From assembly GCA_037968615.1 (NCBI GenBank), contig JBBKVX010000017.1, forward strand, positions 9,266 to 73,265: 64,000 nt of DNA, in the 5' to 3' direction. Below the pieces are notes generated by a model. The model saw only the letters and a program-made list of their open reading frames with translations. It was not told the origin of the DNA and did not search any database. The number at the start of each line of letters is the position of its first letter. Within the stretch, counting starts at the first letter, position 1. The position numbers and the translations under genes were made by a program. Below are positions 1 through 64,000 of this stretch, piece by piece. The stretch comes from Rickettsiales bacterium. GTDB lineage: Bacteria > Pseudomonadota > Alphaproteobacteria > Rickettsiales > UBA3002.

Positions 1-1
1 A

Positions 2-127
2 GGGCTGGTAATGCTGGCCGAGAAGAAACCGCCCCGCTTCATGCAGGACCGGCTGAATTCGTACCTCGAACCCGAGAACCATTTTGACATCGACCGGCAG
101 ATGCGGGTGAAACCGGCGGGGCAATAA
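2..127 (+). CDS. motA: Flagellar stator MotA-family protein, C-terminal fragment (truncated by window start)
   Basis: Frame 2 reads GLVMLAEKKPPRFMQDRLNSYL..., like the MotA C-terminal 'GxxxIxxGxxPRxIxExLxSYL' region. Stop TAA abuts the motB ATG. Confidence 0.7.
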   Translation, partial: GLVMLAEKKPPRFMQDRLNSYLEPENHFDIDRQMRVKPAGQ

Positions 128-799
128 ATGCGCCGTCGCCGCAAACCCGACGACGAGAACGAAGACGCGTGGCTCATCACCTACGCCGACATGGTGACGC
201 TGCTGCTAAGCTTTTTCATCATCATGTTCTCGATGTCGAGCCCCGATAAAACGCAGTTCAAAAAAGTGGCAGAAGCTTTGCGCAAAGAGGGGTTCTATAC
301 TTCGGTGACGCCGAAAGAAGATGCGTACGAGAACCTGAAGCAACAGCTTGAAATGTCGCTCGGCGCGTCGGGCTACGACCAGTTCATGGCGGTGAGCGAA
401 ACGCCGAAATCGGTGGATGTGGAGCTGTCGTCCAGCAGCTTCTTCATGCCCGGTGCCGCCAAATTCACGCGCGATGCGCTGCCGATGCTGAAGCTGATGG
501 CTGGGCAGATCCTGCCGTTGAAAGACGAAGACGTGGCCATCGAAGTGGAGGGTCATACCGACGACAGTATTATCGCTTCCAAACAATTCCCGACCAACTG
601 GGAACTCTCGGCCGCGCGGGCCAGCAACGTGGTGCGCTACTTGGTGGCGCAAGGCTTCCCGCCGGAAAAACTGCGTGCCATCGGCATGGGCGACAGCCAC
701 CCCAAAGCCCCTAACCGCGACGCCCGCGGCACGCCGATCCCGAGCAATCAGGATATGAACCGCCGCGTGGTGGTGCGTATGGTGAAGGGGCGGGACTAG
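128..799 (+). CDS. motB: Flagellar stator MotB (OmpA-like peptidoglycan-binding domain)
   Basis: WLITYADMVTLLLSFF TM motif with conserved Asp; GHTD, NWELSAARA and NRRV OmpA/MotB motifs. Confidence 0.92.
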   Translation: MRRRRKPDDENEDAWLITYADMVTLLLSFFIIMFSMSSPDKTQFKKVAEALRKEGFYTSVTPKEDAYENLKQQLEMSLGASGYDQFMAVSETPKSVDVELSSSSFFMPGAAKFTRDALPMLKLMAGQILPLKDEDVAIEVEGHTDDSIIASKQFPTNWELSAARASNVVRYLVAQGFPPEKLRAIGMGDSHPKAPNRDARGTPIPSNQDMNRRVVVRMVKGRD

Positions 800-1575
800 A
801 ACGCGTTAGGGAATAACAGGCTGCACGCAATAGTGGTGTTGCTCAGGGCATAATCGGCGGCGTAATCGGTCGGGCCAGAGGTGCCAGCGCAGAGTGAATG
901 TTTGAAGACAATCATTTTGCCGCGACCGGGTTTCCCGTCATCGATTTTTTTATCAATGTTCCATGCTTCTTCCGGTTTGAGGTTCGGCACAACGGGCATG
1001 TTGCCGCTAGAGGCGGCACCCAATGTAAGCGTATTGCCATATTCGTAAGTGTACCAATTGGTGGCATCTCCCAACGCATCGGGGTGATATCCACTCCACC
1101 CGGAGCCCGGTAATTTTGAAGCGGGCACATTGGCGCCAATATCGGCGGAGTAGGGGACGGCATTGCCCGCCTTGCGCCCACCATGGTAACTGCCTTCGAT
1201 GAGGCCCGCGTTCGCCATCTGCTTCCAGAAATGCCACGCTTCTGAGAAACTCACATAGCTATCCATGGTCCAGACCAACCCATCACCGTTGCCGTCGCAG
1301 GTGGCGATGGTAGTGCTGGAGGTGCCCCGGCAGGTGGCGGGAGTAGGGTCGATCGCACCCCAGAATTTGGTCGCGTTGGGCATGTCGCCGGGCAGCCCAA
1401 AATACTGATCCTTGAACGCATTGATGGCGGTCAGGTAGCGGCTATGCTCCGTCGTAACGGCGCGCAGCTCGGACGCGCGAATAAGCGATTGCCCCGCAAG
1501 TATGCCGCCGACCAGCAGACCTAGGATGACGAGGACGATGGAGAGTTCTACTAAACTAAAACCGCTTCTCTTCAT
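796..1575 (-). CDS. Prepilin-type N-terminal cleavage/methylation domain protein (type IV pilin/pseudopilin-like)
   Basis: Real start is MKRSG/FSLVELSIVLVILGLLVGG (class III signal peptide, Glu5) inside ORF 796..2166; ATGA overlap with the metF stop; several Cys. Confidence 0.85.
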   Translation of the reverse strand: MKRSGFSLVELSIVLVILGLLVGGILAGQSLIRASELRAVTTEHSRYLTAINAFKDQYFGLPGDMPNATKFWGAIDPTPATCRGTSSTTIATCDGNGDGLVWTMDSYVSFSEAWHFWKQMANAGLIEGSYHGGRKAGNAVPYSADIGANVPASKLPGSGWSGYHPDALGDATNWYTYEYGNTLTLGAASSGNMPVVPNLKPEEAWNIDKKIDDGKPGRGKMIVFKHSLCAGTSGPTDYAADYALSNTTIACSLLFPNAF

Positions 1576-2480
1576 AAAGCAGAATCCACACGAACGCCTA
1601 AAATATGGCAAATGGCTTGGGTGAGTTCGGCGCGGTTGAGGGTGTAGAAATGGAAGTGGTTGATGCCGCTGAGCATCAGCAGGCGGCATTGTTCGGCGGC
1701 GACCATGGCGGCCACCAAATTGCGCAGTTCGGGTTTTTCGTCGAGGCCTTCGAACAGTTTGGAGAGCCATGCGGGCACGCTGGCCCCGGCCATGGCGGCG
1801 AATTTTTTCAGCTGCGCAACGTTGGTGACGGGCAGGATGCCGGGCACTATCTCGGCGGTGATGCCGGCGGCGCGGGCGCGGTCGTGGAAACGCAGATAGA
1901 GATCGACGTCGAAGAAGAACTGGCTGATGGCGCGGGTGGAGCCGGCGTCGAGCTTGCGTTTTAGATGGTCGAGATCGGCCTGCGGCGAGAGAGCCTGCGG
2001 ATGCGATTCGGGGTAGGCGGCAACGGAAATATCGAAATCGCCAATTTCCTTTAAGCCCTTCACCAGGTCGTCGGCGTAGGCGTAGCCGCCTTGGGTGGGG
2101 GCGAAGCTGCTGCCGTCGGGCGCGTCGCCGCGCAGGGCCACGATGTGGCGGACGCCCGCATCCCAATATTGTTGGGCGATGGTTTGGATTTCGCCGCGGG
2201 TGGCGTTGACGCAGGTGAGATGCGCGGCGGGGGTGAGGTCGGTCTCACGTTTGATGCGGGTGACGGTGGCGTGGGTGCGCTCGCGCGTGGTGCCGCCCGC
2301 GCCGTAGGTGACGGAGACGAAGCGTGGTTTGAGCGGCGCGAGGGTGGCGATGACGTCCCACAGCCGGGCCTCGGCCTCGACGGATTTGGGCGGGAAGAAC
2401 TCGAACGACACGGCCGGGGGTGGCGCGCCATAGAGTTCGCGGAGGTTCTGGAGCAGTTCGATGCGTTCGTTCATGTGCAT
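1572..2480 (-). CDS. metF: Methylenetetrahydrofolate reductase
   Basis: VSFEFFPPK, FVSVTYGAGG, AHLTC, ALRGD, SQFFFD and HFYTLN motifs; start probably 2480 or 2474. Confidence 0.95.
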   Translation of the reverse strand: MHMNERIELLQNLRELYGAPPPAVSFEFFPPKSVEAEARLWDVIATLAPLKPRFVSVTYGAGGTTRERTHATVTRIKRETDLTPAAHLTCVNATRGEIQTIAQQYWDAGVRHIVALRGDAPDGSSFAPTQGGYAYADDLVKGLKEIGDFDISVAAYPESHPQALSPQADLDHLKRKLDAGSTRAISQFFFDVDLYLRFHDRARAAGITAEIVPGILPVTNVAQLKKFAAMAGASVPAWLSKLFEGLDEKPELRNLVAAMVAAEQCRLLMLSGINHFHFYTLNRAELTQAICHILGVRVDSAL

Positions 2481-2790
2481 GAGATTCCGCATTCGCGGCG
2501 CGTTTGTAAACCCGCGAAGGTGTGAATGGCACTGCGTGCATGTTGCAGTGCAGAAAGCGGGGCACACTCTGTTGCATAAAAAGCACATTCCGTGGAAATC
2601 CACGCGAGATGAATTATTGGTAAGATGATGTTTTTAGTTAAAAAAATCCCAGAAATGAGGCAGTTTGCCGACCTTGCGGGTCTGCTTATCCCCATGCGCA
2701 TGCGCTTTTTCTTTACATATGGCCTGTAGATTCGGCATATCGGCTGGAGAAGACCAGTGTATAGTATCAGTGTAACTTTTCGGGATTCGT

Positions 2791-3534
2791 ATGAAAAATA
2801 AGAATGATGTGCGCCGCTTAACCCTGCTGGCGCTGGCAACAGCAATGACCATGGCGCTCAGCGCCTGCTCCACCACCACACAAGACGACGAGAACGATCC
2901 GTGGGAATCGGTGAACCGTGGTATCTTTGGTTTCAACCAAGTGGCGGATGAGTATGTTATGGAGCCGGTGGCCAAAGGCTACCGCTACATCACGCCGGAT
3001 CCCGTGATCTCGCGCATTGGCAATATCTCCGACAACCTTGGCGAGCCGGTTTCGATGATCAACGCCTTCCTGCAAGGCGATTTCGATCAAGGTATGGTGA
3101 ATTTCTGGCGCTTCGTGCTCAACTCCACGGTGGGTATCGCCGGGATGAACGACGTGGCGGCCAGCGCTGGCCTGATGCCGCGCACCGAAGATTTCGGTCA
3201 GACACTGGCCGTATGGGGCGTGGGCGATGGCCCGTACGTGATGCTGCCTATCTTAGGCCCATCGAGCGTGCGTGACACGGGCGGCATGGCGGCCGATTGG
3301 TTCCTGAACCCGGTCCACTATGCCATCGACGATACCGGCACGGAAATCTGGCTTGCGGTAGCGCAAGGCCTGGTGACCCGCGAACGGTTGATCGAAGTGC
3401 TCGACGATGTAAACGAAACCTCGCTCGATCCCTACGTAACGCTGCGCAGCATGTACCGCCAGCACCGTGCGGCTCAGATCGCCAACACGGGTGACGGCCC
3501 GCTGCCTTCGACTGGTGACAGCGAAATCGAATAA
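2791..3534 (+). CDS. mlaA: VacJ/MlaA outer-membrane lipoprotein
   Basis: Lipobox LSAC; DPWESVNR, RFVLNSTVGIAG, EDFGQTLAVWG and GPYVMLPILGPSSVRD motifs. Confidence 0.93.
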   Translation: MKNKNDVRRLTLLALATAMTMALSACSTTTQDDENDPWESVNRGIFGFNQVADEYVMEPVAKGYRYITPDPVISRIGNISDNLGEPVSMINAFLQGDFDQGMVNFWRFVLNSTVGIAGMNDVAASAGLMPRTEDFGQTLAVWGVGDGPYVMLPILGPSSVRDTGGMAADWFLNPVHYAIDDTGTEIWLAVAQGLVTRERLIEVLDDVNETSLDPYVTLRSMYRQHRAAQIANTGDGPLPSTGDSEIE

Positions 3535-3546
3535 CGGAGAAATAGA

Positions 3547-4140
3547 ATGATGAAGCGTTTGTTCGCTGCTGCTTTGCTGTGCGTGGCTATGGCTGCGCCT
3601 GCGCAGGCCGGAAACGTAGAAGGTGCCCGCCAGTTCGTGGATAAGGTGGCTGCCGATGTGCTTAACATCGTGAAGAAGCCGACCAACAAGGAATTGCAGC
3701 AGGCCGAATTGCTCGGCTTGATCGACGCGCGCGTCGATATCGATTTCGTGGCCCGTTTTGCCCTTGGCAAACACTGGCGCACGGCGACCGATGTGCAGCG
3801 TGCTGATTACCTTAACGCCTACCGCCCGTTCCTGAAAAAGAACTACGTGTCGCGCCTGACGCGCTATTCCGGCCAGACCTTCCGGCTGGGCAAAGGCCGC
3901 GCCGACAGCGACGGCAGCTACGTGGTGAATATGAACATCATCGACCCGAACGGGGCCGATGTGGTGATGCTCTACCGCGTGGTGGAAGCGCCGAAGAACG
4001 GCGGCTACCACATCTCCGACATCGTGGTCGAGGGCGTCAGCCTGCTCAGCACCCAGCGTGCCGAGTTCAACTCGATCGTGACCAGCAAGGGGCTGGACTA
4101 CCTGATCGATGCCCTTAAAAAACGCGGCATGGCGAAGTAG
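3547..4140 (+). CDS. mlaC: MlaC/Ttg2D periplasmic phospholipid-binding protein
   Basis: Signal peptide; ARFALGKHWR and DIVVEGVSLLSTQRAEF motifs; follows mlaA. Confidence 0.9.
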   Translation: MMKRLFAAALLCVAMAAPAQAGNVEGARQFVDKVAADVLNIVKKPTNKELQQAELLGLIDARVDIDFVARFALGKHWRTATDVQRADYLNAYRPFLKKNYVSRLTRYSGQTFRLGKGRADSDGSYVVNMNIIDPNGADVVMLYRVVEAPKNGGYHISDIVVEGVSLLSTQRAEFNSIVTSKGLDYLIDALKKRGMAK

Positions 4141-4142
4141 TT

Positions 4143-4157
4143 TTAACCGTTTCTTAA
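4143..4157. promoter_or_regulatory. CtrA-type box TTAA-N7-TTAA upstream of orphan 4194..4670
   Basis: TTAA-CCGTTTC-TTAA, an exact match to the CtrA consensus. Confidence 0.55.
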
Positions 4158-4193
4158 AAGCTTGGATGTAGGGTGAGGACAAAGGGAGTCCCC

Positions 4194-4670
4194 ATGCCGA
4201 ATCTTATCCATTACAGCCGCAACCGCGATGAGTATGCGTTGCAACTCGAAGGACGCGACATGTTCCGTTTTCGCCAGGAAGCGAACGGGAACATCACCGT
4301 GCTTCAGGGCGCAAGCGATGTGCGTTTGATGGAGCCAGCGCGATTGCAGTCCACGTTGAGCGATCGCAACAATCCCTACCCTTTTCTTCATGCCTTGGAA
4401 TTTACGAACCGTGAGGGCCTGCGTGAGGTTCTCCCGCTTTCCGACGAGCTGCTGGGCGTCGCCCGCGAAGCGGCGCGTAATAACCCCGACGGTCGGCCGA
4501 CAAATCCTCTGACGGGCAAGCTGGATGCGCGGCTGGTCGATGAAATCGCGCGCGTAAGCCGTGGCGAATATGCGGTCATCGACATTCAGGCGGACGTTGC
4601 CTACAAAGTCGAGGCACCCAACGCGACGACGGGCATGCCCCGCCACTCCGGACGAAACGAAGGCCGCTAG
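4194..4670 (+). CDS. Hypothetical protein with Arg-rich C-terminus
   Basis: GGGAG RBS before ATG 4194; fills the gap between mlaC and ettA; ends ...[11 protein letters not shown]. Confidence 0.65.
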
Positions 4671-6319
4671 GCCGCCAAGAACGATTTGTAGCGGATGCGT
4701 TTGGGTACCACGGAATCTTCTCCGAGACGGCTCTTCTTGTCTTCTTCGTAGCTGGCGAAGTTGCCTTCGAACCATTCCACGTGGCTGTCGCCTTCGAACG
4801 CGAGAATGTGCGTGGCGATGCGATCAAGGAAGAAGCGATCGTGGCTGATGATGACGGCGCAGCCCGCGAAATCGAGCAACGCGTCTTCAAGCGCGCGCAG
4901 GGTTTCCACGTCGAGATCGTTGGTCGGCTCATCGAGCAACAGCACGTTGGCGCCGGATTTCAGCATTTTCGCGAGGTGGACGCGGTTGCGTTCACCGCCC
5001 GACAGGCTGCCGACTTTTTTCTGTTGGTCGCCGCCTTTGAAGTTGAAGGCCGAGCAATAGCCGCGTGACTTCATGGTGATTTTGCCCAGCTCGATCACGT
5101 CGGTGCCGCCGGAAATTTCTTCCCAGACGTTCTTGTTCGGATCAAGCGCGTCGCGCGATTGGTCGACGTAGCCGAGCTTCACCGTCTCGCCGACTTTGAA
5201 CGTACCCGCGTCGGGCGTTTCCTGGCCGGTGATCATGCGGAACAGCGTGGTCTTACCCGCGCCGTTCGGGCCGATGACGCCGACAATGCCGCCGGGAGGC
5301 AGGCTGAACGACAGGTTCTCGATAAGCTGGCGTTCGCCGAAGCCTTTGCTGATGCCCTCGACTTCGATGACCTGGTGGCCCAAGCGGGGGCCAGCGGGAA
5401 TGATGATCTGCGCGGTGGAGGTGCGTTTCTCGGATTGCTCCTCGACCATGGATTCGTAGGCCTTGATACGCGCTTTGGATTTGGCTTGGCGCGCTTTGGG
5501 CGAGCTGCGCACCCATTCCAACTCTTCCTTCATCGCCTTCACCTTGGCGGATTCTTCTTTGTCCTCCTGCGTCATCATGCGGGATTTTTGGTCGAGCCAG
5601 CTGGAATAGTTGCCCTCGAACGGGCGGCCTTCGCCACGGTCGAGTTCCAGTGTCCAGGTGGTGATGTTGTCGAGGAAGTAACGGTCGTGGGTCACCATCA
5701 CCACGGTGCCGGCGTAGTTTTTCAGGAAGTTCTCGAGCCACGACACGGATTCGGCGTCCAAGTGGTTGGTCGGCTCATCGAGCAGCAGCATGTCGGGGCG
5801 CTCGAGCAGCAGGCGGGCGAGGGCGATGCGGCGTTTCTCACCACCGGAAAGTTTTACTACCGAGGCGTCGCCGGGGGGACAGCGCAGCGCGTCCATGGCC
5901 ACTTCGGCCTCGCGTTCCAAGTCCCATGCACCGGCATGGTCGATGGCGTCCTGCAGCTTGGCGGCTTCGTCGGCGATTTCGTCGGAATAATCGGCCATCA
6001 GCTCGTTGTAACGATCGACGAGGGCTTGTTTCTCTTTCAGGCCCACCATCACGTTTTCAAGCACGGTCTTCGATTCGTCGAGCTGCGGCTCCTGCTCCAG
6101 CAGGCCCACTTTGATGCCTTCGGCGGCCCATGCTTCGCCGTTGAATTCGGTGTCGCGGCCCGCCATGATCTTCAGCAGCGTCGATTTACCCGAGCCGTTA
6201 TGGCCCACAATACCGATTTTCACGCCCGGCAGGAACGAGAGCCAGATGTCATTCAACACGGTTTTCCCACCCGGATAATTCTTGGTGAGGCCTTTCATTA
6301 CGAAGACATATTGGGTCAT
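4667..6319 (-). CDS. ettA: Energy-dependent translational throttle protein EttA (ABC-F)
   Basis: Two ABC cassettes ([23 protein letters not shown]); [11 protein letters not shown] linker; EttA-type C-terminus. Confidence 0.95.
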
Positions 6320-6383
6320 GACGCGCACTTTCGGTAAGAAGAATTTGGCGGCAAACTAACCGCAGATGCGCAGGAAAGCAAGC

Positions 6384-6830
6384 CTAGCTCTGGCGTTTTT
6401 CGCGGAAAAATGCGCTAAGCAGCGCACCGCATTCGGCTTCCATCACGCCGCCGATGGTTTCGGGAGCGTGGTGGCAGGTGGGGTGCGTGAACACGCGGGC
6501 GCCATGTTCGACGCCGCCGCCTTTGGGGTCGTGCGCGCCGTAGATGATCTTTTTGATTTTCGCCAACGAGGCCGCCTGTGCGCACATGGCGCAGGGTTCG
6601 AGCGTGACGTAGAGCGTGCAATCGGCGAGGTATTTGCTACCGCGTGTTTCGCAGGCGGCGCGGATGGCCAGCAGCTCGGCATGCGCTGTGGCGTCGCGGT
6701 TGGTCTCGACGAGGTTATGCGCTTGCGACAGCAGCGTGCCGTCGGCCGCCACGATGGCGGCGGCGATGGGCACTTCACCGCTGGCGGCAGCGGTGCGGGC
6801 GAGAGTGAGCAGATGCGGCATAGTTGTCAT
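6384..6830 (-). CDS. tadA: tRNA adenosine(34) deaminase
   Basis: GEVPI, HAELLAI, TLEPCAMC and FFREKR motifs; start likely 6830 or 6821. Confidence 0.9.
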   Translation of the reverse strand: MTTMPHLLTLARTAAASGEVPIAAAIVAADGTLLSQAHNLVETNRDATAHAELLAIRAACETRGSKYLADCTLYVTLEPCAMCAQAASLAKIKKIIYGAHDPKGGGVEHGARVFTHPTCHHAPETIGGVMEAECGALLSAFFREKRQS

Positions 6831-6841
6831 GCAAAGTTCAT
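6824..6841 (+). promoter_or_regulatory. Direct-repeat box TTGTCAT-N4-AGTTCAT (OmpR/PhoB-family-like)
   Basis: Two half-sites in 11-bp register, 22 bp upstream of TATGGT, ahead of orphan 6901. Confidence 0.5.
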
Positions 6842-6900
6842 ACATGGTGGGGTTAGAAAACGGTATGGTTTTGTGATGCGTTTTCACATGAGGACTGACC

Positions 6901-7086
6901 ATGACCAACGACAAGCAGCCGCGTTTTGACCTGGAAGCACAGGTAAGGAAAATATGGCCTCAACGTAGCCCTGAGGAATTAGCGGCACGCACCGCAGAAA
7001 ATGACGCGCGGTTCAAAGACCATGTGGAGCGGGTTATCAAAAGTATCCGTGAGCGCGCGAATACCAAAGGACCGGGTGGCCGCTAG
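6901..7086 (+). CDS. Small hypothetical protein (61 aa), basic C-terminus
   Basis: GAGGA RBS; fills the tadA-sspB gap; ends HVERVIKSIRERANTKGPGGR. Confidence 0.6.
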   Translation: MTNDKQPRFDLEAQVRKIWPQRSPEELAARTAENDARFKDHVERVIKSIRERANTKGPGGR

Positions 7087-7619
7087 CGCTTGCGGAAGGC
7101 CTCGAGCGAGATGACCTTCTCGTCGTTGGCGGCTTTGGTTTCTTCGGAGGGAGCATCTTCCTCGAAGGCGGCCATCGGCGGTTTTTCGTTGGCCGTACGG
7201 CCGGTGGCGGGGCAAGCGACGGGCTCTTCGTTCTCGGAAGTGGTGACCGGGCGTTTGCCATGGAATTGCAGGCCGAATTTGATGCTGGGGTCGGCGAACG
7301 CGGTGAGCGCGTCCAGCGGCACGACGAGTTTCTCGGGCACGTTATTGAAGCTGAGCATCAGCGAGAAATGGTCGCGGGCGATTTTCAGATCCCAGAATTG
7401 GTGCTGCACCACTATGGTGATTTCCTCCGGGTAACGCGCTTTCAGCTGCGGGGAGATGGAAACGCCGGGATATTCCGTTTGGAACGAAATGAAGAAATGA
7501 TGCTCGCCCGGCAGACCGAATTTCTGCACATGGATCAGCGATTCGCGCACGACATTGCGCATCGCGGAATCGATCATTTTCGGATAATCTAGGGTTTCGT
7601 CTTGCATGATGCCCATCAT
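7083..7619 (-). CDS. sspB: ClpXP adaptor SspB (alphaproteobacterial type)
   Basis: GLPGEHHFFISF, YPEEITIVVQHQFWDL, FADPSIKFGLQF and C-terminal VISLEAFRKR ClpX-binding tail; lies downstream of ssrA. Confidence 0.93.
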   Translation of the reverse strand: MMGIMQDETLDYPKMIDSAMRNVVRESLIHVQKFGLPGEHHFFISFQTEYPGVSISPQLKARYPEEITIVVQHQFWDLKIARDHFSLMLSFNNVPEKLVVPLDALTAFADPSIKFGLQFHGKRPVTTSENEEPVACPATGRTANEKPPMAAFEEDAPSEETKAANDEKVISLEAFRKR

Positions 7620-7645
7620 TTAGCGGTTTCCCGCTTTTTTAGCTA

Positions 7646-7660
7646 TTAAAATCATTTTAA
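7646..7660. promoter_or_regulatory. CtrA-type box upstream of sspB
   Basis: TTAA-AATCATT-TTAA within the palindrome ATTAAAATCATTTTAAT. Confidence 0.5.
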
Positions 7661-7792
7661 TCTAAAGCCCGACCTGAGGTCGGTGGGGGGATTCTGTTGC
7701 CCGGCAGCTTCGCTGAGGGGATCTTAACCCCCTTGGCTTCGCCACCCCCGCCGCTTCGCGCCTTATCTTGCTCGGTGTCGGGCCGCCGAGAA

Positions 7793-8150
7793 AGGGTGGG
7801 GAGGTTCTGTTGCCCGGCCCTCCCCGGGCCGCGTTTACGAGCTAGAGCTCGTCAGGCTACACTAAGCAGCGAGACGGGCCGCTACGACGTTGTTGTCGTT
7901 AGCTGCAACGAGTGCTACGTTGTCGTTGGCACTTGTAGGTTTGATCCGATCACGGGAGATCACCCCGAATGAAAGCCGACGCCTTTACTGCGGTTGTCGA
8001 TGCTAATTCGCCCCCAGATTCAAAGCTTTAACACTTTGCGGCTCCCGGTTCACTTGCGTGAGTTATCAGTTGCCTAATATGGTGGAGGCGCCGGGCTCTG
8101 CCCCCGGGTCCAATCCGACTATTCCGCGTAACGTTTATCATCATAGTCCC
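7793..8150 (-). ncRNA. ssrA: Two-piece circularly permuted tmRNA
   Basis: Minus strand: acceptor piece ending GGACCCGGGGGCAGAGCCCGGCGCCTCCACCA (CCA at 8080), spacer 8079-8016, then coding piece starting GGGGGCGAA at 8015. Tag frame 7930-7862 reads ANDNVALVAANDNNVVAARLAA*. Terminal GGCAACAGAA pseudoknot. Ends approximate; may extend to about 7683. Confidence 0.93.
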
Positions 8151-8240
8151 CGAAGGAACATGCTCAGTATAGGCCGATGCGGGGGGATAGGCAAGAGGCA
8201 GCATGTTCTTCTTTTATGAGCGCTTCGCGCGGATGGGGCC

Positions 8241-8290
8241 CTTTGCCCCAAACCCCACCGCTATCGCGCGTCGACAGCCGCCTCCCGAAG
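8241..8290. repeat. Short intergenic repeat, family B
   Basis: CTTTGCCCCAAACCCC is identical to 41812-41827, with continuing similarity (ccgct.tcgcg.gtcg...ctcccg). Confidence 0.55.
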
Positions 8291-8364
8291 GAAAATACAT
8301 GGGGGTGACAAGCAAGCAAAACGTTAACAGAACGTAAAGATTTTAGGCGTAAATTGACCCGGAA

Positions 8365-8420
8365 TTGTCACAGTTCTTGGCCGCCATCGTCATCAAGCTG
8401 TCACATAACTTTGTTAGGGT
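8365..8420 (+). promoter_or_regulatory. Pho-box-like direct repeats and -10 element upstream of orphan 8441
   Basis: TTGTCAC (8365), TCGTCAT (8387) and CTGTCAC (8398) in 11-bp register; TAGGGT lies 10 bp after the last half-site. Confidence 0.6.
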
Positions 8421-8440
8421 GAAGGCTAGGAGATAACTTT

Positions 8441-10705
8441 ATGACATCAGGCACCAACAATCCCGAGAACGGCCAGCCGGCGACCGGTACCGTTACGCCC
8501 GAGAACAATCTCGCGCTTCGGTACAGCTACGACCAGCTTGACGCCTCACACCGTGTGATGGCCGACCGCGTGGCCGCCCTGATTGTTGCCTATCCTGATA
8601 TTACGCGCCTGAACGACCCGGCGAAACAGCGCCAGCTTATTTCCGAAGTTATGAATTCGCCCATCGGCCGTGGCGCCCGCGACCAAGCAGGCAACGCCGC
8701 TAATGCGGCCGGGGGCCTCGCCCACCAGATTCCCGTGTTGCGCGATGTGCTGGATGCGGCTGACGCAAGCAGACGGGCAGCTCAAGGTGTGGGCGATGCC
8801 GGACATGCGGGGGCCACGGGTGTGGGCACGGCTGTATTGCCGGTGACCATTACTGCGGAAGCGGCGGGCGAATTTTATAACCAGCTTAAGGTCATTGGCA
8901 ATAATCTTTCGGCAGAGCAAGCGCGGTCGCTTGGTGCGGCCTATGCAAGTGTTTTCCAGGCGCGCGCAGTAGAGCGCGAGTCTAAGGGGATCGGTGCCGC
9001 TGTTTCGAGCGTGGATAATTTCCTGGCCTACGGCGCCGCAAGCTTTGCCTGGATCTGGGATCTGGCGCGCCAAATCCCGATCGTTGGCCCGTTGCTACAG
9101 AAACTCGATGCGCGCCCGACCCATACGTTTGATGAGCACGTGCGCCGCGCTACCAATGATGCCGATGTTAAAGCGACGCGCGAAAATCTGACGGAAGCGC
9201 GCGAGATTGATGGCGTGGATACGCGCCACTGGGCTGAAGCGTTGACCCGAGGCGGCGCGCAGCAAAACCGTGCTGGCCAGGATGTTGACGTGGTTGCTCC
9301 GAGCAAAAACGACCCAGTGCCAACCGCGCCTGACGCGCCGATGGATGCTGCGGGCACCCCCCTTGTTGCTGCAGCCGACAATGGCGCGGTTTTGAAAGAT
9401 GCCGTAGATAAAGCAGGCGATAACGCAGGCACAACGCTTGCCGAGCATTTCCGTGGTATCGACACGCCGCAAGAATGGGCGATGGTGGCCGCAGGGCTGG
9501 CGGGTGCAGGTTTTGTCGGCGTTCGTATGGCCCCGACGGTGGGTCGCGCAGGTGTTGCGGTAGCGCATGGCGCGGTGCGCAGTGGCGTTTCCGTGGCGCG
9601 TACGGCCGTGGCCGGTGTGACAGGGTTGACCGCTGGGGTAGTGCAAGGTGCGTCCGATCTGATTCCGGGCGGAAAATCCGGCCAGTTCCGCGCGGCAGAA
9701 GATGCGCTGCGCGAAGCCGAGATGCGCCGCGATGTGCGCCAAACGCGTGTGGATGCACGCCAGGCGCGCGTGGATGAATTGCAGGCCAAGCCGCTTGCCG
9801 AGCGCACGCTTGCCGACCGCGCTGCAATGAAAGTAGACGAAGTCCGTTTGGGCGGCGCACAGAATTCGCTGCGTGCGGCGGAAGAAGGTGTTGGCCGCAC
9901 TACCGCTCGCGTGGCCGAGCGCGCCGAGAATGCCGCCAGCATCATTGATAATGGTGGTCGTGGTGCAGGCCGCGTACAGCTGGCGTCGCATCTTACAGAA
10001 AATGCCGGCCGCATCGAACGTATGGGCGATGCTGCGTCTTCTGCCATTTCGCGCTTTGCCAGCAGCCGCCTTGGTGTAGAAAGCGCCGAGATCGCTGTAC
10101 GCGCCACCCGATTTGGCCGCGTTGCACGCTTTGCTGGCCGTATGATCCCGGGTGTGGGGCTGGCGGCAACGGCTGCCGCTGTCTTCATTCGCCCTTCGGA
10201 TGCCCATGCGGAAGAATATGGTAGCGCCAACTACTGGCAGCGCCTCGACCGCGACCATCAGCAGGGAAAAATCAACGACGCAGAATACGCTTCCTACCGC
10301 GCCATGCAGTCCGGCTTCCTTGCGACTGGCCTCGGCGGGTTCATTACTGCTGGTGTCACCGAAGTGGCGCAGAACGGTGGCGAGCATTTGGATAGAGAGC
10401 GCATGAGCCGTTATATGCCTCCTTCGCTGGTCGAGACCGTGACCGAAATGGTGGACGAGCACAAAGCCGGTTCACGCCGGAACGATGGCGCCTTGGGCCG
10501 CGCGGATGCGGGCATTGCGCATGCTGCCGTGGAGGCAACGCAGGTGCCGCGTGCGGCACAAGCGCAGGCTTCGTCGGCGGCGCGCCCGCTGGTGCGTAGC
10601 CAAGTAGCGGCTGTAGGCCACTTGCCTGAGGCAGAAGAGAAGCAGGGCTTCCGCCTGCCGCAGATCAAGTTGCCGTTCAAAATCGAGATGCCCCGTTTCG
10701 GCTAG
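8441..10705 (+). CDS. Large Ala/Gly-rich hypothetical protein (754 aa) with hydrophobic segments and a coiled coil
   Basis: AGGAG RBS; longest ORF in the interval; Gly-rich hydrophobic stretches (WAMVAAGLAGAGFVGV, GFLATGLGGFITAGV); no recognisable catalytic motif. Confidence 0.75.
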   Translation: MTSGTNNPENGQPATGTVTPENNLALRYSYDQLDASHRVMADRVAALIVAYPDITRLNDPAKQRQLISEVMNSPIGRGARDQAGNAANAAGGLAHQIPVLRDVLDAADASRRAAQGVGDAGHAGATGVGTAVLPVTITAEAAGEFYNQLKVIGNNLSAEQARSLGAAYASVFQARAVERESKGIGAAVSSVDNFLAYGAASFAWIWDLARQIPIVGPLLQKLDARPTHTFDEHVRRATNDADVKATRENLTEAREIDGVDTRHWAEALTRGGAQQNRAGQDVDVVAPSKNDPVPTAPDAPMDAAGTPLVAAADNGAVLKDAVDKAGDNAGTTLAEHFRGIDTPQEWAMVAAGLAGAGFVGVRMAPTVGRAGVAVAHGAVRSGVSVARTAVAGVTGLTAGVVQGASDLIPGGKSGQFRAAEDALREAEMRRDVRQTRVDARQARVDELQAKPLAERTLADRAAMKVDEVRLGGAQNSLRAAEEGVGRTTARVAERAENAASIIDNGGRGAGRVQLASHLTENAGRIERMGDAASSAISRFASSRLGVESAEIAVRATRFGRVARFAGRMIPGVGLAATAAAVFIRPSDAHAEEYGSANYWQRLDRDHQQGKINDAEYASYRAMQSGFLATGLGGFITAGVTEVAQNGGEHLDRERMSRYMPPSLVETVTEMVDEHKAGSRRNDGALGRADAGIAHAAVEATQVPRAAQAQASSAARPLVRSQVAAVGHLPEAEEKQGFRLPQIKLPFKIEMPRFG

Positions 10706-10816
10706 GCCTGTTTCAAGCGCTTCGCCGCTTTGCGCACAATTTTAATTCACGCATCATTTGTTGGTTGCGCCCCCGCGCGGCTCTTGTAGTTTCTTTCGAA
10801 ACGAGGAGCGACCCGA

Positions 10817-11752
10817 ATGGCGAATGTGCAGAAAATCCAGGAATCGAATATGAACGAACTCAGCGAAACGGCGCCGACAAAGCGTGCGGTGTCGCCAGCT
10901 TTGGAGGAGATCCTCTACGATCCGATTCCGGTGCTTGACCATGGGTTCGTGCGGGTGATCGATTACATGGGCGACGATTCGGCCATCGTGCAGGCGGCGC
11001 GAGTGAGCTACGGGCGCGGCACCAAGCAGGTGAGCCAGGATAAGGGCCTCATCAACTACCTAATGCGCCACTGGCACAGCACGCCGTTCGAGATGTGCGA
11101 AATTAAGTTCCATGTGAAGCTGCCGATTTTCGTGGCGCGGCAATGGATCCGCCATCGCACGGCGAACGTGAACGAGTACTCGGCGCGCTATTCCATCATG
11201 GACAAGGAATTCTACATTCCGGAGCTGAAACATCTCAGCCCGCAATCGAAGAAGAACCATCAGGGCCGCAGCGAAGGCGAACTCACCGCCGAGGAGAGCA
11301 AGCGCGTGATGGAGATCCTGAAAGGTGATTCGGAGATGGTGTACAGCCATTACGAAGAGCTGATGAACGCGGACGCCACCGGCACCGTGATCGATGAGGA
11401 CAAATCCGGCATCGCCCGCGAGCTGGCGCGCATGAACCTGACGCTGAACTACTACACGCAATGGTACTGGAAGATTGACCTGCATTACCTGATGCATTTC
11501 CTGATGCTGCGCGCGGACCCGCATGCGCAGTACGAAATCCGCGCCTACGCCGATGTAATGATCGAGATGGTGAAGAAATGGGTGCCGTTCGCGTACGAAG
11601 CATTCGTCGAGCATCGCTTGCATGGCACGCGCCTGTCGCGCAGCGGCATGGCGGTGGTGAAGCGCCTGCTGGCCGGTGAAGCGGTGACGCAGGAGAACTC
11701 GAACCTCACGAAACGTGAGTGGGACGAGCTTCAGGCGACGCTGCAGGCGTAG
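10817..11752 (+). CDS. thyX: FAD-dependent thymidylate synthase
   Basis: [14 protein letters not shown] (RHRx7S), HSTPFE and HAQYEIR motifs. Confidence 0.96.
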
Positions 11753-11902
11753 GCGGCGTTCGCTGCTTAGGGTGATTTAAAAAATAACGGTATTTCAATA
11801 GCCTTTGCCGCGCCCCTGCCCATTTAATAGACGGATTGCCTTATATGCTGCATCGCAACATAAGGGGTGGACATCGCGCCCTGCCTGACCTATAAAATCC
11901 TC

Positions 11903-12157
11903 ATGAAATATTGTCTCTGTATCGCCGCACTCTTTGCCTGTTCCGCCCCGGCTTGGGCGCAATCGGCCCCACAACATCTGTCGCCCGTACAGCAATATCT
12001 GTACAACGACACGGGCTACGCCCCGCGCATGCAGGCCCCGGCGCCCGAACCCGTCGAACCTTACGACATGGTCTACGCCCCCGAATCGACGCAAGACGAT
12101 TCTGGTTACAGCAGTAACGAGCACCTCAATAAAGGGGTGACGGGGATGAACTTCTAG
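11903..12157 (+). CDS. Small secreted hypothetical protein
   Basis: MKYCLCIAALFACSAPAWA signal peptide; Pro/Tyr-rich body; C-terminal Phe. Confidence 0.55.
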   Translation: MKYCLCIAALFACSAPAWAQSAPQHLSPVQQYLYNDTGYAPRMQAPAPEPVEPYDMVYAPESTQDDSGYSSNEHLNKGVTGMNF

Positions 12158-12187
12158 TTTGTGAAGTCGCCTGCACGCGCTTCGGCG

Positions 12188-12970
12188 TTATAATTTCCCA
12201 GCCAAATCCTTGAACGCATCGCTCGCGATGCGCTGTCCAGTATCGGCCGCTTCGCGCAAGGCGGGGTCGAGTGGCAGTTGCGCCAGCAGCGGTGTTTCAA
12301 ATTGCGCCGCCATGGCCGCGCCACCGCCGCTGCCGAACAGGCATTGTTTCTGGCCGTTCGCATCACTGAAGTAGCTCATATTTTCGACGATGCCGAGCAG
12401 CGGAATGTTCAATTTCTGGAACATGAAGGCGGATTTTTCAGCGTCGATCACCGAGATCATTTGCGGCGTGGTGACGATGAGTGCGCCATCGATGGGCACG
12501 GATTGCGCGAGGCTGAGATGCACGTCGCCGGTGCCGGGCGGCATGTCGATGAGCAATACATCGAGCGGTTCGGCGTCGGTGCCCCAACGCGTGCCGCGCA
12601 GCAGTTGCGCGAGCGCTTTCGTTACCATTGGTGCGCGCATCACGGCGGCTTGGTTGTCCATCAGCAGCGCGATGGACATGGCTTTGATGCCGTAGGCCAC
12701 GGGCGGCACCATCGCGCCATCGGTGAATTCGGGTTTGAGGCGCGTTTCCAAACCGAGCATGCGCGGAATGCTGGGGCCGTAAATATCGGCGTCGAGAATA
12801 CCGACGCGTTGGCCGCACGCAGTAAGTGCATGTGCAAGATTCACCGTGACGGTGGATTTTCCGACACCGCCTTTGCCGCTGGCCACAGCCACAATGCGTC
12901 GGACACCGGAGAGTTTTTCGGTGTTCCAAACGGCGGGGCGGCGTGCGGCAGGATCGTTCATAAATGACAT
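12188..12970 (-). CDS. mrp: Mrp/NBP35 (ApbC) Fe-S cluster carrier ATPase
   Basis: ASGKGGVGKST, DADIYGPSIP, DMPPGTGD and VENMS motifs. Confidence 0.9.
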   Translation of the reverse strand: MSFMNDPAARRPAVWNTEKLSGVRRIVAVASGKGGVGKSTVTVNLAHALTACGQRVGILDADIYGPSIPRMLGLETRLKPEFTDGAMVPPVAYGIKAMSIALLMDNQAAVMRAPMVTKALAQLLRGTRWGTDAEPLDVLLIDMPPGTGDVHLSLAQSVPIDGALIVTTPQMISVIDAEKSAFMFQKLNIPLLGIVENMSYFSDANGQKQCLFGSGGGAAMAAQFETPLLAQLPLDPALREAADTGQRIASDAFKDLAGKL

Positions 12971-13037
12971 GCGTGCTTGAAGCGTGGACGGAACGCTTCT
13001 ATATATCGGACAGCATTTTTCGCATAGAGGATAAACC

Positions 13038-14207
13038 ATGGCCAATAATAAAAACCCCTGGGCACGCGGGGGCAATTCGGGCGGAACCGGCGGTGGTTCG
13101 GGCAATGGCGGCAACAATGGCGGCATGGGCGGCCCCAAAAAACCGGCACCCGATATGGAAAAAATTCTGCGCATGCAGCACGACCGCATGCGCGGCTGGT
13201 TCGGCAATGGCAACGAGAAGCGCGCGATTCCCTTAGTACTGGCGGCGATTTTTGTGCTGTGGATTGCTTCGGGCATCTATCGCGTGAACCCGGATGAACT
13301 GGGTGTGGTGCTGCGCTTTGGCAAATACGAACGCACGACCACGCCGGGCCTGAACTACCATCTGCCCGCCCCGTTCGAAACGGTGCTCATTCCCTCGGTG
13401 ACCACGGTAAACAAAGTAGAGATTGGCCGTCAGGGCAGCAGCGCCGACAATCCGACGCTGCGCCAGTCGAAGGTATTGAACGCCGATCGCAGCACGCAGC
13501 AATTGCGCGAAGGCCAGATGCTGACGGGCGACCGCAACATCGTCGATGTCGATTTCGAAGTGCAGTGGAAAATCGATGTGTCGGCGCCAGAGGATTATTT
13601 GTTCAACATGCGTGAGCCGGAGCTGAACGTGAAATCGGTCGCCGAATCGGCGATGCGCGAAGTGATCGGCCGTAACAAGCTGGACGATATTCTTACCAGC
13701 GCGCAATCGCAGATCGCTGAGGATACCAAATCCATCATGCAGGAAATGTTCGACCGCTATCAAGCGGGCGTGGAAATTCTGGCGGTGAACTTGAGCCGCC
13801 CGGATGTACCGCAACCGGTGATCGACGAATTCCAGGACGTGAAACGCGCCGAGCAGGACAAGCAAACGGCAGAGTCGGTGGCAGAAGGGTACGCCAACGA
13901 GATAATCCCCACGGCGAAGGGCCAATCGGCGAAAATGAACCAGGATGCCGAGGCCTACAAAGCCAAGACCATCGCCGATGCGGAGGGCAATGCCTCGCGC
14001 TACAACCAGATCTATACGCAATACGCGCAGGCCAAGGATGTAACGAAAAAGCGCATCTATCTGGAGACCATGGAAGAAGTGCTGAAAGGCATGCCGAAAA
14101 TGATCATCGATCGTAAAGCCCAAGGCAATGGCGGCATGATGCAGTGGGTGCCGACACCGGCCCCACGCAATGCTGCCACCCCGGCCGCCACCGCCGCCGG
14201 ACAGTAG
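13038..14207 (+). CDS. hflK: FtsH modulator HflK
   Basis: NPW N-terminus, Gly-rich linker, SPFH domain, RIYLETMEEVL. Confidence 0.95.
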   Translation: MANNKNPWARGGNSGGTGGGSGNGGNNGGMGGPKKPAPDMEKILRMQHDRMRGWFGNGNEKRAIPLVLAAIFVLWIASGIYRVNPDELGVVLRFGKYERTTTPGLNYHLPAPFETVLIPSVTTVNKVEIGRQGSSADNPTLRQSKVLNADRSTQQLREGQMLTGDRNIVDVDFEVQWKIDVSAPEDYLFNMREPELNVKSVAESAMREVIGRNKLDDILTSAQSQIAEDTKSIMQEMFDRYQAGVEILAVNLSRPDVPQPVIDEFQDVKRAEQDKQTAESVAEGYANEIIPTAKGQSAKMNQDAEAYKAKTIADAEGNASRYNQIYTQYAQAKDVTKKRIYLETMEEVLKGMPKMIIDRKAQGNGGMMQWVPTPAPRNAATPAATAAGQ

Positions 14208-14216
14208 GAGAGACAT

Positions 14217-15131
14217 ATGCCGAGCATTGTTATAAAAATTGGGATCGCACTTTTTGCCGTGGTGGTGCTGCTCAGCTCCAGCCTGTTCATTGTGCCGCAA
14301 ACGGGCCAGGCGTTGGTGCTGCAGTTCGGCGAAATCGTGCGGTTGGAAAAAGAGCCGGGCCTGAACGCCAAGCTTCCGTTCGTGCAGAACGTGCTGATGT
14401 TCGACAAACGCATTCTGGGTTTTGAAGCGCAACCGGCGGAGTTCATCACCCGCAACCGCGCGATGGACGTGGACGAGCGCGTGGTGATCGATGCGTTCGT
14501 GCGCTACCGCATCACCGACCCGCAGCAATTCTACCAGTCGGTGAAAAATGAAATGAACCTGAACAGCCGCCTGAATTCGGTGGTGGTGTCGAGCATGCGC
14601 CGCGTGCTGGGCAACCATTCGCTGGCCGATCTGTTGAGCAACGAGCGCGACGGCATCATGCGCGAGATTCGCGATACGGTGAACAAGCAGGCGCAGGGCG
14701 TGGCGCTGACTGAGGCGAATAAGGACTCACGCCGCAGCGAGGGCTTCGGTATCGAAGTGGTGGATGTGCGCATCATGCGTGCCGATCTGCCGAGCGACAT
14801 TTCGCAATCGACCTACGAGCGCATGCGCAAGAACTTCACTAAGGAAGCGCAACGTTTCCGCGCCGAGGGCGAGCAGAAAGCGTTGGAAGTGCGAGCGAAG
14901 GCCGACCGTGAACGTACCGAAATTCTTGCCGAGGCACGCAAGAATTCGGAAACGATTCGCGGGAACGGCGATGCGCAGGCTTCAAAAATCTACGCCGATG
15001 CGTTCGGCCGCGACCCGGAGTTCTTCCGCTTCTACCGCTCCATGCAGGCCTACCGCGCCACGTTGGGCAAGGACGACACCACCATCGTGTTGTCGCCGGA
15101 TAGCGGATTCCTGAAGGAACTGAACCAGTAA
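14217..15131 (+). CDS. hflC: FtsH modulator HflC
   Basis: SPFH domain; FGIEVVDVRI and DPEFFRFYRSMQAY motifs. Confidence 0.95.
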   Translation: MPSIVIKIGIALFAVVVLLSSSLFIVPQTGQALVLQFGEIVRLEKEPGLNAKLPFVQNVLMFDKRILGFEAQPAEFITRNRAMDVDERVVIDAFVRYRITDPQQFYQSVKNEMNLNSRLNSVVVSSMRRVLGNHSLADLLSNERDGIMREIRDTVNKQAQGVALTEANKDSRRSEGFGIEVVDVRIMRADLPSDISQSTYERMRKNFTKEAQRFRAEGEQKALEVRAKADRERTEILAEARKNSETIRGNGDAQASKIYADAFGRDPEFFRFYRSMQAYRATLGKDDTTIVLSPDSGFLKELNQ

Positions 15132-15165
15132 TCTACTCATAAAAAACGTTGCCTGAGGAGTTGTT

Positions 15166-16614
15166 ATGTTGCGCAGCATTTCTCGTCTCATTGCGGCCGC
15201 AGTGGTGGCCGTACCGCTGATGGCGCAGGCCCAGCCGGAATCGTTCGCCCCCGTGGTGGCGCCGCTCATGCCGGCGGTGGTGAACATCTCCACCACACAA
15301 AAAGTAGTGACGCAGGCTGCCGTGCCGTTCCGCATCGAGGGGCTGCCGGAAGGCGACCCGCAGGCCGAGCAATTCAAGGAACTGTTCCGCCAGTTCGGTG
15401 AACGTTTCGGCGGTGGCGACAGCGAGCGCGAAGTGACATCGCTGGGCTCCGGCTTCGTGATCGACCCCAAAGGCTACGTGGTGACCAACAATCATGTGGT
15501 GGCCAATGCCGATGAGGTGACGGTGATCTTCAGTGACAACACGCATCTGGTGGCCGATATCGTGGGCCGCGACGCGAAGACCGATCTGGCGCTGCTGAAA
15601 GTGAAGCCCGCGAAGCCGCTGGCCTATGTGAAATTCGGCGATTCCGATGCGTTGAAAGTGGGCGACTGGGTGATTGCGGTGGGCAACCCGTTCGGCCTCG
15701 GCGGCTCGGTGAGTGCGGGCATCGTAAGCGCGCGCGGTCGCAACATCAATGCCGGGCCGTTCGACGATTTTATCCAGACGGACGCAGCCATCAATCGGGG
15801 TAATTCCGGTGGGCCGTTGTTCAACGCCACGGGCGAAGTGGTGGGTATCAACTCTGCCATTTTCTCGCCCACGGGCACCAACATTGGTATTGGCTTTGCA
15901 GTGCCGACCTCGCTGGCCAAACCGGTGCTCGACCAGTTGCGCCAATATGGCAAAGCGCAACGCGCATGGCTGGGTGTAAAAATCCAGGAAGTGAACGAAG
16001 AAATCGCCGAAGCCATCGGCATGAAATCACCCAGTGGCGCGCTGTTGCTGGAGATCACGCCGGACAGCCCCGCCGCCAAAGCAGGTCTGCAAAAGGGCGA
16101 TGTGATCCTCACGTTCGGTGGCCGTACCATCAAGGAAATGCGCAACCTGCCGCGCGTGGTGGCGGAAACAAAAACCAATACCAAGGTGGCGGTACAGCTG
16201 TTCCGCAAAGGCAAAACGATGACGCTGCCAGTGTTGCTGGAAGAGCAGCCCGGTGAGGAAGGCGACGCCCCGACGAACAAGAAGCCGGGTGCGAAACCGG
16301 TGGTGCCGAGCGCTAAGACCAGCCGCGTGCTTGGCATGCAGCTGGCGCCGCTCGACATGGCGGTGCGCGCGCAATTCGGCATTCCGAAGGACATCAAGGG
16401 TCTGTTGGTGACGGAGCTCGACCGCAACGGCGATGTGGCCAAACAGGGTGTGCGCCCCGGCGATGTCATCACCGATGTGAACCAGACGCCCGTGGCCAAG
16501 CCCGAGGATGTGAGCGCGCAAGTGGCGGCGGTGAAGAAGGCGCGACGTGAGTTCCTGCTGATGCGGATTGCGCGCGGCAGTGCCCTCCAATTCGTCACCG
16601 TTCCGGTGAAATAG
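15166..16614 (+). CDS. degP: DegP/DegQ (Do family) serine protease with two PDZ domains
   Basis: TNNHV, TDLALLK and QTDAAINRGNSGGPL catalytic triad motifs; follows hflKC. Confidence 0.92.
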   Translation: MLRSISRLIAAAVVAVPLMAQAQPESFAPVVAPLMPAVVNISTTQKVVTQAAVPFRIEGLPEGDPQAEQFKELFRQFGERFGGGDSEREVTSLGSGFVIDPKGYVVTNNHVVANADEVTVIFSDNTHLVADIVGRDAKTDLALLKVKPAKPLAYVKFGDSDALKVGDWVIAVGNPFGLGGSVSAGIVSARGRNINAGPFDDFIQTDAAINRGNSGGPLFNATGEVVGINSAIFSPTGTNIGIGFAVPTSLAKPVLDQLRQYGKAQRAWLGVKIQEVNEEIAEAIGMKSPSGALLLEITPDSPAAKAGLQKGDVILTFGGRTIKEMRNLPRVVAETKTNTKVAVQLFRKGKTMTLPVLLEEQPGEEGDAPTNKKPGAKPVVPSAKTSRVLGMQLAPLDMAVRAQFGIPKDIKGLLVTELDRNGDVAKQGVRPGDVITDVNQTPVAKPEDVSAQVAAVKKARREFLLMRIARGSALQFVTVPVK

Positions 16615-16695
16615 GTGGCCTGAAAACGGACCACCTGTCGCCCCGGGAAATGCCGGAACGCCACTCCTGGCATCTGGCCCATTTTGAGGCCGCCC
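16614..16695. repeat. Palindromic element family A (RPE1-like), internally deleted copy
   Basis: Ends GGTGGCCTGAAAACGGACCA...TGGCCCATTTTGAGGCCGCC match the copy at 29045-29162. Confidence 0.7.
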
Positions 16696-16728
16696 GCTTT
16701 GCGGAGTAAGCAGGATTAGCGAAGGACG

Positions 16729-16746
16729 ATGTCATGAAAGCTTCAT
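16729..16746 (+). promoter_or_regulatory. Direct-repeat box ATGTCAT-N4-GCTTCAT
   Basis: Nearly identical to the box at 6824; upstream of orphan 16794. Confidence 0.55.
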
Positions 16747-16793
16747 ACAGTTATTGTTTTGCCGATGTATGAGAGAGGCTTAGGGAGAGTAGC

Positions 16794-17156
16794 ATGCAAG
16801 ATGAGAATACATCGTTCTGGCCAGAGCAGGTGCCGGTATCGAGCCCAGAGCTCGTAAATGGTCGGGGATCCATTTTGCGTATGGAGCCTCAGCCCGCGTC
16901 ACCGAAAGCAGCGCATGCGCACGAGTTGAATATCATTTACAAAGCCTCCAGCGCCGATCCGGCCTCGTTGGCAAAAGACGCGACGGAGGCGGCGATTGCG
17001 CTGCTCAAGCAGCATGGGCTAGAAGCGGAGCCAACGGTTTCGTATACCCGGAATACGCCACGACTGAAGGTGACGACCGAAATCGGCAGCTACCAATTCC
17101 GTCAAAAAATGCGCGACGTGAACCACGCGTTGGGCGACCCGGCCATTTGCTTTTAA
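16794..17156 (+). CDS. Hypothetical protein (120 aa)
   Basis: GGGAGAG RBS; fills the degP-serB gap; stop overlaps the serB stop (TTAA). Confidence 0.6.
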   Translation: MQDENTSFWPEQVPVSSPELVNGRGSILRMEPQPASPKAAHAHELNIIYKASSADPASLAKDATEAAIALLKQHGLEAEPTVSYTRNTPRLKVTTEIGSYQFRQKMRDVNHALGDPAICF

Positions 17157-18019
17157 GTGGTGGCCCACTCGCTTTTGGCAATGCCCTGGGCATAGAGCGC
17201 GGCGGTGAGATCATTGAAATTGACGACGTGTTTCGCCTGCGCCTGCACGGTGGGTTTGGCGTGGTAGGCGATGCCGAGCCCCGCGTCGAGCAGCATGGGC
17301 AGGTCGTTGGCGCCGTCGCCGAGAGCAAGAGAGGCGCTAAGCGCGAGGTCTTTTTTCTGCGCGGTGCGGTGCAGGCTTTCGCGTTTGCTTTCTTTGTCGA
17401 GGATGGGGTCGAGCACGCGGCCAGTGAGGCTGCCATCGATAATTTCCAGCTGGTTGGCCTCGTCGCCATCGAAGCCCAACGCCGTGGCGACGCGCCCGGT
17501 GAAGAAGCGGAAACCTCCGGAGACCAACAGGCAATAAGCGCCGCGCGCTTTCATGGTTTGCACCAACGTGCGCGCCCCCGCCATTAACGTAATTTTGGAA
17601 TCGAATACTTCTTGTAAAGCTGCTTCCGGCAGGTCTTTCAGTAGGGCCACGCGCTCGCGCAGGGCCGCAGCAAAATCAAGTTCGCCGTTCATGGCGCGCT
17701 CGGTGATGGCGCTGACATGGTCTTTCAAACCCATATAGCCCGCCAGCTCGTCGATGCATTCCTGATCGATCATCGTGGAATCCATGTCGGAGATGAGCAG
17801 GCGTTTTTCGCGTCCTTCGCTGGGCTGCAGAATATGGTCGATGCGCGCGGTAGCGAGGCGTTGGGGCAAGGCGGCGTCCATCAGCGGACTGGCGAGGGTG
17901 AGATCGGCGGCGATGCCCTCGGCGAGCCATTGCCATTGCGGTGCGCGCAGCGAAGTGGCAATCTCGGCCGCAGGAAGCGTGGTGCCGGGTGCGGCGATCA
18001 GGGTGAGTGTATGGGTCAT
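17153..18019 (-). CDS. serB: Phosphoserine phosphatase
   Basis: HAD motifs DMDST, LVSGGF, GDGANDL; ECIDELA. Confidence 0.95.
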   Translation of the reverse strand: MTHTLTLIAAPGTTLPAAEIATSLRAPQWQWLAEGIAADLTLASPLMDAALPQRLATARIDHILQPSEGREKRLLISDMDSTMIDQECIDELAGYMGLKDHVSAITERAMNGELDFAAALRERVALLKDLPEAALQEVFDSKITLMAGARTLVQTMKARGAYCLLVSGGFRFFTGRVATALGFDGDEANQLEIIDGSLTGRVLDPILDKESKRESLHRTAQKKDLALSASLALGDGANDLPMLLDAGLGIAYHAKPTVQAQAKHVVNFNDLTAALYAQGIAKSEWATT

Positions 18020-18913
18020 AAGAATATCGCGGTGTTGATGGGGCCGACCGGCTCGGGTAAATCGGCGTTGGCGCTAGCAGTAGCGGCATCGCGGCCCGCT
18101 GTCATCATCAATGCCGATGCGATGCAGATGTCGGGCGCACTGCGCGTACTCAGCGCGCGGCCCAGCGTGGAGGAAGAAGCGCAGGCGGAACACGCACTGT
18201 ACGGCGTGCTGCGCGCCCAGGAGCCGAGCAGCGTGGCGCGCTGGCTGGCGCTGGTGGAGCCGGTGATTCGCCGCGCGTGGGACGAGGGAAAACTGCCGCT
18301 GCTGGTGGGTGGCACGGGCATGTATGTGAAAGCGCTGAAAGAAGGTCTGGCGAACATTCCGCCAATTCCGGAAGAGTTGCGCACGCGACTGCGCGCGATG
18401 GACGCGGCGTCGGTGCGCGCGATGCTGGAGCAGCGCGACCCAGCCATGGCGGCGCAGTTGAAACCGGGTGACAGCCAGCGTAATCTCCGTGCGCTGGAGG
18501 TGCTGGAAGCCACCGGCCAGAGCCTAGCAGCATGGCAAGCGCAGGACACGCCGCCGCCGCTGCCGGAAGCCGTGTTCCACGAGTTCTACATCGCGGTGGA
18601 GAAGCCAGTGCTGTATCCGCGCCTCGATGCGCGGTTCGAGGCAATGCTGGAACAGGGCGCGCTGGAGGAAGTGCGGGCACTGGCGGCGCTTGGGTTATCG
18701 CCCGACAACCCCATCACCCGCGCCCATGGCGTGCCGGAACTGGCCGCCTACCTGCGCGGTGATATGACGCGCGAAGCGGCGGTCGCCCAAGCCCAGCAGA
18801 ACACCCGCAACTACGCCAAGCGCCAGCAAACCTGGCTGCGCAACCAACTGGGCGGGGCGATGGCGCTCACCGGGCAGAGGGCAGAAGCTGGCTATTTCAC
18901 GAAATTGTCATGA
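18011..18913 (+). CDS. miaA: tRNA dimethylallyltransferase
   Basis: GPTGSGKS, INADAMQ, VGGTGMY and RNYAKRQQTW motifs; ATG at 18011. Confidence 0.93.
   Translation: MGHKNIAVLMGPTGSGKSALALAVAASRPAVIINADAMQMSGALRVLSARPSVEEEAQAEHALYGVLRAQEPSSVARWLALVEPVIRRAWDEGKLPLLVGGTGMYVKALKEGLANIPPIPEELRTRLRAMDAASVRAMLEQRDPAMAAQLKPGDSQRNLRALEVLEATGQSLAAWQAQDTPPPLPEAVFHEFYIAVEKPVLYPRLDARFEAMLEQGALEEVRALAALGLSPDNPITRAHGVPELAAYLRGDMTREAAVAQAQQNTRNYAKRQQTWLRNQLGGAMALTGQRAEAGYFTKLS
18894..18911 (+). promoter_or_regulatory. Direct-repeat box ATTTCAC-N4-TTGTCAT
   Basis: 11-bp register, 22 bp upstream of TAGGGT, ahead of orphan 18946. Confidence 0.5.
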
Positions 18914-18945
18914 ATGCTGGCGCGTGGGTTTGCTAGGGTCGTGCC

Positions 18946-19935
18946 ATGAGTGAGATTACCCGCATCCACCCGAGCGACCCATTGGTGCTACCGGCCCTTA
19001 AGGCCGCGCGCGCCCAATTCGACGCCGATTTTACCTCGGCCCTTGCGGCAAGCGATGCGGCGTTCGCAGCCGACCCGCATGCCAAGGAGCGCGGCTACGC
19101 GCTGGGTCCCAAGCAGGAAGAGATTCCCCCGCGCGAGGAATTCGAGGATGTGTATTATTATGCTTGCGACGTGCTGGATGCCCTGCAGGATACATTGCAC
19201 ATGATGCGCGATTCGGAAGACCAGCAGATGCTGGTGCTGAACGCGCTGTGCGGCGTGTATCGTGAAACCTTGCTGGGCGAAACCAACGAAGAGCATTTCG
19301 GCGTGATGGCCGATTTTTATAAAATCTGGCAAAAGGAATATGCCGCGTTGCAGGCGGACGACACGAAGATCGATCGCCAGTTTACCGCCGAATATGGAAT
19401 GGGCGATCTGTTCAGCCTTACCGACATCTATATGGAGGTGGCGGACAAGAACGACTCCGCGTTGGCTTCGCTGTTATTGGCACGGCAGGAGAAAGCAGGC
19501 GTCGCCCCCACGCATCGCATTACACATTTCCAATCCTACGCGATGGAGGAATTTGCTGCGCAGCGTGGGATAAGCTACGAGCAGTGCGAACCCGAAGATT
19601 TCTATACGTTCAAATGCCAATTGCTGGACGAGTTGCTGGCCCCGTTCAAAGCGAGCCTGCCGGGGGAAAGCTGCCCCGAAATGGCCTATCTGGTGGCCAC
19701 AGCAGGCACGCGTGCATTGCGCGGCGTCGTAAGGCCTAAACAGGCGCTCGCTGCCGATAACGACAACCAGCCAATGTTCGGCCCTGAGCTGAACCAGCCT
19801 AAAATGATCCATGATGTATGCGCCGCGCTGAAACCGCTCACCCGCCAGCATACCGACCTCGCCCACGACCCGCTGCAACTGCTGGAAGTGATGATCAACC
19901 AGATGGCGCCGGGCAAAGAAAAGGGGCGCTTATGA
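18946..19935 (+). CDS. Hypothetical acidic helical protein (paralog 1)
   Basis: 329-aa ORF between miaA and ilvB; C-terminal third resembles the next ORF. Confidence 0.75.
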   Translation: MSEITRIHPSDPLVLPALKAARAQFDADFTSALAASDAAFAADPHAKERGYALGPKQEEIPPREEFEDVYYYACDVLDALQDTLHMMRDSEDQQMLVLNALCGVYRETLLGETNEEHFGVMADFYKIWQKEYAALQADDTKIDRQFTAEYGMGDLFSLTDIYMEVADKNDSALASLLLARQEKAGVAPTHRITHFQSYAMEEFAAQRGISYEQCEPEDFYTFKCQLLDELLAPFKASLPGESCPEMAYLVATAGTRALRGVVRPKQALAADNDNQPMFGPELNQPKMIHDVCAALKPLTRQHTDLAHDPLQLLEVMINQMAPGKEKGRL

Positions 19936-20936
19936 GTGGGCAGGTTACGGAGAATTACCTGAACGTGGACCCGGCATTCGTGGCTGCGCTGGACAGCACG
20001 TTGCGTACGGTAGAATTGCATCTCGATGAGGTGCAGCATTTTATGCGCACGACAAAAAGCGAGCATCCGGAAATCCAACGCGGCACCATGCTGAATTTGG
20101 TGAAAGAGAACCGCCGTACGCGCTATCTTGACGACATGGACATCGAGGAGCGACGGGCGATGCTGCGGATCGCGCGCGACAAAATATGCGATTCGATGCA
20201 GAAAGCCACCACTCCGAAAGAACGCGCGCTGGCATTGATCGAGATCGTGCAGGGCGGCCTGCATGGCAGCGTGTTCCTGGGCAATGATTTTGAGATGTGG
20301 CGCATTGTCGATCATTGGCTGGAAGATGCGCGCGCCGAGTTTTTGCGCACGGCGCCGCCAACGGCGATGCGCGCTTACAAACCCGCGCTGGAAGCCTGCA
20401 GCCGCTATGCTGAAATGACCGAAATGGCGCATGGCGCTTTGCGTGAAATGATCCATGCCGAGCAGCGCAAGCAAGGTGCGGCGCCGCATGAGTTGCGGGA
20501 TACGTGCTACGATTGGGCGGAAGAGCATTTTTATCGGCATTACCCCAGTCGGCGCGACCACGAGCTAACGATGCAGGAAAAATACTGGATCACGGAAAAA
20601 TCGAAGGGCTTGCTGGAAGGATTATTTGAACCCTACAGCGAAGGCCTGAGCGGATATATTGCGCCCGAAATGGCGGCATTCATCGTGCTGACGGCCGACC
20701 GGCATGCACAAAAGCTGGAGCCAGAAGCCCGCGCGCAGGCACGCGCCGAAGCCCTTCCCGCCGCCAACGATAACACGATGGTGCTGGCCCATGAAGTGCT
20801 CCGCCGCACGAACGGCACGCTCTCGACTTTGCTGGAAAAACACCCAGATGCTGCGCTGAGTGCGGAAGGACTGCTGGAGGCATGGAATGCACTTGATCGC
20901 CAGATGGCTCCGGCCAAAGCCGAGCGGCACCGTTGA
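19932..20936 (+). CDS. Hypothetical helical protein (paralog 2)
   Basis: ATGA-coupled to the previous gene (start MSGQVTEN); shares PEMA, ANDN and QMAPxK motifs. Confidence 0.75.
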   Translation: MSGQVTENYLNVDPAFVAALDSTLRTVELHLDEVQHFMRTTKSEHPEIQRGTMLNLVKENRRTRYLDDMDIEERRAMLRIARDKICDSMQKATTPKERALALIEIVQGGLHGSVFLGNDFEMWRIVDHWLEDARAEFLRTAPPTAMRAYKPALEACSRYAEMTEMAHGALREMIHAEQRKQGAAPHELRDTCYDWAEEHFYRHYPSRRDHELTMQEKYWITEKSKGLLEGLFEPYSEGLSGYIAPEMAAFIVLTADRHAQKLEPEARAQARAEALPAANDNTMVLAHEVLRRTNGTLSTLLEKHPDAALSAEGLLEAWNALDRQMAPAKAERHR

Positions 20937-20937
20937 A

Positions 20938-20982
20938 CTAAACGATTTTAGGCTTGCAAAGTTCGTTTAGATAACCTAAATA
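20938..20982 (+). promoter_or_regulatory. ilvB promoter with palindromic operator
   Basis: -35 TTGCAA (20954), 17-bp spacer, -10 TAAATA (20977); TTTAG-N5-CTAAA palindrome at 20966-20980; CTAAA-N4-TTTAG at 20938-20951. Confidence 0.6.
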
Positions 20983-20991
20983 CCCCGCCTT

Positions 20992-22974
20992 ATGGACACG
21001 AAAGAACGCATCATTGCCAAGTTCGGCGGCACCAACCATGTGGCCGATATCTGTGGCGTTACACCGGGCGCGGTGTCGCAATGGGAACTGGTTCCCGCCC
21101 GCCACCAAATGACGCTGCTGGCGGAAGCCAAGCGACTGAACATTCCGCTGAAGGCGGATGAGTTTCACGGCGCCAAGGCCAGCCCCGCCGCGCGCGACAG
21201 CCGCAAAACAGATGCCCCCGCGACCAAAGCCGGACGCGAGATGAGCGGTGCGGAAATCATCATTCAGTCGATGCTCGATAATGGCACCGACGTGGTGTTT
21301 GGCTATCCCGGCGGCGCGGTGTTGCCGGTGTACGATGCGTTGTTCAAACAAAACAAACTGCGCCATATTCTGGTGCGCCACGAACAGGGCGCAGGCCATG
21401 CGGCGGAGGGATACGCCCGCTCCACCGGCAAGGTGGGCGTAGTGATGGTGACTTCGGGTCCCGGCGCCACCAACATGGTGACGGCGCTGGCCGACGCGCT
21501 GATGGATTCGATTCCGCTAGTATGCATTACCGGCCAGGTGCCGACGCATCTGATCGGTTCCGATGCGTTCCAAGAGGCCGATATTGTCGGCATCACGCGT
21601 TCGGCCACCAAGCACAACTACCTCGTGAAGGACGTGAACGATCTCGGCCGCATTTTGCACGAAGCCTACCACGTGGCCGTGACCGGCCGCCCCGGCCCCG
21701 TGCTGGTGGATGTGCCCAAGGACGTGCTGAACAGCATTGGCCAATATTATGGCAAACCCTCGACGCATCGCCAGAGCTACAAGCCGGTGAAAAAGCCCGA
21801 TATGCGCATGGTGGAGCGCGCGGTGGATTTGATGGCGCGCGCGAAAAAGCCGCTGTTTTTCGTGGGTGGCGGTGTGGTGAATGCCGGGCCGAAAGCCTGC
21901 GAAAGCTTAGGCAAACTGGTGCGTATGACGGGCTATCCCGTCACCACCACGCTGATGGGCCTTGGCGCCTATCCCGGCCGCGACCCGCTGTTCCTCGGCA
22001 TGCCGGGCATGCATGGCTCGCTGGAAGCCAACATGTGCATGAGCGAATGCGACGTGATGATCAATCTTGGCGCGCGGTTCGACGACCGGGTGACGGGGCG
22101 GTTGGACGCGTTCTCGGTGGGGTCGAAAAAGATCCATGTCGATATCGACGCCAGCTCCATCAACAAGATCGTGCCGGTGGAAATTCCCATTGTTGGCGAT
22201 GCGGGCGAGGTCATCGATATGATGATCGCGCTGTGGAAGAAAAAGAAATACGCCGCGCAAAAAGAAGCGCTGGCGAAATGGTGGAAACAGGTGGATGGCT
22301 GGCGCGCGCGCGACAGTTTCGGCTATAAGCAAGTGGGCCGCCACATTAAGCCGCAGCACGCGCTGCGTCAGCTTAACAAGGCGCTTGAGAAAAAAGATTT
22401 CTACATCACCACCGATGTTGGCCAGCACCAGATGTGGGCCGCGCAACATATCCTCTACGACAAGCCGAACCGCTGGATGACCTCGGGCGGACTGGGCACA
22501 ATGGGCTACGGTTTCCCCGCCGCCATCGGCGTGCAGATCGCGCATATGAAAGCGCCAGTCGTGTGCGTCACGGGCGAGTCGTCGTTCATGATGTGCATTC
22601 AGGAACTGAGCACAGCGGTGCAGTACCGTTTGCCGGTGAAGATCATGATCCTCAACAACCAGTATATGGGCATGGTGCGCCAGTGGCAGGAGATGTTCTA
22701 CAGCTCGCGCTATTCGGAGAGCTACATGGACAGCCTGCCCGATTTCGTGAAATGCGCCGAGGCCTTCGGCATGAAAGGCATCCGTTGCAAAGACCCGGCC
22801 AAGCTCGACGATGCTATCCGGGAAATGATGGCCCATCCCGGCCCGGTGCTGTTCGATTGCTGGGTGGACCCGAACGAGAACGTGTATCCGATGATCCCCG
22901 CCGGCGCGGCGCATCATGAATTGGTGCTGGGGCCCGAAGAAGCGGCACCGGTGCTGGATAAGAACAGGGTTTGA
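20992..22974 (+). CDS. ilvB: Acetolactate synthase large subunit with N-terminal Cro-like HTH extension
   Basis: FGYPGG, RHEQGAGH, TSGPGATN, DVGQHQMW and ThDP-site GESSFMM...LNNQYMGMVRQWQ motifs; about 80 extra N-terminal residues. Confidence 0.95.
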   Translation: MDTKERIIAKFGGTNHVADICGVTPGAVSQWELVPARHQMTLLAEAKRLNIPLKADEFHGAKASPAARDSRKTDAPATKAGREMSGAEIIIQSMLDNGTDVVFGYPGGAVLPVYDALFKQNKLRHILVRHEQGAGHAAEGYARSTGKVGVVMVTSGPGATNMVTALADALMDSIPLVCITGQVPTHLIGSDAFQEADIVGITRSATKHNYLVKDVNDLGRILHEAYHVAVTGRPGPVLVDVPKDVLNSIGQYYGKPSTHRQSYKPVKKPDMRMVERAVDLMARAKKPLFFVGGGVVNAGPKACESLGKLVRMTGYPVTTTLMGLGAYPGRDPLFLGMPGMHGSLEANMCMSECDVMINLGARFDDRVTGRLDAFSVGSKKIHVDIDASSINKIVPVEIPIVGDAGEVIDMMIALWKKKKYAAQKEALAKWWKQVDGWRARDSFGYKQVGRHIKPQHALRQLNKALEKKDFYITTDVGQHQMWAAQHILYDKPNRWMTSGGLGTMGYGFPAAIGVQIAHMKAPVVCVTGESSFMMCIQELSTAVQYRLPVKIMILNNQYMGMVRQWQEMFYSSRYSESYMDSLPDFVKCAEAFGMKGIRCKDPAKLDDAIREMMAHPGPVLFDCWVDPNENVYPMIPAGAAHHELVLGPEEAAPVLDKNRV

Positions 22975-22975
22975 T

Positions 22976-23524
22976 ATGAGCACAGAAACACTCGATATCG
23001 TCTACGACATCCCCGACGAAAAACCGCTGGAGGATCGCCATATCCTGAGCGTGCTGGTGGATGACGAGTTCGGTGTGCTGAACCGCGTGGTGGGGCTGTT
23101 CTCGGCGCGCGGTTACAACATCGAATCGCTGACCGTGGCCGAGGTCGATCTTAAGCGCAGCTATTCGCGCATCACCGTGGTGACGCGTGGCTCGGCCAGC
23201 AAAATCAAACATATCATCGCGCTGCTTGAGCGCATGGTGCCCGTGCACAAGGTGAACGACCTGACGGTGGAAGGCCCGTTCGTCGAACGCGAGCTGGCGT
23301 TGGTGAAGGTGGTGGGCAAAGGCGACGACCGTGTGGAAGCGCTGCGCATCTCCGGTATTTTCCGTGCCAAGCCGGTCGATACCACGGGCGAGAGCTTCGT
23401 GTTCGAAATCACCGGCACGAGCGAAAAGGTCGATAGCTTCATTAACCTAATGAAACCCATTGGTTTAGTGGAAGTCTGCCGCACCGGCGTTGCTTCGGTG
23501 GCGCGGGGCAAAAAAGGGATTTAA
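22976..23524 (+). CDS. ilvH: Acetolactate synthase small (regulatory) subunit
   Basis: ACT domain GLFSARGYNIESLTV; RELALVKV. Confidence 0.94.
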   Translation: MSTETLDIVYDIPDEKPLEDRHILSVLVDDEFGVLNRVVGLFSARGYNIESLTVAEVDLKRSYSRITVVTRGSASKIKHIIALLERMVPVHKVNDLTVEGPFVERELALVKVVGKGDDRVEALRISGIFRAKPVDTTGESFVFEITGTSEKVDSFINLMKPIGLVEVCRTGVASVARGKKGI

Positions 23525-23552
23525 CGCTTTTCATTCTCAAAAAAACGGCTAA

Positions 23553-24599
<1,047 letters not shown>

Positions 24600-24623
24600 G
24601 CTTCGTCGATTAGTGGTTACGTT

Positions 24624-24651
24624 ACGGGCTCGCTTTGGTGGGCCCGTTTTC
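24624..24651 (+). terminator. Probable intrinsic terminator after ilvC
   Basis: ACGGGCTC...GGGCCCGT hairpin followed by TTT. Confidence 0.5.
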
Positions 24652-24732
24652 GTTTGGGGAGTTGCGAGTCGTTCGCGCTTTTTTTATGGGGGGCGCGGGT
24701 GTATGAAGGGAAATCAAATGAAGGAGATTCCC

Positions 24733-25200
24733 ATGGCCGACGCACTCGATACCAAAGCCGTCATCAAGGCGCTGAACGCAATTTTGGAGGCCGAACTGGC
24801 GGGCGTGGTGAAGTACACGCACTATTCGCTGATGGTGTTCGGCTACAATCGTATCCCCATTGTGTCGTGGCTGCGCGAGCAGGCGAACGAATCGCTGACC
24901 CATGCACAACAGGCGGGCGAGCTTATCACGCATTTTGGCGGCCACCCGTCGCTCGGCATCGGTAAATTGCTGGAATCGCACAACCATGATATCGGCGACA
25001 TCCTGCGTGAATCGCTGGCGCATGAGCAGACGGCGTTGCTGAGCTACCGGGACCTGCTTGCCATCGTCGAAGGCAAATCGGTGATGCTGGAAGAATACGC
25101 GCGCGGCCTCATCCTGCAGGAAGAGATGCATCTGGGCGAAGTGGACAAAATGCTCCGCAAGCCGGGCTCGACGGAAGTGTTCGGCCATAGCGACGTTTAG
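24733..25200 (+). CDS. Ferritin-like / bacterioferritin-family di-iron protein
   Basis: AAGGAG RBS; four-helix pattern with EAEL, ESLTH, HEQ and EEMH di-iron ligands. Confidence 0.8.
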   Translation: MADALDTKAVIKALNAILEAELAGVVKYTHYSLMVFGYNRIPIVSWLREQANESLTHAQQAGELITHFGGHPSLGIGKLLESHNHDIGDILRESLAHEQTALLSYRDLLAIVEGKSVMLEEYARGLILQEEMHLGEVDKMLRKPGSTEVFGHSDV

Positions 25201-25263
25201 TGGTTTAGGCTTGCGGTAAGGCATCTCCGGGGCTAGAAATTCTCCTCTTTTCAGGAGACTCCC

Positions 25264-26802
25264 ATGGCCGACAACCGCATCATTATTTTCGACACGACCT
25301 TGCGTGACGGCGAGCAATCGCCGGGCATGAGCATGACGCGGGAGGAAAAACTCCTCGTGGCGGAAGTGCTGGATGGCATGGGCATCGATGTGATCGAGGC
25401 CGGATTCGCTATGGCGAGCGACGGCGATTTCGAAGCGGTGAAGGCGATTGCGGAACAGGCGAAGAACGCCGTGATCTGTTCGTTGGCGCGTGCGAAGGAA
25501 GCCGACATCCGCCGTGCGGCTGAAGCACTGAAGCCGGCCAAGCAAGCGCGCATCCATACGTTCATGAGCACGTCGGAAATCCACCTGACGCACCAGTTTA
25601 AAATGACGCAGGAGCAGGCGCTGGAGGTGATTAAAAACGCCGTGGTGCTGGCGCGTTCGTTTACCGATAACGTGGAATGGTCGGCGATGGACGCGACGCG
25701 TTCTGACCTCGATTTCCTGTGCCGTGCGGTGGAGCTGGCGATCGCCAGCGGCGCGAACACCATCAACCTCCCGGACACGGTGGGCTACGGCACGCCGGAA
25801 ACCATTTCGCATATGTTCAAAACGGTGATGGGCAAGGTGCCCAACGCCGACAAAGCAGTGTTCAGCTTCCATGGCCAGAACGATCTGGGCTTGGCGTCGG
25901 CCAACTCGCTGGCGGCGGTGAAAGCCGGTGCGCGACAAATCGAATGCACCATCAACGGCATCGGCGAGCGCGCGGGCAATACGGCGCTGGAAGAGGTGGT
26001 GATGGCGCTGAACGTGCGCCGCGACCAGTACGGCGTGACCAACAATGTGAACACCAAACATCTGATGCGCGCCTCGCGCCTCGTGACGCAGGTGACCGGT
26101 CAGCCGGTGCAGGTGAACAAAGCCATCGTGGGCGCGAACGCGTTCGCGCATGAAAGCGGCAACCACCAGGACGGCATGCTGAAAAACCGCGACACGTACG
26201 AGATCATGACGCCGGAATCGGTGGGCGTGACCAAAACCAACCTGGTGATGGGCAAACATTCGGGCCGCGCCGCGTTCAAGGACAAGCTGAGCGAACTGGG
26301 CGTGACGCTGGGCGACAACCAGTTGGAAGACGCGTTCGTGCGCTTCAAAACGCTGGCCGATAAAAAGAAAGAGATCTTCGACGAGGACATCCTCGCGCTG
26401 GTCGATACCGACGCGCCGGACGAGCGTTTCGCCTTCGACAACATGCAGATCGAATGCGGCACCGACGGCCCGCAAATGGCGCGCATCGGCCTGATGATCG
26501 ACGGCAAATTACGCACCACTAAAAAAGAGGGCGCAGGCCCGGTGGACGCCATGTTCAAAGGCATCAAATCGCTGGTACTCGACGCGGCAGATGCCGAGCT
26601 GAAACTGTATCAGGTGCACGCCATCACTGGCGGCACCGACGCGCAGGCGGAAGTTAGCGTGCGGTTGGAGAGCGACGGCAAAATGGTGACGGGCCATGGG
26701 GCGGACATCGATACGCTGGTGGCCTCCGCCAAGGCGTATGTGAATGCGTTGAACAAGCTGGATCGCCTGCGTCCCCGCCTCGCCCTCACCGACCAGCAAT
26801 AG
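25264..26802 (+). CDS. leuA: 2-isopropylmalate synthase
   Basis: FDTTLRDGEQSPG, PDTVGY, HGQNDLG, GIGERAGN motifs; C-terminal regulatory domain. Confidence 0.95.
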   Translation: MADNRIIIFDTTLRDGEQSPGMSMTREEKLLVAEVLDGMGIDVIEAGFAMASDGDFEAVKAIAEQAKNAVICSLARAKEADIRRAAEALKPAKQARIHTFMSTSEIHLTHQFKMTQEQALEVIKNAVVLARSFTDNVEWSAMDATRSDLDFLCRAVELAIASGANTINLPDTVGYGTPETISHMFKTVMGKVPNADKAVFSFHGQNDLGLASANSLAAVKAGARQIECTINGIGERAGNTALEEVVMALNVRRDQYGVTNNVNTKHLMRASRLVTQVTGQPVQVNKAIVGANAFAHESGNHQDGMLKNRDTYEIMTPESVGVTKTNLVMGKHSGRAAFKDKLSELGVTLGDNQLEDAFVRFKTLADKKKEIFDEDILALVDTDAPDERFAFDNMQIECGTDGPQMARIGLMIDGKLRTTKKEGAGPVDAMFKGIKSLVLDAADAELKLYQVHAITGGTDAQAEVSVRLESDGKMVTGHGADIDTLVASAKAYVNALNKLDRLRPRLALTDQQ

Positions 26803-26855
26803 GGCGGCCTGAAAACCGATCCTCTGCGTCGTCGCATCGCTTTTCGTGACCGCCC
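26802..26855. repeat. Palindromic element family A, short copy
   Basis: GGGCGGCCTGAAAACCGATCCTCTGCGTCGT...TTTTCGTGACCGCCC begins at the leuA stop. Confidence 0.6.
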
Positions 26856-26951
26856 GCTAGCGCGGGAAGAATAAGATTAGAAAGAACCGTGTATCGGGTG
26901 TGGGTTAGGTGCAGTTTGGCCTTGCCAGCCTTATGCCCGGGGCTAAGGTAG

Positions 26952-28028
<1,077 letters not shown>

Positions 28029-28125
28029 GCGGCGTTCTCACCGTGCTCGAATCCTCACGTAGCGAGGCTGCGCAGCGGTTCTGCGCGCGGCACGTCGCTG
28101 CACATAAGAGTGATTCCACGCCGCC
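28029..28125. repeat. Palindromic element family A (RPE1-like core)
   Basis: Core GCTCGAATCCTCACGTAGCG...GCGGTTCTGCGCGC is shared with 29084-29126. Confidence 0.7.
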
Positions 28126-28210
28126 ATCGCTTTATTAAATCGTCAAACGACGATGGGTGAGCCGCAAGAAAAAGCTTGTGGGCCTTTCGCGGGAGGCGCA
28201 TAATTTTTGT

Positions 28211-29041
28211 ATGTCGCGTGAACGTTATTCGTATGCTGCCAGCCAGACCTCGTCCCGCCCGCTGATCCAGCGGGGGCTAATCGTGCTGTTGCTGATCACG
28301 GGAGTGACGCTGCTGGTATTGGCGAAATCGCAGCACCCAGCGGCCAACCGCATGCGCGCGCAATCGCTGGAACTTTTGCACCCGGTTTTGTCGGTGGTGT
28401 CGCAGCCCGTGTCGGCGGTAAAATCCTTCATTACCTCCATCGCGGCGCATGGCCGCACGCTGGAAGATAATCGCCGCCTGATGGGCGAGAACGATCGTTT
28501 GCGCCATTGGCAATCGGTGGCCATGGCGATGAAGGCCGAGAACCAGGCGCTGCGTAAACTCATGGGCTACAAGCCCGCCGATAACGTGACCTACACCACG
28601 GCGCGCGTGGTCGGGCAAAGCCCAGCCAGCTACAGCAACACGCTGATGATCAATGCCGGAACCGAGCAGGGCCTGAAGGATTTGCAGCCGGTGGTGGACA
28701 GTTATGGGCTGATCGGGCGGGTGATCGATGCGGCGGCGGATACCAGCCGCGTGCTGCTTCTTTCCGACATCAGTTCGCGCGTGCCGGTCATTACCGGCAG
28801 CACGCGGCAGCACGCCATTCTCAGCGGCACGGGAGGTGATTTATTGCGCCTCAGTTTCCTGACGGTGGAGCAGGACGATATCCAGCTTGGCGAGCAGGTG
28901 GTGACGACGGAAGAGGGTGGGCTGATTCCCGGCGGCATTATGGTGGGCAGCATTTTCCGTAAGGATAAGGCGGGGTATATGATCAAGCCGATTCGCCCAC
29001 TGACTCAATCCGAATACGTCCGAATCATGATGCTCAACTAA
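28211..29041 (+). CDS. mreC: Rod shape-determining protein MreC
   Basis: N-terminal TM, coiled coil (ENQALRKL), GLIGRV; operon position. Confidence 0.92.
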   Translation: MSRERYSYAASQTSSRPLIQRGLIVLLLITGVTLLVLAKSQHPAANRMRAQSLELLHPVLSVVSQPVSAVKSFITSIAAHGRTLEDNRRLMGENDRLRHWQSVAMAMKAENQALRKLMGYKPADNVTYTTARVVGQSPASYSNTLMINAGTEQGLKDLQPVVDSYGLIGRVIDAAADTSRVLLLSDISSRVPVITGSTRQHAILSGTGGDLLRLSFLTVEQDDIQLGEQVVTTEEGGLIPGGIMVGSIFRKDKAGYMIKPIRPLTQSEYVRIMMLN

Positions 29042-29044
29042 AAG

Positions 29045-29162
29045 GGCGGCGTCAAAACGGACCATCTGCGTCGTCCTCGCCGCGCTCGATCCTCACGTAG
29101 CGATGCTACGCTGCGGTTCTGCGCGCGACGACTCCTAGCACCTGGCCCATTTTGACGCCGCC
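29045..29162. repeat. Palindromic element family A (RPE1-like / MITE-like), full copy
   Basis: 13-bp perfect terminal inverted repeat GGCGGCGTCAAAA/TTTTGACGCCGCC with an internal hairpin core. Confidence 0.8.
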
Positions 29163-29225
29163 TGCTGTGCGGATTTGTAAGAAAGAATTTACTTCCACTA
29201 TACTAGCCACTAGCCCTAGGCACTT

Positions 29226-29720
29226 ATGAACCTTGCTGACCGATTCATCCTGCTGCTGCCCGGCGCTTTGGCGATGCTTTTCGCGTTGCTGGGGGCCGTG
29301 CCGATGGAGATCGGGGACGTGACGGTAACGCCCAACGCGGCGTGGCTGATGACCATTGCATTGGCGGCCCTGTATCCGCCCGCTTGGGGGTTCTGGTTCG
29401 CGTTCGCACTGGGGCTGATTCAGGATATTCTCTACGGCACGCCGCTTGGTGCGCAGGCGCTGCTGGCGTTGCTGCTGTGGCTGGCGCTGCGGGCGCGTCC
29501 GGCGCGGGTGGCGCATCCGCTGTTTCGCGTGGTCTGGGCGGAAGCGGCGCTGCTGATGGTGGTGTGGCACGGGGTGCTGTGGCTGATCATGGCGTGGGTG
29601 AACCCCCATACGACGGCGCTGGTGCCGCTGCTGATCAGCGGGTTGGTGAACGCGTTGTGGTTCCCGCTTTTTTACTGGCCCGCTTTGGCCCTGACGTCGA
29701 TGCTTCCGCAACGCGGCTAG
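29226..29720 (+). CDS. mreD: Rod shape-determining protein MreD
   Basis: Hydrophobic; FALGLIQDILYGTPLG; lies between mreC and mrdA. Confidence 0.88.
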   Translation: MNLADRFILLLPGALAMLFALLGAVPMEIGDVTVTPNAAWLMTIALAALYPPAWGFWFAFALGLIQDILYGTPLGAQALLALLLWLALRARPARVAHPLFRVVWAEAALLMVVWHGVLWLIMAWVNPHTTALVPLLISGLVNALWFPLFYWPALALTSMLPQRG

Positions 29721-29760
29721 TAACTATTGCTGCGGCCGATGTAGCTGCTACTAGTGTCGT

Positions 29761-31548
29761 ATGTCCCGTTACCTCAATCTGCATCGCATGATCTCCCGCC
29801 GCGCCATGGTGTTCGGTGGTGTGCAGACGCTGGCGGCGGCGGCGCTGCTGTCGCGGCTGTATTATTTGCAGTTCATTAAGGGCGAGCAGTTCACGACCGA
29901 GGCGGAAGGCAACCGCATCAAGGTGCAGCTCATCATCCCGCCACGCGGACTGATGGTGGACCGCAAGGGCATTCCCATGGCCATCAACCAGATCAATTTC
30001 CGGTTGATGTTGGAGACGGAAAACCGGCCGAAAGCCAAAGAAACACTACAGAAATTAGTGACGCTGGTGGGCCTCGGCGCGCAAACGGTGAAGGATTTGG
30101 AAATCACCATCAATCGCAACCGCAGCGGCATGCCGATATTGGTGAAAGAGCACCTGGCGTGGGAGACCATGGCCAAGGTGGAATACCATATGCCCAAGCT
30201 GCCCGGCGCGTTCATCGAGGAAGGCCAGTGGCGGCATTACCCGTTCAAGGACCATGCGTCGCATTTGATCGGTTATGTGGGCCGGGTGTCGGAGAAGGAA
30301 GTGAAGCCCGACCAGCCGCTGTTGAAACAGCCGGACATGCGCATCGGCAAGAACGGCATCGAGATGCTGTACGAAAAAAAGCTGGTTGGCGTGGCGGGCA
30401 CGCGGCAGATGGAAGTGAACGTGGTGGGCGCCGCGGTGCGCGAGTTGGACAAGAAACCCGCCATACCCGGCGAAGAATTGAAACTCACCATCGACAGCGC
30501 GCTGCAGGAATTCTGCGTGGCGCGGCTGGGCGAGGAATCGGGCGCCATCGTGGTGATGGATGTGGAGAAGGGCGATATTCTGGCGCTGGTATCGATGCCG
30601 AGTTACGACCCCAACGAATTCAGCAAAGGCATCAGCAGCGCCTATTGGGCCGAGCTGAACGCCAACGAGAAAATTCCGCTGATGAACAAAGCGCTGGCTG
30701 GGCAATACCCGCCGGGCTCGTGCTTTAAAATGATCACTGGGTTGGCGGCGCTTCGCGCGGGCAAAACCACACCAACGAAGAAGGTGCATTGCCCAGGCTA
30801 TTTCATGCTCGGCAACCACCGATTCAATTGCTGGAAACCGGAAGGGCATGGGGCGCTGAACATGGCCGAAGCGCTGGCGGAATCCTGTGATACGTATTTC
30901 TACACGGTGGGCCGTGAGGCGGGCATCGAAGCGATTGCCGAAACCGGAAAACTGTTCGGGTTGAGCGAAGTTTCTGGCTTGGGATTGAGCGGCGAACGGC
31001 CGGGCATTATGCCCTCGCCCGCGTGGAAATCAAAAGCGCGCGGCACGTCGTGGAATCCCGGCGAGACCATCAACACCTCCATCGGGCAAGGCGATGTGCT
31101 GATGACGCCGATGCAGATGGCCGTCATGATGGCGCGCATGGTGAATGGTGGGCGGCGCGTGAAGCCGCGCCTGCTGTTGACCGAGGAGCCGAGCGATGAT
31201 GGATTCATCGACATCGACCCCGCGCACTTGGAGGTGGTGCTGGAGGGCATGGATCGCGTGATCAACCATCCGCGCGGCACGGCGCATGGCAGCGCCCTCA
31301 AGGACCCCGGCTACGAGTGGGGCGGCAAAACGGGCACCGCGCAGGTGCGGCGCATTACCATTCGCGGACAGAACCAGAATTTGGTGCCGTGGAAATTCCG
31401 CCATCATGGGTTGATGGTGGGGTTCGCGCCGGTCGATAAACCGCGTTTCGCGGTTGGTATCATCATCGAGCATGGCGGCGGCGGCGCTTCGGCGGCGGCC
31501 CCGGTGGCGCGCGATGTGATGCAAAAAGTGCAGGAGCTGGTGCTGTGA
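29761..31548 (+). CDS. mrdA: Penicillin-binding protein 2
   Basis: SCFK (SxxK), SCD and KTG motifs; N-terminal TM. Confidence 0.94.
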   Translation: MSRYLNLHRMISRRAMVFGGVQTLAAAALLSRLYYLQFIKGEQFTTEAEGNRIKVQLIIPPRGLMVDRKGIPMAINQINFRLMLETENRPKAKETLQKLVTLVGLGAQTVKDLEITINRNRSGMPILVKEHLAWETMAKVEYHMPKLPGAFIEEGQWRHYPFKDHASHLIGYVGRVSEKEVKPDQPLLKQPDMRIGKNGIEMLYEKKLVGVAGTRQMEVNVVGAAVRELDKKPAIPGEELKLTIDSALQEFCVARLGEESGAIVVMDVEKGDILALVSMPSYDPNEFSKGISSAYWAELNANEKIPLMNKALAGQYPPGSCFKMITGLAALRAGKTTPTKKVHCPGYFMLGNHRFNCWKPEGHGALNMAEALAESCDTYFYTVGREAGIEAIAETGKLFGLSEVSGLGLSGERPGIMPSPAWKSKARGTSWNPGETINTSIGQGDVLMTPMQMAVMMARMVNGGRRVKPRLLLTEEPSDDGFIDIDPAHLEVVLEGMDRVINHPRGTAHGSALKDPGYEWGGKTGTAQVRRITIRGQNQNLVPWKFRHHGLMVGFAPVDKPRFAVGIIIEHGGGGASAAAPVARDVMQKVQELVL

Positions 31549-32675
31549 TCGCTTCCGGACGCATGAAGAAGTCACTGCGCCGCATCGGCGACATGCCGCG
31601 CGGCGTGCTGCTGGTGATTCTGGTGCTGTGCGGGCTGGGGCTGGCGATGCAATATTCTGCCTCGGGCGGCGATTTCCGCGTGTTCGCGCTGAAGCAAATG
31701 ATCAGCATGATCCTTGGATTCGTGCTGATGGTGGGCATTGCCATTTTGCCGCCGCACACGCTGTTCCGCACTTCGTATTTGGTCTATATCGGCTGCCTGA
31801 TCCTGCTGGTGATCGTGGAGGTGAAGGGCGTGATCGGCATGGGCGCGCAACGCTGGATCGGGTTCGGCGCGTTCAACATCCAACCATCGGAGCTGATGAA
31901 GCTGGGGCTGATTCTGGCGCTGGCGCGCTATTTCCATTCGGCGGTGCTGGAAGGCACGCGGCATTGGCTGGTGCTGGGCGTGCCGGCGCTGCTGACGCTG
32001 ATGCCCGCGGCGCTCATTTTGCACCAGCCGAACCTTGGCACGGCCACTATTTGTGCGTTCATCGCGTTCACCGTGTGTTTCATGGCGGGCATTCGTTGGT
32101 GGTATTTTGCGGGCGCCATTGGCTCGGTGATGGCGGCGGTGCCCATCGCCTACCAGTTCTTGCACGATTACCAAAAACGGCGGGTGATGACCTTCCTGAA
32201 CCCCGATGCCGACCCACTGGGTGCGGGCTACAACATCATCCAAAGCAAGATCGCTATTGGTTCGGGCGGGTTCACTGGCAAGGGGTTGCTGAATGGCAGC
32301 CAGGGCCAGCTCGATTTCCTGCCCGAGAAACAGACCGATTTCATTTTCACCATGTTGGCCGAGGAGCTCGGCTTCATCGGCGCATTTGTGCTGCTGATGC
32401 TGTACGCGTTCCTGCTGGTGTTCGCGATGCTGCTGGCGGTGCGTGCGCGCAGCGGTTTCCACCGCCTGATCGCGGCCGGAGTGGCCGCGATGATCTTCAT
32501 TCATATCTTCATCAACATGGCGATGGTGATGGGGCTGATTCCGGTGGTGGGCGTGCCGTTGCCGTTCCTGTCCTATGGCGGGTCGTTCATGCTGGCGGTG
32601 CTGACGGCCTGTGGGCTGCTGCTGCATATCCATATGAATCAAGAGCTTCAAATACCCCGCCAGCGTGGGATTTAG
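31545..32675 (+). CDS. rodA: SEDS peptidoglycan polymerase RodA
   Basis: GAQRW, QPSE, LPEKQTDFIF and GVPLPFLSYGGS motifs. Confidence 0.95.
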   Translation: MIASGRMKKSLRRIGDMPRGVLLVILVLCGLGLAMQYSASGGDFRVFALKQMISMILGFVLMVGIAILPPHTLFRTSYLVYIGCLILLVIVEVKGVIGMGAQRWIGFGAFNIQPSELMKLGLILALARYFHSAVLEGTRHWLVLGVPALLTLMPAALILHQPNLGTATICAFIAFTVCFMAGIRWWYFAGAIGSVMAAVPIAYQFLHDYQKRRVMTFLNPDADPLGAGYNIIQSKIAIGSGGFTGKGLLNGSQGQLDFLPEKQTDFIFTMLAEELGFIGAFVLLMLYAFLLVFAMLLAVRARSGFHRLIAAGVAAMIFIHIFINMAMVMGLIPVVGVPLPFLSYGGSFMLAVLTACGLLLHIHMNQELQIPRQRGI

Positions 32676-32733
32676 TGCCCGCCTGTCACGAATGTTAATA
32701 GAATCTAAAGCGAATTGAAGCTATACTGTCCCT

Positions 32734-33294
32734 ATGAAATTGTTCACCAGATTCACCCGGCAGACCGAGGGCGCGACCATCATCGAGTTCGCGCTCGTGG
32801 CGCCGTTGTTCTTCCTGATCCTGATGGGCACTGTTGAATTTGGTCTGTTGCGTTTCAGCCAAGTGGCCATCGAGGCCGCGGTGGCGCAGGCTTCACGCGC
32901 GGCCTCCATCGGCACCAATGCCAGCGGCTGCGACCGCGCATGCACGGTGCGCGCACTGGTGCAGGAAAAAACCCGAGGCCTCATCAATGCGGGGGAGGTC
33001 AGTGTTGCGGCCACGCTCGTCGGCACCGGAGTGACCAGCGAGCCGGATATTTGCCTTACTGACCCGCCGAGCACACCGCCAGCCTGCCCCAAATCCGTTG
33101 CGGAAAATTATCAGGATACGAACAATAACGGTCGTTACGACCCTCCGGGCAACCTCAGCTTGGGTAATGCGGGCGACCTTGTCGAGCTGCGTGTGAGCTT
33201 CCCCTGGAAAGTACAAATGCCGTTTGCGTCGTATCTGTTCAAGAACGGCGTGTACATGATCAGTAGCACCACCATTTTCAGGAACGAACCATGA
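32734..33294 (+). CDS. tadE: TadE-like pseudopilin
   Basis: G/ATIIEFALVAPLF prepilin motif; C-terminal FRNEP. Confidence 0.85.
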   Translation: MKLFTRFTRQTEGATIIEFALVAPLFFLILMGTVEFGLLRFSQVAIEAAVAQASRAASIGTNASGCDRACTVRALVQEKTRGLINAGEVSVAATLVGTGVTSEPDICLTDPPSTPPACPKSVAENYQDTNNNGRYDPPGNLSLGNAGDLVELRVSFPWKVQMPFASYLFKNGVYMISSTTIFRNEP

Positions 33295-33965
33295 CCCGGC
33301 GCTTCCCCGTATTCTTTGCTCGTTTTGCGCGCCACACACAGGGCGTCGCGCTGATCGAGTTCGCCTTGGTGACGCCGTTCCTGCTGCTGCTGATGTTGGG
33401 AGCGGTCGAGTTGACGCGTTACAGCCTGGTCATCCTTAAAGTACAAAAATCGGCGTACCTGATCACCGACGTGATTGCACAATATCCGCCCGCGACGCTG
33501 GAGCGTAAGGCAGGCGAAATCAACGTGACGGAAGTGCAGAACGTGATGAACCAGTATGAGCGGCTGGTCGGTGGCGACGCCAGTAAGCGTGTGGTCATCC
33601 TCACCTCCATCGACAAGCTTGATGCGGGCGTTCCGGTCATCCGCTGGCAGCAATCCGGGGGCGGCACACTAGCCAATGACGTGCGCAGCGTGGTGACAGG
33701 AAGTGGCCCTTGTGGTTCCTGTGGTGCTTCACGCCTGACGCGCACCTCGTTCGGTGCCGGTTACGATGTAAGTGGCATGCGCCCGCGCGAGAACATGGTC
33801 ATCGGTGAGGTTTATTACCGTTACGAGCCGCTGCTTAATCCGATGCTGGCCAATTTGGGATTCGATTTCCAGGCGCGTACGGTGAGCCGCCTGCAAATGA
33901 TGTTGCCGCGTAATGGCAACCTGTACTGCCTACCCGCCACCTTCACCTATACCGCTGAGTGTTGA
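33291..33965 (+). CDS. TadE/TadF-like pseudopilin
   Basis: G/VALIEFALVTPFLL prepilin motif; coupled to the previous gene. Confidence 0.82.
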   Translation: MTRRFPVFFARFARHTQGVALIEFALVTPFLLLLMLGAVELTRYSLVILKVQKSAYLITDVIAQYPPATLERKAGEINVTEVQNVMNQYERLVGGDASKRVVILTSIDKLDAGVPVIRWQQSGGGTLANDVRSVVTGSGPCGSCGASRLTRTSFGAGYDVSGMRPRENMVIGEVYYRYEPLLNPMLANLGFDFQARTVSRLQMMLPRNGNLYCLPATFTYTAEC

Positions 33966-33966
33966 T

Positions 33967-35136
33967 ATGAACTGGTTTAGAAATTTTCGCGACGATCAAG
34001 GTGGCAACGTCTTCATCATTGCGGCCGCGACTATCTCGGTGCTGATTGCTGTTGCGGGGGCGGGAATCGATCTGGGCCGCCAGCAACTCGTGAAACTGCG
34101 CCTGCAGCAGGCCAGCGACGCAGCAGCGTTGGCTGGAGCCAGCCTACAAAACAGCCCGACCGATGCCGAGCGGTTCCAGGCCGCGCAACGTTATTTCAAC
34201 CTGAATTACCCGTCCGAATATATGGGCATTGCGCGCCCGACACCCACCATTTCGATCGCCGGCGGCGAAGTGACGGTGGCGGCGAATTCTCCCGTTTCGA
34301 CCATTTTCGTGAAACAGGTGGATATGAATGTGACGCAAGCGGCGGGGCGCAGCAAAGTTTCCACCAGCACCTCTACCACCGAAGCGGATTACGACGTGGT
34401 GATGGTGGTGGATGAATCCGGCTCGACCGGCGCGCGTGCGCCCGGCGGTGGTGGCACCATCATGGATGTGGAGAAGGAGGCCATCAGTGACATGATTTCG
34501 TCCATTTTCCCTACCGAAGAGAACAACAAAGTGCGGTTCGGGGTTGTTGGCTACACGGGCAGTATTTCACTGCTTGGGCCGCTGACCGCGATTAAAAGCA
34601 AAGCGCTGAGTTATGTGGGCCAGTTGCAAAGCCGTTGCCAAAACTTCGACCATTATGGTTTTGAAGCGGGCACCAATGTGCTGAGCGGTATATGGGCGGC
34701 TTCGGGCCAGCCTACCGGCGCCTGTACGGGCACGTCATGGTCACGTGCAGGCTATGCCACCAATTTCGCCGTGCAGCGTAATACGGCGGCGCTGCCACCA
34801 ACAAGCACGCGCAGCGATGGAAAAAAACTCAGCGACGCCAAACATCTCGTGTTCCTCACGGACGGCTATATCATGATAGAACCTCCGGGATGCCCGGCTT
34901 CGCCCTGCTACCGCGACTTCCTTGCGAGCTGCACAGCGGCCAAGAACGCGGATATCATTGTGCATACGATCAGCTTTGTTTCGCAGTCTTCGGGCGACAG
35001 TGCCACGTTGCGCCAGTGCGCTTCGACGGATGCCGACGGTAAGCCGCGTTACTATTACGCACCGGACGGGGCGACGCTGAAATCGATCCTGAAGAACGTG
35101 GGATCGAGCATCAAGAAAACGCGTATCTCGGAATAA
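33967..35136 (+). CDS. tadG: TadG-like pilus protein with vWA domain
   Basis: GNVFII TM, LQQASDAAALAGA Tad motif, MIDAS DESGS and FLTDG. Confidence 0.85.
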   Translation: MNWFRNFRDDQGGNVFIIAAATISVLIAVAGAGIDLGRQQLVKLRLQQASDAAALAGASLQNSPTDAERFQAAQRYFNLNYPSEYMGIARPTPTISIAGGEVTVAANSPVSTIFVKQVDMNVTQAAGRSKVSTSTSTTEADYDVVMVVDESGSTGARAPGGGGTIMDVEKEAISDMISSIFPTEENNKVRFGVVGYTGSISLLGPLTAIKSKALSYVGQLQSRCQNFDHYGFEAGTNVLSGIWAASGQPTGACTGTSWSRAGYATNFAVQRNTAALPPTSTRSDGKKLSDAKHLVFLTDGYIMIEPPGCPASPCYRDFLASCTAAKNADIIVHTISFVSQSSGDSATLRQCASTDADGKPRYYYAPDGATLKSILKNVGSSIKKTRISE

Positions 35137-36462
35137 TCAGACGCTCAGCGCGGCGGCGCGGTCCATGGCGATGTCATGGCCAGCGATGGTCGATGCGTCG
35201 ATCTTGGCAATCGGTGCGCTATCCAGCTGCATGGTCGAGCCCTTGGCGATGACGCCGTTATTTTCCGATTCTATTTTCTGCGGCTGCGCCGTGGGCAAGC
35301 GTACATGGAACTGTTCGCGGATGGCGGCCAACGGCTGATGGGCAGCAATCATGCTCTGCGCCTGTTTCACTGCCGGGATGCCATGGGCATTGGCGATCTC
35401 GATGAGGGTCAGGGTCTTCTCGGGCTGGCGCGCATCGATCATGTCGTGGCCCAGCAGGTAGATGAATTTCGGCAGCGGGAAATCCGCCTGCGGAATCGCA
35501 TTGCCGGTTTCGGGGTCGAGGATGGTGGTGTGTTTGTAGGCGTAAGTGTGGTTCATCAGCTCGGTGAGGCGCTGGAACACGGGTTGGCTTTGTGCCCAAA
35601 GTGCGCCTTCGCCTTGTCCGTTCTCGACCACGTTGGTGAACATGTCGTTCGGATGGAATTTGTCGGTGTAGTGCTGGTACAGGTCGAACACTTCGCCTTG
35701 GCCGATGGGCTGGCCCAGCCCGTTACGCGGGTTGATCTTGTTGTTGATGAAGGTGACGAGGTCTTCGAACATGGTGGTTTTGCGTTTCCATGTATCGAGG
35801 AATAATTGCCCGCCGATGAGGCCGAGCATGAAATCGCCCGCCGGCTGGCTGCGTAGCCAGGCCGCCGGGAAGAACAGTAGGTTCACGCCCGCGCGCTGTC
35901 CCAGCTTCGACCAGAAATTGCCGATGGTCTGTTTGACGATTTTATTGTCGCTGCGCGAGATATCTTTGAAGGTGATGTCGCGCGGGTCTTTGTCGAACTC
36001 GGCGGCCACGGCTTCGCTGAAGATGTTCTTGATGTCCTTATACACCATGCCGCTGTAACTAAGCGTCAGCGCCAGCGAGCCTACGCCGAGTGCGGCGTTG
36101 TAGGCCATGGCCTCTTTGCTTTTGGCGCTGGAGCTGGGGAAGCGTTTTTGCAGCCAGTTGCCCGGCTTGGCCAGAAACCCTTGGGTGGCGTTGCGGAAAC
36201 CGCCGAGTAAGCCGCCTTGTTCTTTGGGCAAGGTGTCGAACATGGTGCCGAACACACCGCGCAGCAAATAGCGTGAGCTCCATGCGGCCAGTATGTAGCG
36301 CATGAATTCGGAGGTGGGCGCCAGCGTGGATTGCGTTTGCGTGTGCGGTGGCTGGAGGGATGAGGATGGGGAGTTGGGCTTGAAGGCGGGCATAGCGGGA
36401 GTGTTCGCCGGTGGTGCCTGCGGGTCGGTCTGGGTCGTGTCGATGGCGTTTGCCGAGTCCAT
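35137..36462 (-). CDS. Hypothetical membrane-associated protein (441 aa)
   Basis: Long ORF with Pro/Ser/Thr-rich N-terminus and hydrophobic segments; no recognised family. Confidence 0.75.
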   Translation of the reverse strand: MDSANAIDTTQTDPQAPPANTPAMPAFKPNSPSSSLQPPHTQTQSTLAPTSEFMRYILAAWSSRYLLRGVFGTMFDTLPKEQGGLLGGFRNATQGFLAKPGNWLQKRFPSSSAKSKEAMAYNAALGVGSLALTLSYSGMVYKDIKNIFSEAVAAEFDKDPRDITFKDISRSDNKIVKQTIGNFWSKLGQRAGVNLLFFPAAWLRSQPAGDFMLGLIGGQLFLDTWKRKTTMFEDLVTFINNKINPRNGLGQPIGQGEVFDLYQHYTDKFHPNDMFTNVVENGQGEGALWAQSQPVFQRLTELMNHTYAYKHTTILDPETGNAIPQADFPLPKFIYLLGHDMIDARQPEKTLTLIEIANAHGIPAVKQAQSMIAAHQPLAAIREQFHVRLPTAQPQKIESENNGVIAKGSTMQLDSAPIAKIDASTIAGHDIAMDRAAALSV

Positions 36463-36533
36463 GAGGGCGGACCAATCCTTTCCTTTATCGTGTTATTTTA
36501 CCGCAGCTGCGCGCGGGTTACACGTGGGGATTG

Positions 36534-36551
36534 GTGAAGCTTTTGTGACGA
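36534..36551 (-). promoter_or_regulatory. Direct-repeat box TCGTCAC-N4-GCTTCAC
   Basis: Same architecture as the boxes at 6824 and 16729; upstream of orphan 36462. Confidence 0.55.
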
Positions 36552-36601
36552 CCGCATAGGCAGAGCGCCGAGCTATGCGATTTTAAATACAAATAATAAT
36601 A

Positions 36602-37555
36602 TTATTTTACAGTTGGTAAAAGATAAATGCTTGTTGCAAGCAACCATATCCAGAGCAGGGTGGCCAGCCCCAGAAGCTGCAGCGCGCGGCTGAGATGGGC
36701 GGCGTCGGGCTTGGGGGTGCCATGGCCCTGCCATGGCAGCACGGCTTCGCCCGCCGCCGTGGGCACCGGCCCACCGAGCGACAGATTGAGCAGGCAGGCG
36801 ACCCATCCATACAGATGGGGCTTGCTGCTGGTGAGGTGGTGAAGCGTCAGGAACGGCGAAGTGCGCGGGGTGAAGCAGGCCGCGATCCAGCACAGCGCGG
36901 AGGTGATAAAACGCGGCAGCGCATCAAGCAGCGCAAAAAGCGCAGCGGCAGCCCAGCCGAAGGCGCGGTTGCCGGTATGGATGGGTGCGTAGAAACGCGC
37001 GGCGGCGGCCAGCATAAAATAGAGCAGCAGGCCCGCGACGTCGGCGAGTAGGAACGCAAGGCTGCCGCCGACGAGCAGCGCCACGCGTTCGGTAGCGCTG
37101 AGGATGGTGGCGCGCAGCAGCGCGTAAGTGTCGGGGAACAGGAAAGAGGGTTCGGAGGATTGCAGGGTGAGGGTGCCTGCGCGCGCGGCACGGCGTACGC
37201 GCAGCAATTGGTAGGGGCGCAGCAGTTCGCCGAACAGTGGCACCAGCAGTAATGTGGCAAGCAGCTCGATCCATGGCACAGGGCGCATCAGCAGCAGGCC
37301 GAGCGCGAGGGTGGGCAGCAGCAGAATGGCCAGCACGGCGATGCCACGATAAACGCGGGTGGCGGTGCTGCGCGAAGAGCGGTTAAGCTTGGCGTTCAGC
37401 TTCGAGATGAGGCCGCCGATGGTGAGGCGCAGCTGTGGGAAGCGCAGCAATTTGGCCAGCGGTTCGCCCACCAGCAGCGCGGCCAGTAAAATGGGAACGA
37501 GGTGGATTGCCCGTTCGGCGAAGAGCGTGAGCACGATGCCCGGTAGGTTACTCAA
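36602..37555 (-). CDS. Divergent CobD/CbiB-like membrane protein
   Basis: KLNR...RVYRG, FGWAAA..LDALPR and LNLSLGGP resemble CbiB segments; multi-TM; start uncertain. Confidence 0.55.
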   Translation of the reverse strand: MSNLPGIVLTLFAERAIHLVPILLAALLVGEPLAKLLRFPQLRLTIGGLISKLNAKLNRSSRSTATRVYRGIAVLAILLLPTLALGLLLMRPVPWIELLATLLLVPLFGELLRPYQLLRVRRAARAGTLTLQSSEPSFLFPDTYALLRATILSATERVALLVGGSLAFLLADVAGLLLYFMLAAAARFYAPIHTGNRAFGWAAAALFALLDALPRFITSALCWIAACFTPRTSPFLTLHHLTSSKPHLYGWVACLLNLSLGGPVPTAAGEAVLPWQGHGTPKPDAAHLSRALQLLGLATLLWIWLLATSIYLLPTVK

Positions 37556-38381
37556 TGAATATCTCGACGCGGCGGTTCAGCGGCTCGGCCACGCCATCGG
37601 CGGTGGGCACTTCGGGGTCGCTTTCGCCAAAGGCAAAGTAATGCACCAGCCCGTCGGGCACCCCGGCGCGCAGCAATGCAGCGCGCACGAATTTGGAACG
37701 CTGGGCGGAAAGGGTAAGGTTGTAATCGTCCTCGCCCGCGCGGTCGGCATGGCCGTTGATGGTGATGCCGACATTGCCCGCGTTTTTCACGTAATCGACC
37801 AACTGTTCAAGCGCCATGCTGGCGCTGCCGCTTAGCGTGGCGCTGTCGAACGGGAAATAGAGAATGGTGCTGGTGGTCTCGACCGCGGTGGGGGCGACGT
37901 TGACCGATTCCGATGCGGTGGCTAGGCCGCCCAGCAAGGTGAAGAAGCGGTCGCGCGCTTCGTCGATTTTCGGTGTGTTCCAGCCGTTGCTGGCCAGCAC
38001 CAGCCAGCGGTCGAACGCGACGACGGTGCGGGCGGCTTTTTCGGGCTGGGTGTTGCGGGCATTGGGCAGGCTATCCATGAGTTGGCTGCGGGCATCGCCC
38101 AGCTCCTGCGTGGCGTTGGCGGGGAGGCTCCAATGCGCGGGGTTCTCGGGGGTGACTTCTTGCCCATAGGCGGCGAGCAGGCCTTTATCGGCAAAATATT
38201 TCGAGGTCCACCATTGGTAGGCGCTCAGTTTTTCGTCGGCGAAATCCTGATATTCGGCGGCGAGCGTTGCTGCGTAGCGGTCGGTGCTGGGGGTGGCGTG
38301 CTTCAGCTCGGTCAGCGACTGCGTGGAATCGCAGGCGGACAGCAGGAAGAGCGCACAGATAAGGGCGGTGGGGAAACGCAT
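37548..38381 (-). CDS. OmpA-family lipoprotein
   Basis: Lipobox LSAC; YFPFDS, GHADRAG, YNLTLS and NRRVEI motifs. Confidence 0.88.
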   Translation of the reverse strand: MRFPTALICALFLLSACDSTQSLTELKHATPSTDRYAATLAAEYQDFADEKLSAYQWWTSKYFADKGLLAAYGQEVTPENPAHWSLPANATQELGDARSQLMDSLPNARNTQPEKAARTVVAFDRWLVLASNGWNTPKIDEARDRFFTLLGGLATASESVNVAPTAVETTSTILYFPFDSATLSGSASMALEQLVDYVKNAGNVGITINGHADRAGEDDYNLTLSAQRSKFVRAALLRAGVPDGLVHYFAFGESDPEVPTADGVAEPLNRRVEIFIE

Positions 38382-38559
38382 GCTTGGCCGTTCGTTGTGT
38401 TTTTCGCCGCTTGGAAAGCGACGTTTTTTTGTTACCGAGTGTTTAGCCGGACGCTTCCGGCCCCGCAACCCGAATGTTCCCCACCTGTGAAAAGACTTGC
38501 GTTGCAGCGCGGCATGGCCTAGGTAGCGCCCGAATTACACACGATAATGGAGTATCACA

Positions 38560-38982
38560 ATGGCTCTCGAGCGCACCCTTTCGATTCTGAAACCTGACGC
38601 TACCCAGCGTAACCTCACCGGCGCGATCAACGCGATGTTCGAGGCTTCGGGCTTCCGCATCGTCGCCCAGAAACGCATCTGGCTCAGCCGCCAACAGGCC
38701 GAGCAGTTCTACATCGTTCACAAAGAGCGCCCCTTCTACGGCGAGCTGGTGGATTACATGATCACCGCACCCGTTGTTGTTCAAGTGCTGGAGCGTGAAG
38801 ACGCCGTGGCCAAGAACCGCGACCTGATGGGCGCCACCAACCCGGCCAACGCTGCCGAGGGCACCATCCGCAAAACTTTTGCCGAATCCATCGAGCGCAA
38901 CTCGGTGCATGGTTCGGACTCGGCCGAGAACGCCGCCATCGAGATCGGCTACTTCTTCGCTGGCACCGAAATCGTTGGTTAG
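38560..38982 (+). CDS. ndk: Nucleoside diphosphate kinase
   Basis: [11 protein letters not shown] and NSVHGSDS motifs. Confidence 0.97.
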
Positions 38983-39003
38983 TTTTTAGCCGACACGGAA
39001 ATG

Positions 39004-39030
39004 AAAAGGGCGCCTCCGGGCGCCCTTTTT
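39004..39030. terminator. Bidirectional intrinsic terminator between ndk and purN
   Basis: AAAA-GGGCGCC-TCCG-GGCGCCC-TTTTT. Confidence 0.8.
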
Positions 39031-39608
39031 TATTGCAGCGAAAGCGCCACTTTTTTGACCGCTTCAGGATAGAGCTGGTGCTCCAGCACATGCACGCGCT
39101 TTTGCAGGGTTTCGGCGGTGTCGGTGGGGTGGATGTCGAGCGTGGCTTGGGCGATGACTTCCCCGGCGTCCAGTTCGGGGATGACCCAATGCACGGTGGC
39201 GCCGTGCTGCGTTTCGCCATCGTCCAGCGCGCGCTGGTGGGTGTTGAGGCCCTTGTATTTCGGCAGCAGCGATGGGTGGATGTTGATGAGCTTGCCCTGC
39301 CATGTTTCGACGAACCAGTCGGAGAGGATGCGCATGAACCCGGCCATGACCACCAGCTCGATGCCCGCATCGCGCAGGGCGAGGTCCATGGCGCGGTCGA
39401 AGCTTTCGCGGTCGGGGAAATCGGCGTGGCGGATGGTGAGGCTGGGCACGCCCGCCTCGGCGGCGCGGGTGAGGCCGTAGGCTTCGTTCTTGTTGCTGAC
39501 CACGAGGGAAATTTCGGCGGGGTAGTCGCTGCGTTTGGTGGCGTCGAGGATGGCAGCCAAGTTGCTGCCATGGCCCGAAATGAGCACGGCGGTTTTTACG
39601 CGGTGCAT
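39030..39608 (-). CDS. purN: Phosphoribosylglycinamide formyltransferase
   Basis: ISGHGSN, INIHPSLLPKY and HGATVH motifs. Confidence 0.95.
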   Translation of the reverse strand: MHRVKTAVLISGHGSNLAAILDATKRSDYPAEISLVVSNKNEAYGLTRAAEAGVPSLTIRHADFPDRESFDRAMDLALRDAGIELVVMAGFMRILSDWFVETWQGKLINIHPSLLPKYKGLNTHQRALDDGETQHGATVHWVIPELDAGEVIAQATLDIHPTDTAETLQKRVHVLEHQLYPEAVKKVALSLQ

Positions 39609-40660
39609 AATGCGCCGCTGTAGGTGACGCGCTCGGACCCGGCATCGTTCAGCACGCCGATGCGCGACACGGTTTCGCCCGCCGCCACGAGCGCTTGCTG
39701 CACGGCGTCGGCTTTGGATTCTTCAACGACGGCGATCATGCCGATGCCGCAATTGAAGGTGCGCAGCATTTCGGCTTCGCTGATGTCGCCGACCTGCATC
39801 ATCCAACGGAACAGCGCGGGGAAGTTCCAACTGGCGAGATCGATGCTGGCGCCGAGCCCGTCGGGCAGCACGCGCGGCAGGTTCTCGGTGAGGCCGCCGC
39901 CCGTGATGTGCGACAGCGCGAGGATGTCGCCCGCGTTAAGCAACGGCAGCAGCGATTTTACATAGATACGGGTGGGGTGCAGCAGGGCCTCGCCCAGCGA
40001 GGCGGCTTTGCAGGGATAGGGCGGCGCGGCGTTCAGGTCGGCACCGGAATCCTTCACCAGTTTGCGCACGAGGGAATAGCCGTTGCTGTGCACGCCTTGC
40101 GAGGCGATGCCGAGCAGCACGTTGCCTGCTTTCATGGTGGCTTTGGGCAGCAGGTTAGTGCGCGCAACGGCGCCCACAGAGAAACCCGCGAGGTCGTATT
40201 CTTCGCCTTGATACATGCCTGGCATTTCGGCGGTTTCGCCGCCGACGAGGGCGCAGCCGCTGCGTTTGCAGCCTTCGGCGATGCCCGCGATCACGTCGGT
40301 GGCGGTGTCGACGTTGAGGCCGCCCGTGGCATAGTAATCGAGGAAGAACAGCGGCGTCGCGCCCTGCACGATGAGGTCGTTCACGCACATGGCGACGAGG
40401 TCGATGCCGATGGTTTTATGGTTGCCCAGATCCTGCGCGAGTTTCAGTTTGGTGCCGACGCCGTCGGTGCAGCTGACCAGCAGCGCGTCCTCGAATCCGG
40501 CTTCTTTCAGGTCGAACAGCGCGCCGAAACCGCCGAGCCCGCCCATCACGCCGGGGCGGGTGGTGGCCTTAGCGTGCGGCTTGATGCGGTCGATGAGCGC
40601 GTTGCCTGCATCGATGTCGACGCCCGCTTCTTTATATCGCTGATTGCTCGCCTGCGTCAT
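39596..40660 (-). CDS. purM: Phosphoribosylaminoimidazole synthetase
   Basis: YKEAGVDIDAG, TDGVGTKL, GGETAEMPG and HSNGYS motifs. Confidence 0.97.
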   Translation of the reverse strand: MTQASNQRYKEAGVDIDAGNALIDRIKPHAKATTRPGVMGGLGGFGALFDLKEAGFEDALLVSCTDGVGTKLKLAQDLGNHKTIGIDLVAMCVNDLIVQGATPLFFLDYYATGGLNVDTATDVIAGIAEGCKRSGCALVGGETAEMPGMYQGEEYDLAGFSVGAVARTNLLPKATMKAGNVLLGIASQGVHSNGYSLVRKLVKDSGADLNAAPPYPCKAASLGEALLHPTRIYVKSLLPLLNAGDILALSHITGGGLTENLPRVLPDGLGASIDLASWNFPALFRWMMQVGDISEAEMLRTFNCGIGMIAVVEESKADAVQQALVAAGETVSRIGVLNDAGSERVTYSGALCTA

Positions 40661-40682
40661 TTCGGGTACCTTTGGGTTGGAT

Positions 40683-41798
40683 ATGACCTTTAAGCAACCG
40701 CACAGGATTTGGCAACCGCTTGCCGCGTTCGCCGCATTGATTTTGCTGGTATCGGCCCCCGCGCAGGCGGCCGTGCAGGAAATTCGTGTGCTGGCGACGG
40801 GCGTCGATCGCTCCAGCGTGCGCGCGGCGGAGCTGGCGCTCAGCTACGCCAAGCAGCGCGCAGTGTACATCGTGGCGCGCAAAATGCAGGTGGAGGATGC
40901 GGCCAAGCAAGTGGCGGCGCTGAAGCCCGACCAATGGAAAGACATCGTGCGCGGTGCCACCGTGCTGCAGACCCGGCGCGAGGGAGAGATCACCTACGCC
41001 GATGTAACGGTGAGCGTGGTGGATGAAGCGTTGCGCCGCGCACTGGGTGTTGAAGCGCCTGCCGTGAGCGCCATCGATGAAGCGGGCGCGCCCCGCGGGG
41101 TCATGGTGATGCCGGTGTTCATCGGCGATAAGCGCCCTTATTTATGGGAAAAAGAGAATCTGGTGAACGAGCCGATGCGCGACGAAGTGCTGCGCCAAGG
41201 GCGCGGCAGTGTGATGGTGCCCGCCGGGGATTTCGACGACCGTCGGTTGATCGATTACCAGAATGCGCTGGAAGTGACCGCCGAACAGTTGCAGCCAATG
41301 TTCAAACGCTACGGGCTGGATGAGGTGATCATCGCGGTGGTGACGCTGGGCGCGCCTGCGACGTTGGAACCCACCACCATTCTGCTGCGCCGCCTAGTGT
41401 TGCCGCCCGCCACCAGCCGGGTGGAAGCCATGACCCTGAAGCCCGTGGCGGAGAATGAAACCCAGAAAATGCGCGCCCAGAAAGCCGCTGCTGCCGTGGC
41501 CTCGGCCGCCACGCAGATCGCTGGATCGACCTCGAAACTCGACCAGGCCCGCCTGAAGGGCGCGCCGACCGTGGCGGTCACGTTCCGCTACGCCACCGCG
41601 CGGGAGCTCGGCTCGATGCAGGAGGCGGTGCGCACGGTGCCGGGCGTGCTGCAACTGGTGATGCCCGCCATCAGTCTCACCAACATGTCGGGCATCCTCT
41701 ACCTCTCGGGGTCGAAGGACGAAATTCGTGCTGCGCTGAAAAAACAGGGGCTTGTGATCGTCGATGATGGCGAAGGCTGGCTGATTTCGGTGAGGTAG
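40683..41798 (+). CDS. Exported protein, DUF2066-like (conserved neighbour of purM)
   Basis: Signal peptide ending AQA; position divergent from purM and before perM-hdaA. Confidence 0.55.
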   Translation: MTFKQPHRIWQPLAAFAALILLVSAPAQAAVQEIRVLATGVDRSSVRAAELALSYAKQRAVYIVARKMQVEDAAKQVAALKPDQWKDIVRGATVLQTRREGEITYADVTVSVVDEALRRALGVEAPAVSAIDEAGAPRGVMVMPVFIGDKRPYLWEKENLVNEPMRDEVLRQGRGSVMVPAGDFDDRRLIDYQNALEVTAEQLQPMFKRYGLDEVIIAVVTLGAPATLEPTTILLRRLVLPPATSRVEAMTLKPVAENETQKMRAQKAAAAVASAATQIAGSTSKLDQARLKGAPTVAVTFRYATARELGSMQEAVRTVPGVLQLVMPAISLTNMSGILYLSGSKDEIRAALKKQGLVIVDDGEGWLISVR

Positions 41799-41811
41799 CT
41801 GGTTATAAGCG

Positions 41812-41860
41812 CTTTGCCCCAAACCCCGCCGCTTCGCGGGTCGCTGCTTGGCTCCCGGAG
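41812..41860. repeat. Short intergenic repeat, family B
   Basis: Shares 16 bp with 8241-8256 and 15 bp (CCCCGCCGCTTCGCG) with 7746-7760. Confidence 0.55.
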
Positions 41861-41943
41861 CGTTTCATTTTATCTCATGACGTTTTTGTTGGGGGTATCG
41901 TCCCCGCTTGCGCAGTGGCGGGATTTCACTTAATGTCCGCGCT

Positions 41944-43068
41944 ATGAGCACTGTTCCCACCGCACCCAAAACAACCCCGGCACGCGCCAAGAAGGCTCAG
42001 CAAATCTGGCATGAGCGCTGGTTCCATCTGGTGATGTGGCTGGTGCTGATCGTGCTGGTGCTGATGTTCCTGGATGCGGTGCGCGCGATTTTGCTGCCGT
42101 TCGTGCTGGGCGGTATCATCGCCTACCTCGTGGCTCCGCCCGCCAACTGGATGGAAAAACATGGCGTCAACCGAGGCATTGCCTCGGCCGCGATCACGGT
42201 ATCGCTGTTCTCGGTGCTGACGGGGCTTCTGGCGTGGCTTGGCCCGCTGCTCTACCATCAGCTTGCTGATCTGCTTGCCAAAGTACCGATGCTGATCAGC
42301 GAAGTAGAACGTTTGCTGCGCGACGACACGGCACCCTTGTTCCGCACCCTGAACCGCTTCAGCGGCGATGGCGAAAGCCCGAACAACATTGGCGAACTGC
42401 TTTCCAAGAGTTTGGCGACGCTGACCGTGCTGGCGGGTAGCGTGTTGGCCTCGGCGGCGGGCGTGCTGAACGTGATGGGCCTGCTGCTCATCACCCCCAT
42501 CGTGTGTTTCTATTTCATCCGCGACTGGACGGGCGTGATGCAGCGCTCCGACCATTTACTGCCGCGCGTTTACGCGCCGACCATCCGCGAGCAATTGCGC
42601 AAGATCAACCTCACGCTCGCCGCGTACCTGCGCGGGCAACTCACGGTGATGCTGCTGCTGGCCGTGTTCTACGCCATCATCTTCAGCATACTGGGTCTGC
42701 GCTACGGCATCTTACTGGGCGTGCTGGCGGGGCTTTTGGTCATCATTCCCTATATCGGCACCTGGGTGTCGATTGCGCTGGGTTTGGCGGTGGCCTACAG
42801 CCAGTTCGGCATCAGCCCCACCTTCTGGATCATGCTGGGTGTGTACGGGTTCGGGCAAGCGATCGAATCGCAAGTGCTGACCCCCAAGATCGTGGGCGAT
42901 AAAGTGGGCGTGCACCCGCTCTGGCTGCTGTTCGGCATGTTGGCTGGGGGCGTGCTGCTGGGCTTCGTGGGCGTACTGCTGGCCGTACCGCTGACGGCGG
43001 TAATATCGGTGCTGGTGAAATTCGTCATCGAGCGTTACCTCCGGTCGTCGCTCTACAACGACGCGTAA
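41944..43068 (+). CDS. AI-2E family (PerM-like) transporter
   Basis: Multi-TM; LTPKIVGDKVGVHP and GVLLAVPL motifs. Confidence 0.88.
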   Translation: MSTVPTAPKTTPARAKKAQQIWHERWFHLVMWLVLIVLVLMFLDAVRAILLPFVLGGIIAYLVAPPANWMEKHGVNRGIASAAITVSLFSVLTGLLAWLGPLLYHQLADLLAKVPMLISEVERLLRDDTAPLFRTLNRFSGDGESPNNIGELLSKSLATLTVLAGSVLASAAGVLNVMGLLLITPIVCFYFIRDWTGVMQRSDHLLPRVYAPTIREQLRKINLTLAAYLRGQLTVMLLLAVFYAIIFSILGLRYGILLGVLAGLLVIIPYIGTWVSIALGLAVAYSQFGISPTFWIMLGVYGFGQAIESQVLTPKIVGDKVGVHPLWLLFGMLAGGVLLGFVGVLLAVPLTAVISVLVKFVIERYLRSSLYNDA

Positions 43069-43070
43069 CC

Positions 43071-43736
43071 ATGCCGGGCACCCAACAGCTGGTGATGCCA
43101 TTCGCACCCGCGACGAGCTACGCACCCGAGGATTTCGTGCGCGGCGAATCGAACGAGGAAGCGCATACGCTCATCCATAGTTGGCCGAACTGGCCCTATT
43201 CGCTGATGCTCATTCATGGGCCCAAAGGCTGCGGTAAAACGCATCTGGCGCATGTGTTCGCCGGGCGTGCGCAGGCCAGCTTGCTCGACCCCAAACGTAT
43301 CGGCACCGCCCCCGCCGACCAATTGCTGACCGGCAACCATGCATGGATCATCGATGACCTGACGCAGGTGACGCACGAGGCGGCGCTGGCGCAACTGATC
43401 AACCATGCGCGGGCGCGGGGCGATTACATGCTGCTGCTGGCCGATGCTCCGGCCTCGCAGCTTCCATTCGCCCTACCGGATCTGCGCTCGCGCCTCGCCA
43501 TGCTTCCGGCGGTGACGCTGGGCGCGCCCGACGATGCGTTGCTGATGGGGGTGCTGGCCAAAGCATTCGCCGACCGGCAATTGCGCATTGCGCCCGATGT
43601 GTTGGCCTATGCAGTGGCCCGTCTGGAACGTAGCCATGCAGCGGCGCAACAGTTCGCGGCCCAGATGGACCAGCTTTCACTGGCGCAGGGCAGGGCGGTG
43701 ACCTTGCCGCTTGTGCGCGAAGCGCTGCGCGACTAA
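43071..43736 (+). CDS. hdaA: DnaA regulatory inactivator HdaA
   Basis: N-terminal QLVMPF clamp-binding motif; GPKGCGKTHL; LPDLRSRL. Confidence 0.88.
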   Translation: MPGTQQLVMPFAPATSYAPEDFVRGESNEEAHTLIHSWPNWPYSLMLIHGPKGCGKTHLAHVFAGRAQASLLDPKRIGTAPADQLLTGNHAWIIDDLTQVTHEAALAQLINHARARGDYMLLLADAPASQLPFALPDLRSRLAMLPAVTLGAPDDALLMGVLAKAFADRQLRIAPDVLAYAVARLERSHAAAQQFAAQMDQLSLAQGRAVTLPLVREALRD

Positions 43737-43745
43737 ATTACCGCC

Positions 43746-44756
43746 ATGCAGAAACCCACACCCACGGAAAAGAACCTCGACAAGCTCCGCCGCGAAAAAC
43801 GCGACCGGCTGGCCATGGTGCGCGTATTGCTGGCCGATCGCGATTCGCGCACGGCGACGCTGGTGCAGCGTATCCTGTTCTCATTCGGTTTTCGGCTGAT
43901 CGATATGGTGACCAGCGGTGAGGACGCGCTAGAGAGCTTGAAACGCAAACCCTACGATCTCATCATCACCGAATACAACATGACGCCGATCGATGGCGTG
44001 GCGCTGGTTCGCGCCATTCGCCAAGCGCGCGACGACCAGCGCATCCGCCGCGACATTCCCATCATCATGCTCACCGCCAATGCGGAAAAAGACCATGTCT
44101 ACGCCGCGCGCGATGCGGGCATCACCGAGTTCATCGTCAAGCCGTTCACGGCCAAAACGATTTCAAACCGCATCATCATGGTCATCGATAACCCACGCTC
44201 GTTCATCGACGTGGCGGATTATGCCGGTCCCTGCCGCCGTCGCCGCGAAGGCGTGCCGGAAGGGCTAAGCGAGCGCCGCGGTCAGCGTGCCGAGCCGAGC
44301 ATGGGGCCGAACGACGCGCTGCAAAAAAACATCGCTCCGGCCGCCGATATCATTACCGAAGCGGTCATCTCGGCGGCGCAGGTGGAGTTGATGAAAGCCG
44401 AGGGCGAGTTCGTCGAATGGGCCAAAGACGACATCGCCGCGCTGGAGCGTGCCTACGCCGAGCTCCGGGAGCATCCGGGCCGTAACACGGCGCATCAGGC
44501 ACTGCTCGATGCGGCCTATTCCATCAAGGCGCAGGCGGGCATTTTCGGCTACGATCTGGGCACGGGCATCGGCAGTATGCTGGTGAACTTCCTGAGCAGC
44601 CATGCGGATGTCCGCGAGGAAAAACTTACCGTGGTGCGCAAGCATATCGATGCGATCGTGGTGATTTTTACCGAGAAGATCAAAGACACCCGCCGCGATA
44701 TCGGACAAGACCTCATCAACTCGCTTCGTGCGCTGACGAAGAAACTGGGATCGTAA
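43746..44756 (+). CDS. Atypical response regulator: receiver domain plus Hpt-like C-terminal domain
   Basis: IPIIMLT and FIVKPF receiver motifs, but the phospho-site reads LIITE; C-terminal AAYSIKAQAGIFGY is Hpt-like. Confidence 0.75.
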   Translation: MQKPTPTEKNLDKLRREKRDRLAMVRVLLADRDSRTATLVQRILFSFGFRLIDMVTSGEDALESLKRKPYDLIITEYNMTPIDGVALVRAIRQARDDQRIRRDIPIIMLTANAEKDHVYAARDAGITEFIVKPFTAKTISNRIIMVIDNPRSFIDVADYAGPCRRRREGVPEGLSERRGQRAEPSMGPNDALQKNIAPAADIITEAVISAAQVELMKAEGEFVEWAKDDIAALERAYAELREHPGRNTAHQALLDAAYSIKAQAGIFGYDLGTGIGSMLVNFLSSHADVREEKLTVVRKHIDAIVVIFTEKIKDTRRDIGQDLINSLRALTKKLGS

Positions 44757-44779
44757 CTGCTTCTTAAGAAGCAGGGATA

Positions 44780-45559
<780 letters not shown>

Positions 45560-45561
45560 GG

Positions 45562-45786
45562 CTAGCCGCCTCCGATGAAGCCGACGATTTCGATGCGGTC
45601 GCCGTCCATGATGGGCGTGGCGGCGAATTCCGTGCGCGGCACAATGGCGAGGTTGCGCTCGACGGCGACCTTGCGCACGTCCAAGCTCAGCTGTTGCACC
45701 AAATCACTGACGCAGCTTCCCGTTGCAAGTGCGCGGGGTTCGCCGTTCAGGGTTATTTGCAGGGCGGTGGTGGCTGTGGTATTCAT
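45562..45786 (-). CDS. thiS: Sulfur carrier protein ThiS
   Basis: LNGE, VAVERN and C-terminal IGGG. Confidence 0.93.
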
Positions 45787-45809
45787 AAGGCCACCTATAG
45801 GGACATCGC

Positions 45810-46250
45810 ATGGCAAAGCCAATACTCATCTTGAACGGCCCGAACCTGAACCTGCTGGGCACGCGGGAACCGGAGATTTACGGCACGACGACGCTCGACG
45901 ACATTCAGAGCCTGTGCGAAGCCGCGGCCTCGGAGCAGGGCTTAGGCGTCGATTTTCGCCAGAGCAACCATGAGGGCGAGCTGATCGACTGGGTGCAGGA
46001 AGCGCGGCTTTACCATTCGGGCATCATCATCAATGCGGGCGGGTACACCCACACTTCGGTGGCGCTGCTGGATGCGCTGAAGGCCGTGGCGCTGCCGGTC
46101 ATCGAAGTGCATTTGAGCGACCCGAAAACGCGCGAGCCGTTCCGACATTTCTCGTACATCGAAGCGGTGGCGAAGGAAACCATCTGCGGCAAGGGTGCTG
46201 CGGGCTACGTGGAGGCCGTGGGGGCACTCGCGCGCGCACTGCATGGATGA
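45810..46250 (+). CDS. aroQ: Type II 3-dehydroquinate dehydratase
   Basis: [24 protein letters not shown] and EVHLS motifs. Confidence 0.96.
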
Positions 46251-46911
46251 TGAATCCGGCGCACTAAGCCCCGACATGCTGCTGGTCGCCTACGCCAACG
46301 GCTATTTCCCCATGGCGCTGGATAAGGATGATCCGGAACTTTACTGGTTCAGCCCCGAACAACGTGGCGTGCTTTCCATCGAAGATTTCAACATTCCGCG
46401 TGGTCTAAAGCGCGTGATGAAAGACCACGGGTTCACACTGAAAGTGGACACCGCGTTCGAGGAGGTAATTCGCGCCTGCGGCACGCTCACTCAGGGGCGG
46501 CAAGAAACATGGATCAACGAGCAGATCGTGGCGTTGTATACGGCGCTGTTCGAGATGGGCTGCGCGCACAGCGTCGAGGCATGGAAAGATGGCGCGCTGG
46601 TGGGCGGGCTTTACGGCATCAGCCTTGGTGGCGCGTTTTTTGGCGAGAGCATGTTCAGCCGCGTGCCGGAGGCCAGCAAGGTGGCGCTGGTAACGCTGGT
46701 AGAGATTCTGCGCGAGGCGGAATACCAACTGCTGGATACGCAGTATGTGAACGAGCATCTGAAGCAGTTCGGCGTCGAGGCCTTGACGAAGAAACGCTAC
46801 AAAACGAAGTTGGAAAAAGCCCTTAACGCCTCGCCCAATCCCAGTATGCGTTTCTCGACTGTTTCGGTGCGTAAGGGGCTGGCTTCCTCGTCGAGCGCGA
46901 TGAGCACCTGA
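46243..46911 (+). CDS. aat: Leucyl/phenylalanyl-tRNA--protein transferase
   Basis: [20 protein letters not shown] and FFGESMFS motifs. Confidence 0.93.
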
Positions 46912-48287
46912 CCGTCGTGCCAGGTGAGCGTTGCGTGGTGCAGGTTGCCTGCACGGCCTCCCGATAGTTGGAACGCCATGCCTGCCGCAAGACCGACGCA
47001 GCGGGCGTATTGGCGCTCGCGTTCGTCCAGCAGGCTCAGCTCGTCGCGGTCGCCCTTCCATTTGGCCTGATAGCGATGGAACAGCGCCGTGGCGATCATC
47101 AGTCGCTCTTTGTGGTCGATGCCTTTGAGCGACGACTGGATGACGCGATGGTACGCCCATACCGCGCGGAAGTTGGGGTCGATCGACCAAGCCAGTTCGG
47201 AGAGGATGCATAGGGCGCGGCGCACGCGTTGCCAGGCGATGGGTTCGTTGGGGAATAACGGCGACATCCAGTTATACAGTTCGCGGCTGTAACTGCCGGT
47301 GCGGCCGATGAGCGCGGCGAGGTCGGTGGCACTGCTGATGAGGGCGTCTTCCTCCTGCTGCTTGGGCTCGAGCAGGTCAAAGAAGAAGCCTTCGCGGATG
47401 CCGCTGACCGAGAACATCACCTGCGGCGCACCGGTTTGTTGCAGCAATTGCTGCAATATAATGGCGGTAGGAATGAGCGTGGGGGCACGTTTGGAGGAGA
47501 TGCCGGGAAGGGCGGCCAACTCGGATTGTTTCATCGGCAGCAGCTTCTCGATGAGCTGGGTAACGGTGCGTTTGCTCATGCTGTATTCATGCACGATGTC
47601 GAGCGGGTAGTTGGTTTTTTTCATGTGCAGTTTGGCCAGCGCGCGGAAGCCACCGCCGATGGCGTAGAGGCACGCGGGCTTGGCTTCGCGCAGCCACGCG
47701 GTTTCTTTCAGTTCTTTGGCGACGAGCTTTTCCATCGCGGCGAGCTTGCCGTCGGTAGCATCCAGCACGCGCAGCGAGCCCAGATGCAGGCTGGTCGTGT
47801 GGCCGATATGGGTGCGTTCGATGGTGGCGAGCTCCATCGAGCCGCCGCCTAGATCGGCGGAGAGGCCCATCGGTTCATGGAACGAAGCCAGCACGCCTTT
47901 GGCGGCAAGCTCGGCTTCGCGCTCGCCGGTAATCACTTTTACCTTCACGCCATGGCGTTCGATGCTGCGCACAAAATCGGGGCCGTTCTCGGCGTCGCGC
48001 ACGGCGGCGGTGGCGATGATGTCGAGGCTGGCCACCTGCAGGCGCTGCGCCATGACAAGGAAGCGGGCGATGGCCAGTTCGGCCTCACGCACCCCGTCAG
48101 GGTTCAACTGGTTGGTGCGTGCGAGGCCCCGGCCCAGCGCACACATGTACTTCTCGTTGAAGATGGGCAACGGCACGCGTTTTAGCGCGTGGTACACCAC
48201 CATGCGCACGGAGTTGGAGCCGATATCAATGATGGCGATGAGGCCTTTGGGGTGGTCGGCGGTGGGGATGTTGTAGGTGATGGGCAC
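46797..48287 (-). CDS. ppx: Ppx/GppA exopolyphosphatase
   Basis: IDIGSNSVR, ATAAVRDA, DLGGGSME and GIREG motifs. Confidence 0.92.
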   Translation of the reverse strand: MPITYNIPTADHPKGLIAIIDIGSNSVRMVVYHALKRVPLPIFNEKYMCALGRGLARTNQLNPDGVREAELAIARFLVMAQRLQVASLDIIATAAVRDAENGPDFVRSIERHGVKVKVITGEREAELAAKGVLASFHEPMGLSADLGGGSMELATIERTHIGHTTSLHLGSLRVLDATDGKLAAMEKLVAKELKETAWLREAKPACLYAIGGGFRALAKLHMKKTNYPLDIVHEYSMSKRTVTQLIEKLLPMKQSELAALPGISSKRAPTLIPTAIILQQLLQQTGAPQVMFSVSGIREGFFFDLLEPKQQEEDALISSATDLAALIGRTGSYSRELYNWMSPLFPNEPIAWQRVRRALCILSELAWSIDPNFRAVWAYHRVIQSSLKGIDHKERLMIATALFHRYQAKWKGDRDELSLLDERERQYARCVGLAAGMAFQLSGGRAGNLHHATLTWHDGQVLIALDEEASPLRTETVEKRILGLGEALRAFSNFVL

Positions 48288-48290
48288 GGA

Positions 48291-50471
48291 TTATTTGCCC
48301 CGCTTTTTCTTTTTCGGTTCGACGGCGGCTTCCGCCGGGGCGACCATGTTTTGCAGTGCTTTGCCACGACCGGAGAGGGAGGGGTTGGTCATGAAATAAT
48401 CATGGGCGGCGAAGCTGGTGGGGTCGGTGCTGGCGCGTTGGTAGGTGCCGTCGGAATGCAGGAACCAGCTTTGGCGTTCGTCCTTCAAATTTGCGACCAT
48501 GATCTGGTCGAGGATCTGGCGGTGCACGGTGACGTTCTCGATTGGCACGCCAACCTCGACGCGGCGGTCCATGTTGCGGCCCATCCAATCGGCGGAGCTG
48601 ATGAACAGTTTGGCCTGCCGCGACGGCATGGCCGCACCATTGGCAAAGCCATAAACGCGCGCATGTTCGAGGAAGCGCCCGACGATGCTTTTCACGCGAA
48701 TGTTTTCCGAGAAGCCGGGAATGCCGGGTTTAAGGCCGCAAATGCCGCGCACGATGAGATCGATCTGCACCCCGGCTTGGCTTGCGGCGTAGAGCGCGTC
48801 GATGATGTCCTCGTCGATCAGCGCGTTGAGCTTCGCCCAGATAGCGCCGGGCTTGCCCTCGCGCACGTTCGCCATTTCTTGCGCGATGTGTTTCAGCAGC
48901 GTGCGGCGCAGGTTGATGGGGGCGACGGCGAGTTTTTTGAACTTCGCGGGTTTGGCGTAGCCGGTGATGTAGTTGAACACGTAGTTCGCGTCCTGACACA
49001 GGTCAGGATCGCAGGTGAAGAACGATAGGTCGGTGTAGACTTTGGCGGTGGCCGGGTGGTAGTTGCCAGTGCCGAAATGCGCGTAGGTGCGCAAGCTCGT
49101 GCCCTCGCGGCGCACCACCAGCGAAAGTTTCGCGTGGGTCTTCATTTCCACGAACCCGTACACTACCTGCACGCCCGCCCGCTCCATGGCGCGCGAGAAG
49201 CGGATGTTGGCTTCCTCGTCGAAGCGGGCTTTCAGTTCGACCAGTGCGGTGACGGATTTGCCCATTTCGGCGGCTTCGATGAGTGCGCGGACGATGGGGG
49301 AATCGTGGCTGGTGCGGTACAGCGTTTGTTTGATGCTGATGACGTTGGGGTCGCGTGCGGCCTGTTTCACGAACTGCACCACCACGTCAAAGCTTTCGTA
49401 GGGGTGGTGGACGACGATGTCCTTGGCCTGAATGGCGGCGAAGCAATCGCCATTGAAATCGTTGATGCGTTCGGGGAAGCGCACTTTGAATGGCGGGTAG
49501 GTGATGTTGGCGCGGCCGAATTGGTCGAGTTCGTTGAGCGAGGCAAGGCCCACCAACCCATCCACTTCGCTGACATTCTCGGCGGCGGTCTGCAAATGTT
49601 CGAGCATGAATTGCAACAATTTCGGCGCGGTGCCTTTGCTGGTCTCAAGCCGCACAACGCGGCCATGGCGGCGTTTTTTCACGGCGATGTCCATGTTGCG
49701 CATCAGATCTTCGGCCTCCTCCTCGATGTCGAGGTCGGAATCGCGAATGAGGCGGAACAGGCCAGCGGAGGCAAGCTGATAGCCGGGGAACAGCTGCTGG
49801 AAACACAGGGTGATGGCGTCTTCCAGCGGCAGCAGATGCACGCCTTTTTTATGCTCAAGCCGGATGAAGCGCGGCTGGCCTTGGGGGAACGGAATCAGCG
49901 CCACCATTTTTTTGCTGGGTTTTTTCGGCAGCGAAAGCTCGAGCACCTGCACCATGCCCAGATTGGGAATGAACGGGAACGGATGCGCCGGGTCGACCGC
50001 GATGGGGGTGAGCAGCGGGAAAATATTGGCGGTGAAATATTCTTTCAGCCAGCTTTTGTCGGTGGCCGATAGCTGGCCGAGATTGCTGACGGTGATGTGC
50101 TCAGCCTTGAGCAGTTTTTTGAGGTGCAACCAGCAGGCCTGCTGGCCATGGACCAGCTTGCTTGCGGAGTCGTGAATGCGCTCCAACTGGCGGCTGGGGC
50201 TTAAGCCATCGGCCGACAGCGTGCCGATGCCGTGATGCACGTGATCCATAAGCCCGGCGATGCGCACCATGGTGAATTCATCGAGGTTCCCGGCGGAAAT
50301 GCTGAGGAACTTCACGCGCTCGAGCAGCGGGTTGTTCTCGTTCTGCGCCTCTTCCAGCACGCGGGTGTTGAAGGCCAGCCAGCTCAGCTCGCGGTTGATG
50401 AACCGGTGCTCGGGGCGGGTGAAATGCTGCGCCAGCAGCTTGGGGTCGAGTTCGAGTTCCGGGTGGCTCAT
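48291..50471 (-). CDS. ppk: Polyphosphate kinase 1
   Basis: FINRELSWLAFNTRVL, HHPYESF, ELKARFDEE and KTHAK motifs; start MSHPELE. Confidence 0.96.
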   Translation of the reverse strand: MSHPELELDPKLLAQHFTRPEHRFINRELSWLAFNTRVLEEAQNENNPLLERVKFLSISAGNLDEFTMVRIAGLMDHVHHGIGTLSADGLSPSRQLERIHDSASKLVHGQQACWLHLKKLLKAEHITVSNLGQLSATDKSWLKEYFTANIFPLLTPIAVDPAHPFPFIPNLGMVQVLELSLPKKPSKKMVALIPFPQGQPRFIRLEHKKGVHLLPLEDAITLCFQQLFPGYQLASAGLFRLIRDSDLDIEEEAEDLMRNMDIAVKKRRHGRVVRLETSKGTAPKLLQFMLEHLQTAAENVSEVDGLVGLASLNELDQFGRANITYPPFKVRFPERINDFNGDCFAAIQAKDIVVHHPYESFDVVVQFVKQAARDPNVISIKQTLYRTSHDSPIVRALIEAAEMGKSVTALVELKARFDEEANIRFSRAMERAGVQVVYGFVEMKTHAKLSLVVRREGTSLRTYAHFGTGNYHPATAKVYTDLSFFTCDPDLCQDANYVFNYITGYAKPAKFKKLAVAPINLRRTLLKHIAQEMANVREGKPGAIWAKLNALIDEDIIDALYAASQAGVQIDLIVRGICGLKPGIPGFSENIRVKSIVGRFLEHARVYGFANGAAMPSRQAKLFISSADWMGRNMDRRVEVGVPIENVTVHRQILDQIMVANLKDERQSWFLHSDGTYQRASTDPTSFAAHDYFMTNPSLSGRGKALQNMVAPAEAAVEPKKKKRGK

Positions 50472-50523
50472 ATCTGTTGCAGTGCGTCTTGTGTGATGGC
50501 GTGTGATGCCGCATACTAGCGCA

Positions 50524-51039
50524 ATGACCAAACCGTTACAACGCCGTATCACCCTGATTCGTCACGCCAAAGCCGAGGATGACGGCCAGACGGCGGATCA
50601 TGCGCGGCGCCTCAATCCGCGCGGGCTGGCGGATGCGGCCATCCTGGGGCAGGAGCTGAAAGCGGCGGGCGGACTGCCGGAAATGTGGCTCTGTTCCACC
50701 GCCACCCGCACCCGTGAAACACTGGCGGCGCTTGATACTGGCCTGCCGGTGATTCTTACGGACAAGGCCTACCTCGCAAGCGCGGGCGAGTTGCTCAGCG
50801 TATTGCAATCGGCGGACGATGCGCTGACGCATATTGGCCTCATTGCGCATAATCCCGGCTTGCACCAACTGGCGGCGACGCTGGCGGGCAGCTATGCGAA
50901 CCGCGACGACGAAGACAAATTGATGCTGAAATTCCCGACCTCGGCCTGCGCCGTGCTGTCGGCAGAGCTGGCGCATTGGGTGGATCTGACGCCACAAGCC
51001 ATGCGGCTGCTGTCCTTCGACTTCAAACAGAACGCTTAG
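50524..51039 (+). CDS. sixA: SixA-family phosphohistidine phosphatase
   Basis: LIRHAKA, RTRET, HNPG and KFPT motifs. Confidence 0.85.
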   Translation: MTKPLQRRITLIRHAKAEDDGQTADHARRLNPRGLADAAILGQELKAAGGLPEMWLCSTATRTRETLAALDTGLPVILTDKAYLASAGELLSVLQSADDALTHIGLIAHNPGLHQLAATLAGSYANRDDEDKLMLKFPTSACAVLSAELAHWVDLTPQAMRLLSFDFKQNA

Positions 51040-51040
51040 T

Positions 51041-52927
51041 TTAGGTGGTCGCGGGCGGCGCGGCGGGTGGTGCTTCCGCAGGCGGTGCGGGCGGCGCTGC
51101 AGGTGCATCCGCAGGCGGGGCCGGAGGCGGCGGGGCGGCGGCGACGGCTTTTTTCTTCTTACGCGGGTCGTAGGGTTCCTGCACCGGAAGTTTGATGGGC
51201 GGCAGCAGGCGTTTTTTGAAATAGTTGTCTTTGAAGTAGAAAATCTTTTTGCATTTGATCGGCGCAAACGACTCCACGAGAATGATCTGCTCGTCGCGCG
51301 GTAGTTGGATGACTTCCTGCGGCAGCAGCAGGGCGCGCTGTACTTCGCTGACATGCATGGTGCGCGAGGCGGGGTTGAAATCGACGAATTTCGGCCGGTT
51401 ATGCGAGCTTTGCTCGACAGTTTTGTTGCCCACCAACTGCGAGATCATGTTCGCGGTTTCCATGTTGTTCGCCGAGAAGGTGACGCGGTAGTAGCTGTTG
51501 GAGAGGAAGCTGATCATGCCGGCTTCTTCGTAGATGCCTTTGAGCTGCTGGGTATCCTGTACGATGAGGAACAGCTTCACGCGGTATCCACGGAAATAGG
51601 CAATGCCGATCTGGAATTGCGGCATTTCACCGAGCGACGGGAACTCATCCATCATGAACATCACGCCGTGCGGCTCGTCGGATTTCGGCATGGCGCGGGT
51701 GAGGAAGTCGGTCGCCTGCTGGTAGAACACCTTCAGCAGGGGTTCCAGGCGTTGTAAGTTGTCCGGTGTCACGCCGCAGTAAATCGTCTGTTTTTTCTTT
51801 TTCAGCGTCTGCATGTCAAAATCGGACGAGGCGGTGGTGGTGTCGATCAATGGGTTGGCCCAAAGCTCCAAGCCGGAGTTCAGCGTCGAGACCACGCCGG
51901 AGCGTTCCTTGTCGGCTTTTTGCAGGAACGCGGCGATGTTCATGTACGATACGGGGTGGATCTTGCCGCCGATGGTATCGAGCACCACGGCGAGGTTGTA
52001 GACCACATCGTCGGAGCGCATGGTGCGCACCACTTCGCCAAAGCTGGTCACTTTTTCCGGCACGGCGCAGAGATAGAGAATGACGCCGAGCATGAGCGAG
52101 CGCGCCTCGTTCTGCCAGAATTCCTGCTCGGGCAGGACGAGGTTGCAGATTTTCTGCACGTCATCCACCATCTGGCCGGGCTTCTCGGAAATCCAGTCGA
52201 GCGGGTTGTAGCAGTGCGAAATGCCGTTCGGGTCGGCGGGATTCCAGACGTAGCAGGGTTGCTTCAATTTCTGGCTGCGGTAGCCGGAAGTGAGCTCGTA
52301 GTTCTCCATTTTAATATCGTGGCAGATGACGGAGTTTTCCCAGAACAGCAGGTTCGGGATCACGAAGCCCACACCCTTACCGGAGCCGGTTGGTGCGAAC
52401 AGCAGCACGTGTTGGAAATCATCGACCACCAAGTAGTTCGCGGCCCCCGTGCGGCCCATGAGGAAGCCTTTTTTGGCGCGCAGCTTGGCACGGCGAATGT
52501 CGGCTTCGTTCGACCATTTGGCGCTGCCATGCACGGTCTCTTTTTTGCGGTAGGGGCGGAAATCCATCAGCGGTGCGCGCATCAGGAACAGGGTGAACAG
52601 CCCCATGAAGAATCCGCCGATGATCGGGCCATAGAATTTCGCGTCGAACGCGGCGTTGAAATAATATTGGCGGTATTGCGGGTAGGATTTGTAATAGCTG
52701 GCCTGATCGTGGATGGCTTTGTAGCCCTTCAAAATGCCCAGTGGGTTGCTGCCCGACATGACGTAGGTGAGCACCGAGGCGGGTTGCTGTTGCTGCATTT
52801 GGCTGAGATAGCGGTGGCCGAGGGTGAAGCCGGTAAGTGTGCCCGCGTAAATGGGTACCCCGATCACCAGTGAGATGAGCACGGTGAGGAACAGTTTGTT
52901 GAATATACCTTTGAGATATTCGGGCAT
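51041..52927 (-). CDS. virD4: Type IV coupling protein VirD4
   Basis: Two N-terminal TMs, HGSAKW, Walker A APTGSGKG, Walker B MMDEF; Pro-rich tail. Confidence 0.95.
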   Translation of the reverse strand: MPEYLKGIFNKLFLTVLISLVIGVPIYAGTLTGFTLGHRYLSQMQQQQPASVLTYVMSGSNPLGILKGYKAIHDQASYYKSYPQYRQYYFNAAFDAKFYGPIIGGFFMGLFTLFLMRAPLMDFRPYRKKETVHGSAKWSNEADIRRAKLRAKKGFLMGRTGAANYLVVDDFQHVLLFAPTGSGKGVGFVIPNLLFWENSVICHDIKMENYELTSGYRSQKLKQPCYVWNPADPNGISHCYNPLDWISEKPGQMVDDVQKICNLVLPEQEFWQNEARSLMLGVILYLCAVPEKVTSFGEVVRTMRSDDVVYNLAVVLDTIGGKIHPVSYMNIAAFLQKADKERSGVVSTLNSGLELWANPLIDTTTASSDFDMQTLKKKKQTIYCGVTPDNLQRLEPLLKVFYQQATDFLTRAMPKSDEPHGVMFMMDEFPSLGEMPQFQIGIAYFRGYRVKLFLIVQDTQQLKGIYEEAGMISFLSNSYYRVTFSANNMETANMISQLVGNKTVEQSSHNRPKFVDFNPASRTMHVSEVQRALLLPQEVIQLPRDEQIILVESFAPIKCKKIFYFKDNYFKKRLLPPIKLPVQEPYDPRKKKKAVAAAPPPPAPPADAPAAPPAPPAEAPPAAPPATT

Positions 52928-52943
52928 GGCGGGATATTAGCGC

Positions 52944-52971
52944 GACTCGTGACTCGTGACTAGCGACTCGT
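52944..52971. repeat. Heptamer tandem repeat (GACTCGT)x4, one unit imperfect
   Basis: GACTCGT GACTCGT GACTAGC GACTCGT in the virB11-virD4 gap. Confidence 0.7.
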
Positions 52972-53016
52972 GAAGAAAAACCACGCAAGGCGTGCGACGC
53001 GCATCACGCGTTACTT

Positions 53017-53994
53017 TTATGCATGCGGCTTGAAGTAGATCTCCGAGACGAAGCGGCGGCCCTTATCGCCGCGTTTCAGTTGGATGACCACCTGAATCAC
53101 ACTCTCGACATATTCCTTGATCTGCTCGCGGGTGATGCCGAGATCGGCCTGCATGATCATCAGGATGAGTTGCTCGATGGCCAGAGCGGGCGAATCGGCG
53201 TGGAGCGTGGCAATGGAGCCGGGATGGCCGGTGTTCACGGCGCGCAGGTAGCTGAAGGCCTCGGCGCCGCGCAACTCGCCGACTATGATGCGGTCGGGGC
53301 GCATGCGCAGACAGGCCTCGATGAGGTCTTGGGTGGTGACCTGAGCGCGGCCCTGACCGCCTTTGCTGGCCAGAAGATGCACGCGGTTCGGCTGGTCGAT
53401 TTGTACTTCGCGCACGTCTTCCACGGTGATGAGGCGCTCTTTATCGGGGATTTCTTTCAGCACGGCATTGAGGAAGGTGGTTTTGCCAGTGGAGGTGCCG
53501 CCGGAGACAATGATGTTCTTTTTCGCTTTCACGGCGGTGGCGATGAAGCCTTTGACGTCGCCTTTCGCGTAGAGCTCTTTCAGCACATCGTCGATGGGGT
53601 CGTGATGGCCCATGCCGGTGATGGTCTGCTCGAAGGCGCCGAGTGCTTCGTATTTGTCGAGGTCCATGTTCAGCGCGGTTTGTTTGCGGATGGCCATGAC
53701 CACGCCCGCATCGCAGGCGGGCGGAATGATGAGCTGGATGCGGTAGCCGCCCGGAAGGTTGGCGGAAAGTAGGGGTTTTTCTTCGGAAATCGCCTGCGAG
53801 GTGGATTGCGCGATGAGGTTGGCCAGGGCACGCATATGTTCGAGCGTCATTTCCGGCAGCAGCTCGTGGCGCATCTCGCCGAATTTTTCCACCCATGCTT
53901 CGCCCGGCTTGTTGATGGAAATTTCCTGAATGCCTTCCTCATCAAGCAAGCGCTTAAGCGGGGCGAGGTAGGTGTCGAGTGCGGTAAGGCTCAT
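53017..53994 (-). CDS. virB11: P-type T4SS ATPase VirB11
   Basis: EISINKPGE, GGTSTGKTT, LRMRPDRIIVGELRG and NTGHPG motifs. Confidence 0.96.
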   Translation of the reverse strand: MSLTALDTYLAPLKRLLDEEGIQEISINKPGEAWVEKFGEMRHELLPEMTLEHMRALANLIAQSTSQAISEEKPLLSANLPGGYRIQLIIPPACDAGVVMAIRKQTALNMDLDKYEALGAFEQTITGMGHHDPIDDVLKELYAKGDVKGFIATAVKAKKNIIVSGGTSTGKTTFLNAVLKEIPDKERLITVEDVREVQIDQPNRVHLLASKGGQGRAQVTTQDLIEACLRMRPDRIIVGELRGAEAFSYLRAVNTGHPGSIATLHADSPALAIEQLILMIMQADLGITREQIKEYVESVIQVVIQLKRGDKGRRFVSEIYFKPHA

Positions 53995-53995
53995 A

Positions 53996-55204
53996 CTAAT
54001 TCACAATCCGCGTGCCGCCGACGCCGTTGGGGAAGACGAGGTCGCGGTTCACGAACACGTTCACCGGAGTGCCTTGGTCGACCAAGATGGTGGGGCGCAC
54101 GTTGATGAAGCGCTGGAGGAAACTGTCGGTGGTGCCGCCGAGGCGGTTCAGGGCGTTGACGGTGGCGGTGGTGGCGCCGTCGCCCGATTGGGTGGTGCCG
54201 AAGGTGGATTGGCTGGTGGCGGTGTCGCCGCCGCCGGTGATGGTGTCGGAGCCCATGGCGAGGCCGATGGACACCACGCTGGCCATGACCGCGCGTGAGA
54301 AGATGGCTTGGAATTTGGTGTCGACCTGTCCGCCGATGCCGGCTTGGCCAATTTGGTCGATGAGCGGCGAATTGAGCATCACGTCCACGCCATCGGGGCG
54401 GATGACGCGCGTCCAGAGCACATAGACGCGGCTTTGGCCACCGAGGATGTCGGTGTTGTAGGTGCCGATCAGGCGCGAGCCTTTGGGAATAAGCGGTTCG
54501 CTGCCCGATTCGCCGTACGTATCGCGCGAGACAATGGCACGGATGGGGGCGGGAAGTTCGGTGTTCAGCGCGGATTCCATAGTGGCCTGAATGATGCGGC
54601 CCTGTGCGATGGTGCGACGCAGGTCGCCGATATGGGTGGCTTCGACGCGTGCGGCCTTGGTGTTGGCGCGGGCGATGTTGGCCTCGAATACGCTGTTGGG
54701 ATCGGAGCTTGCGGATTCGCCGGAATCGCTGCCGCCGAACATACCGCCGAGGCCACCACCGCTTGCGTTATCCTGCACCAGCATGTTCGAGCGCATGCGC
54801 GCCTGACGCTCTTTCTGCGCGGCGCCGTCATCCTCGGGTTTGATGAGGGTAACGCGCGTGGGTTCGGGAATGGTGATGGGGGTGAAAGCCGGCGGCGGCG
54901 CGACGTCGGTATTGGAGGGCGGCGTTGGAAGCGGCGGCGGAATGATGGGGGTGCTGGAGACACTGCGTTCGGGGCGTTTTTCAACCTCGTCGCCGTCGCC
55001 GGAGGAGAAGATGTTATACAGCAGGAACAGCAGCACCACGCCCACAATGCCCATGACCAGCATGGTGCGTCCGGGTTTGGCGGCCACCGAAGGTGCGCCT
55101 TGCGAAAGTTCCTGATCGCCTGAATCGCCGTTGCCGAAGGGGTCGTTGTCCATGGGCGGGAACGGATCCATCGGCGGTGGTGGTGGCGGTGGAGGCGTAC
55201 TCAT
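53996..55204 (-). CDS. virB10: T4SS core protein VirB10
   Basis: TM, Pro-rich linker, IPKGSRLIG, VRPTILVDQG and FVNRDLVF motifs. Confidence 0.93.
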   Translation of the reverse strand: MSTPPPPPPPPMDPFPPMDNDPFGNGDSGDQELSQGAPSVAAKPGRTMLVMGIVGVVLLFLLYNIFSSGDGDEVEKRPERSVSSTPIIPPPLPTPPSNTDVAPPPAFTPITIPEPTRVTLIKPEDDGAAQKERQARMRSNMLVQDNASGGGLGGMFGGSDSGESASSDPNSVFEANIARANTKAARVEATHIGDLRRTIAQGRIIQATMESALNTELPAPIRAIVSRDTYGESGSEPLIPKGSRLIGTYNTDILGGQSRVYVLWTRVIRPDGVDVMLNSPLIDQIGQAGIGGQVDTKFQAIFSRAVMASVVSIGLAMGSDTITGGGDTATSQSTFGTTQSGDGATTATVNALNRLGGTTDSFLQRFINVRPTILVDQGTPVNVFVNRDLVFPNGVGGTRIVN

Positions 55205-56035
55205 CTAGGCCCCATTCGATTCGTTGTAGACGATCACCTGACCGCCCGGTTGGTTGAGGCTGAAGCGTGGCGCCACGATATCGACGGCCACGATGTTGCC
55301 GGCGACGCTGCGGGTGGGCACGTCGAGCTGTTCGCCCTTGGAGGTGATGACGGCAATGCGCGGCATGGTGGCGCTGCGGTATTTGAAGTAGGTGGTGCGG
55401 CCGTCGTCGTAAATTTTGACGGGCGCGGCGGTGCTGGGGCCGCTGTAGGTGTATTTGTAATTCATCGGTCCGCTGCTGGCCATCGGAGCGGGCGCGGGAA
55501 TGGAGCCGGTGGTGATGGGCGCGCGCTTCGGCATCGGTGTGGGCGGCGGTGTGTAGGCGGGCGCGGGTGGTGTGTAGCTGACGGGCGTGGCAGCCATCGG
55601 CGTGGGGGCGGGCATGGGCGCGCTCATGGCCGTGCTTTCGCCGGGATAGTAGAAGCGCACGACGTAGGTAAGCTCCTCGCTGCCGAACACCGCATCGGCG
55701 GCGCTGGAGCGGAGGTCGAACTGGTAAGCGCGAAGGTTGGTGACGATGGTCATGTTGGTGTGGGCGTTTTCTTCCATGGCGCGCACGAACAGGCGACGGC
55801 CCGCCGGAATGATCTGCCAGGCCACGCGGTCGCCCACCGACACGGTGTCGATGGTCTCGCGTTCGCCGAACTCGACGTTGCTCTGGTAGCCGTAATGGGT
55901 GGTGATGGTGAACACTTCGTTCGGGTTGTAGACGAAGGTCTTGATGCGGCTGTCGGTCACGATGGGGGCGGCCTGCGCCACGGAGCTGCCGAGGACGAGG
56001 AAGGCTAGTAAGGTGCTGAAAACAAGGCTCCGCAT
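55205..56035 (-). CDS. virB9: T4SS core protein VirB9
   Basis: Signal peptide; DSRIKTFVYNPNEV, TNMTIVTN and YDDGRTTYFKY motifs; Pro-rich linker. Confidence 0.92.
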   Translation of the reverse strand: MRSLVFSTLLAFLVLGSSVAQAAPIVTDSRIKTFVYNPNEVFTITTHYGYQSNVEFGERETIDTVSVGDRVAWQIIPAGRRLFVRAMEENAHTNMTIVTNLRAYQFDLRSSAADAVFGSEELTYVVRFYYPGESTAMSAPMPAPTPMAATPVSYTPPAPAYTPPPTPMPKRAPITTGSIPAPAPMASSGPMNYKYTYSGPSTAAPVKIYDDGRTTYFKYRSATMPRIAVITSKGEQLDVPTRSVAGNIVAVDIVAPRFSLNQPGGQVIVYNESNGA

Positions 56036-56751
56036 CAGTTGATCTCGCGCTGGATCTGGTAGTTCGTGACAGTATAGCCGAGCGGATTGAGAAGTTGTTC
56101 TTCTTCGTTGAGGTTCAGACTCGCATACTCGAAGTTGATTGTCACTACCCATTGCTGCACCACGTCGCCCGCGCCGGGAAGCATATCCACGGTGGTGATG
56201 CGCGCCTGCATAATTTTGGTGGGGGTTTTTTCCTCGGCGCGGCCGTTGGGCAGCGGCGGGTTCTGGATGTAGCTGATCGAGCGAATGCGGATGTCGCGTT
56301 GGCCTTGCGCGCCCAACGTGGCGGCAAGGCTTTGCGGGTTGCTGGTTTCGACGCTGCGGCGGTAGCCGTTATAGACGCCGGGCACGCTCATCAGGCGCAC
56401 GATTTCGTAGTTGTGGCGGAGGATGCTGAAATTGTAGCCCTCGCGCACGCGGATATACATGGAGGTGAAGTAGCGATCAACCGCCGTGTTCGCCGCGTAA
56501 GCATTGCGCGAGATGGGCTCTACTTTTTGGGTGAGGCCGGTTTTTTCATCGATCTGAAGCAGGTAGGGCTCGACGGATTTCAGTGGTGCAAGGCGCGCGA
56601 CGGCAATAACGGCGACCAACGCAGCGCCCAGCGCACATAACGCGACAAGAGCGAAGATGTTTCGTTGCACGAGCACATGCTGGTACTTGTCCTGGTACCA
56701 ATGCTTCGAACTCTCTGAGACGTTTTTTTGCGACCGCTTAAACACACACAT
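56035..56751 (-). CDS. virB8: T4SS protein VirB8
   Basis: Single TM, PLKSVEPY, YIRVREGY and NPLG motifs. Confidence 0.92.
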   Translation of the reverse strand: MCVFKRSQKNVSESSKHWYQDKYQHVLVQRNIFALVALCALGAALVAVIAVARLAPLKSVEPYLLQIDEKTGLTQKVEPISRNAYAANTAVDRYFTSMYIRVREGYNFSILRHNYEIVRLMSVPGVYNGYRRSVETSNPQSLAATLGAQGQRDIRIRSISYIQNPPLPNGRAEEKTPTKIMQARITTVDMLPGAGDVVQQWVVTINFEYASLNLNEEEQLLNPLGYTVTNYQIQREIN

Positions 56752-56841
56752 ACCCTAGTGGGTTTTTCCCTAGCGTGGGACTATATCTAGTGTTGCGCGC
56801 GCGTCCATAAAAAACGGCGCGGAGTTCACAACTGCATGGTG

Positions 56842-58479
56842 CTAGTGGCCTGAATCGCGATGCGGATTCAGGATGAAGTTGCTGAAGCTGTCGACCAGCC
56901 CGGGGTCGTTGGTCAGGCCGTCTTCGTTGCGCGGGCCGCCTTGAATCATCCACTTGATGCCTTCTGTAATGCCTGCCGCGGCCGGTACGAAGGTGGTCTT
57001 GAGGACGCCTTCGTTGGTGAAGCCACGAGTGACGCCTTTCTCGAATGTTTCGAGCATCTCGCCGCCCGGCATGTCCATGGAGGTTTTGGCACCGATGGCG
57101 GTGCCGCCGCCGAGTTGCGGTGCATAGGTGGCGCCCATGCCGCCCGCCAACACTTGCGCCAATGCGCCGACATAGTTCAGTAGGAACTCGACCACATAGG
57201 CCAGCACCAGCAGCGAGAGCAATCCGGTGAGGGCGAATTTCATCAGCGCGGTCTGCACTTTTTTCTCGTCGGTATCGCCGCCGGTGGCTTCGTTGGGCGG
57301 GGCCATGGCGCCCATGGCGCGAATGGGTTTGGGCGGGTTGTCCTTACAGGCAAGCCGACCCTGCTGAATAGTGTCGCCGTACTGGTCGTCGGGGATGGGG
57401 TTGCCTTCAGCATCGAGCACGTTGAATTCGCAGATCGTGCAATATTGCCACGGCGCGCGCATGGTGGTGGAGGTGAAGTTTTCTTGCACCGGCATAATGA
57501 TGTTGGTGAGGCTGCCCGAGATATGGGTGACGTTGATCGACAGGATGAAGCCGAGGAACGCGAACAAGATCACCATTTGCAGGCTAAAAGTGACAAGGTA
57601 GCCGAGCCATTTATCGAAGAACGGGCGCGTTTGTTTGAACAGGTAGAAGCTGAGGAAGAACGGCGACAAAGTGAGCAGGAACACAATGCCGATGATGGAA
57701 TAGAGGTAGCCGAAAATGGCGCGCAGGAACGTGACGGCGACACGGAAAATGATCATGACGCCGATGAAGAACACGGGCGGGAAAGCAACCGCCATGATGG
57801 CCAGCACGGCGAATACGGCGTTCTTGCACGGGTTCTGTCCGGCCTCCCATTTCGCGCCGACGTAATCGGTGGCGAAATGCATGGTCTGGCCAAGGAAGCT
57901 GTCGAGGTAGCGGTACACATCGACGCCGGTGACGGCGCCTGTTCTGGCCGCGAGATCGTCGGGGAACATGGTGCTGATGCCGATGGCGGTGCCCTCGCGC
58001 AGGCCGGTGATGAGCAGCGCGTAGCCGGTGCCGATCATGGCGTCGGCCTGGGTGGCGAACACGGTGATGACCGCCATTTTGAGTAGGAACATTTGGAAGT
58101 CACGCGCGGTGGCGGGAATAACGCCGATGGTGAAGCCGACGCCGAAGATGACGGTGGCCAGCGTCAACATGCCCATCACGGCGGGCACGAGGTCGCTGAT
58201 GATGCCGCAATACATCTCGCCGAGCAGGTTACTGGCCAGCCGCTCCATATTGCAAACGAGGAAGGTGAACACGTTGTTCATGTTCATGGTGCTGGGGCAG
58301 CCCATGGAGGTATCGTAGAGCGTGCCGACGGCGTGCCCGCCGATGCAGCCGAACCCGGCGCCCGGCTTCGCCGCGAAGGCCGGATCGATCATCATGAAAT
58401 AGGCGAGCGTGATAAGGAACAGGCCGAACAGGATGCGGCCGTACTCGACGCGATGCATGCTCTGTGTGTAGCCCATCAT
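56842..58479 (-). CDS. virB6: VirB6/TrbL-family inner-membrane protein
   Basis: Multi-TM with LSPFFLSFYLFKQTRPFFDKW VirB6 motif; Cys-containing soluble extensions. Confidence 0.85.
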   Translation of the reverse strand: MMGYTQSMHRVEYGRILFGLFLITLAYFMMIDPAFAAKPGAGFGCIGGHAVGTLYDTSMGCPSTMNMNNVFTFLVCNMERLASNLLGEMYCGIISDLVPAVMGMLTLATVIFGVGFTIGVIPATARDFQMFLLKMAVITVFATQADAMIGTGYALLITGLREGTAIGISTMFPDDLAARTGAVTGVDVYRYLDSFLGQTMHFATDYVGAKWEAGQNPCKNAVFAVLAIMAVAFPPVFFIGVMIIFRVAVTFLRAIFGYLYSIIGIVFLLTLSPFFLSFYLFKQTRPFFDKWLGYLVTFSLQMVILFAFLGFILSINVTHISGSLTNIIMPVQENFTSTTMRAPWQYCTICEFNVLDAEGNPIPDDQYGDTIQQGRLACKDNPPKPIRAMGAMAPPNEATGGDTDEKKVQTALMKFALTGLLSLLVLAYVVEFLLNYVGALAQVLAGGMGATYAPQLGGGTAIGAKTSMDMPGGEMLETFEKGVTRGFTNEGVLKTTFVPAAAGITEGIKWMIQGGPRNEDGLTNDPGLVDSFSNFILNPHRDSGH

Positions 58480-60857
58480 GCGGGTGCCCCGAATCCCATC
58501 AAGTCGTTGAGCATTTCAGCGGCGGTTTTTTCTACCTGCGTCGGCGTGCGGCCGGACAGGGTGGTGAGGCCGCTGCCCAGTGTGCTGAGGTCGAGCTTGA
58601 GCATGGTCGATTCGTCGCCACGTTTCAGCAGCACATGGCGTTTGTGACGTTCCATATGGGCGACGGCGGCGATGTCGGATTCGCTGAGGGTGAAGCCCAT
58701 CGCGTAATCGCTGCCGGGGGCGTCGTCGGGCATCACGAAAATACTGGCGGCGCGTTGGGCGAGCAGATTGGTGTAGGGCAGCAGCGCATCGTTCTCGATG
58801 TGGCTGCTCATCAGCAGACAGGCGGCGTTCTGGGTGGCGAGGTGGTCCCACCAACCGGCGGCGCGCGGGCCGAACAGCGGCGTGTTGAGCTGGGTGAGGC
58901 CGTCGCTCATGACGAGGATGGTGGGTGTGCCGCTCAGCGCGCCGGTGATGCGGTGCAGCAGGTAGCTGACGAGCGGGATGCGCACGGCCACGTCGGCCAT
59001 GAACGGTGCAAGGTTCCAGGCGCTGAGAGCGCCGACGGAGAAATCGTCGCTCGGCATGTCGAACAGTTCGCCGTGCTGCCCCCCGGCGCACCATTGCGCG
59101 AAATGGGCGGCGAGGGCGGCGTCGGCTTCGCGTATGCTCGGCAGCAGCGCGCTGAGGCGGCGCTGCTCGCGCGGCAATTGCATCACCTCGTTCACCAGCG
59201 ACTGGAAGAAACCGAGCGACGCCTGATTGAGTTGCTTGGCCTCGGGGTCGATGAGGGTGGAGAGCCAGAAGGCGATGAATTCGCGGTTGGCCGGGGTCTC
59301 GGCCATTTGCAGCGGATTAAGGCGCAGCTGCGGCGTACCCGGCTTGAGCATGGTGCCGCCCATGGCCTGCACGAACAGCTCGGCGCGGCCAGTGGCGTCG
59401 AGGTACCAGATGTTCGGTTTCAGTTTGCGCGATTGCGCCAACAGGAAATGCGCCATGGTGGTGGCGCCGGATTTTTCGTGGCCGAGGATCATGGTGTGCG
59501 CCGAGGTGCCGCGATGCATGTTGAAGAAATACGGCGTGTCCTGCACGGTGGTGAGCAGGCTGACCGGCGCGCCCCACGGCGTGCCTGCAGCGTTGCCCAT
59601 CGGCTGCGTCTGCAGGTTGGCGAACCCGGCAAGGTGGTTGCTGTCGATGGAATGTTTGCGCGCGATGAACGGGAAATTGCCCGGCAATTGCGCCCAGTAA
59701 CATTCCTCGAACCGCAGGTCTTCGCGCACCGCAAGGATGCCCAGCTTCGACAAAGATTTGCCGACCATACGCACGCTGGTTTCCAACTGCTTGGTGGAGG
59801 GGGCGATGAGGAACAGGGTGGTCTGCTGCTCGCCGAACGCTTTGTCGGTATCCATTCCCGGGCGCATCAACCGGTCGATCTCCATCCATTCAGCCAGCTC
59901 CTTGTCGCCGCTGATGGCGAGGTAGCGCGCCTGTTTCTCGTAGCTGGCGCGGGCTTTGCTGCCGCCGATGAAATCGAAACACTGGCTGACGATGAGTTCG
60001 CAGGGGATGTCGAGGAACTTGTCGATGCCTTTGAGCGTGGACTCTTTGTATTCCTTCAGCGTGAGGATGGCGGCGAAGCGGCGCTTGCCTTCGGCGGTGC
60101 GCACTTCCATCGCGTCGTGGGCAAAAGTGATCTCGCCCGAGGTGAGCACCTGCGACAGGTCGCGGCGCGGCACTTCCATGGGGCGCTCTTCGAGGTTGAT
60201 GAGTTTTTCCAAGAACTCGAGCTGCTCGCTGTAGAACACGCTTTCGCGCTCGACCACGGAAAGGCGCCGCGCGCCGTAGGGGCGCAGGGCGTCGAGCATG
60301 CGGGCCATCGTGCCGGAGAGCTGCCCCAGCGCTGCGTCGAGGAAGGCGGTGCGCGCTTTGCGGTCGCGGCGGGGGGAGAGGCTTTGCAGCAGGCTGTCTA
60401 TGTTGCCCAGCCCCGCTTGTTGGCCGGCCTTCACCACGGTGATGTAGAGTTCGTTGACGAAGCTGGCGCTCGACGGATGTTGCGCGCGCCACGAAGCGTC
60501 GAGGTTGCCGGAGAACTGGTCGGGGAAATGGGCGTGGGGCAGCAGTTGCTGCCGGCGGCGCAGCGTGTGCAGCCAGATGGCGTAGCTGGTGTCGGGAATG
60601 CAATCCTGAATGGCGGCGCGAATGGCGGCGCGCAGGTCGCCCGAATGCTGGCCCGCTTCGAAGCCAAGACCGGTGATTTTGATGATCTGCAGCAGTTCGC
60701 CGTTCTTGGTGGCGATGGTGTCGCGGTCGTAAAGACAGGCGTACGGCACGAAATCGGATTCGATCACGTCGTCCGAGATGTCGCGGAACGATTCGAGGTC
60801 GCGCTCGCTGGCGCTTTTAAGCGCCGCGGTGGTGTTCTGTTTACGCGCTGGTTTCAT
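58476..60857 (-). CDS. virB4: VirB4-family protein with degenerate Walker motifs (RvhB4-II-like)
   Basis: TIATKNGELLQIIKI, YWAQLPGNF, PYFFNMH and LNPLQM VirB4 motifs; Walker A reads GHEKSGAT, Walker B VMSDG. Confidence 0.88.
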   Translation of the reverse strand: MKPARKQNTTAALKSASERDLESFRDISDDVIESDFVPYACLYDRDTIATKNGELLQIIKITGLGFEAGQHSGDLRAAIRAAIQDCIPDTSYAIWLHTLRRRQQLLPHAHFPDQFSGNLDASWRAQHPSSASFVNELYITVVKAGQQAGLGNIDSLLQSLSPRRDRKARTAFLDAALGQLSGTMARMLDALRPYGARRLSVVERESVFYSEQLEFLEKLINLEERPMEVPRRDLSQVLTSGEITFAHDAMEVRTAEGKRRFAAILTLKEYKESTLKGIDKFLDIPCELIVSQCFDFIGGSKARASYEKQARYLAISGDKELAEWMEIDRLMRPGMDTDKAFGEQQTTLFLIAPSTKQLETSVRMVGKSLSKLGILAVREDLRFEECYWAQLPGNFPFIARKHSIDSNHLAGFANLQTQPMGNAAGTPWGAPVSLLTTVQDTPYFFNMHRGTSAHTMILGHEKSGATTMAHFLLAQSRKLKPNIWYLDATGRAELFVQAMGGTMLKPGTPQLRLNPLQMAETPANREFIAFWLSTLIDPEAKQLNQASLGFFQSLVNEVMQLPREQRRLSALLPSIREADAALAAHFAQWCAGGQHGELFDMPSDDFSVGALSAWNLAPFMADVAVRIPLVSYLLHRITGALSGTPTILVMSDGLTQLNTPLFGPRAAGWWDHLATQNAACLLMSSHIENDALLPYTNLLAQRAASIFVMPDDAPGSDYAMGFTLSESDIAAVAHMERHKRHVLLKRGDESTMLKLDLSTLGSGLTTLSGRTPTQVEKTAAEMLNDLMGFGAPA

Positions 60858-60893
60858 AGGTTAATGTAGCCGCGCTCGAGGTAAAATGACAGG

Positions 60894-60939
60894 AAAAAAA
60901 AGGCGCTATCCGCAGGCGAGGCCTTTTGGATAGCGCCTT
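60894..60939 (-). terminator. Intrinsic terminator after virB2
   Basis: 12-bp stem AAGGCGCTATCC/GGATAGCGCCTT followed by a T run on the minus strand. Confidence 0.75.
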
Positions 60940-60952
60940 CGTTTTTAGGCGA

Positions 60953-61288
60953 TTACATGCAGCCGTCGCCACCCGCACCCAGTTCGGATACGATGGCAGG
61001 TGCACCGAAGATGACCGCTACGCCGATACCGACGATGATGGCCATACCCCACGATACTTTACCCATCAGGGCGCCAATACCGATCACGATGATCGCCAGC
61101 GTGGCAATACCTTGACCTACGGGGCCCGTGAACCAGCCTGCAACGTTACAGAGCAGATTGCCGATGGTGTCGCCACCGTCGCCGCCGCCGAAAGCAAGAG
61201 CGTCCTGCGGTACGAGGAACATGGCGTAGGCAAGCATCATGCACCATGCGATGCTCTTCAGCTTGTCCGCGTTAATAGATACATTCAT
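60953..61288 (-). CDS. virB2: VirB2/TrbC pilin
   Basis: Long signal peptide ending ALA; LCNVAGWFTGPVGQGIATLAIIVIG and second TM IFGAPAIV; conserved Cys. Confidence 0.9.
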   Translation of the reverse strand: MNVSINADKLKSIAWCMMLAYAMFLVPQDALAFGGGDGGDTIGNLLCNVAGWFTGPVGQGIATLAIIVIGIGALMGKVSWGMAIIVGIGVAVIFGAPAIVSELGAGGDGCM

Positions 61289-61365
61289 TAGTCACTCCAT
61301 CACTGTTAAGGTAACCCTTGGTTTTCCCTAGGTTACGGCTATGCTTTTGGCCGTTGTTAACCTTT

Positions 61366-61405
61366 ATCACAGTTTTGTTACAGTTTTGTTACAACTTTGT
61401 GACGA
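61366..61405 (-). promoter_or_regulatory. Four-unit 11-bp direct-repeat array in the virB2 promoter
   Basis: Minus strand TCGTCAC-AAAG-TTGTAAC-AAAA-CTGTAAC-AAAA-CTGTGAT, 22 bp upstream of CATAGC. Confidence 0.7.
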
Positions 61406-61519
61406 ACTGTATCTATCCGATAAATAAATTTGGCATGGATATGCATATTTACAACAAAGACGGGGGCGAGTAGGGTGCGAGCTCGAAACAATCAAGCATA
61501 TGTCATATAAGGAGATTTT

Positions 61520-61984
61520 ATGAGCGCCGTTGCACAGAAACTGACCGACATGGGCATCGAACTGCCCGTCGTGAGCCTGCCCGCCGCCAATTACCTACCC
61601 ACCCAATTTATTGGCAACAGCTTAATCGTCTCGGGCCAATTGCCGATGAAAGACGGCAAGCCGCAATTCGTCGGCAAGGTCGGCCGCGAGTTCACCATCG
61701 AGGAGGGTCAGGATTGCGCCCGCCTGTGTGGCGTGAACATTCTGGCGCATGTGAAAAACGCCGTGGGCGGCGATTGGAGCCGCGTAGTTAAGCTGGTGCG
61801 TATGGGCATTTTCGTCAACGCGCCCGACGATTTCACCGACCACCCGAAAGTCGCCAATGGCGTGTCGGACATGATGGTCGCCCTGTTCGGTGAGAACGGC
61901 AAACATGCCCGCGCCGCTGTGGGTGTCTCCGGTCTGCCGTTCGGCGTGGCGGTGGAAGTGGAAGCCATTTTCGAAATCAAATAG
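61520..61984 (+). CDS. RidA/YjgF-family protein
   Basis: ANY, VSGQLP, HPKVANGVSD and HARAAVGVSGLP motifs. Confidence 0.9.
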   Translation: MSAVAQKLTDMGIELPVVSLPAANYLPTQFIGNSLIVSGQLPMKDGKPQFVGKVGREFTIEEGQDCARLCGVNILAHVKNAVGGDWSRVVKLVRMGIFVNAPDDFTDHPKVANGVSDMMVALFGENGKHARAAVGVSGLPFGVAVEVEAIFEIK

Positions 61985-62680
61985 GTGACGGCGACGCCCA
62001 CCTTGGGCTTCAACCGCTACGACCTGCTCAAGCTCATCGCCCTCGTGGCGATGACGCTCGACCATGTCGGTTTCTATTATTTCCCCGACACGGACGGGCT
62101 GCGCATTCTTGGCCGCGTGGCTGCGCCGCTGTTCCTGTTTCTTGTCGGCTACAACCAAAGCTACCGATTCCGCTGGGAGTTGCTGGCGGCGGCGGTGGTG
62201 AGCAGCCTGGGCGACGGACTGCTGACCGGCATGTGGTGGCCGCAATCGATACTCTGGACGATCCTGCTGGGACGGATGGTGCTGCAACGGCTGGAAACGC
62301 ACCCGGTGGCGCCGGGCATGCTCATCGTATCCTGTGCGCTGCTGTTCGTGCCGCTGCTGCCCGTGCTGGATACCAGTGCCGTGGGGCTGTTATGGATGCT
62401 GTTCGGCCGCGCCACGGCACGCGCGCCACGCGGCTACGAAGCGGCGCTGTATGGCGGCGCGGCGCTGGTGGGGGGTGGCATGTTCACCGTCGCCTTCTTC
62501 GATTGGAACCCGGCGCAGCTTACAGCTCTGGGGTTACTCTATATATTGGCGGCGCTGGCGTTGTGGCATTTCCGGCCAAGCCCGATGCGCGAACTACGGC
62601 CTGCGCGGTTCTGGTCGCGCCACGCGTTGAGTTATTATGTGCTGCATAAATTGGTGCTGCAGGGCGCGCGCCTGGTTTAA
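61985..62680 (+). CDS. traX: TraX-family membrane protein (putative pilin acetylase)
   Basis: DLLKLIALVAMTLDH, ILGRVAAPLF and C-terminal YYVLH TraX/TrbP-type motifs. Confidence 0.7.
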   Translation: MTATPTLGFNRYDLLKLIALVAMTLDHVGFYYFPDTDGLRILGRVAAPLFLFLVGYNQSYRFRWELLAAAVVSSLGDGLLTGMWWPQSILWTILLGRMVLQRLETHPVAPGMLIVSCALLFVPLLPVLDTSAVGLLWMLFGRATARAPRGYEAALYGGAALVGGGMFTVAFFDWNPAQLTALGLLYILAALALWHFRPSPMRELRPARFWSRHALSYYVLHKLVLQGARLV

Positions 62681-64000
62681 TGCGCCGCCCCCGGCTCGGG
62701 TGCGGAATGGGGGTTGTTGCGCGGCAGAAGCAGCAACGCGATCACCGCCGCGACCAGCATTAAAATGCCCATGAACGTGAACGTATCGATGTAGGCGAGG
62801 ATGGTCGATTGCCGAATGAGCTGGCCGTAGATGACGGCGAGCGCCCCATGCTCGCTGCCCGCCAGTTTGCTGATTTCGCCGACGGCCTGAGTGTAGGCCG
62901 GATTGCCGGGATGCAGATGCTCGACCAACTGATGCTGGCGCGTTTGCGCGTGCCGCGCCATGTAGCTGAGCGCCACGGCGATGCCCACCGAACCGCCAAG
63001 GTTGCGGAACATGGCGAACAACGCCGAGGCCTTGCTGCTTTTCTCCTTCACCACGTTCTGGAACGCCAGCGTGCTGATGGGAATGAACAGCAGCGGCAGC
63101 GCGATCACCTGCCCTATGCGCATCCAAATGAACGTGATGAAATCGGTCTGCGGCGTGAGCCCGGCGGTGTGGAACATGCCGAACGCGCCGATCAGCAGCC
63201 CAAGCGTGACAAGGTAACGCGCCTGCACATGGTGCGACAGCATGCCCACCAGCGGCATCAGGAACAGCAGTGTGATGCCGCCGGGGGAAAGCACCATGCC
63301 TGCCAGCGTGGCGTCGTAGCCGTATTGGGTCTGCAGCAATTGTGGCAGAAGGGCGCTGCCGCCATAGAGTACGAAGCCGGTGAGGAAAATGAGCGCGCAG
63401 GAAATGCCGAAGCTGCGGTCGCCCATCAGGCGTATATCGACGATGGCGTCCTTCTGCCGCAGCAGCCAGAAGATGGCGCCCGTCAGGGCGCAGGCGGAAA
63501 GCACGCCGACCATGAGGATGAACTGGCTGTCCCACCAATCCTCCTGCTGGCCTTTATCGAGCATAATCTGCAATGCGCCGAGGCCGATGCCGATGAGGCT
63601 GAGGCCGAAATAATCGACGCGGCCCAGCTTTTGTTTGCGGGCGTGGGGCGGGTCTTCCACGAACCGCGCAACGAGTAAGAACGCGAGAATGCCGATGGGA
63701 ATGTTGATGTAGAAAATCCAGCGCCAGCTGAAATTATCGGTGATGAAGCCGCCCAGCGTGGGGCCGAGGATGGGCGCCACCATCATGGTGATGCCGGTGA
63801 TGGCGAACACCTGCCCGCGCTTGTTGACTGGGAACGAATCGAGGATGATGGCCTGCTGCGTGGGTTGCAGCCCGCCGCCTGCCATGCCTTGCAGCATACG
63901 GCACACGATGAGCATGCCCAGCGAGGTGGCCGCCCCGCACAGGAACGAGGTGAGGGTGAACCCCGCGATGCAGGCGAGGAAGTAGCGCTTGCGCCCCATC
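62677..64000 (-). CDS. DHA2 (EmrB/QacA) MFS efflux permease, 5'-truncated by window end
   Basis: GRKR, RMLQG, GPTLGGFITDNFSWRWIFYINIPIG and RNLGGSVG motifs. Confidence 0.92.
   Translation of the reverse strand, partial: MGRKRYFLACIAGFTLTSFLCGAATSLGMLIVCRMLQGMAGGGLQPTQQAIILDSFPVNKRGQVFAITGITMMVAPILGPTLGGFITDNFSWRWIFYINIPIGILAFLLVARFVEDPPHARKQKLGRVDYFGLSLIGIGLGALQIMLDKGQQEDWWDSQFILMVGVLSACALTGAIFWLLRQKDAIVDIRLMGDRSFGISCALIFLTGFVLYGGSALLPQLLQTQYGYDATLAGMVLSPGGITLLFLMPLVGMLSHHVQARYLVTLGLLIGAFGMFHTAGLTPQTDFITFIWMRIGQVIALPLLFIPISTLAFQNVVKEKSSKASALFAMFRNLGGSVGIAVALSYMARHAQTRQHQLVEHLHPGNPAYTQAVGEISKLAGSEHGALAVIYGQLIRQSTILAYIDTFTFMGILMLVAAVIALLLLPRNNPHSAPEPGAAH

Follow-up and report, generated by a model that had tools for sequence, protein, structure and literature searches.

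A Pho-box-type direct repeat precedes the virB2-virD4 operon and some 140 dispersed genes of an uncultured Rickettsiales bacterium and is probably read by its PhoB orthologue

The classical Pho box takes the place of a -35 hexamer, about 10 bp ahead of the -10, and a true Pho regulon normally contains the pst and pho genes. On Agrobacterium Ti plasmids the OmpR-family regulator VirG directly activates virB-type T4SS operons as well as genes for translocated proteins. The PmrA site is a TTAA-type tandem repeat, and this motif served for effector discovery in Legionella and Coxiella. Excerpts of two papers describe the E. coli Pho box as CTGTCAT repeats separated by four AT-rich base pairs, each 11-bp unit containing a TGTCA tract (PMC4447250, PMC4415409). 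According to an excerpt of a third, PmrAB of Legionella switches on about 40 effector genes, while about 30, together with several icm/dot genes, are under the control of CpxRA (PMC6989116). We propose that an activator site of the Pho-box type stands ahead of the virB2-virD4 operon and about 140 other genes of a Rickettsiales bacterium and is probably read by the PhoB orthologue of this genome, a reading to which we give a probability of roughly 0.6.

The window (the whole stretch of 64,000 nucleotides that was analysed) contains 62 called genes, and its intergenic sites scoring at least 13 with a weight matrix are confined to six loci. The preliminary description had listed six boxes, and all six loci read as it had written them: tandem heptamers in 11-bp register, of the OmpR/PhoB-family type, join the virB2 promoter to genes without a Pfam match. 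At the virB2 promoter, on the reverse strand, the weight matrix and direct reading identified three half-sites in this register (61405-61377), namely TCGTCAC (61405-61399), TTGTAAC (61394-61388) and CTGTAAC (61383-61377). A fourth unit counted earlier is in fact the extended -10, TGaTAAAGG (61369-61361), the hexamer of which begins 10 nt past the third half-site; it is kept in relatives as TGnTAnnnN. The pilin gene itself (60953-61288, Pfam TrbC/VirB2) encodes the sole VirB2 of the genome and is followed on the same strand by the cluster virB4-virD4 (51041-60857), which consists of virB4 (58476-60857), virB6 (56842-58479), virB8 (56035-56676), virB9 (55205-56035), virB10 (53996-55153, the only TrbI match of the genome), virB11 (53017-53994) and virD4 (51041-52927). 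No additional box was found inside this cluster in the weight-matrix scan. A second T4SS cluster (virB3-virB4-virB6, the last three times; C6) has no box in front, the best score being 4.0.

The other five loci carry genes without a Pfam match. Box 1 (6824-6841, forward strand, TTGTCAT-gcaa-AGTTCAT, score 18.6) is followed after 22 nt by the -10-like TATGGT (6864-6869, read directly) and by a 61-aa ORF (6901-7086, forward), a putative gene that was missed by the gene caller. The preliminary description had this box overlap the start of a divergent tadA gene; with the start called here, it adjoins the start codon of the upstream ORF (6384-6821, reverse), which is tadA-like as judged by eye only. 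Box 2 (8387-8404, forward, TCGTCAT-caag-CTGTCAC, score 23.4) has an extended -10 TGtTAGGGT (8412-8420) with its hexamer beginning 10 nt past the box, and precedes a 754-aa orphan (8441-10705, forward). The lone half-site TTGTCAC nearby (8365-8371, forward) is 23 bp from box 2 and therefore out of register. Of the 18 genus genomes, only four have the 754-aa orphan (27-44% identity), and its orthologue in G010 retains the box. Box 3 (16729-16746, forward, ATGTCAT-gaaa-GCTTCAT, score 21.6) lies 21 nt before the -10-like TATGAG (16768-16773, read directly) and ahead of a 120-aa orphan ORF (16794-17156, forward) for which no match was found in 30 relatives. Box 4 (18894-18911, forward, ATTTCAC-gaaa-TTGTCAT, score 21.9) precedes the extended -10 TGcTAGGGT (18931-18939, hexamer beginning 22 nt past the box); the ATG at 18946 is only 6 nt past this element, so that a leaderless mRNA is predicted. 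The two overlapping orphans that follow (329 and 334 aa, 18946-20936, forward) are weak tandem paralogues with 33% identity over 165 aa, and their sole match among the relatives is at 24%, in one relative. Box 5 (36551-36534, reverse, TCGTCAC-aaaa-GCTTCAC, score 17.7) stands 33 nt before the -10 TAAAAT (36495-36500) of a 441-aa orphan (35137-36462, reverse) that is found in all 18 genus genomes; its orthologous promoters keep the helical phasing, with a distance of either 33 or 22 nt. ESM Atlas scores of 0.76-0.84 placed the 441-aa and 754-aa orphans in unnamed clusters, with nothing informative.

Genome-wide, the box has the consensus tKTCAY-nAAAc-yKTCAC-A (116 sites): two 7-bp direct repeats of the CTGTCAT type with an AT-rich 4-bp spacer, in 11-bp units. 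In a scan of spacings from 0 to 17, the 199 kb of intergenic DNA contained 116 copies of KTCAY-N6-KTCAY, as compared to 3-16 intergenic copies for any of the 17 other spacings; the 1.69 Mb of coding DNA contained 28. The stricter GTCAY-N6-GTCAY was found 38 times between genes versus 0-7 times at other spacings. With the weight matrix, 143 intergenic and 15 coding sites scored at least 14, where 2.3 sites are expected in first-order Markov-simulated intergenic DNA, a 50-fold enrichment that puts the box beyond chance, and the forward pattern gave 144 matches against 15 for a reversed-pattern control. Sequence around the 116 boxes is not conserved, and only 12 of 139 target genes are paralogous, in five small families; a mobile repeat or paralogue artefact was rejected on these grounds. 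Genes were called with our own crude caller, and 40 of 152 sites without a called gene within 150 nt were assigned the first downstream ORF of at least 40 aa.

The boxes have a defined place in their promoters. A TAnnnT hexamer starts 10 nt after the box at 21 sites and 21-22 nt after it at 45 sites, whereas every other offset is represented by at most four sites. This bears out the spacing of 21-22 bp noted earlier within the window, and the single 33-nt case is that of the 441-aa orphan. The consensus of both classes shows an extended TGn type -10 and no TTGACA-like -35 hexamer. In co-directional intergenic regions the box points with the genes at 68 sites and against them at 17, and only seven sites lie between convergent genes. 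Start codons cluster at two distances from the box, 22 nt (11 genes) and 33-36 nt (28 genes), where they coincide with the predicted transcription start, so that leaderless mRNAs are predicted for many genes. Half-site make-up follows spacing: of 38 G/G boxes, 21 have only the 10-nt and five only the 21-22-nt spacing, while among the 78 boxes with TTCAY in one or both halves, four have only the former and 41 only the latter. Whatever the class, one half-site falls at about -38 to -34, and switches between G and T half-sites are seen among orthologous promoters.

About 140 genes lie downstream of boxes, scattered over the genome and mostly without a Pfam match. The link between scattered orphans and the pilin promoter made in the preliminary description is real; it had seen only about one twentieth of the set, which also includes some ordinary enzymes. 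Only 40 Pfam families are represented in 139 target proteins versus 203 in 139 random neighbouring genes, GC3 is 0.68 in targets as against 0.75 (p = 4e-23), and a signal-peptide-like start is predicted for 4 of 122 targets versus 358 of 1643 other proteins. Genome-wide scans saw no box before housekeeping operons, as had been noticed in the window. The ordinary genes among the targets include those for GDPD, inositol monophosphatase, DHH, NUDIX and SCO1 proteins and for a phage capsid protein. A few targets are of phosphoesterase type (GDPD, Inositol_P, DHH, NUDIX). No C-terminal domain shared among targets was detected by BLAST; their C-terminal charge is weakly different (K+R 3.5 vs 3.1, p = 0.01; net charge p = 0.11), and this weak signal was left out of the argument. 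Most targets are confined to the lineage and signal-peptide-like starts are nearly absent from the set, which, together with the predicted co-regulation with the pilin operon, would make these proteins the best candidates for T4SS substrates.

The box is conserved in relatives. Each of the 18 genus genomes sampled shows the enrichment, with 80-230 boxes. Where upstream DNA was available, 13 of 17 VirB4 loci have a box scoring at least 11 ahead of VirB4, down to a VirB4 identity of 36-44%, and all 16 orthologues of the 441-aa orphan that reach the N-terminus have a box upstream. Motif-based discovery of the gene set, as anticipated, works because the box is conserved in orthologous promoters, and gives about 140 targets here. 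PhoB identity is 84-96% across the genus (18 genomes, all enriched), 68-82% in four families with enrichment and 59-63% in three with weak enrichment, whereas in the five genomes without enrichment PhoB shows 47-55% identity or was not found, a correlation that is confounded by relatedness since related genomes are non-independent samples. In several relatives phoB lies 10-21 kb from virB4; housekeeping genes intervene, and an operon link between phoB and the T4SS was therefore rejected and the proximity taken as synteny only.

We suggest that the two, sometimes three, 11-bp units would substitute for the -35 hexamer upstream of an extended -10, and that a response regulator of the OmpR/PhoB family would bind them as a head-to-tail dimer and recruit RNA polymerase. 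In every promoter one half-site would be fixed at about -38 to -34, and the second would be displaced from it by one helical turn, downstream where the spacing is 10 and upstream where it is 21-22. The virB2 array unites both layouts and would offer the upstream and the downstream partner together. The regulon would comprise the virB2-virD4 operon and about 140 scattered, mostly lineage-specific genes, with phosphate limitation, sensed via PhoR/Pst, as the putative inducing signal.

The most likely regulator is the PhoB orthologue. The genome encodes six Trans_reg_C proteins, one of which (C47, 6469-7221) scores 334.7 bits on TIGR02154 PhoB (cut-off 296.2). In the PDB, its DNA-binding domain matches E. 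coli PhoB best (1GXP, 3T72), and both proteins carry the same recognition-helix stretch, RTVDVHIRRLRKAL. The consensus of the box, too, is that of the E. coli Pho box. Genes for a PhoR-like protein, PstS, PstCA and PhoU are present as well. The enriched genome G025 (111 against 16) encodes just three OmpR-family regulators, namely PhoB, a CtrA-like and an OmpR-like protein. By recognition helix, which was compared for the PhoB orthologue only, and by phyletic pattern, the PhoB orthologue appears to be the sole regulator that fits.

It is unlikely, with these data, that the same regulon is served by a different winged-helix regulator, but several candidates had to be weighed, as the six Trans_reg_C proteins offer alternatives: a CopR/CusR-like protein (C2, 20326-21057), an OmpR-like (C65), a KdpE-like (C11) and a stand-alone winged-helix protein (C7). 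A dedicated regulator would suit the finding that the Pho genes of this genome have no box on the same strand within 300 nt upstream (best scores pstS -1.3, pstC 2.8, phoR -2.1, phoU 3.5, phoB 2.9 and ppk 2.1, with targets at 13 or more); likewise, the best score within 800 nt upstream of pstS in five enriched relatives is 0.8-7.5. The preliminary description had named pstS and phoU as the genes by which PhoB and a dedicated regulator could be told apart; they are boxless, yet only the PhoB orthologue fits the helix and the phyletic pattern. The CopR-like pair adjoins two boxes (C2, 19979 and 20029, both reverse) and two target genes, but no orthologue of the regulator with at least 54% identity turned up in enriched G025 or in seven of the 18 genus genomes, all enriched (G001, G006, G007, G009, G013, G014 and G016), and non-enriched G030 has one. 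The OmpR-like protein has 41-53% identity in non-enriched G020, G029 and G030, and 44-49% in enriched G023, G025, G026 and G028, no higher than in non-enriched genomes. Orthologues of the C7 protein occur in 17 of the 18 genus genomes, but enriched G002, G023 and G026 gave no protein of this type, and the KdpE-like protein has no match among the three regulators of G025. The CopR-like, OmpR-like and stand-alone winged-helix regulators thus each fail the phyletic test.

The difference in half-site make-up between the spacing classes makes two regulators conceivable, PhoB on GTCAY-N6-GTCAY at 10 nt and a paralogous regulator on TTCAY-containing boxes at 21-22 nt, and the class consensus sequences do differ. 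We regard such a pair of regulons as improbable, as the classes have the half-site at about -38 to -34 in common, the virB2 array holds both layouts, G and T half-sites interchange between orthologous promoters, and a regulator-poor genome such as G025 is still enriched for the mixed pattern. That the box is a promoter element read by a sigma factor, a dispersed repeat or a chance feature is very improbable: the distance to the -10 is fixed in more than 60 promoters, as a sigma element would have it, but this -10 is of the sigma-70 extended type, and a direct repeat in 11-bp register that can be placed one turn up or down, or be made of three units, bears the hallmark of tandem winged-helix binding and is unlike a -35 hexamer. 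Uninformative flanks and the enrichment over simulation speak against repeat and chance. We therefore retain the reading in which a PhoB orthologue probably acts on the box.

The findings suggest that a core nutrient regulator can be re-used wholesale for host- or prey-interaction genes, with loss of its classical targets. A wider proposal, which we consider doubtful, is that PhoB and the Pho box have throughout the clade been uncoupled from phosphate-transport genes and turned into a master switch for the T4SS and for a fast-changing, species-specific set of more than 100 secreted proteins in each genome; box and extended -10 would form a compact, portable promoter, often with leaderless transcripts, that new genes acquire. 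For an uncultured lineage, a candidate secreted set of about 100-200 per genome becomes readable from promoters alone, a handle that covers at least 18 species in the genus and related families. The uniform compact promoters, frequently predicted to be leaderless, suit synthetic reporters for an organism that cannot be grown. Among the papers listed for PhoB and T4SS effectors, by queries other than the lineage name, titles and the beginnings of abstracts showed no such regulon.

Compared with VirG, the regulon described here is chromosomal and far larger, and the vir box is unrelated in sequence; a VirG orthologue was not found in the genome, the best NF010430 score being 131 bits for the OmpR-like protein (cut-off 344). 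The box is also different from the PmrA site, being of the TGTCA type, and there is no PmrA orthologue (best NCBIfam PmrA scores 113-179 bits, cut-off 330). With the E. coli Pho box, as given in the excerpts cited, it shares the sequence, with two CTGTCAT-like 7-mers, an A-rich spacer of 4 bp and 11-bp units (PMC4447250, PMC4415409). The PhoB system is further matched in the lack of a -35 hexamer and in an encoded PhoB orthologue with an identical recognition helix. The layout of the classical Pho box is found at the 21 sites with 10-nt spacing and at virB2, whereas at the 45 sites with 21-22 nt, two thirds of those with a recognisable -10, the box is one helical turn farther upstream. Unlike in the PhoB regulon, pstS, pstC, phoU, phoR and phoB are without a box, the targets are mostly Pfam-less orphans and the T4SS operon, and about 150 sites occur in a genome of 1.9 Mb, with leaderless mRNAs predicted for many genes. 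The arrangement resembles that of PmrA and CpxR, as far as the excerpt describes it, in that a winged-helix response regulator, here predicted, stands over dozens of scattered genes (PMC6989116). The secretion system is of the VirB/VirD4 type and not Icm/Dot as in Legionella and Coxiella, and the target set, in an uncultured alphaproteobacterium, is three to four times larger than those of Legionella PmrA and CpxR.

Six copies of a Pho-box-like element, a tandem heptamer direct repeat in 11-bp register, had been described in the preliminary description as linking orphan genes to the virB2 promoter in the window (contig C17, 9266-73265). Re-reading of each locus reproduced the sequences as written, and a weight-matrix scan of the window (score of at least 13) returned these six loci as the sole intergenic matches. 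The whole genome (1.88 Mb, ~60% G+C, 86 contigs, completeness rated 100%) was then scanned for spacing. KTCAY-Nx-KTCAY was found 116 times at x = 6 in 199 kb of intergenic DNA and 3-16 times at each other x between 0 and 17; just 28 copies of KTCAY-N6-KTCAY occurred in 1.69 Mb of coding DNA. The stricter GTCAY form was found 38 times at x = 6 versus 0-7 times at other spacings. Alignment of the 116 sites gave the consensus a.tKTCAY-nAAAc-yKTCAC-A with flanks that carry no information, and a dispersed repeat was therefore ruled out. A weight matrix trained on these 116 pattern-selected sites, and circular for them, yielded 143 intergenic and 15 coding matches scoring at least 14, compared to 2.3 in Markov-simulated intergenic DNA.

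The start of a TAnnnT motif lies 10 nt downstream of 21 boxes and 21-22 nt downstream of 45, with at most 4 sites at any other offset. Spacing 10 goes with GTCAY/GTCAY boxes and spacing 21-22 with boxes that contain a TTCAY half-site. In both classes one half-site lies at about -38 to -34; it corresponds to the half-site whose end the preliminary description had placed 21-22 bp ahead of the -10 hexamer. Both class consensus sequences include a TGn extended -10 and no TTGACA-like hexamer. The one 33-nt case described earlier is the gene encoding a 441-aa orphan (35137-36462); its orthologous promoters are spaced at 33 or 22 nt, and helical phase is therefore kept. A CGTGT element is retained ~9-13 nt after the box in the 33-nt-spaced promoters of this gene (window 36501-36533, minus strand, and the orthologous loci L105-L118). 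The four-unit array proposed for the virB2 promoter was reduced to three half-sites, as its fourth unit, TGTGATAAAG, is an extended -10 that aligns with TGnTAnnnN in relatives.

Sites in co-directional intergenic regions were oriented with the genes in 68 cases and against them in 17; a further 59 sites lie in divergent and 7 in convergent regions. Start codons pile up at 22 nt (11 genes) and at 33-36 nt (28 genes) past the box, and these peaks coincide with the predicted position of the transcription start. Because start codons cluster there, about a quarter of the targets, including the 18946 gene of the window, are predicted to be leaderless. Of 1632 non-target genes in the whole genome, 135 likewise have a -10-like TAnnnT so near the start codon that no leader would be left, and a Shine-Dalgarno-like motif precedes only ~45% of its genes; leaderless translation may thus be common in this bacterium.

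Every gene-based count depends on our own crude codon-usage caller, which called 1854 genes (89.6% of the genome), 62 of them in the window. A called gene start was located within 150 nt downstream of 112 of the 152 intergenic sites scoring at least 13; for the remaining sites the first ORF of at least 40 aa was taken, giving 142 target ORFs in total. After removal of two alternative-start duplicates and of a single ORF truncated where its contig stops, 139 targets matched only 40 Pfam families and 139 random non-target genes of the same fetched loci matched 203, counted as families and not as proteins. Matches include VirB2, RTX protein, phage capsid protein, BrkB, SCO1, MarR, M48 peptidase (two), EF-hand protein (two), SLT, M23, CHAP, GDPD, inositol monophosphatase, NUDIX and DHH/DHHA1, the last being RecJ-like. 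The capsid-family target (E = 1e-80 in the alignment set of box targets) possibly comes from a gene-transfer-agent or prophage cluster. The gene for a 1697-aa DEDDh-exonuclease protein (contig C9, ~17077, minus strand) begins 49 nt downstream of a box. Targets showed a lower GC3 (0.68 vs 0.75, p = 4e-23), fewer I/L/V and more N/Q/P/R residues, and, by a crude heuristic, signal-peptide-like starts in 4/122 compared to 358/1643 other proteins. Paralogues are few (12/139 targets, in 5 small families). No Pfam match was obtained for the window ORFs 6901, 8441, 16794, 18946, 19932 and 35137-36462; 6901 and 16794 are candidate ORFs missed by the caller, and 16794 had no match among 30 relatives.

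Relatives are on record as metagenome-assembled genomes that carry the label Alphaproteobacteria, 'Rickettsiales' or 'Azospirillum'. Enrichment of the box pattern was seen in each of the 18 genus genomes sampled (82-232 occurrences vs 7-33 for the backwards-read pattern) and, in other families of the order, in G023, G025, G026 and G028 (111-177 vs 11-41). Enrichment was weak in G019, G024 and G027 and absent, relative to the backwards-read pattern, in G020, G021, G022, G029 and G030. The 441-aa orphan was present in 18/18 genus genomes, at 49-70% identity except for two weaker or partial matches, with an upstream box in all 16 orthologues whose match reached the N-terminus; three other loci lacking an upstream box are N-terminally cut, from another family and a 30% match, respectively. 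A 754-aa orphan was found in 4/18 genus genomes, and a 329-aa orphan had one weak match in relatives. Orphans other than the 441-aa gene turn over fast.

The VirB/VirD4 cluster of the window lies on the minus strand and consists of virB2 (60953-61288), virB4 (58476-60857, identified through its relatives), virB6 (56842-58479), virB8, virB9, virB10 and virB11 (53017-56676) and virD4 (51041-52927), the others being assigned by Pfam. Among 17 VirB4 loci of public metagenome-assembled genomes that include upstream DNA, 13 carry a box scoring at least 11, and two further loci (9.3 and 10.8) have the same layout of box and extended -10. A second cluster, virB3-virB4-virB6 x3 (contig C6, 15378-22507, minus strand), has no upstream box (best score 4.0). 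Since the genome encodes just one VirB2 and one VirB10, both of them in the window, the clusters are possibly parts of one split system, a layout that resembles the Rickettsiales arrangement. Divergent from virB2 are a YjgF-family gene and, after it, a TraX-family gene (61985-62680, plus strand); members of the TraX family are known as pilin acetylases. Immediately past virD4, and likewise on the minus strand, come the genes for polyphosphate kinase (ppk) and exopolyphosphatase (ppx) (46797-50471), neither with an upstream box; a small opposite-strand histidine-phosphatase gene (50524-51039) sits between virD4 and this pair.

Six proteins of the genome contain an OmpR-type DNA-binding domain: PhoB (contig C47), a CopR/CusR-like regulator with its kinase (C2), a KdpE-like regulator (C11), CtrA (C18), an OmpR-like regulator with an EnvZ-like kinase (C65) and a stand-alone domain (C7). 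Two minus-strand boxes (C2, 19979-20124) lie in the divergent region beside the CopR/CusR-like pair, of which the kinase is short (336 aa) and which is patchy across the genus. As the box regulator, the CopR-like protein was rejected: no orthologue turned up in 7/18 enriched genus genomes or in G025, which is also enriched and whose only OmpR-family regulators are PhoB, a CtrA-like and an OmpR-like protein, and G030, which lacks enrichment, does have one. For the OmpR-like protein, similarity is the same whether or not a family is enriched, and no stand-alone type turned up in G002, G023 and G026, all of them enriched. PhoB identity follows enrichment: it is 84-96% within the genus and 68-82% across the four families with clear enrichment, drops to 59-63% where enrichment is weak, and is 47-55% in the five non-enriched genomes, unless no PhoB was found there at all, an argument weakened by the non-independence of related genomes.

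The best PDB match of the PhoB DNA-binding domain is E. coli PhoB, with the stretch RTVDVHIRRLRKAL identical, and the box agrees with the E. coli Pho box as given in PMC4447250 and PMC4415409. A box before pstS or phoU had been proposed as the mark of PhoB, and its lack as that of a dedicated regulator. Neither gene has one, which points away from classical phosphate regulation, and PhoB is still the best-fitting regulator. No box precedes pstC, phoR, phoB or ppk of this genome, or pstS in five enriched relatives. PhoB is probably the regulator.

In the best-supported reading, a PhoB-type dimer on the box would activate sigma-70 promoters that have no -35 hexamer, and would thereby turn on both the operon that runs from the pilin gene to virD4 and ~140 genes dispersed over the genome, most of them lineage-specific. 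We put the probability of a single-family regulon of this kind at about 0.9; that most targets are T4SS substrates is a tentative proposal, at slightly under even odds. In its logic the system comes nearest to the control of effector genes by PmrA and CpxR in Legionella, as described in PMC6989116. In sequence and protein its nearest counterpart is the Pho regulon. The present system, from an uncultured lineage, is unusual in leaving out the phosphate-transport genes and in its size.

What the first reader, a model, noticed from the sequence alone, without database searches (positions are those of the whole stretch)
20938..21240. Acetolactate synthase fused to a Cro-like HTH, with an operator over its own promoter: candidate trigger enzyme
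Seen: IlvB begins with about 58 aa (MDTKERIIAKFGGTNHVADICGVTPGAVSQWELVPARHQMTLLAEAKRLNIPLKADEF) showing the Cro/YdaS-type HTH signature 'FGG...VA..CGVT..AVSQW..VP'. A flexible linker joins it in-frame to the usual AHAS start (MSGAEII, 21241). The promoter (TTGCAA-17-TAAATA) is overlapped by the palindrome TTTAG-N5-CTAAA (20966-20980), with a second inverted pair at 20938-20951. The ATG lies 9 nt after the -10, so the mRNA is nearly leaderless with no room for a leader-peptide attenuator. Established: ilv operons are commonly controlled by attenuation or Lrp; enzyme-regulator fusions exist (PutA, BirA, NadR), but I know of none characterised for AHAS. Inference: a phage-type repressor domain with its operator was domesticated so that the enzyme, perhaps through its oligomeric or valine/IlvH-bound state, autoregulates branched-chain amino-acid synthesis.
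Basis: partly seen in the sequence, partly recalled or inferred. Interest (0 to 1): 0.85.

Follow-up and report, generated by a model that had tools for sequence, protein, structure and literature searches.

The report
Phage Cro switch fused to acetolactate synthase
The only acetolactate synthase of this bacterium carries a phage Cro DNA-binding domain at its front end and is driven by a phage-type promoter with matching operators, so the enzyme probably switches off its own gene.

Summary
ORF 20992-22974 (660 aa) has three parts. It starts with a P22_Cro-type helix-turn-helix domain (residues 1-60), above Pfam's cut-off and with an all-alpha Cro fold. A disordered linker follows (61-~80). The rest is a complete biosynthetic acetolactate synthase (AHAS) large subunit, the only one in a 100%-complete genome.

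The fusion is not an artefact. It occurs in 42 protein clusters, in 17 of 23 other genomes of the genus and in one genome of a second genus.

All 19 fused loci carry TTTAG-N5-CTAAA at a fixed distance from a TTG -35 element, and 18 of 19 also have a distal CTAAAC. None of 9 unfused AHAS loci, 5 of them in the same genus, has any of these motifs.

The nearest standalone relatives are phage Cro genes facing CI-type repressors. The three closest carry the same palindrome at the same distance from their start codon, and one operator matches the window over 16 nt.

So a phage P_R-O_R-cro module was captured in front of ilvB. Negative autoregulation of ilvB-ilvH-ilvC is the best-supported mechanism. 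It remains inferred, because DNA binding was not measured. Control by a metabolite, the "trigger enzyme" idea, is untested.

I found no published description. I rate this a new variant of a known kind.

The parts
20938..20951 (+). Distal operator-like site CTAAAC-GA-TTTTAG, immediately upstream of the -35 element. It begins 1 nt after the stop codon of the upstream ORF.
   Evidence: Sequence. A distal CTAAAC sits at the same position in 17 of 18 fused loci of the genus. CTAAAC-TTAT-TTTAG is found in the second genus.
20954..20959 (+). -35 element TTGCAA.
   Evidence: TTG is invariant and at fixed spacing to the palindrome in 18 of 18 loci. It aligns with TTGCAT of phage homologues L051-L053. 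The simple promoter scan does not call it.
20966..20980 (+). Proximal operator TTTAG-ATAAC-CTAAA. It overlaps the promoter spacer and the -10 element.
   Evidence: Present in 18 of 18 fused loci of the genus plus G366. Unique in the genome. Identical over 16 nt (20966-20981) to the operator of viral contig L051.
20977..20982 (+). Putative -10 hexamer TAAATA, 17 nt after TTGCAA and 9 nt before the ATG.
   Evidence: The phage homologues have TAAATT or TAAAAT at the same place.
20992..21171 (+). Cro-type helix-turn-helix domain, residues 1-60, five helices. The recognition helix lies within VTPGAVSQW.
   Evidence: Pfam PF14549, 40.2 bits against a cut-off of 30.2. PDB profile hit to P22 Cro, E 2.5e-10. 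AF2 model pLDDT 91.8. Foldseek top hits are Xfaso 1, N15 and P22 Cro. dN/dS is about 0.16.
21172..21234 (+). Disordered linker, residues about 61-81. It is rich in A, R, K, E and P and varies in length and sequence among relatives.
   Evidence: pLDDT is below 50 for residues 61-78. HTH plus linker measures 79-94 residues in 18 relatives.
21235..22974 (+). Biosynthetic acetolactate synthase large subunit (TPP_N, TPP_M, TPP_C), including the stop codon.
   Evidence: TIGR00118, 771.7 bits against a cut-off of 538.35. Pfam domains. It is the only match over the cut-off in the genome.
22976..23524 (+). ilvH/ilvN, the acetolactate synthase small (regulatory) subunit. Its start codon begins 2 nt after the stop codon of the fused gene (one base between them).
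   Evidence: NF008864, 203 bits against a cut-off of 119.
23586..24599 (+). ilvC, ketol-acid reductoisomerase. It is probably in the same transcription unit.
   Evidence: NF004017, 551 bits against a cut-off of 336. Co-transcription is inferred from the 61-nt gap and the shared strand.

Best explanation
A phage immunity-region half was captured in front of ilvB and fused in frame to it. That half comprises a P_R-type promoter, its O_R operators and the cro gene.

The resulting 660-aa protein is the cell's only AHAS catalytic subunit. It carries a folded Cro domain on a flexible tether of about 20 residues. AHAS catalytic subunits are obligate dimers (established knowledge), so each enzyme would present two or more Cro domains.

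These domains would bind the palindrome TTTAG-N5-CTAAA, which covers the spacer and -10 element. They would also bind the CTAAAC site just upstream of the -35 element. Binding would occlude RNA polymerase and so repress transcription of the near-leaderless cro-ilvB-ilvH-ilvC message as the enzyme accumulates. This is negative autoregulation.

Shown:
- the fusion, its conservation and purifying selection on the domain;
- operator and domain gained or lost together;
- the phage origin.

Inferred:
- DNA binding by the fused domain;
- repression;
- the transcription start.

Not addressed: whether a metabolite or IlvH modulates binding.
For: 1. Domain identity. Pfam P22_Cro is above its cut-off. 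The profile hits P22 Cro at E 2.5e-10, Xfaso 1 Cro at 6.4e-8 and N15 Cro at 9.9e-7. The model has pLDDT 91.8 and five helices. The Foldseek top nine are all Cro proteins, with TM up to 0.69.

2. The fusion is real and selected.
- 42 clusters carry PF14549 plus the AHAS domains.
- 17 of 23 other genomes of the genus have it, with open frames of 657-715 aa where the contig allows.
- One genome of a second genus has it. In all, 19 of 401 genomes of the order have the domain.
- For the HTH, median pairwise dN is 0.199 and dS 1.25. For the first 200 core codons they are 0.097 and 1.07.
- The stretch A-V-S-Q-W of the recognition helix is invariant in 40 of 40 proteins.

3. There is no conserved internal start. 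The codon at the junction is ATG in 3, TTG in 5 and CTN in 10 of 18 genes.

4. Operator.
- TTTAG-N5-CTAAA is present in 18 of 18 fused loci at a fixed distance from TTG. The distal CTAAAC is present in 17 of 18. The flanks are unalignable.
- The second genus has the same layout.
- None of 9 unfused AHAS loci has any of the motifs within 600 nt.
- The site is unique in the genome.

5. No other candidate binder. This is the only PF14549 domain in the genome.

6. Cognate specificity and origin.
- Viral contigs L051-L053 encode the closest standalone homologues (53-57% identity). They carry TTTAG-N5-CTAAA at -23 or -24 from their ATG. In 13 of 18 fusions it lies at -23 to -27.
- In L051 the gene lies opposite a CI-type repressor.
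- 53 CTAAAC/GTTTAG hexamers occur in 69 distinct 150-nt upstream regions, against 3.9 expected.
- 59 YTTAG-N4-6-CTAAR palindromes occur there, against 1.08 expected.
- Phage phiKM1 has CTAAAC, TTGCAT and CTAAAC-atg-GTTTAG between its XRE repressor gene and its Cro-like ORF.

7. The linker is disordered.

8. The enzyme part is intact and is the sole copy.
Against: - No binding, footprint, transcription start or expression datum exists.
- The simple sigma-70 scan does not list a promoter here.
- The right half-site doubles as the -10 element, so part of its conservation could be promoter conservation.
- The A/T-rich distal element could be an UP element and not an operator.
- Five same-genus species do without the module, so it is dispensable.
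- On the AHAS-core tree, fused and unfused forms interleave, with at least 4 changes. The history is therefore not a simple single gain.
- In a single genome the palindrome count (1 against 0.49 expected) is not significant by itself.
- The strict 10-base palindrome elsewhere in related genomes is at background level. There is thus no wider regulon to corroborate a regulator.
Confidence: 0.7

Rival explanations
1. True trigger enzyme. The fused protein binds the operators only, or much better, in a particular metabolic state. Candidate states are the valine-bound, IlvH-associated higher oligomer or the ThDP/FAD/pyruvate-loaded form. End-product or substrate status would then be transmitted directly to transcription. 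This refines the best explanation and does not exclude it.
For: - There are two operator sites, about 28 bp centre to centre. This would suit a protein whose valency changes with oligomeric state.
- ilvH, which encodes an ACT-domain regulatory subunit, starts right after the fused gene, one base past its stop codon.
- Characterised enzyme-repressor fusions (BirA, NadR, PutA, RbkR) are effector-modulated, as described in the discussion passage of PMC5397151.
Against: - No computational result here bears on effector dependence.
- The tether is long and disordered. It gives no obvious path for allosteric coupling other than a change in valency.
- Simple concentration-dependent autorepression explains all the data.
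Confidence: 0.3
2. Relic promoter donor. The phage module was kept only because it supplies a promoter and a start codon. The Cro domain is then a tolerated N-terminal appendage without regulatory function.
For: - The module is dispensable in 5 same-genus species.
- The right half-site overlaps the -10 element, so it would be conserved anyway.
- No wider regulon is seen.
Against: - The HTH is under purifying selection at saturated synonymous divergence: dN/dS is about 0.16.
- The recognition-helix residues are invariant in 40 of 40 proteins.
- The left half-site TTTAG lies in the promoter spacer, where sequence is normally free. It is nevertheless conserved in 19 of 19 loci, as is the distal CTAAAC in 18 of 19.
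Confidence: 0.1
3. Phage-directed function. The abundant, constitutively made Cro domain binds the O_R operators of related temperate phages. It would thereby confer immunity or bias their lysis-lysogeny decision. Autoregulation of ilvB would be a by-product.
For: Operators of environmental viral contigs match the ilvB operator, with 16 nt identical in L051. The recognition helix is shared with phage Cro homologues.
Against: - There is no reason for such a function to be tied to AHAS or to keep the operator at ilvB.
- No prophage or other Cro/CI gene of this family was found in the genome.
- In the sample of the order, the domain was found only in its fused form: 19 of 401 genomes, all fused.
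Confidence: 0.07
4. Two products. Internal initiation near codon 84 makes ordinary AHAS, while the full-length form is a minor regulatory isoform.
For: The window has ATG at 21241. TTG or ATG occupies that position in 8 of 18 genes.
Against: - Ten of 18 genes have CTN at that codon.
- No Shine-Dalgarno motif is conserved in the variable linker.
- The unfused relatives start 5-6 codons earlier with M-T/S-E-x-R-E, a start that the fused genes lack.
Confidence: 0.08

Closest known systems
Lambdoid phage Cro proteins of the all-alpha class (P22 Cro 1rzs, N15 Cro 2hin/6on0, Xfaso 1 Cro 3bd1), Pfam PF14549
   Same: - The sequence family is the same, above the Pfam cut-off.
- The fold is the same five-helix fold.
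- There is a palindromic operator of about 17 bp overlapping the promoter of its own gene.
- The closest standalone relatives sit opposite CI-type repressors in viral contigs and in phage phiKM1.
   Different: - Here the domain is not a free 60-80-aa protein. It is the N-terminus of a 660-aa metabolic enzyme.
- There is no partner CI repressor and no prophage.
- The promoter drives a biosynthetic operon.
Trigger enzymes with a built-in DNA-binding domain: PutA, BirA, NadR and archaeal RbkR. They are described in the discussion passage of PMC5397151 that I read. The review by Commichau and Stulke (2008) is cited there and I did not read it.
   Same: One polypeptide combines a DNA-binding domain with an active metabolic enzyme. 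A conserved palindrome lies in the promoter of its own pathway genes, which suggests autoregulation.
   Different: - The enzyme is AHAS. I found no such case in print.
- The DNA-binding domain is a phage Cro that came together with its promoter and operator.
- Effector control, the defining property of the class, is untested.
- The module is present or absent among species of one genus.
Classical ilv control: leader-peptide attenuation (ilvBN, ilvGMEDA), Lrp, IlvY, and a conserved uORF in Corynebacterium (PMC10272879, seen only in the listing and abstract). The first three are recalled from general knowledge.
   Same: The target is the same: expression of the AHAS operon.
   Different: - There is no room for a leader. 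Nine nt separate the -10 element from the ATG.
- No Rfam family matches 20000-21400 at E up to 1.
- Control would be by the enzyme's own N-terminus.

Membership tests
Pfam PF14549 P22_Cro / lambdoid Cro family | Profile score above the curated gathering threshold | tested here: met
   The score is 40.2 bits for residues 1-83 alone and 36.2 bits for the full protein, against a cut-off of 30.2. The genome-level search gave 39.8 bits.
Pfam PF14549 P22_Cro / lambdoid Cro family | All-alpha HTH fold like the solved P22, N15 and Xfaso 1 Cro structures | tested here: met
   The AF2 model has pLDDT 91.8 and five helices. Foldseek ranks 1-9 are Cro proteins with TM 0.57-0.69 and probability 0.98-1.00, although E-values are only 0.02-0.13 for this 63-residue query. 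The profile against PDB sequences gives E 2.5e-10.
Pfam PF14549 P22_Cro / lambdoid Cro family | Small free-standing protein encoded opposite a CI-type repressor in a phage immunity region | tested here: not met
   Here the domain is fused to AHAS and no CI-type gene is adjacent. The feature is met by the nearest standalone relatives, L051 and phiKM1/L038.
Pfam PF14549 P22_Cro / lambdoid Cro family | Binds palindromic operators that overlap its own promoter | not testable with these tools
   A conserved operator-like palindrome is present. Binding was not measured.
Biosynthetic acetolactate synthase large subunit (TIGR00118) | Equivalog profile above cut-off, with all three ThDP-enzyme domains | tested here: met
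   The score is 771.7 bits against 538.35. TPP_N covers residues 84-200, TPP_M 274-409 and TPP_C 475-623.
Biosynthetic acetolactate synthase large subunit (TIGR00118) | Adjacent small regulatory subunit and pathway genes; serves as the cell's AHAS | tested here: met
   ilvH and ilvC follow directly and leuA lies nearby. This is the only match over the cut-off in a 100%-complete genome. Catalytic activity was not assayed.
Trigger enzymes (enzyme with DNA-binding domain, PutA/BirA/NadR type) | Enzyme and DNA-binding domain in one polypeptide | tested here: met
Trigger enzymes (enzyme with DNA-binding domain, PutA/BirA/NadR type) | Represses or activates genes of its own pathway by binding their promoter | not testable with these tools
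   This is inferred from operator and domain occurring together: 19 of 19 fused loci against 0 of 9 unfused.
Trigger enzymes (enzyme with DNA-binding domain, PutA/BirA/NadR type) | Regulatory activity switched by substrate, cofactor or product of the enzyme | not testable with these tools
   No result here bears on it.

The most novel reading that the evidence does not exclude
A whole phage switch half (P_R promoter, O_R operators and cro) has been domesticated as a portable, self-contained autoregulatory cassette. It is exchanged as an allele at the ilvB locus within a genus.

In this reading the cassette reads the quaternary state of AHAS. The valine- and IlvH-dependent assembly of catalytic dimers into higher oligomers would raise the number of tethered Cro domains. 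Only the feedback-inhibited holoenzyme would then bridge both operators. Allosteric end-product inhibition would be converted directly into transcriptional repression, without any separate regulator.
Probability: 0.2. Interest if true: 0.85.

Novelty: new variant of a known kind. Interest (0 to 1): 0.68.

Why it matters
If the fused Cro domain represses its own promoter, three things follow.

- It would add the first committed enzyme of branched-chain amino-acid synthesis to the short list of enzymes that are their own transcription factors.
- It would show a route by which such proteins arise: wholesale capture of a phage promoter-operator-repressor cassette, not the gradual gain of a DNA-binding domain.
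- Natural fused and unfused alleles exist in sister species. That gives a ready-made comparison for asking what autoregulation of an anabolic enzyme buys a small-genome bacterium that lacks a leader-peptide attenuator.

The 60-residue domain with its 45-bp promoter-operator is also a compact autoregulatory part that could be tested in heterologous hosts.

Tried and rejected
- Assembly or gene-call artefact: rejected. The same open frame occurs in 19 genomes of two genera and in 42 protein clusters from several sources.
- Known RNA leader or riboswitch: none found in 20000-21400 at E up to 1.
- Separate Cro-type regulator elsewhere in the genome: none. There is one PF14549 match, and it is the fusion.
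- Second AHAS that would free the fused gene from enzymatic duty: none over the cut-off.
- Wider regulon: rejected. The strict palindrome is at background level in related genomes, 0-5 per genome against 0-9 for the reversed control, and it is unique in G000.
- Association of the two unknown upstream ORFs with the module: rejected. miaA abuts the promoter in other fused loci.
- Single gain followed by simple vertical descent: not supported. The AHAS-core tree needs at least 4 changes (rows L002, L009 and L011 were dropped as too short). Independent deletions are also unlikely, because the unfused genes share the same start, M-T/S-E-x-R/Q-E/Q-L-T-G-A-E. Exchange of alleles by recombination fits better, but I did not test it.
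- HTH tree: too few columns. One origin of the fused domains is neither shown nor excluded.
- Complex prediction on two copies of the HTH domain gave 'no answer'. It is not used as evidence either way.
- The look-up of sequencing runs: no RNA holder listed, so there is no expression or transcription-start information.
- The simple promoter scan lists no sigma-70 site.
- Literature. Four searches found no paper on an AHAS-HTH fusion.
Full report
**What is in the sequence**

The window has one uninterrupted reading frame from 20992 to 22974 on the + strand, 660 aa long.
- Pfam finds the three ThDP-enzyme domains at residues 84-200, 274-409 and 475-623.
- In front of them it finds a P22_Cro domain at residues 3-40. 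This scores 40.2 bits when residues 1-83 are scored alone, against a curated cut-off of 30.2. YdaS_toxin is far below its cut-off.
- PHROGs places the N-terminus among phage transcriptional regulators and repressors.
- NCBIfam calls the remainder a biosynthetic-type acetolactate synthase large subunit (TIGR00118, 771.7 bits against 538.35).
- The next genes are ilvH, whose start codon begins 2 nt after the ilvB stop, and ilvC. leuA is nearby.

- TTGCAA at 20954-20959, then 17 nt, then TAAATA at 20977-20982;
- 9 nt from that hexamer to the ATG;
- TTTAG-ATAAC-CTAAA at 20966-20980;
- CTAAA-CGAT-TTTAG at 20938-20951;
- the internal ATG at 21241.

**The domain is a Cro protein and the tether is flexible**

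A profile was built from the window's first 63 residues, 53 standalone relatives and 8 fused relatives (alignment A1). Against the sequences of solved structures it hits:
- P22 Cro, E 2.5e-10;
- the Xfaso 1/Pfl 6 hybrid XPH1, E 4.1e-9;
- Xfaso 1 Cro, E 6.4e-8;
- N15 Cro, E 9.9e-7.

The AlphaFold2 model of residues 1-63 has mean pLDDT 91.8 and five helices. Its nine best Foldseek matches in the PDB are all Cro proteins: Xfaso 1, N15 with and without DNA, P22 and XPH1. TM-scores are 0.57-0.69 and probabilities 0.98-1.00. The E-values are only 0.02-0.13, as expected for so short a query.

In a model of the whole protein the Cro domain stays folded (pLDDT about 80-89). Residues 61-78 fall below pLDDT 50, and the AHAS core begins at residue 82. 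Some segments of the core are also of low confidence in that model. I use the model only for the statement about the linker.

**The fusion is real, conserved and selected**

- A search of the large protein collection restricted to residues 1-100 found 42 clusters. All carry PF14549 together with AHAS domains, and nearly all are 656-685 aa long. The sources that name them call them simply 'acetolactate synthase large subunit'.
- Among 40 relatives' genomes, the N-terminal 83 aa matched in 17 of 23 other genomes of the same genus and in 0 of 17 genomes of other genera. The matches were always in frame with a long ORF.
- A wider sample of the order found the domain in 19 of 401 genomes (190 genera sampled). 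Eighteen are in the window's genus, G000 included, and one (G366) is in a second genus of the same family. All are fused, and no standalone copy was found at E up to 1e-5.
- For the HTH region, median pairwise dN is 0.199 and dS 1.25. For the first 200 codons of the core, dN is 0.097 and dS 1.07. The domain is therefore translated and under purifying selection.
- In 40 full-length proteins the invariant columns include F11, G12, G13, V17, A18, C21, V23, T24, A27, V28, S29, Q30, W31, P35, H38 and Q39. These cover the turn and the recognition helix.
- The linker differs in sequence between relatives. HTH plus linker measures 79-94 residues.
- The codon that is ATG at 21241 in the window is ATG in 3, TTG in 5 and CTN in 10 of 18 fused genes. 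An internal start there cannot be the general rule.
- The fused gene is the only AHAS large subunit over the family cut-off in a genome rated 100% complete. It is also the only PF14549 domain in that genome.

**The operator travels with the domain**

I aligned the 18 same-genus upstream regions on the palindrome.
- 18 of 18 have TTTAG-N5-CTAAA.
- 18 of 18 have TTG exactly 12 nt upstream of it.
- 17 of 18 have CTAAAC about 10 nt further upstream. The exception, L008, has TTTTAG at the place of the window's second distal half-site.
- The sequence further upstream is unrelated between species.
- The palindrome starts 23-27 nt before the ATG in 13 loci.
- In the other five (L008, L012, L016, L017, L018) it lies 38-56 nt before the ATG. 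There, either a Shine-Dalgarno-like GGAG/GAGG appears, or (L012, L016) an in-frame ATG lies four codons upstream at the short distance.
- The second-genus locus has CTAAAC-TTAT-TTTAG, TTGAGT and TTTAG-TTAAT-CTAAAC, followed by a leader with GGTGAGG.

Nine AHAS loci lack the HTH. Five are from the same genus (G002, G008, G011, G019, G021) and four from other genera. None has TTTAG-N3-7-CTAAA, CTAAAC or GTTTAG within 600 nt upstream.

In the window's genome the palindrome occurs once, at this site, against 0.49 expected. The hexamer CTAAAC/GTTTAG is under-represented, with 170 seen against about 570 expected. Across 41 genomes the strict 10-base palindrome occurs 0-5 times per genome in the genus, no more often than its reversed control. 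I see no larger regulon. This looks like a single-target system.

**Origin in a phage immunity region**

The exhaustive representative search found 66 proteins at E up to 1e-3.
- The top three (P0043-P0045; 217, 140 and 106 aa) are truncated fusions that run on into AHAS sequence. The 75-aa P0046 shows no AHAS sequence.
- Of the other 62, 53 are 51-103 aa long and 9 are longer. The nearest free-standing ones, P0047-P0053, are 68-82 aa with 44-57% identity.

One homologue with 46% identity lies in Novacetimonas maltaceti (L038). The same region is in Komagataeibacter phage phiKM1.
- There an unannotated 81-aa ORF faces an XRE-family repressor gene.
- The 85-bp intergenic region reads CTAAAC-gcgc-TTGCAT-ataaaa-CTAAAC-atg-GTTTAG.

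A scan of viral contigs gave 80 loci with 69 distinct upstream regions.
- Their 150-nt upstream regions hold 53 CTAAAC/GTTTAG hexamers, against 3.9 expected from the rest of the same loci.
- They hold 59 YTTAG-N4-6-CTAAR palindromes, against 1.08 expected. These occur in 36 of the 69 regions.
- Exactly the three closest homologues (L051-L053, 53-57% identity) have the strict TTTAG-N5-CTAAA. It lies 23-24 nt before their ATG, preceded by TTGCAT and overlapped by TAAATT or TAAAAT.
- L051's TTTAGATAACCTAAAT equals window 20966-20981.
- In L051 the Cro-like gene (75 aa) faces a 185-aa CI-type repressor.

The ilvB promoter region is therefore homologous in layout to a phage P_R/O_R region. The near-leaderless start is inherited from it too, since the phage genes have 6-8 nt between the -10 element and the ATG.

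The HTH tree is too short to resolve whether all fused domains form one clade. One origin is not excluded.

**History within the genus**

On a tree of the AHAS core (24 rows; L002, L009 and L011 were dropped as too short), fused and unfused genes interleave. Well-supported branches force at least 4 changes. The window's gene is sister to an unfused one, with support 98/96.

The unfused genes share the start M-T/S-E-x-R/Q-E/Q-L-T-G-A-E, and the fused ones join the linker to R-E-L-T-G-A-E. Four independent deletions would hardly recreate the same start. I therefore favour two alleles of the 5' region that are exchanged by recombination between species. This was not tested.

miaA lies directly upstream in five fused loci and in one unfused locus. 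In the window, two ORFs without any family (18946-19935 and 19929-20936) are inserted, and they end 1 nt before the distal CTAAAC. This marks the edge of the functional promoter block.

**Mechanism**

What is shown:
- a folded phage Cro domain under selection sits on a flexible tether on the sole AHAS;
- a phage-type promoter is flanked and overlapped by sites that are the cognate operators of this Cro subfamily in phages;
- domain and operator are always present or absent together.

What is inferred:
- the domain binds these sites;
- because the proximal palindrome covers the spacer and the -10 element, binding blocks RNA polymerase, so the enzyme represses cro-ilvB-ilvH-ilvC as it accumulates;
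- AHAS catalytic subunits are obligate dimers (established knowledge). Fusion would thus supply the dimerisation that a palindrome requires. I recall that some all-alpha Cro proteins dimerise only weakly on their own, but no call here checked this.

I put this at 0.7.

Whether binding is tuned by valine, IlvH or cofactors is open, at about 0.3. That tuning is the property that would make it a trigger enzyme in the sense used for PutA, BirA, NadR and RbkR (discussion passage of PMC5397151).

Results against my reading:
- the simple promoter scan does not list the site;
- part of the operator's conservation could be promoter or UP-element conservation;
- the module is dispensable in five sister species;
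- there is no expression or binding datum.

**Novelty**

Four full-text searches found no description of an AHAS-HTH fusion. The search served only to find PMC5397151. The library does not cover most subscription journals, and supplements are closed.

The architecture is visible in precomputed Pfam annotations, but the sources name it only as an ordinary AHAS. I class it as a new variant of a known kind. It is an enzyme-repressor fusion. What is new is the enzyme and the capture of the whole phage promoter-operator-cro cassette.

Noticed in passing
window 18946-19935 and 19929-20936 (+): Two overlapping ORFs (329 and 335 aa) have no Pfam, PHROG or NCBIfam family. They are inserted between miaA and the Cro-ilvB promoter and end 1 nt before the distal CTAAAC. 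In other fused loci miaA abuts the promoter. L024, the unfused AHAS locus of G021, shows a weak relative of the second ORF (20% identity, E 1.6e-5).
   Followed up: partly
genome G000 as a whole: The hexamer CTAAAC/GTTTAG is about three-fold under-represented: 170 seen against about 570 expected from base composition. The reason is unknown.
   Followed up: no
G001 (same genus, 97% complete): No AHAS large-subunit match was found at all with the 577-aa core query. The gene is either unassembled or this species lacks it.
   Followed up: no
L050 / LC644974.1 about 7111-7356 (phage phiKM1); L038 2474-2719: An 81-aa Cro-like ORF opposite the XRE-family regulator PhiKM1_130 is not annotated in the phage record. 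The intergenic region carries three CTAAAC/GTTTAG hexamers.
   Followed up: partly
L051 846-1403 (-) and 1495-1722 (+): This viral contig has a textbook divergent pair of a CI-type repressor (185 aa) and a Cro-type gene (75 aa). Its promoter-operator is identical over 16 nt to the window's ilvB operator.
   Followed up: yes
window 22976-23524 (+): The AHAS small subunit has about 19 residues in front of the region matched by the family profiles (profile match 20-181 of 182 aa).
   Followed up: no
P0045 (106 aa): This is a truncated Cro-AHAS fusion. Its AHAS start (MLGAEMIVKALLGEDV) differs from that of the genus, which hints at a further lineage with the fusion. No DNA was available for it.
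   Followed up: no
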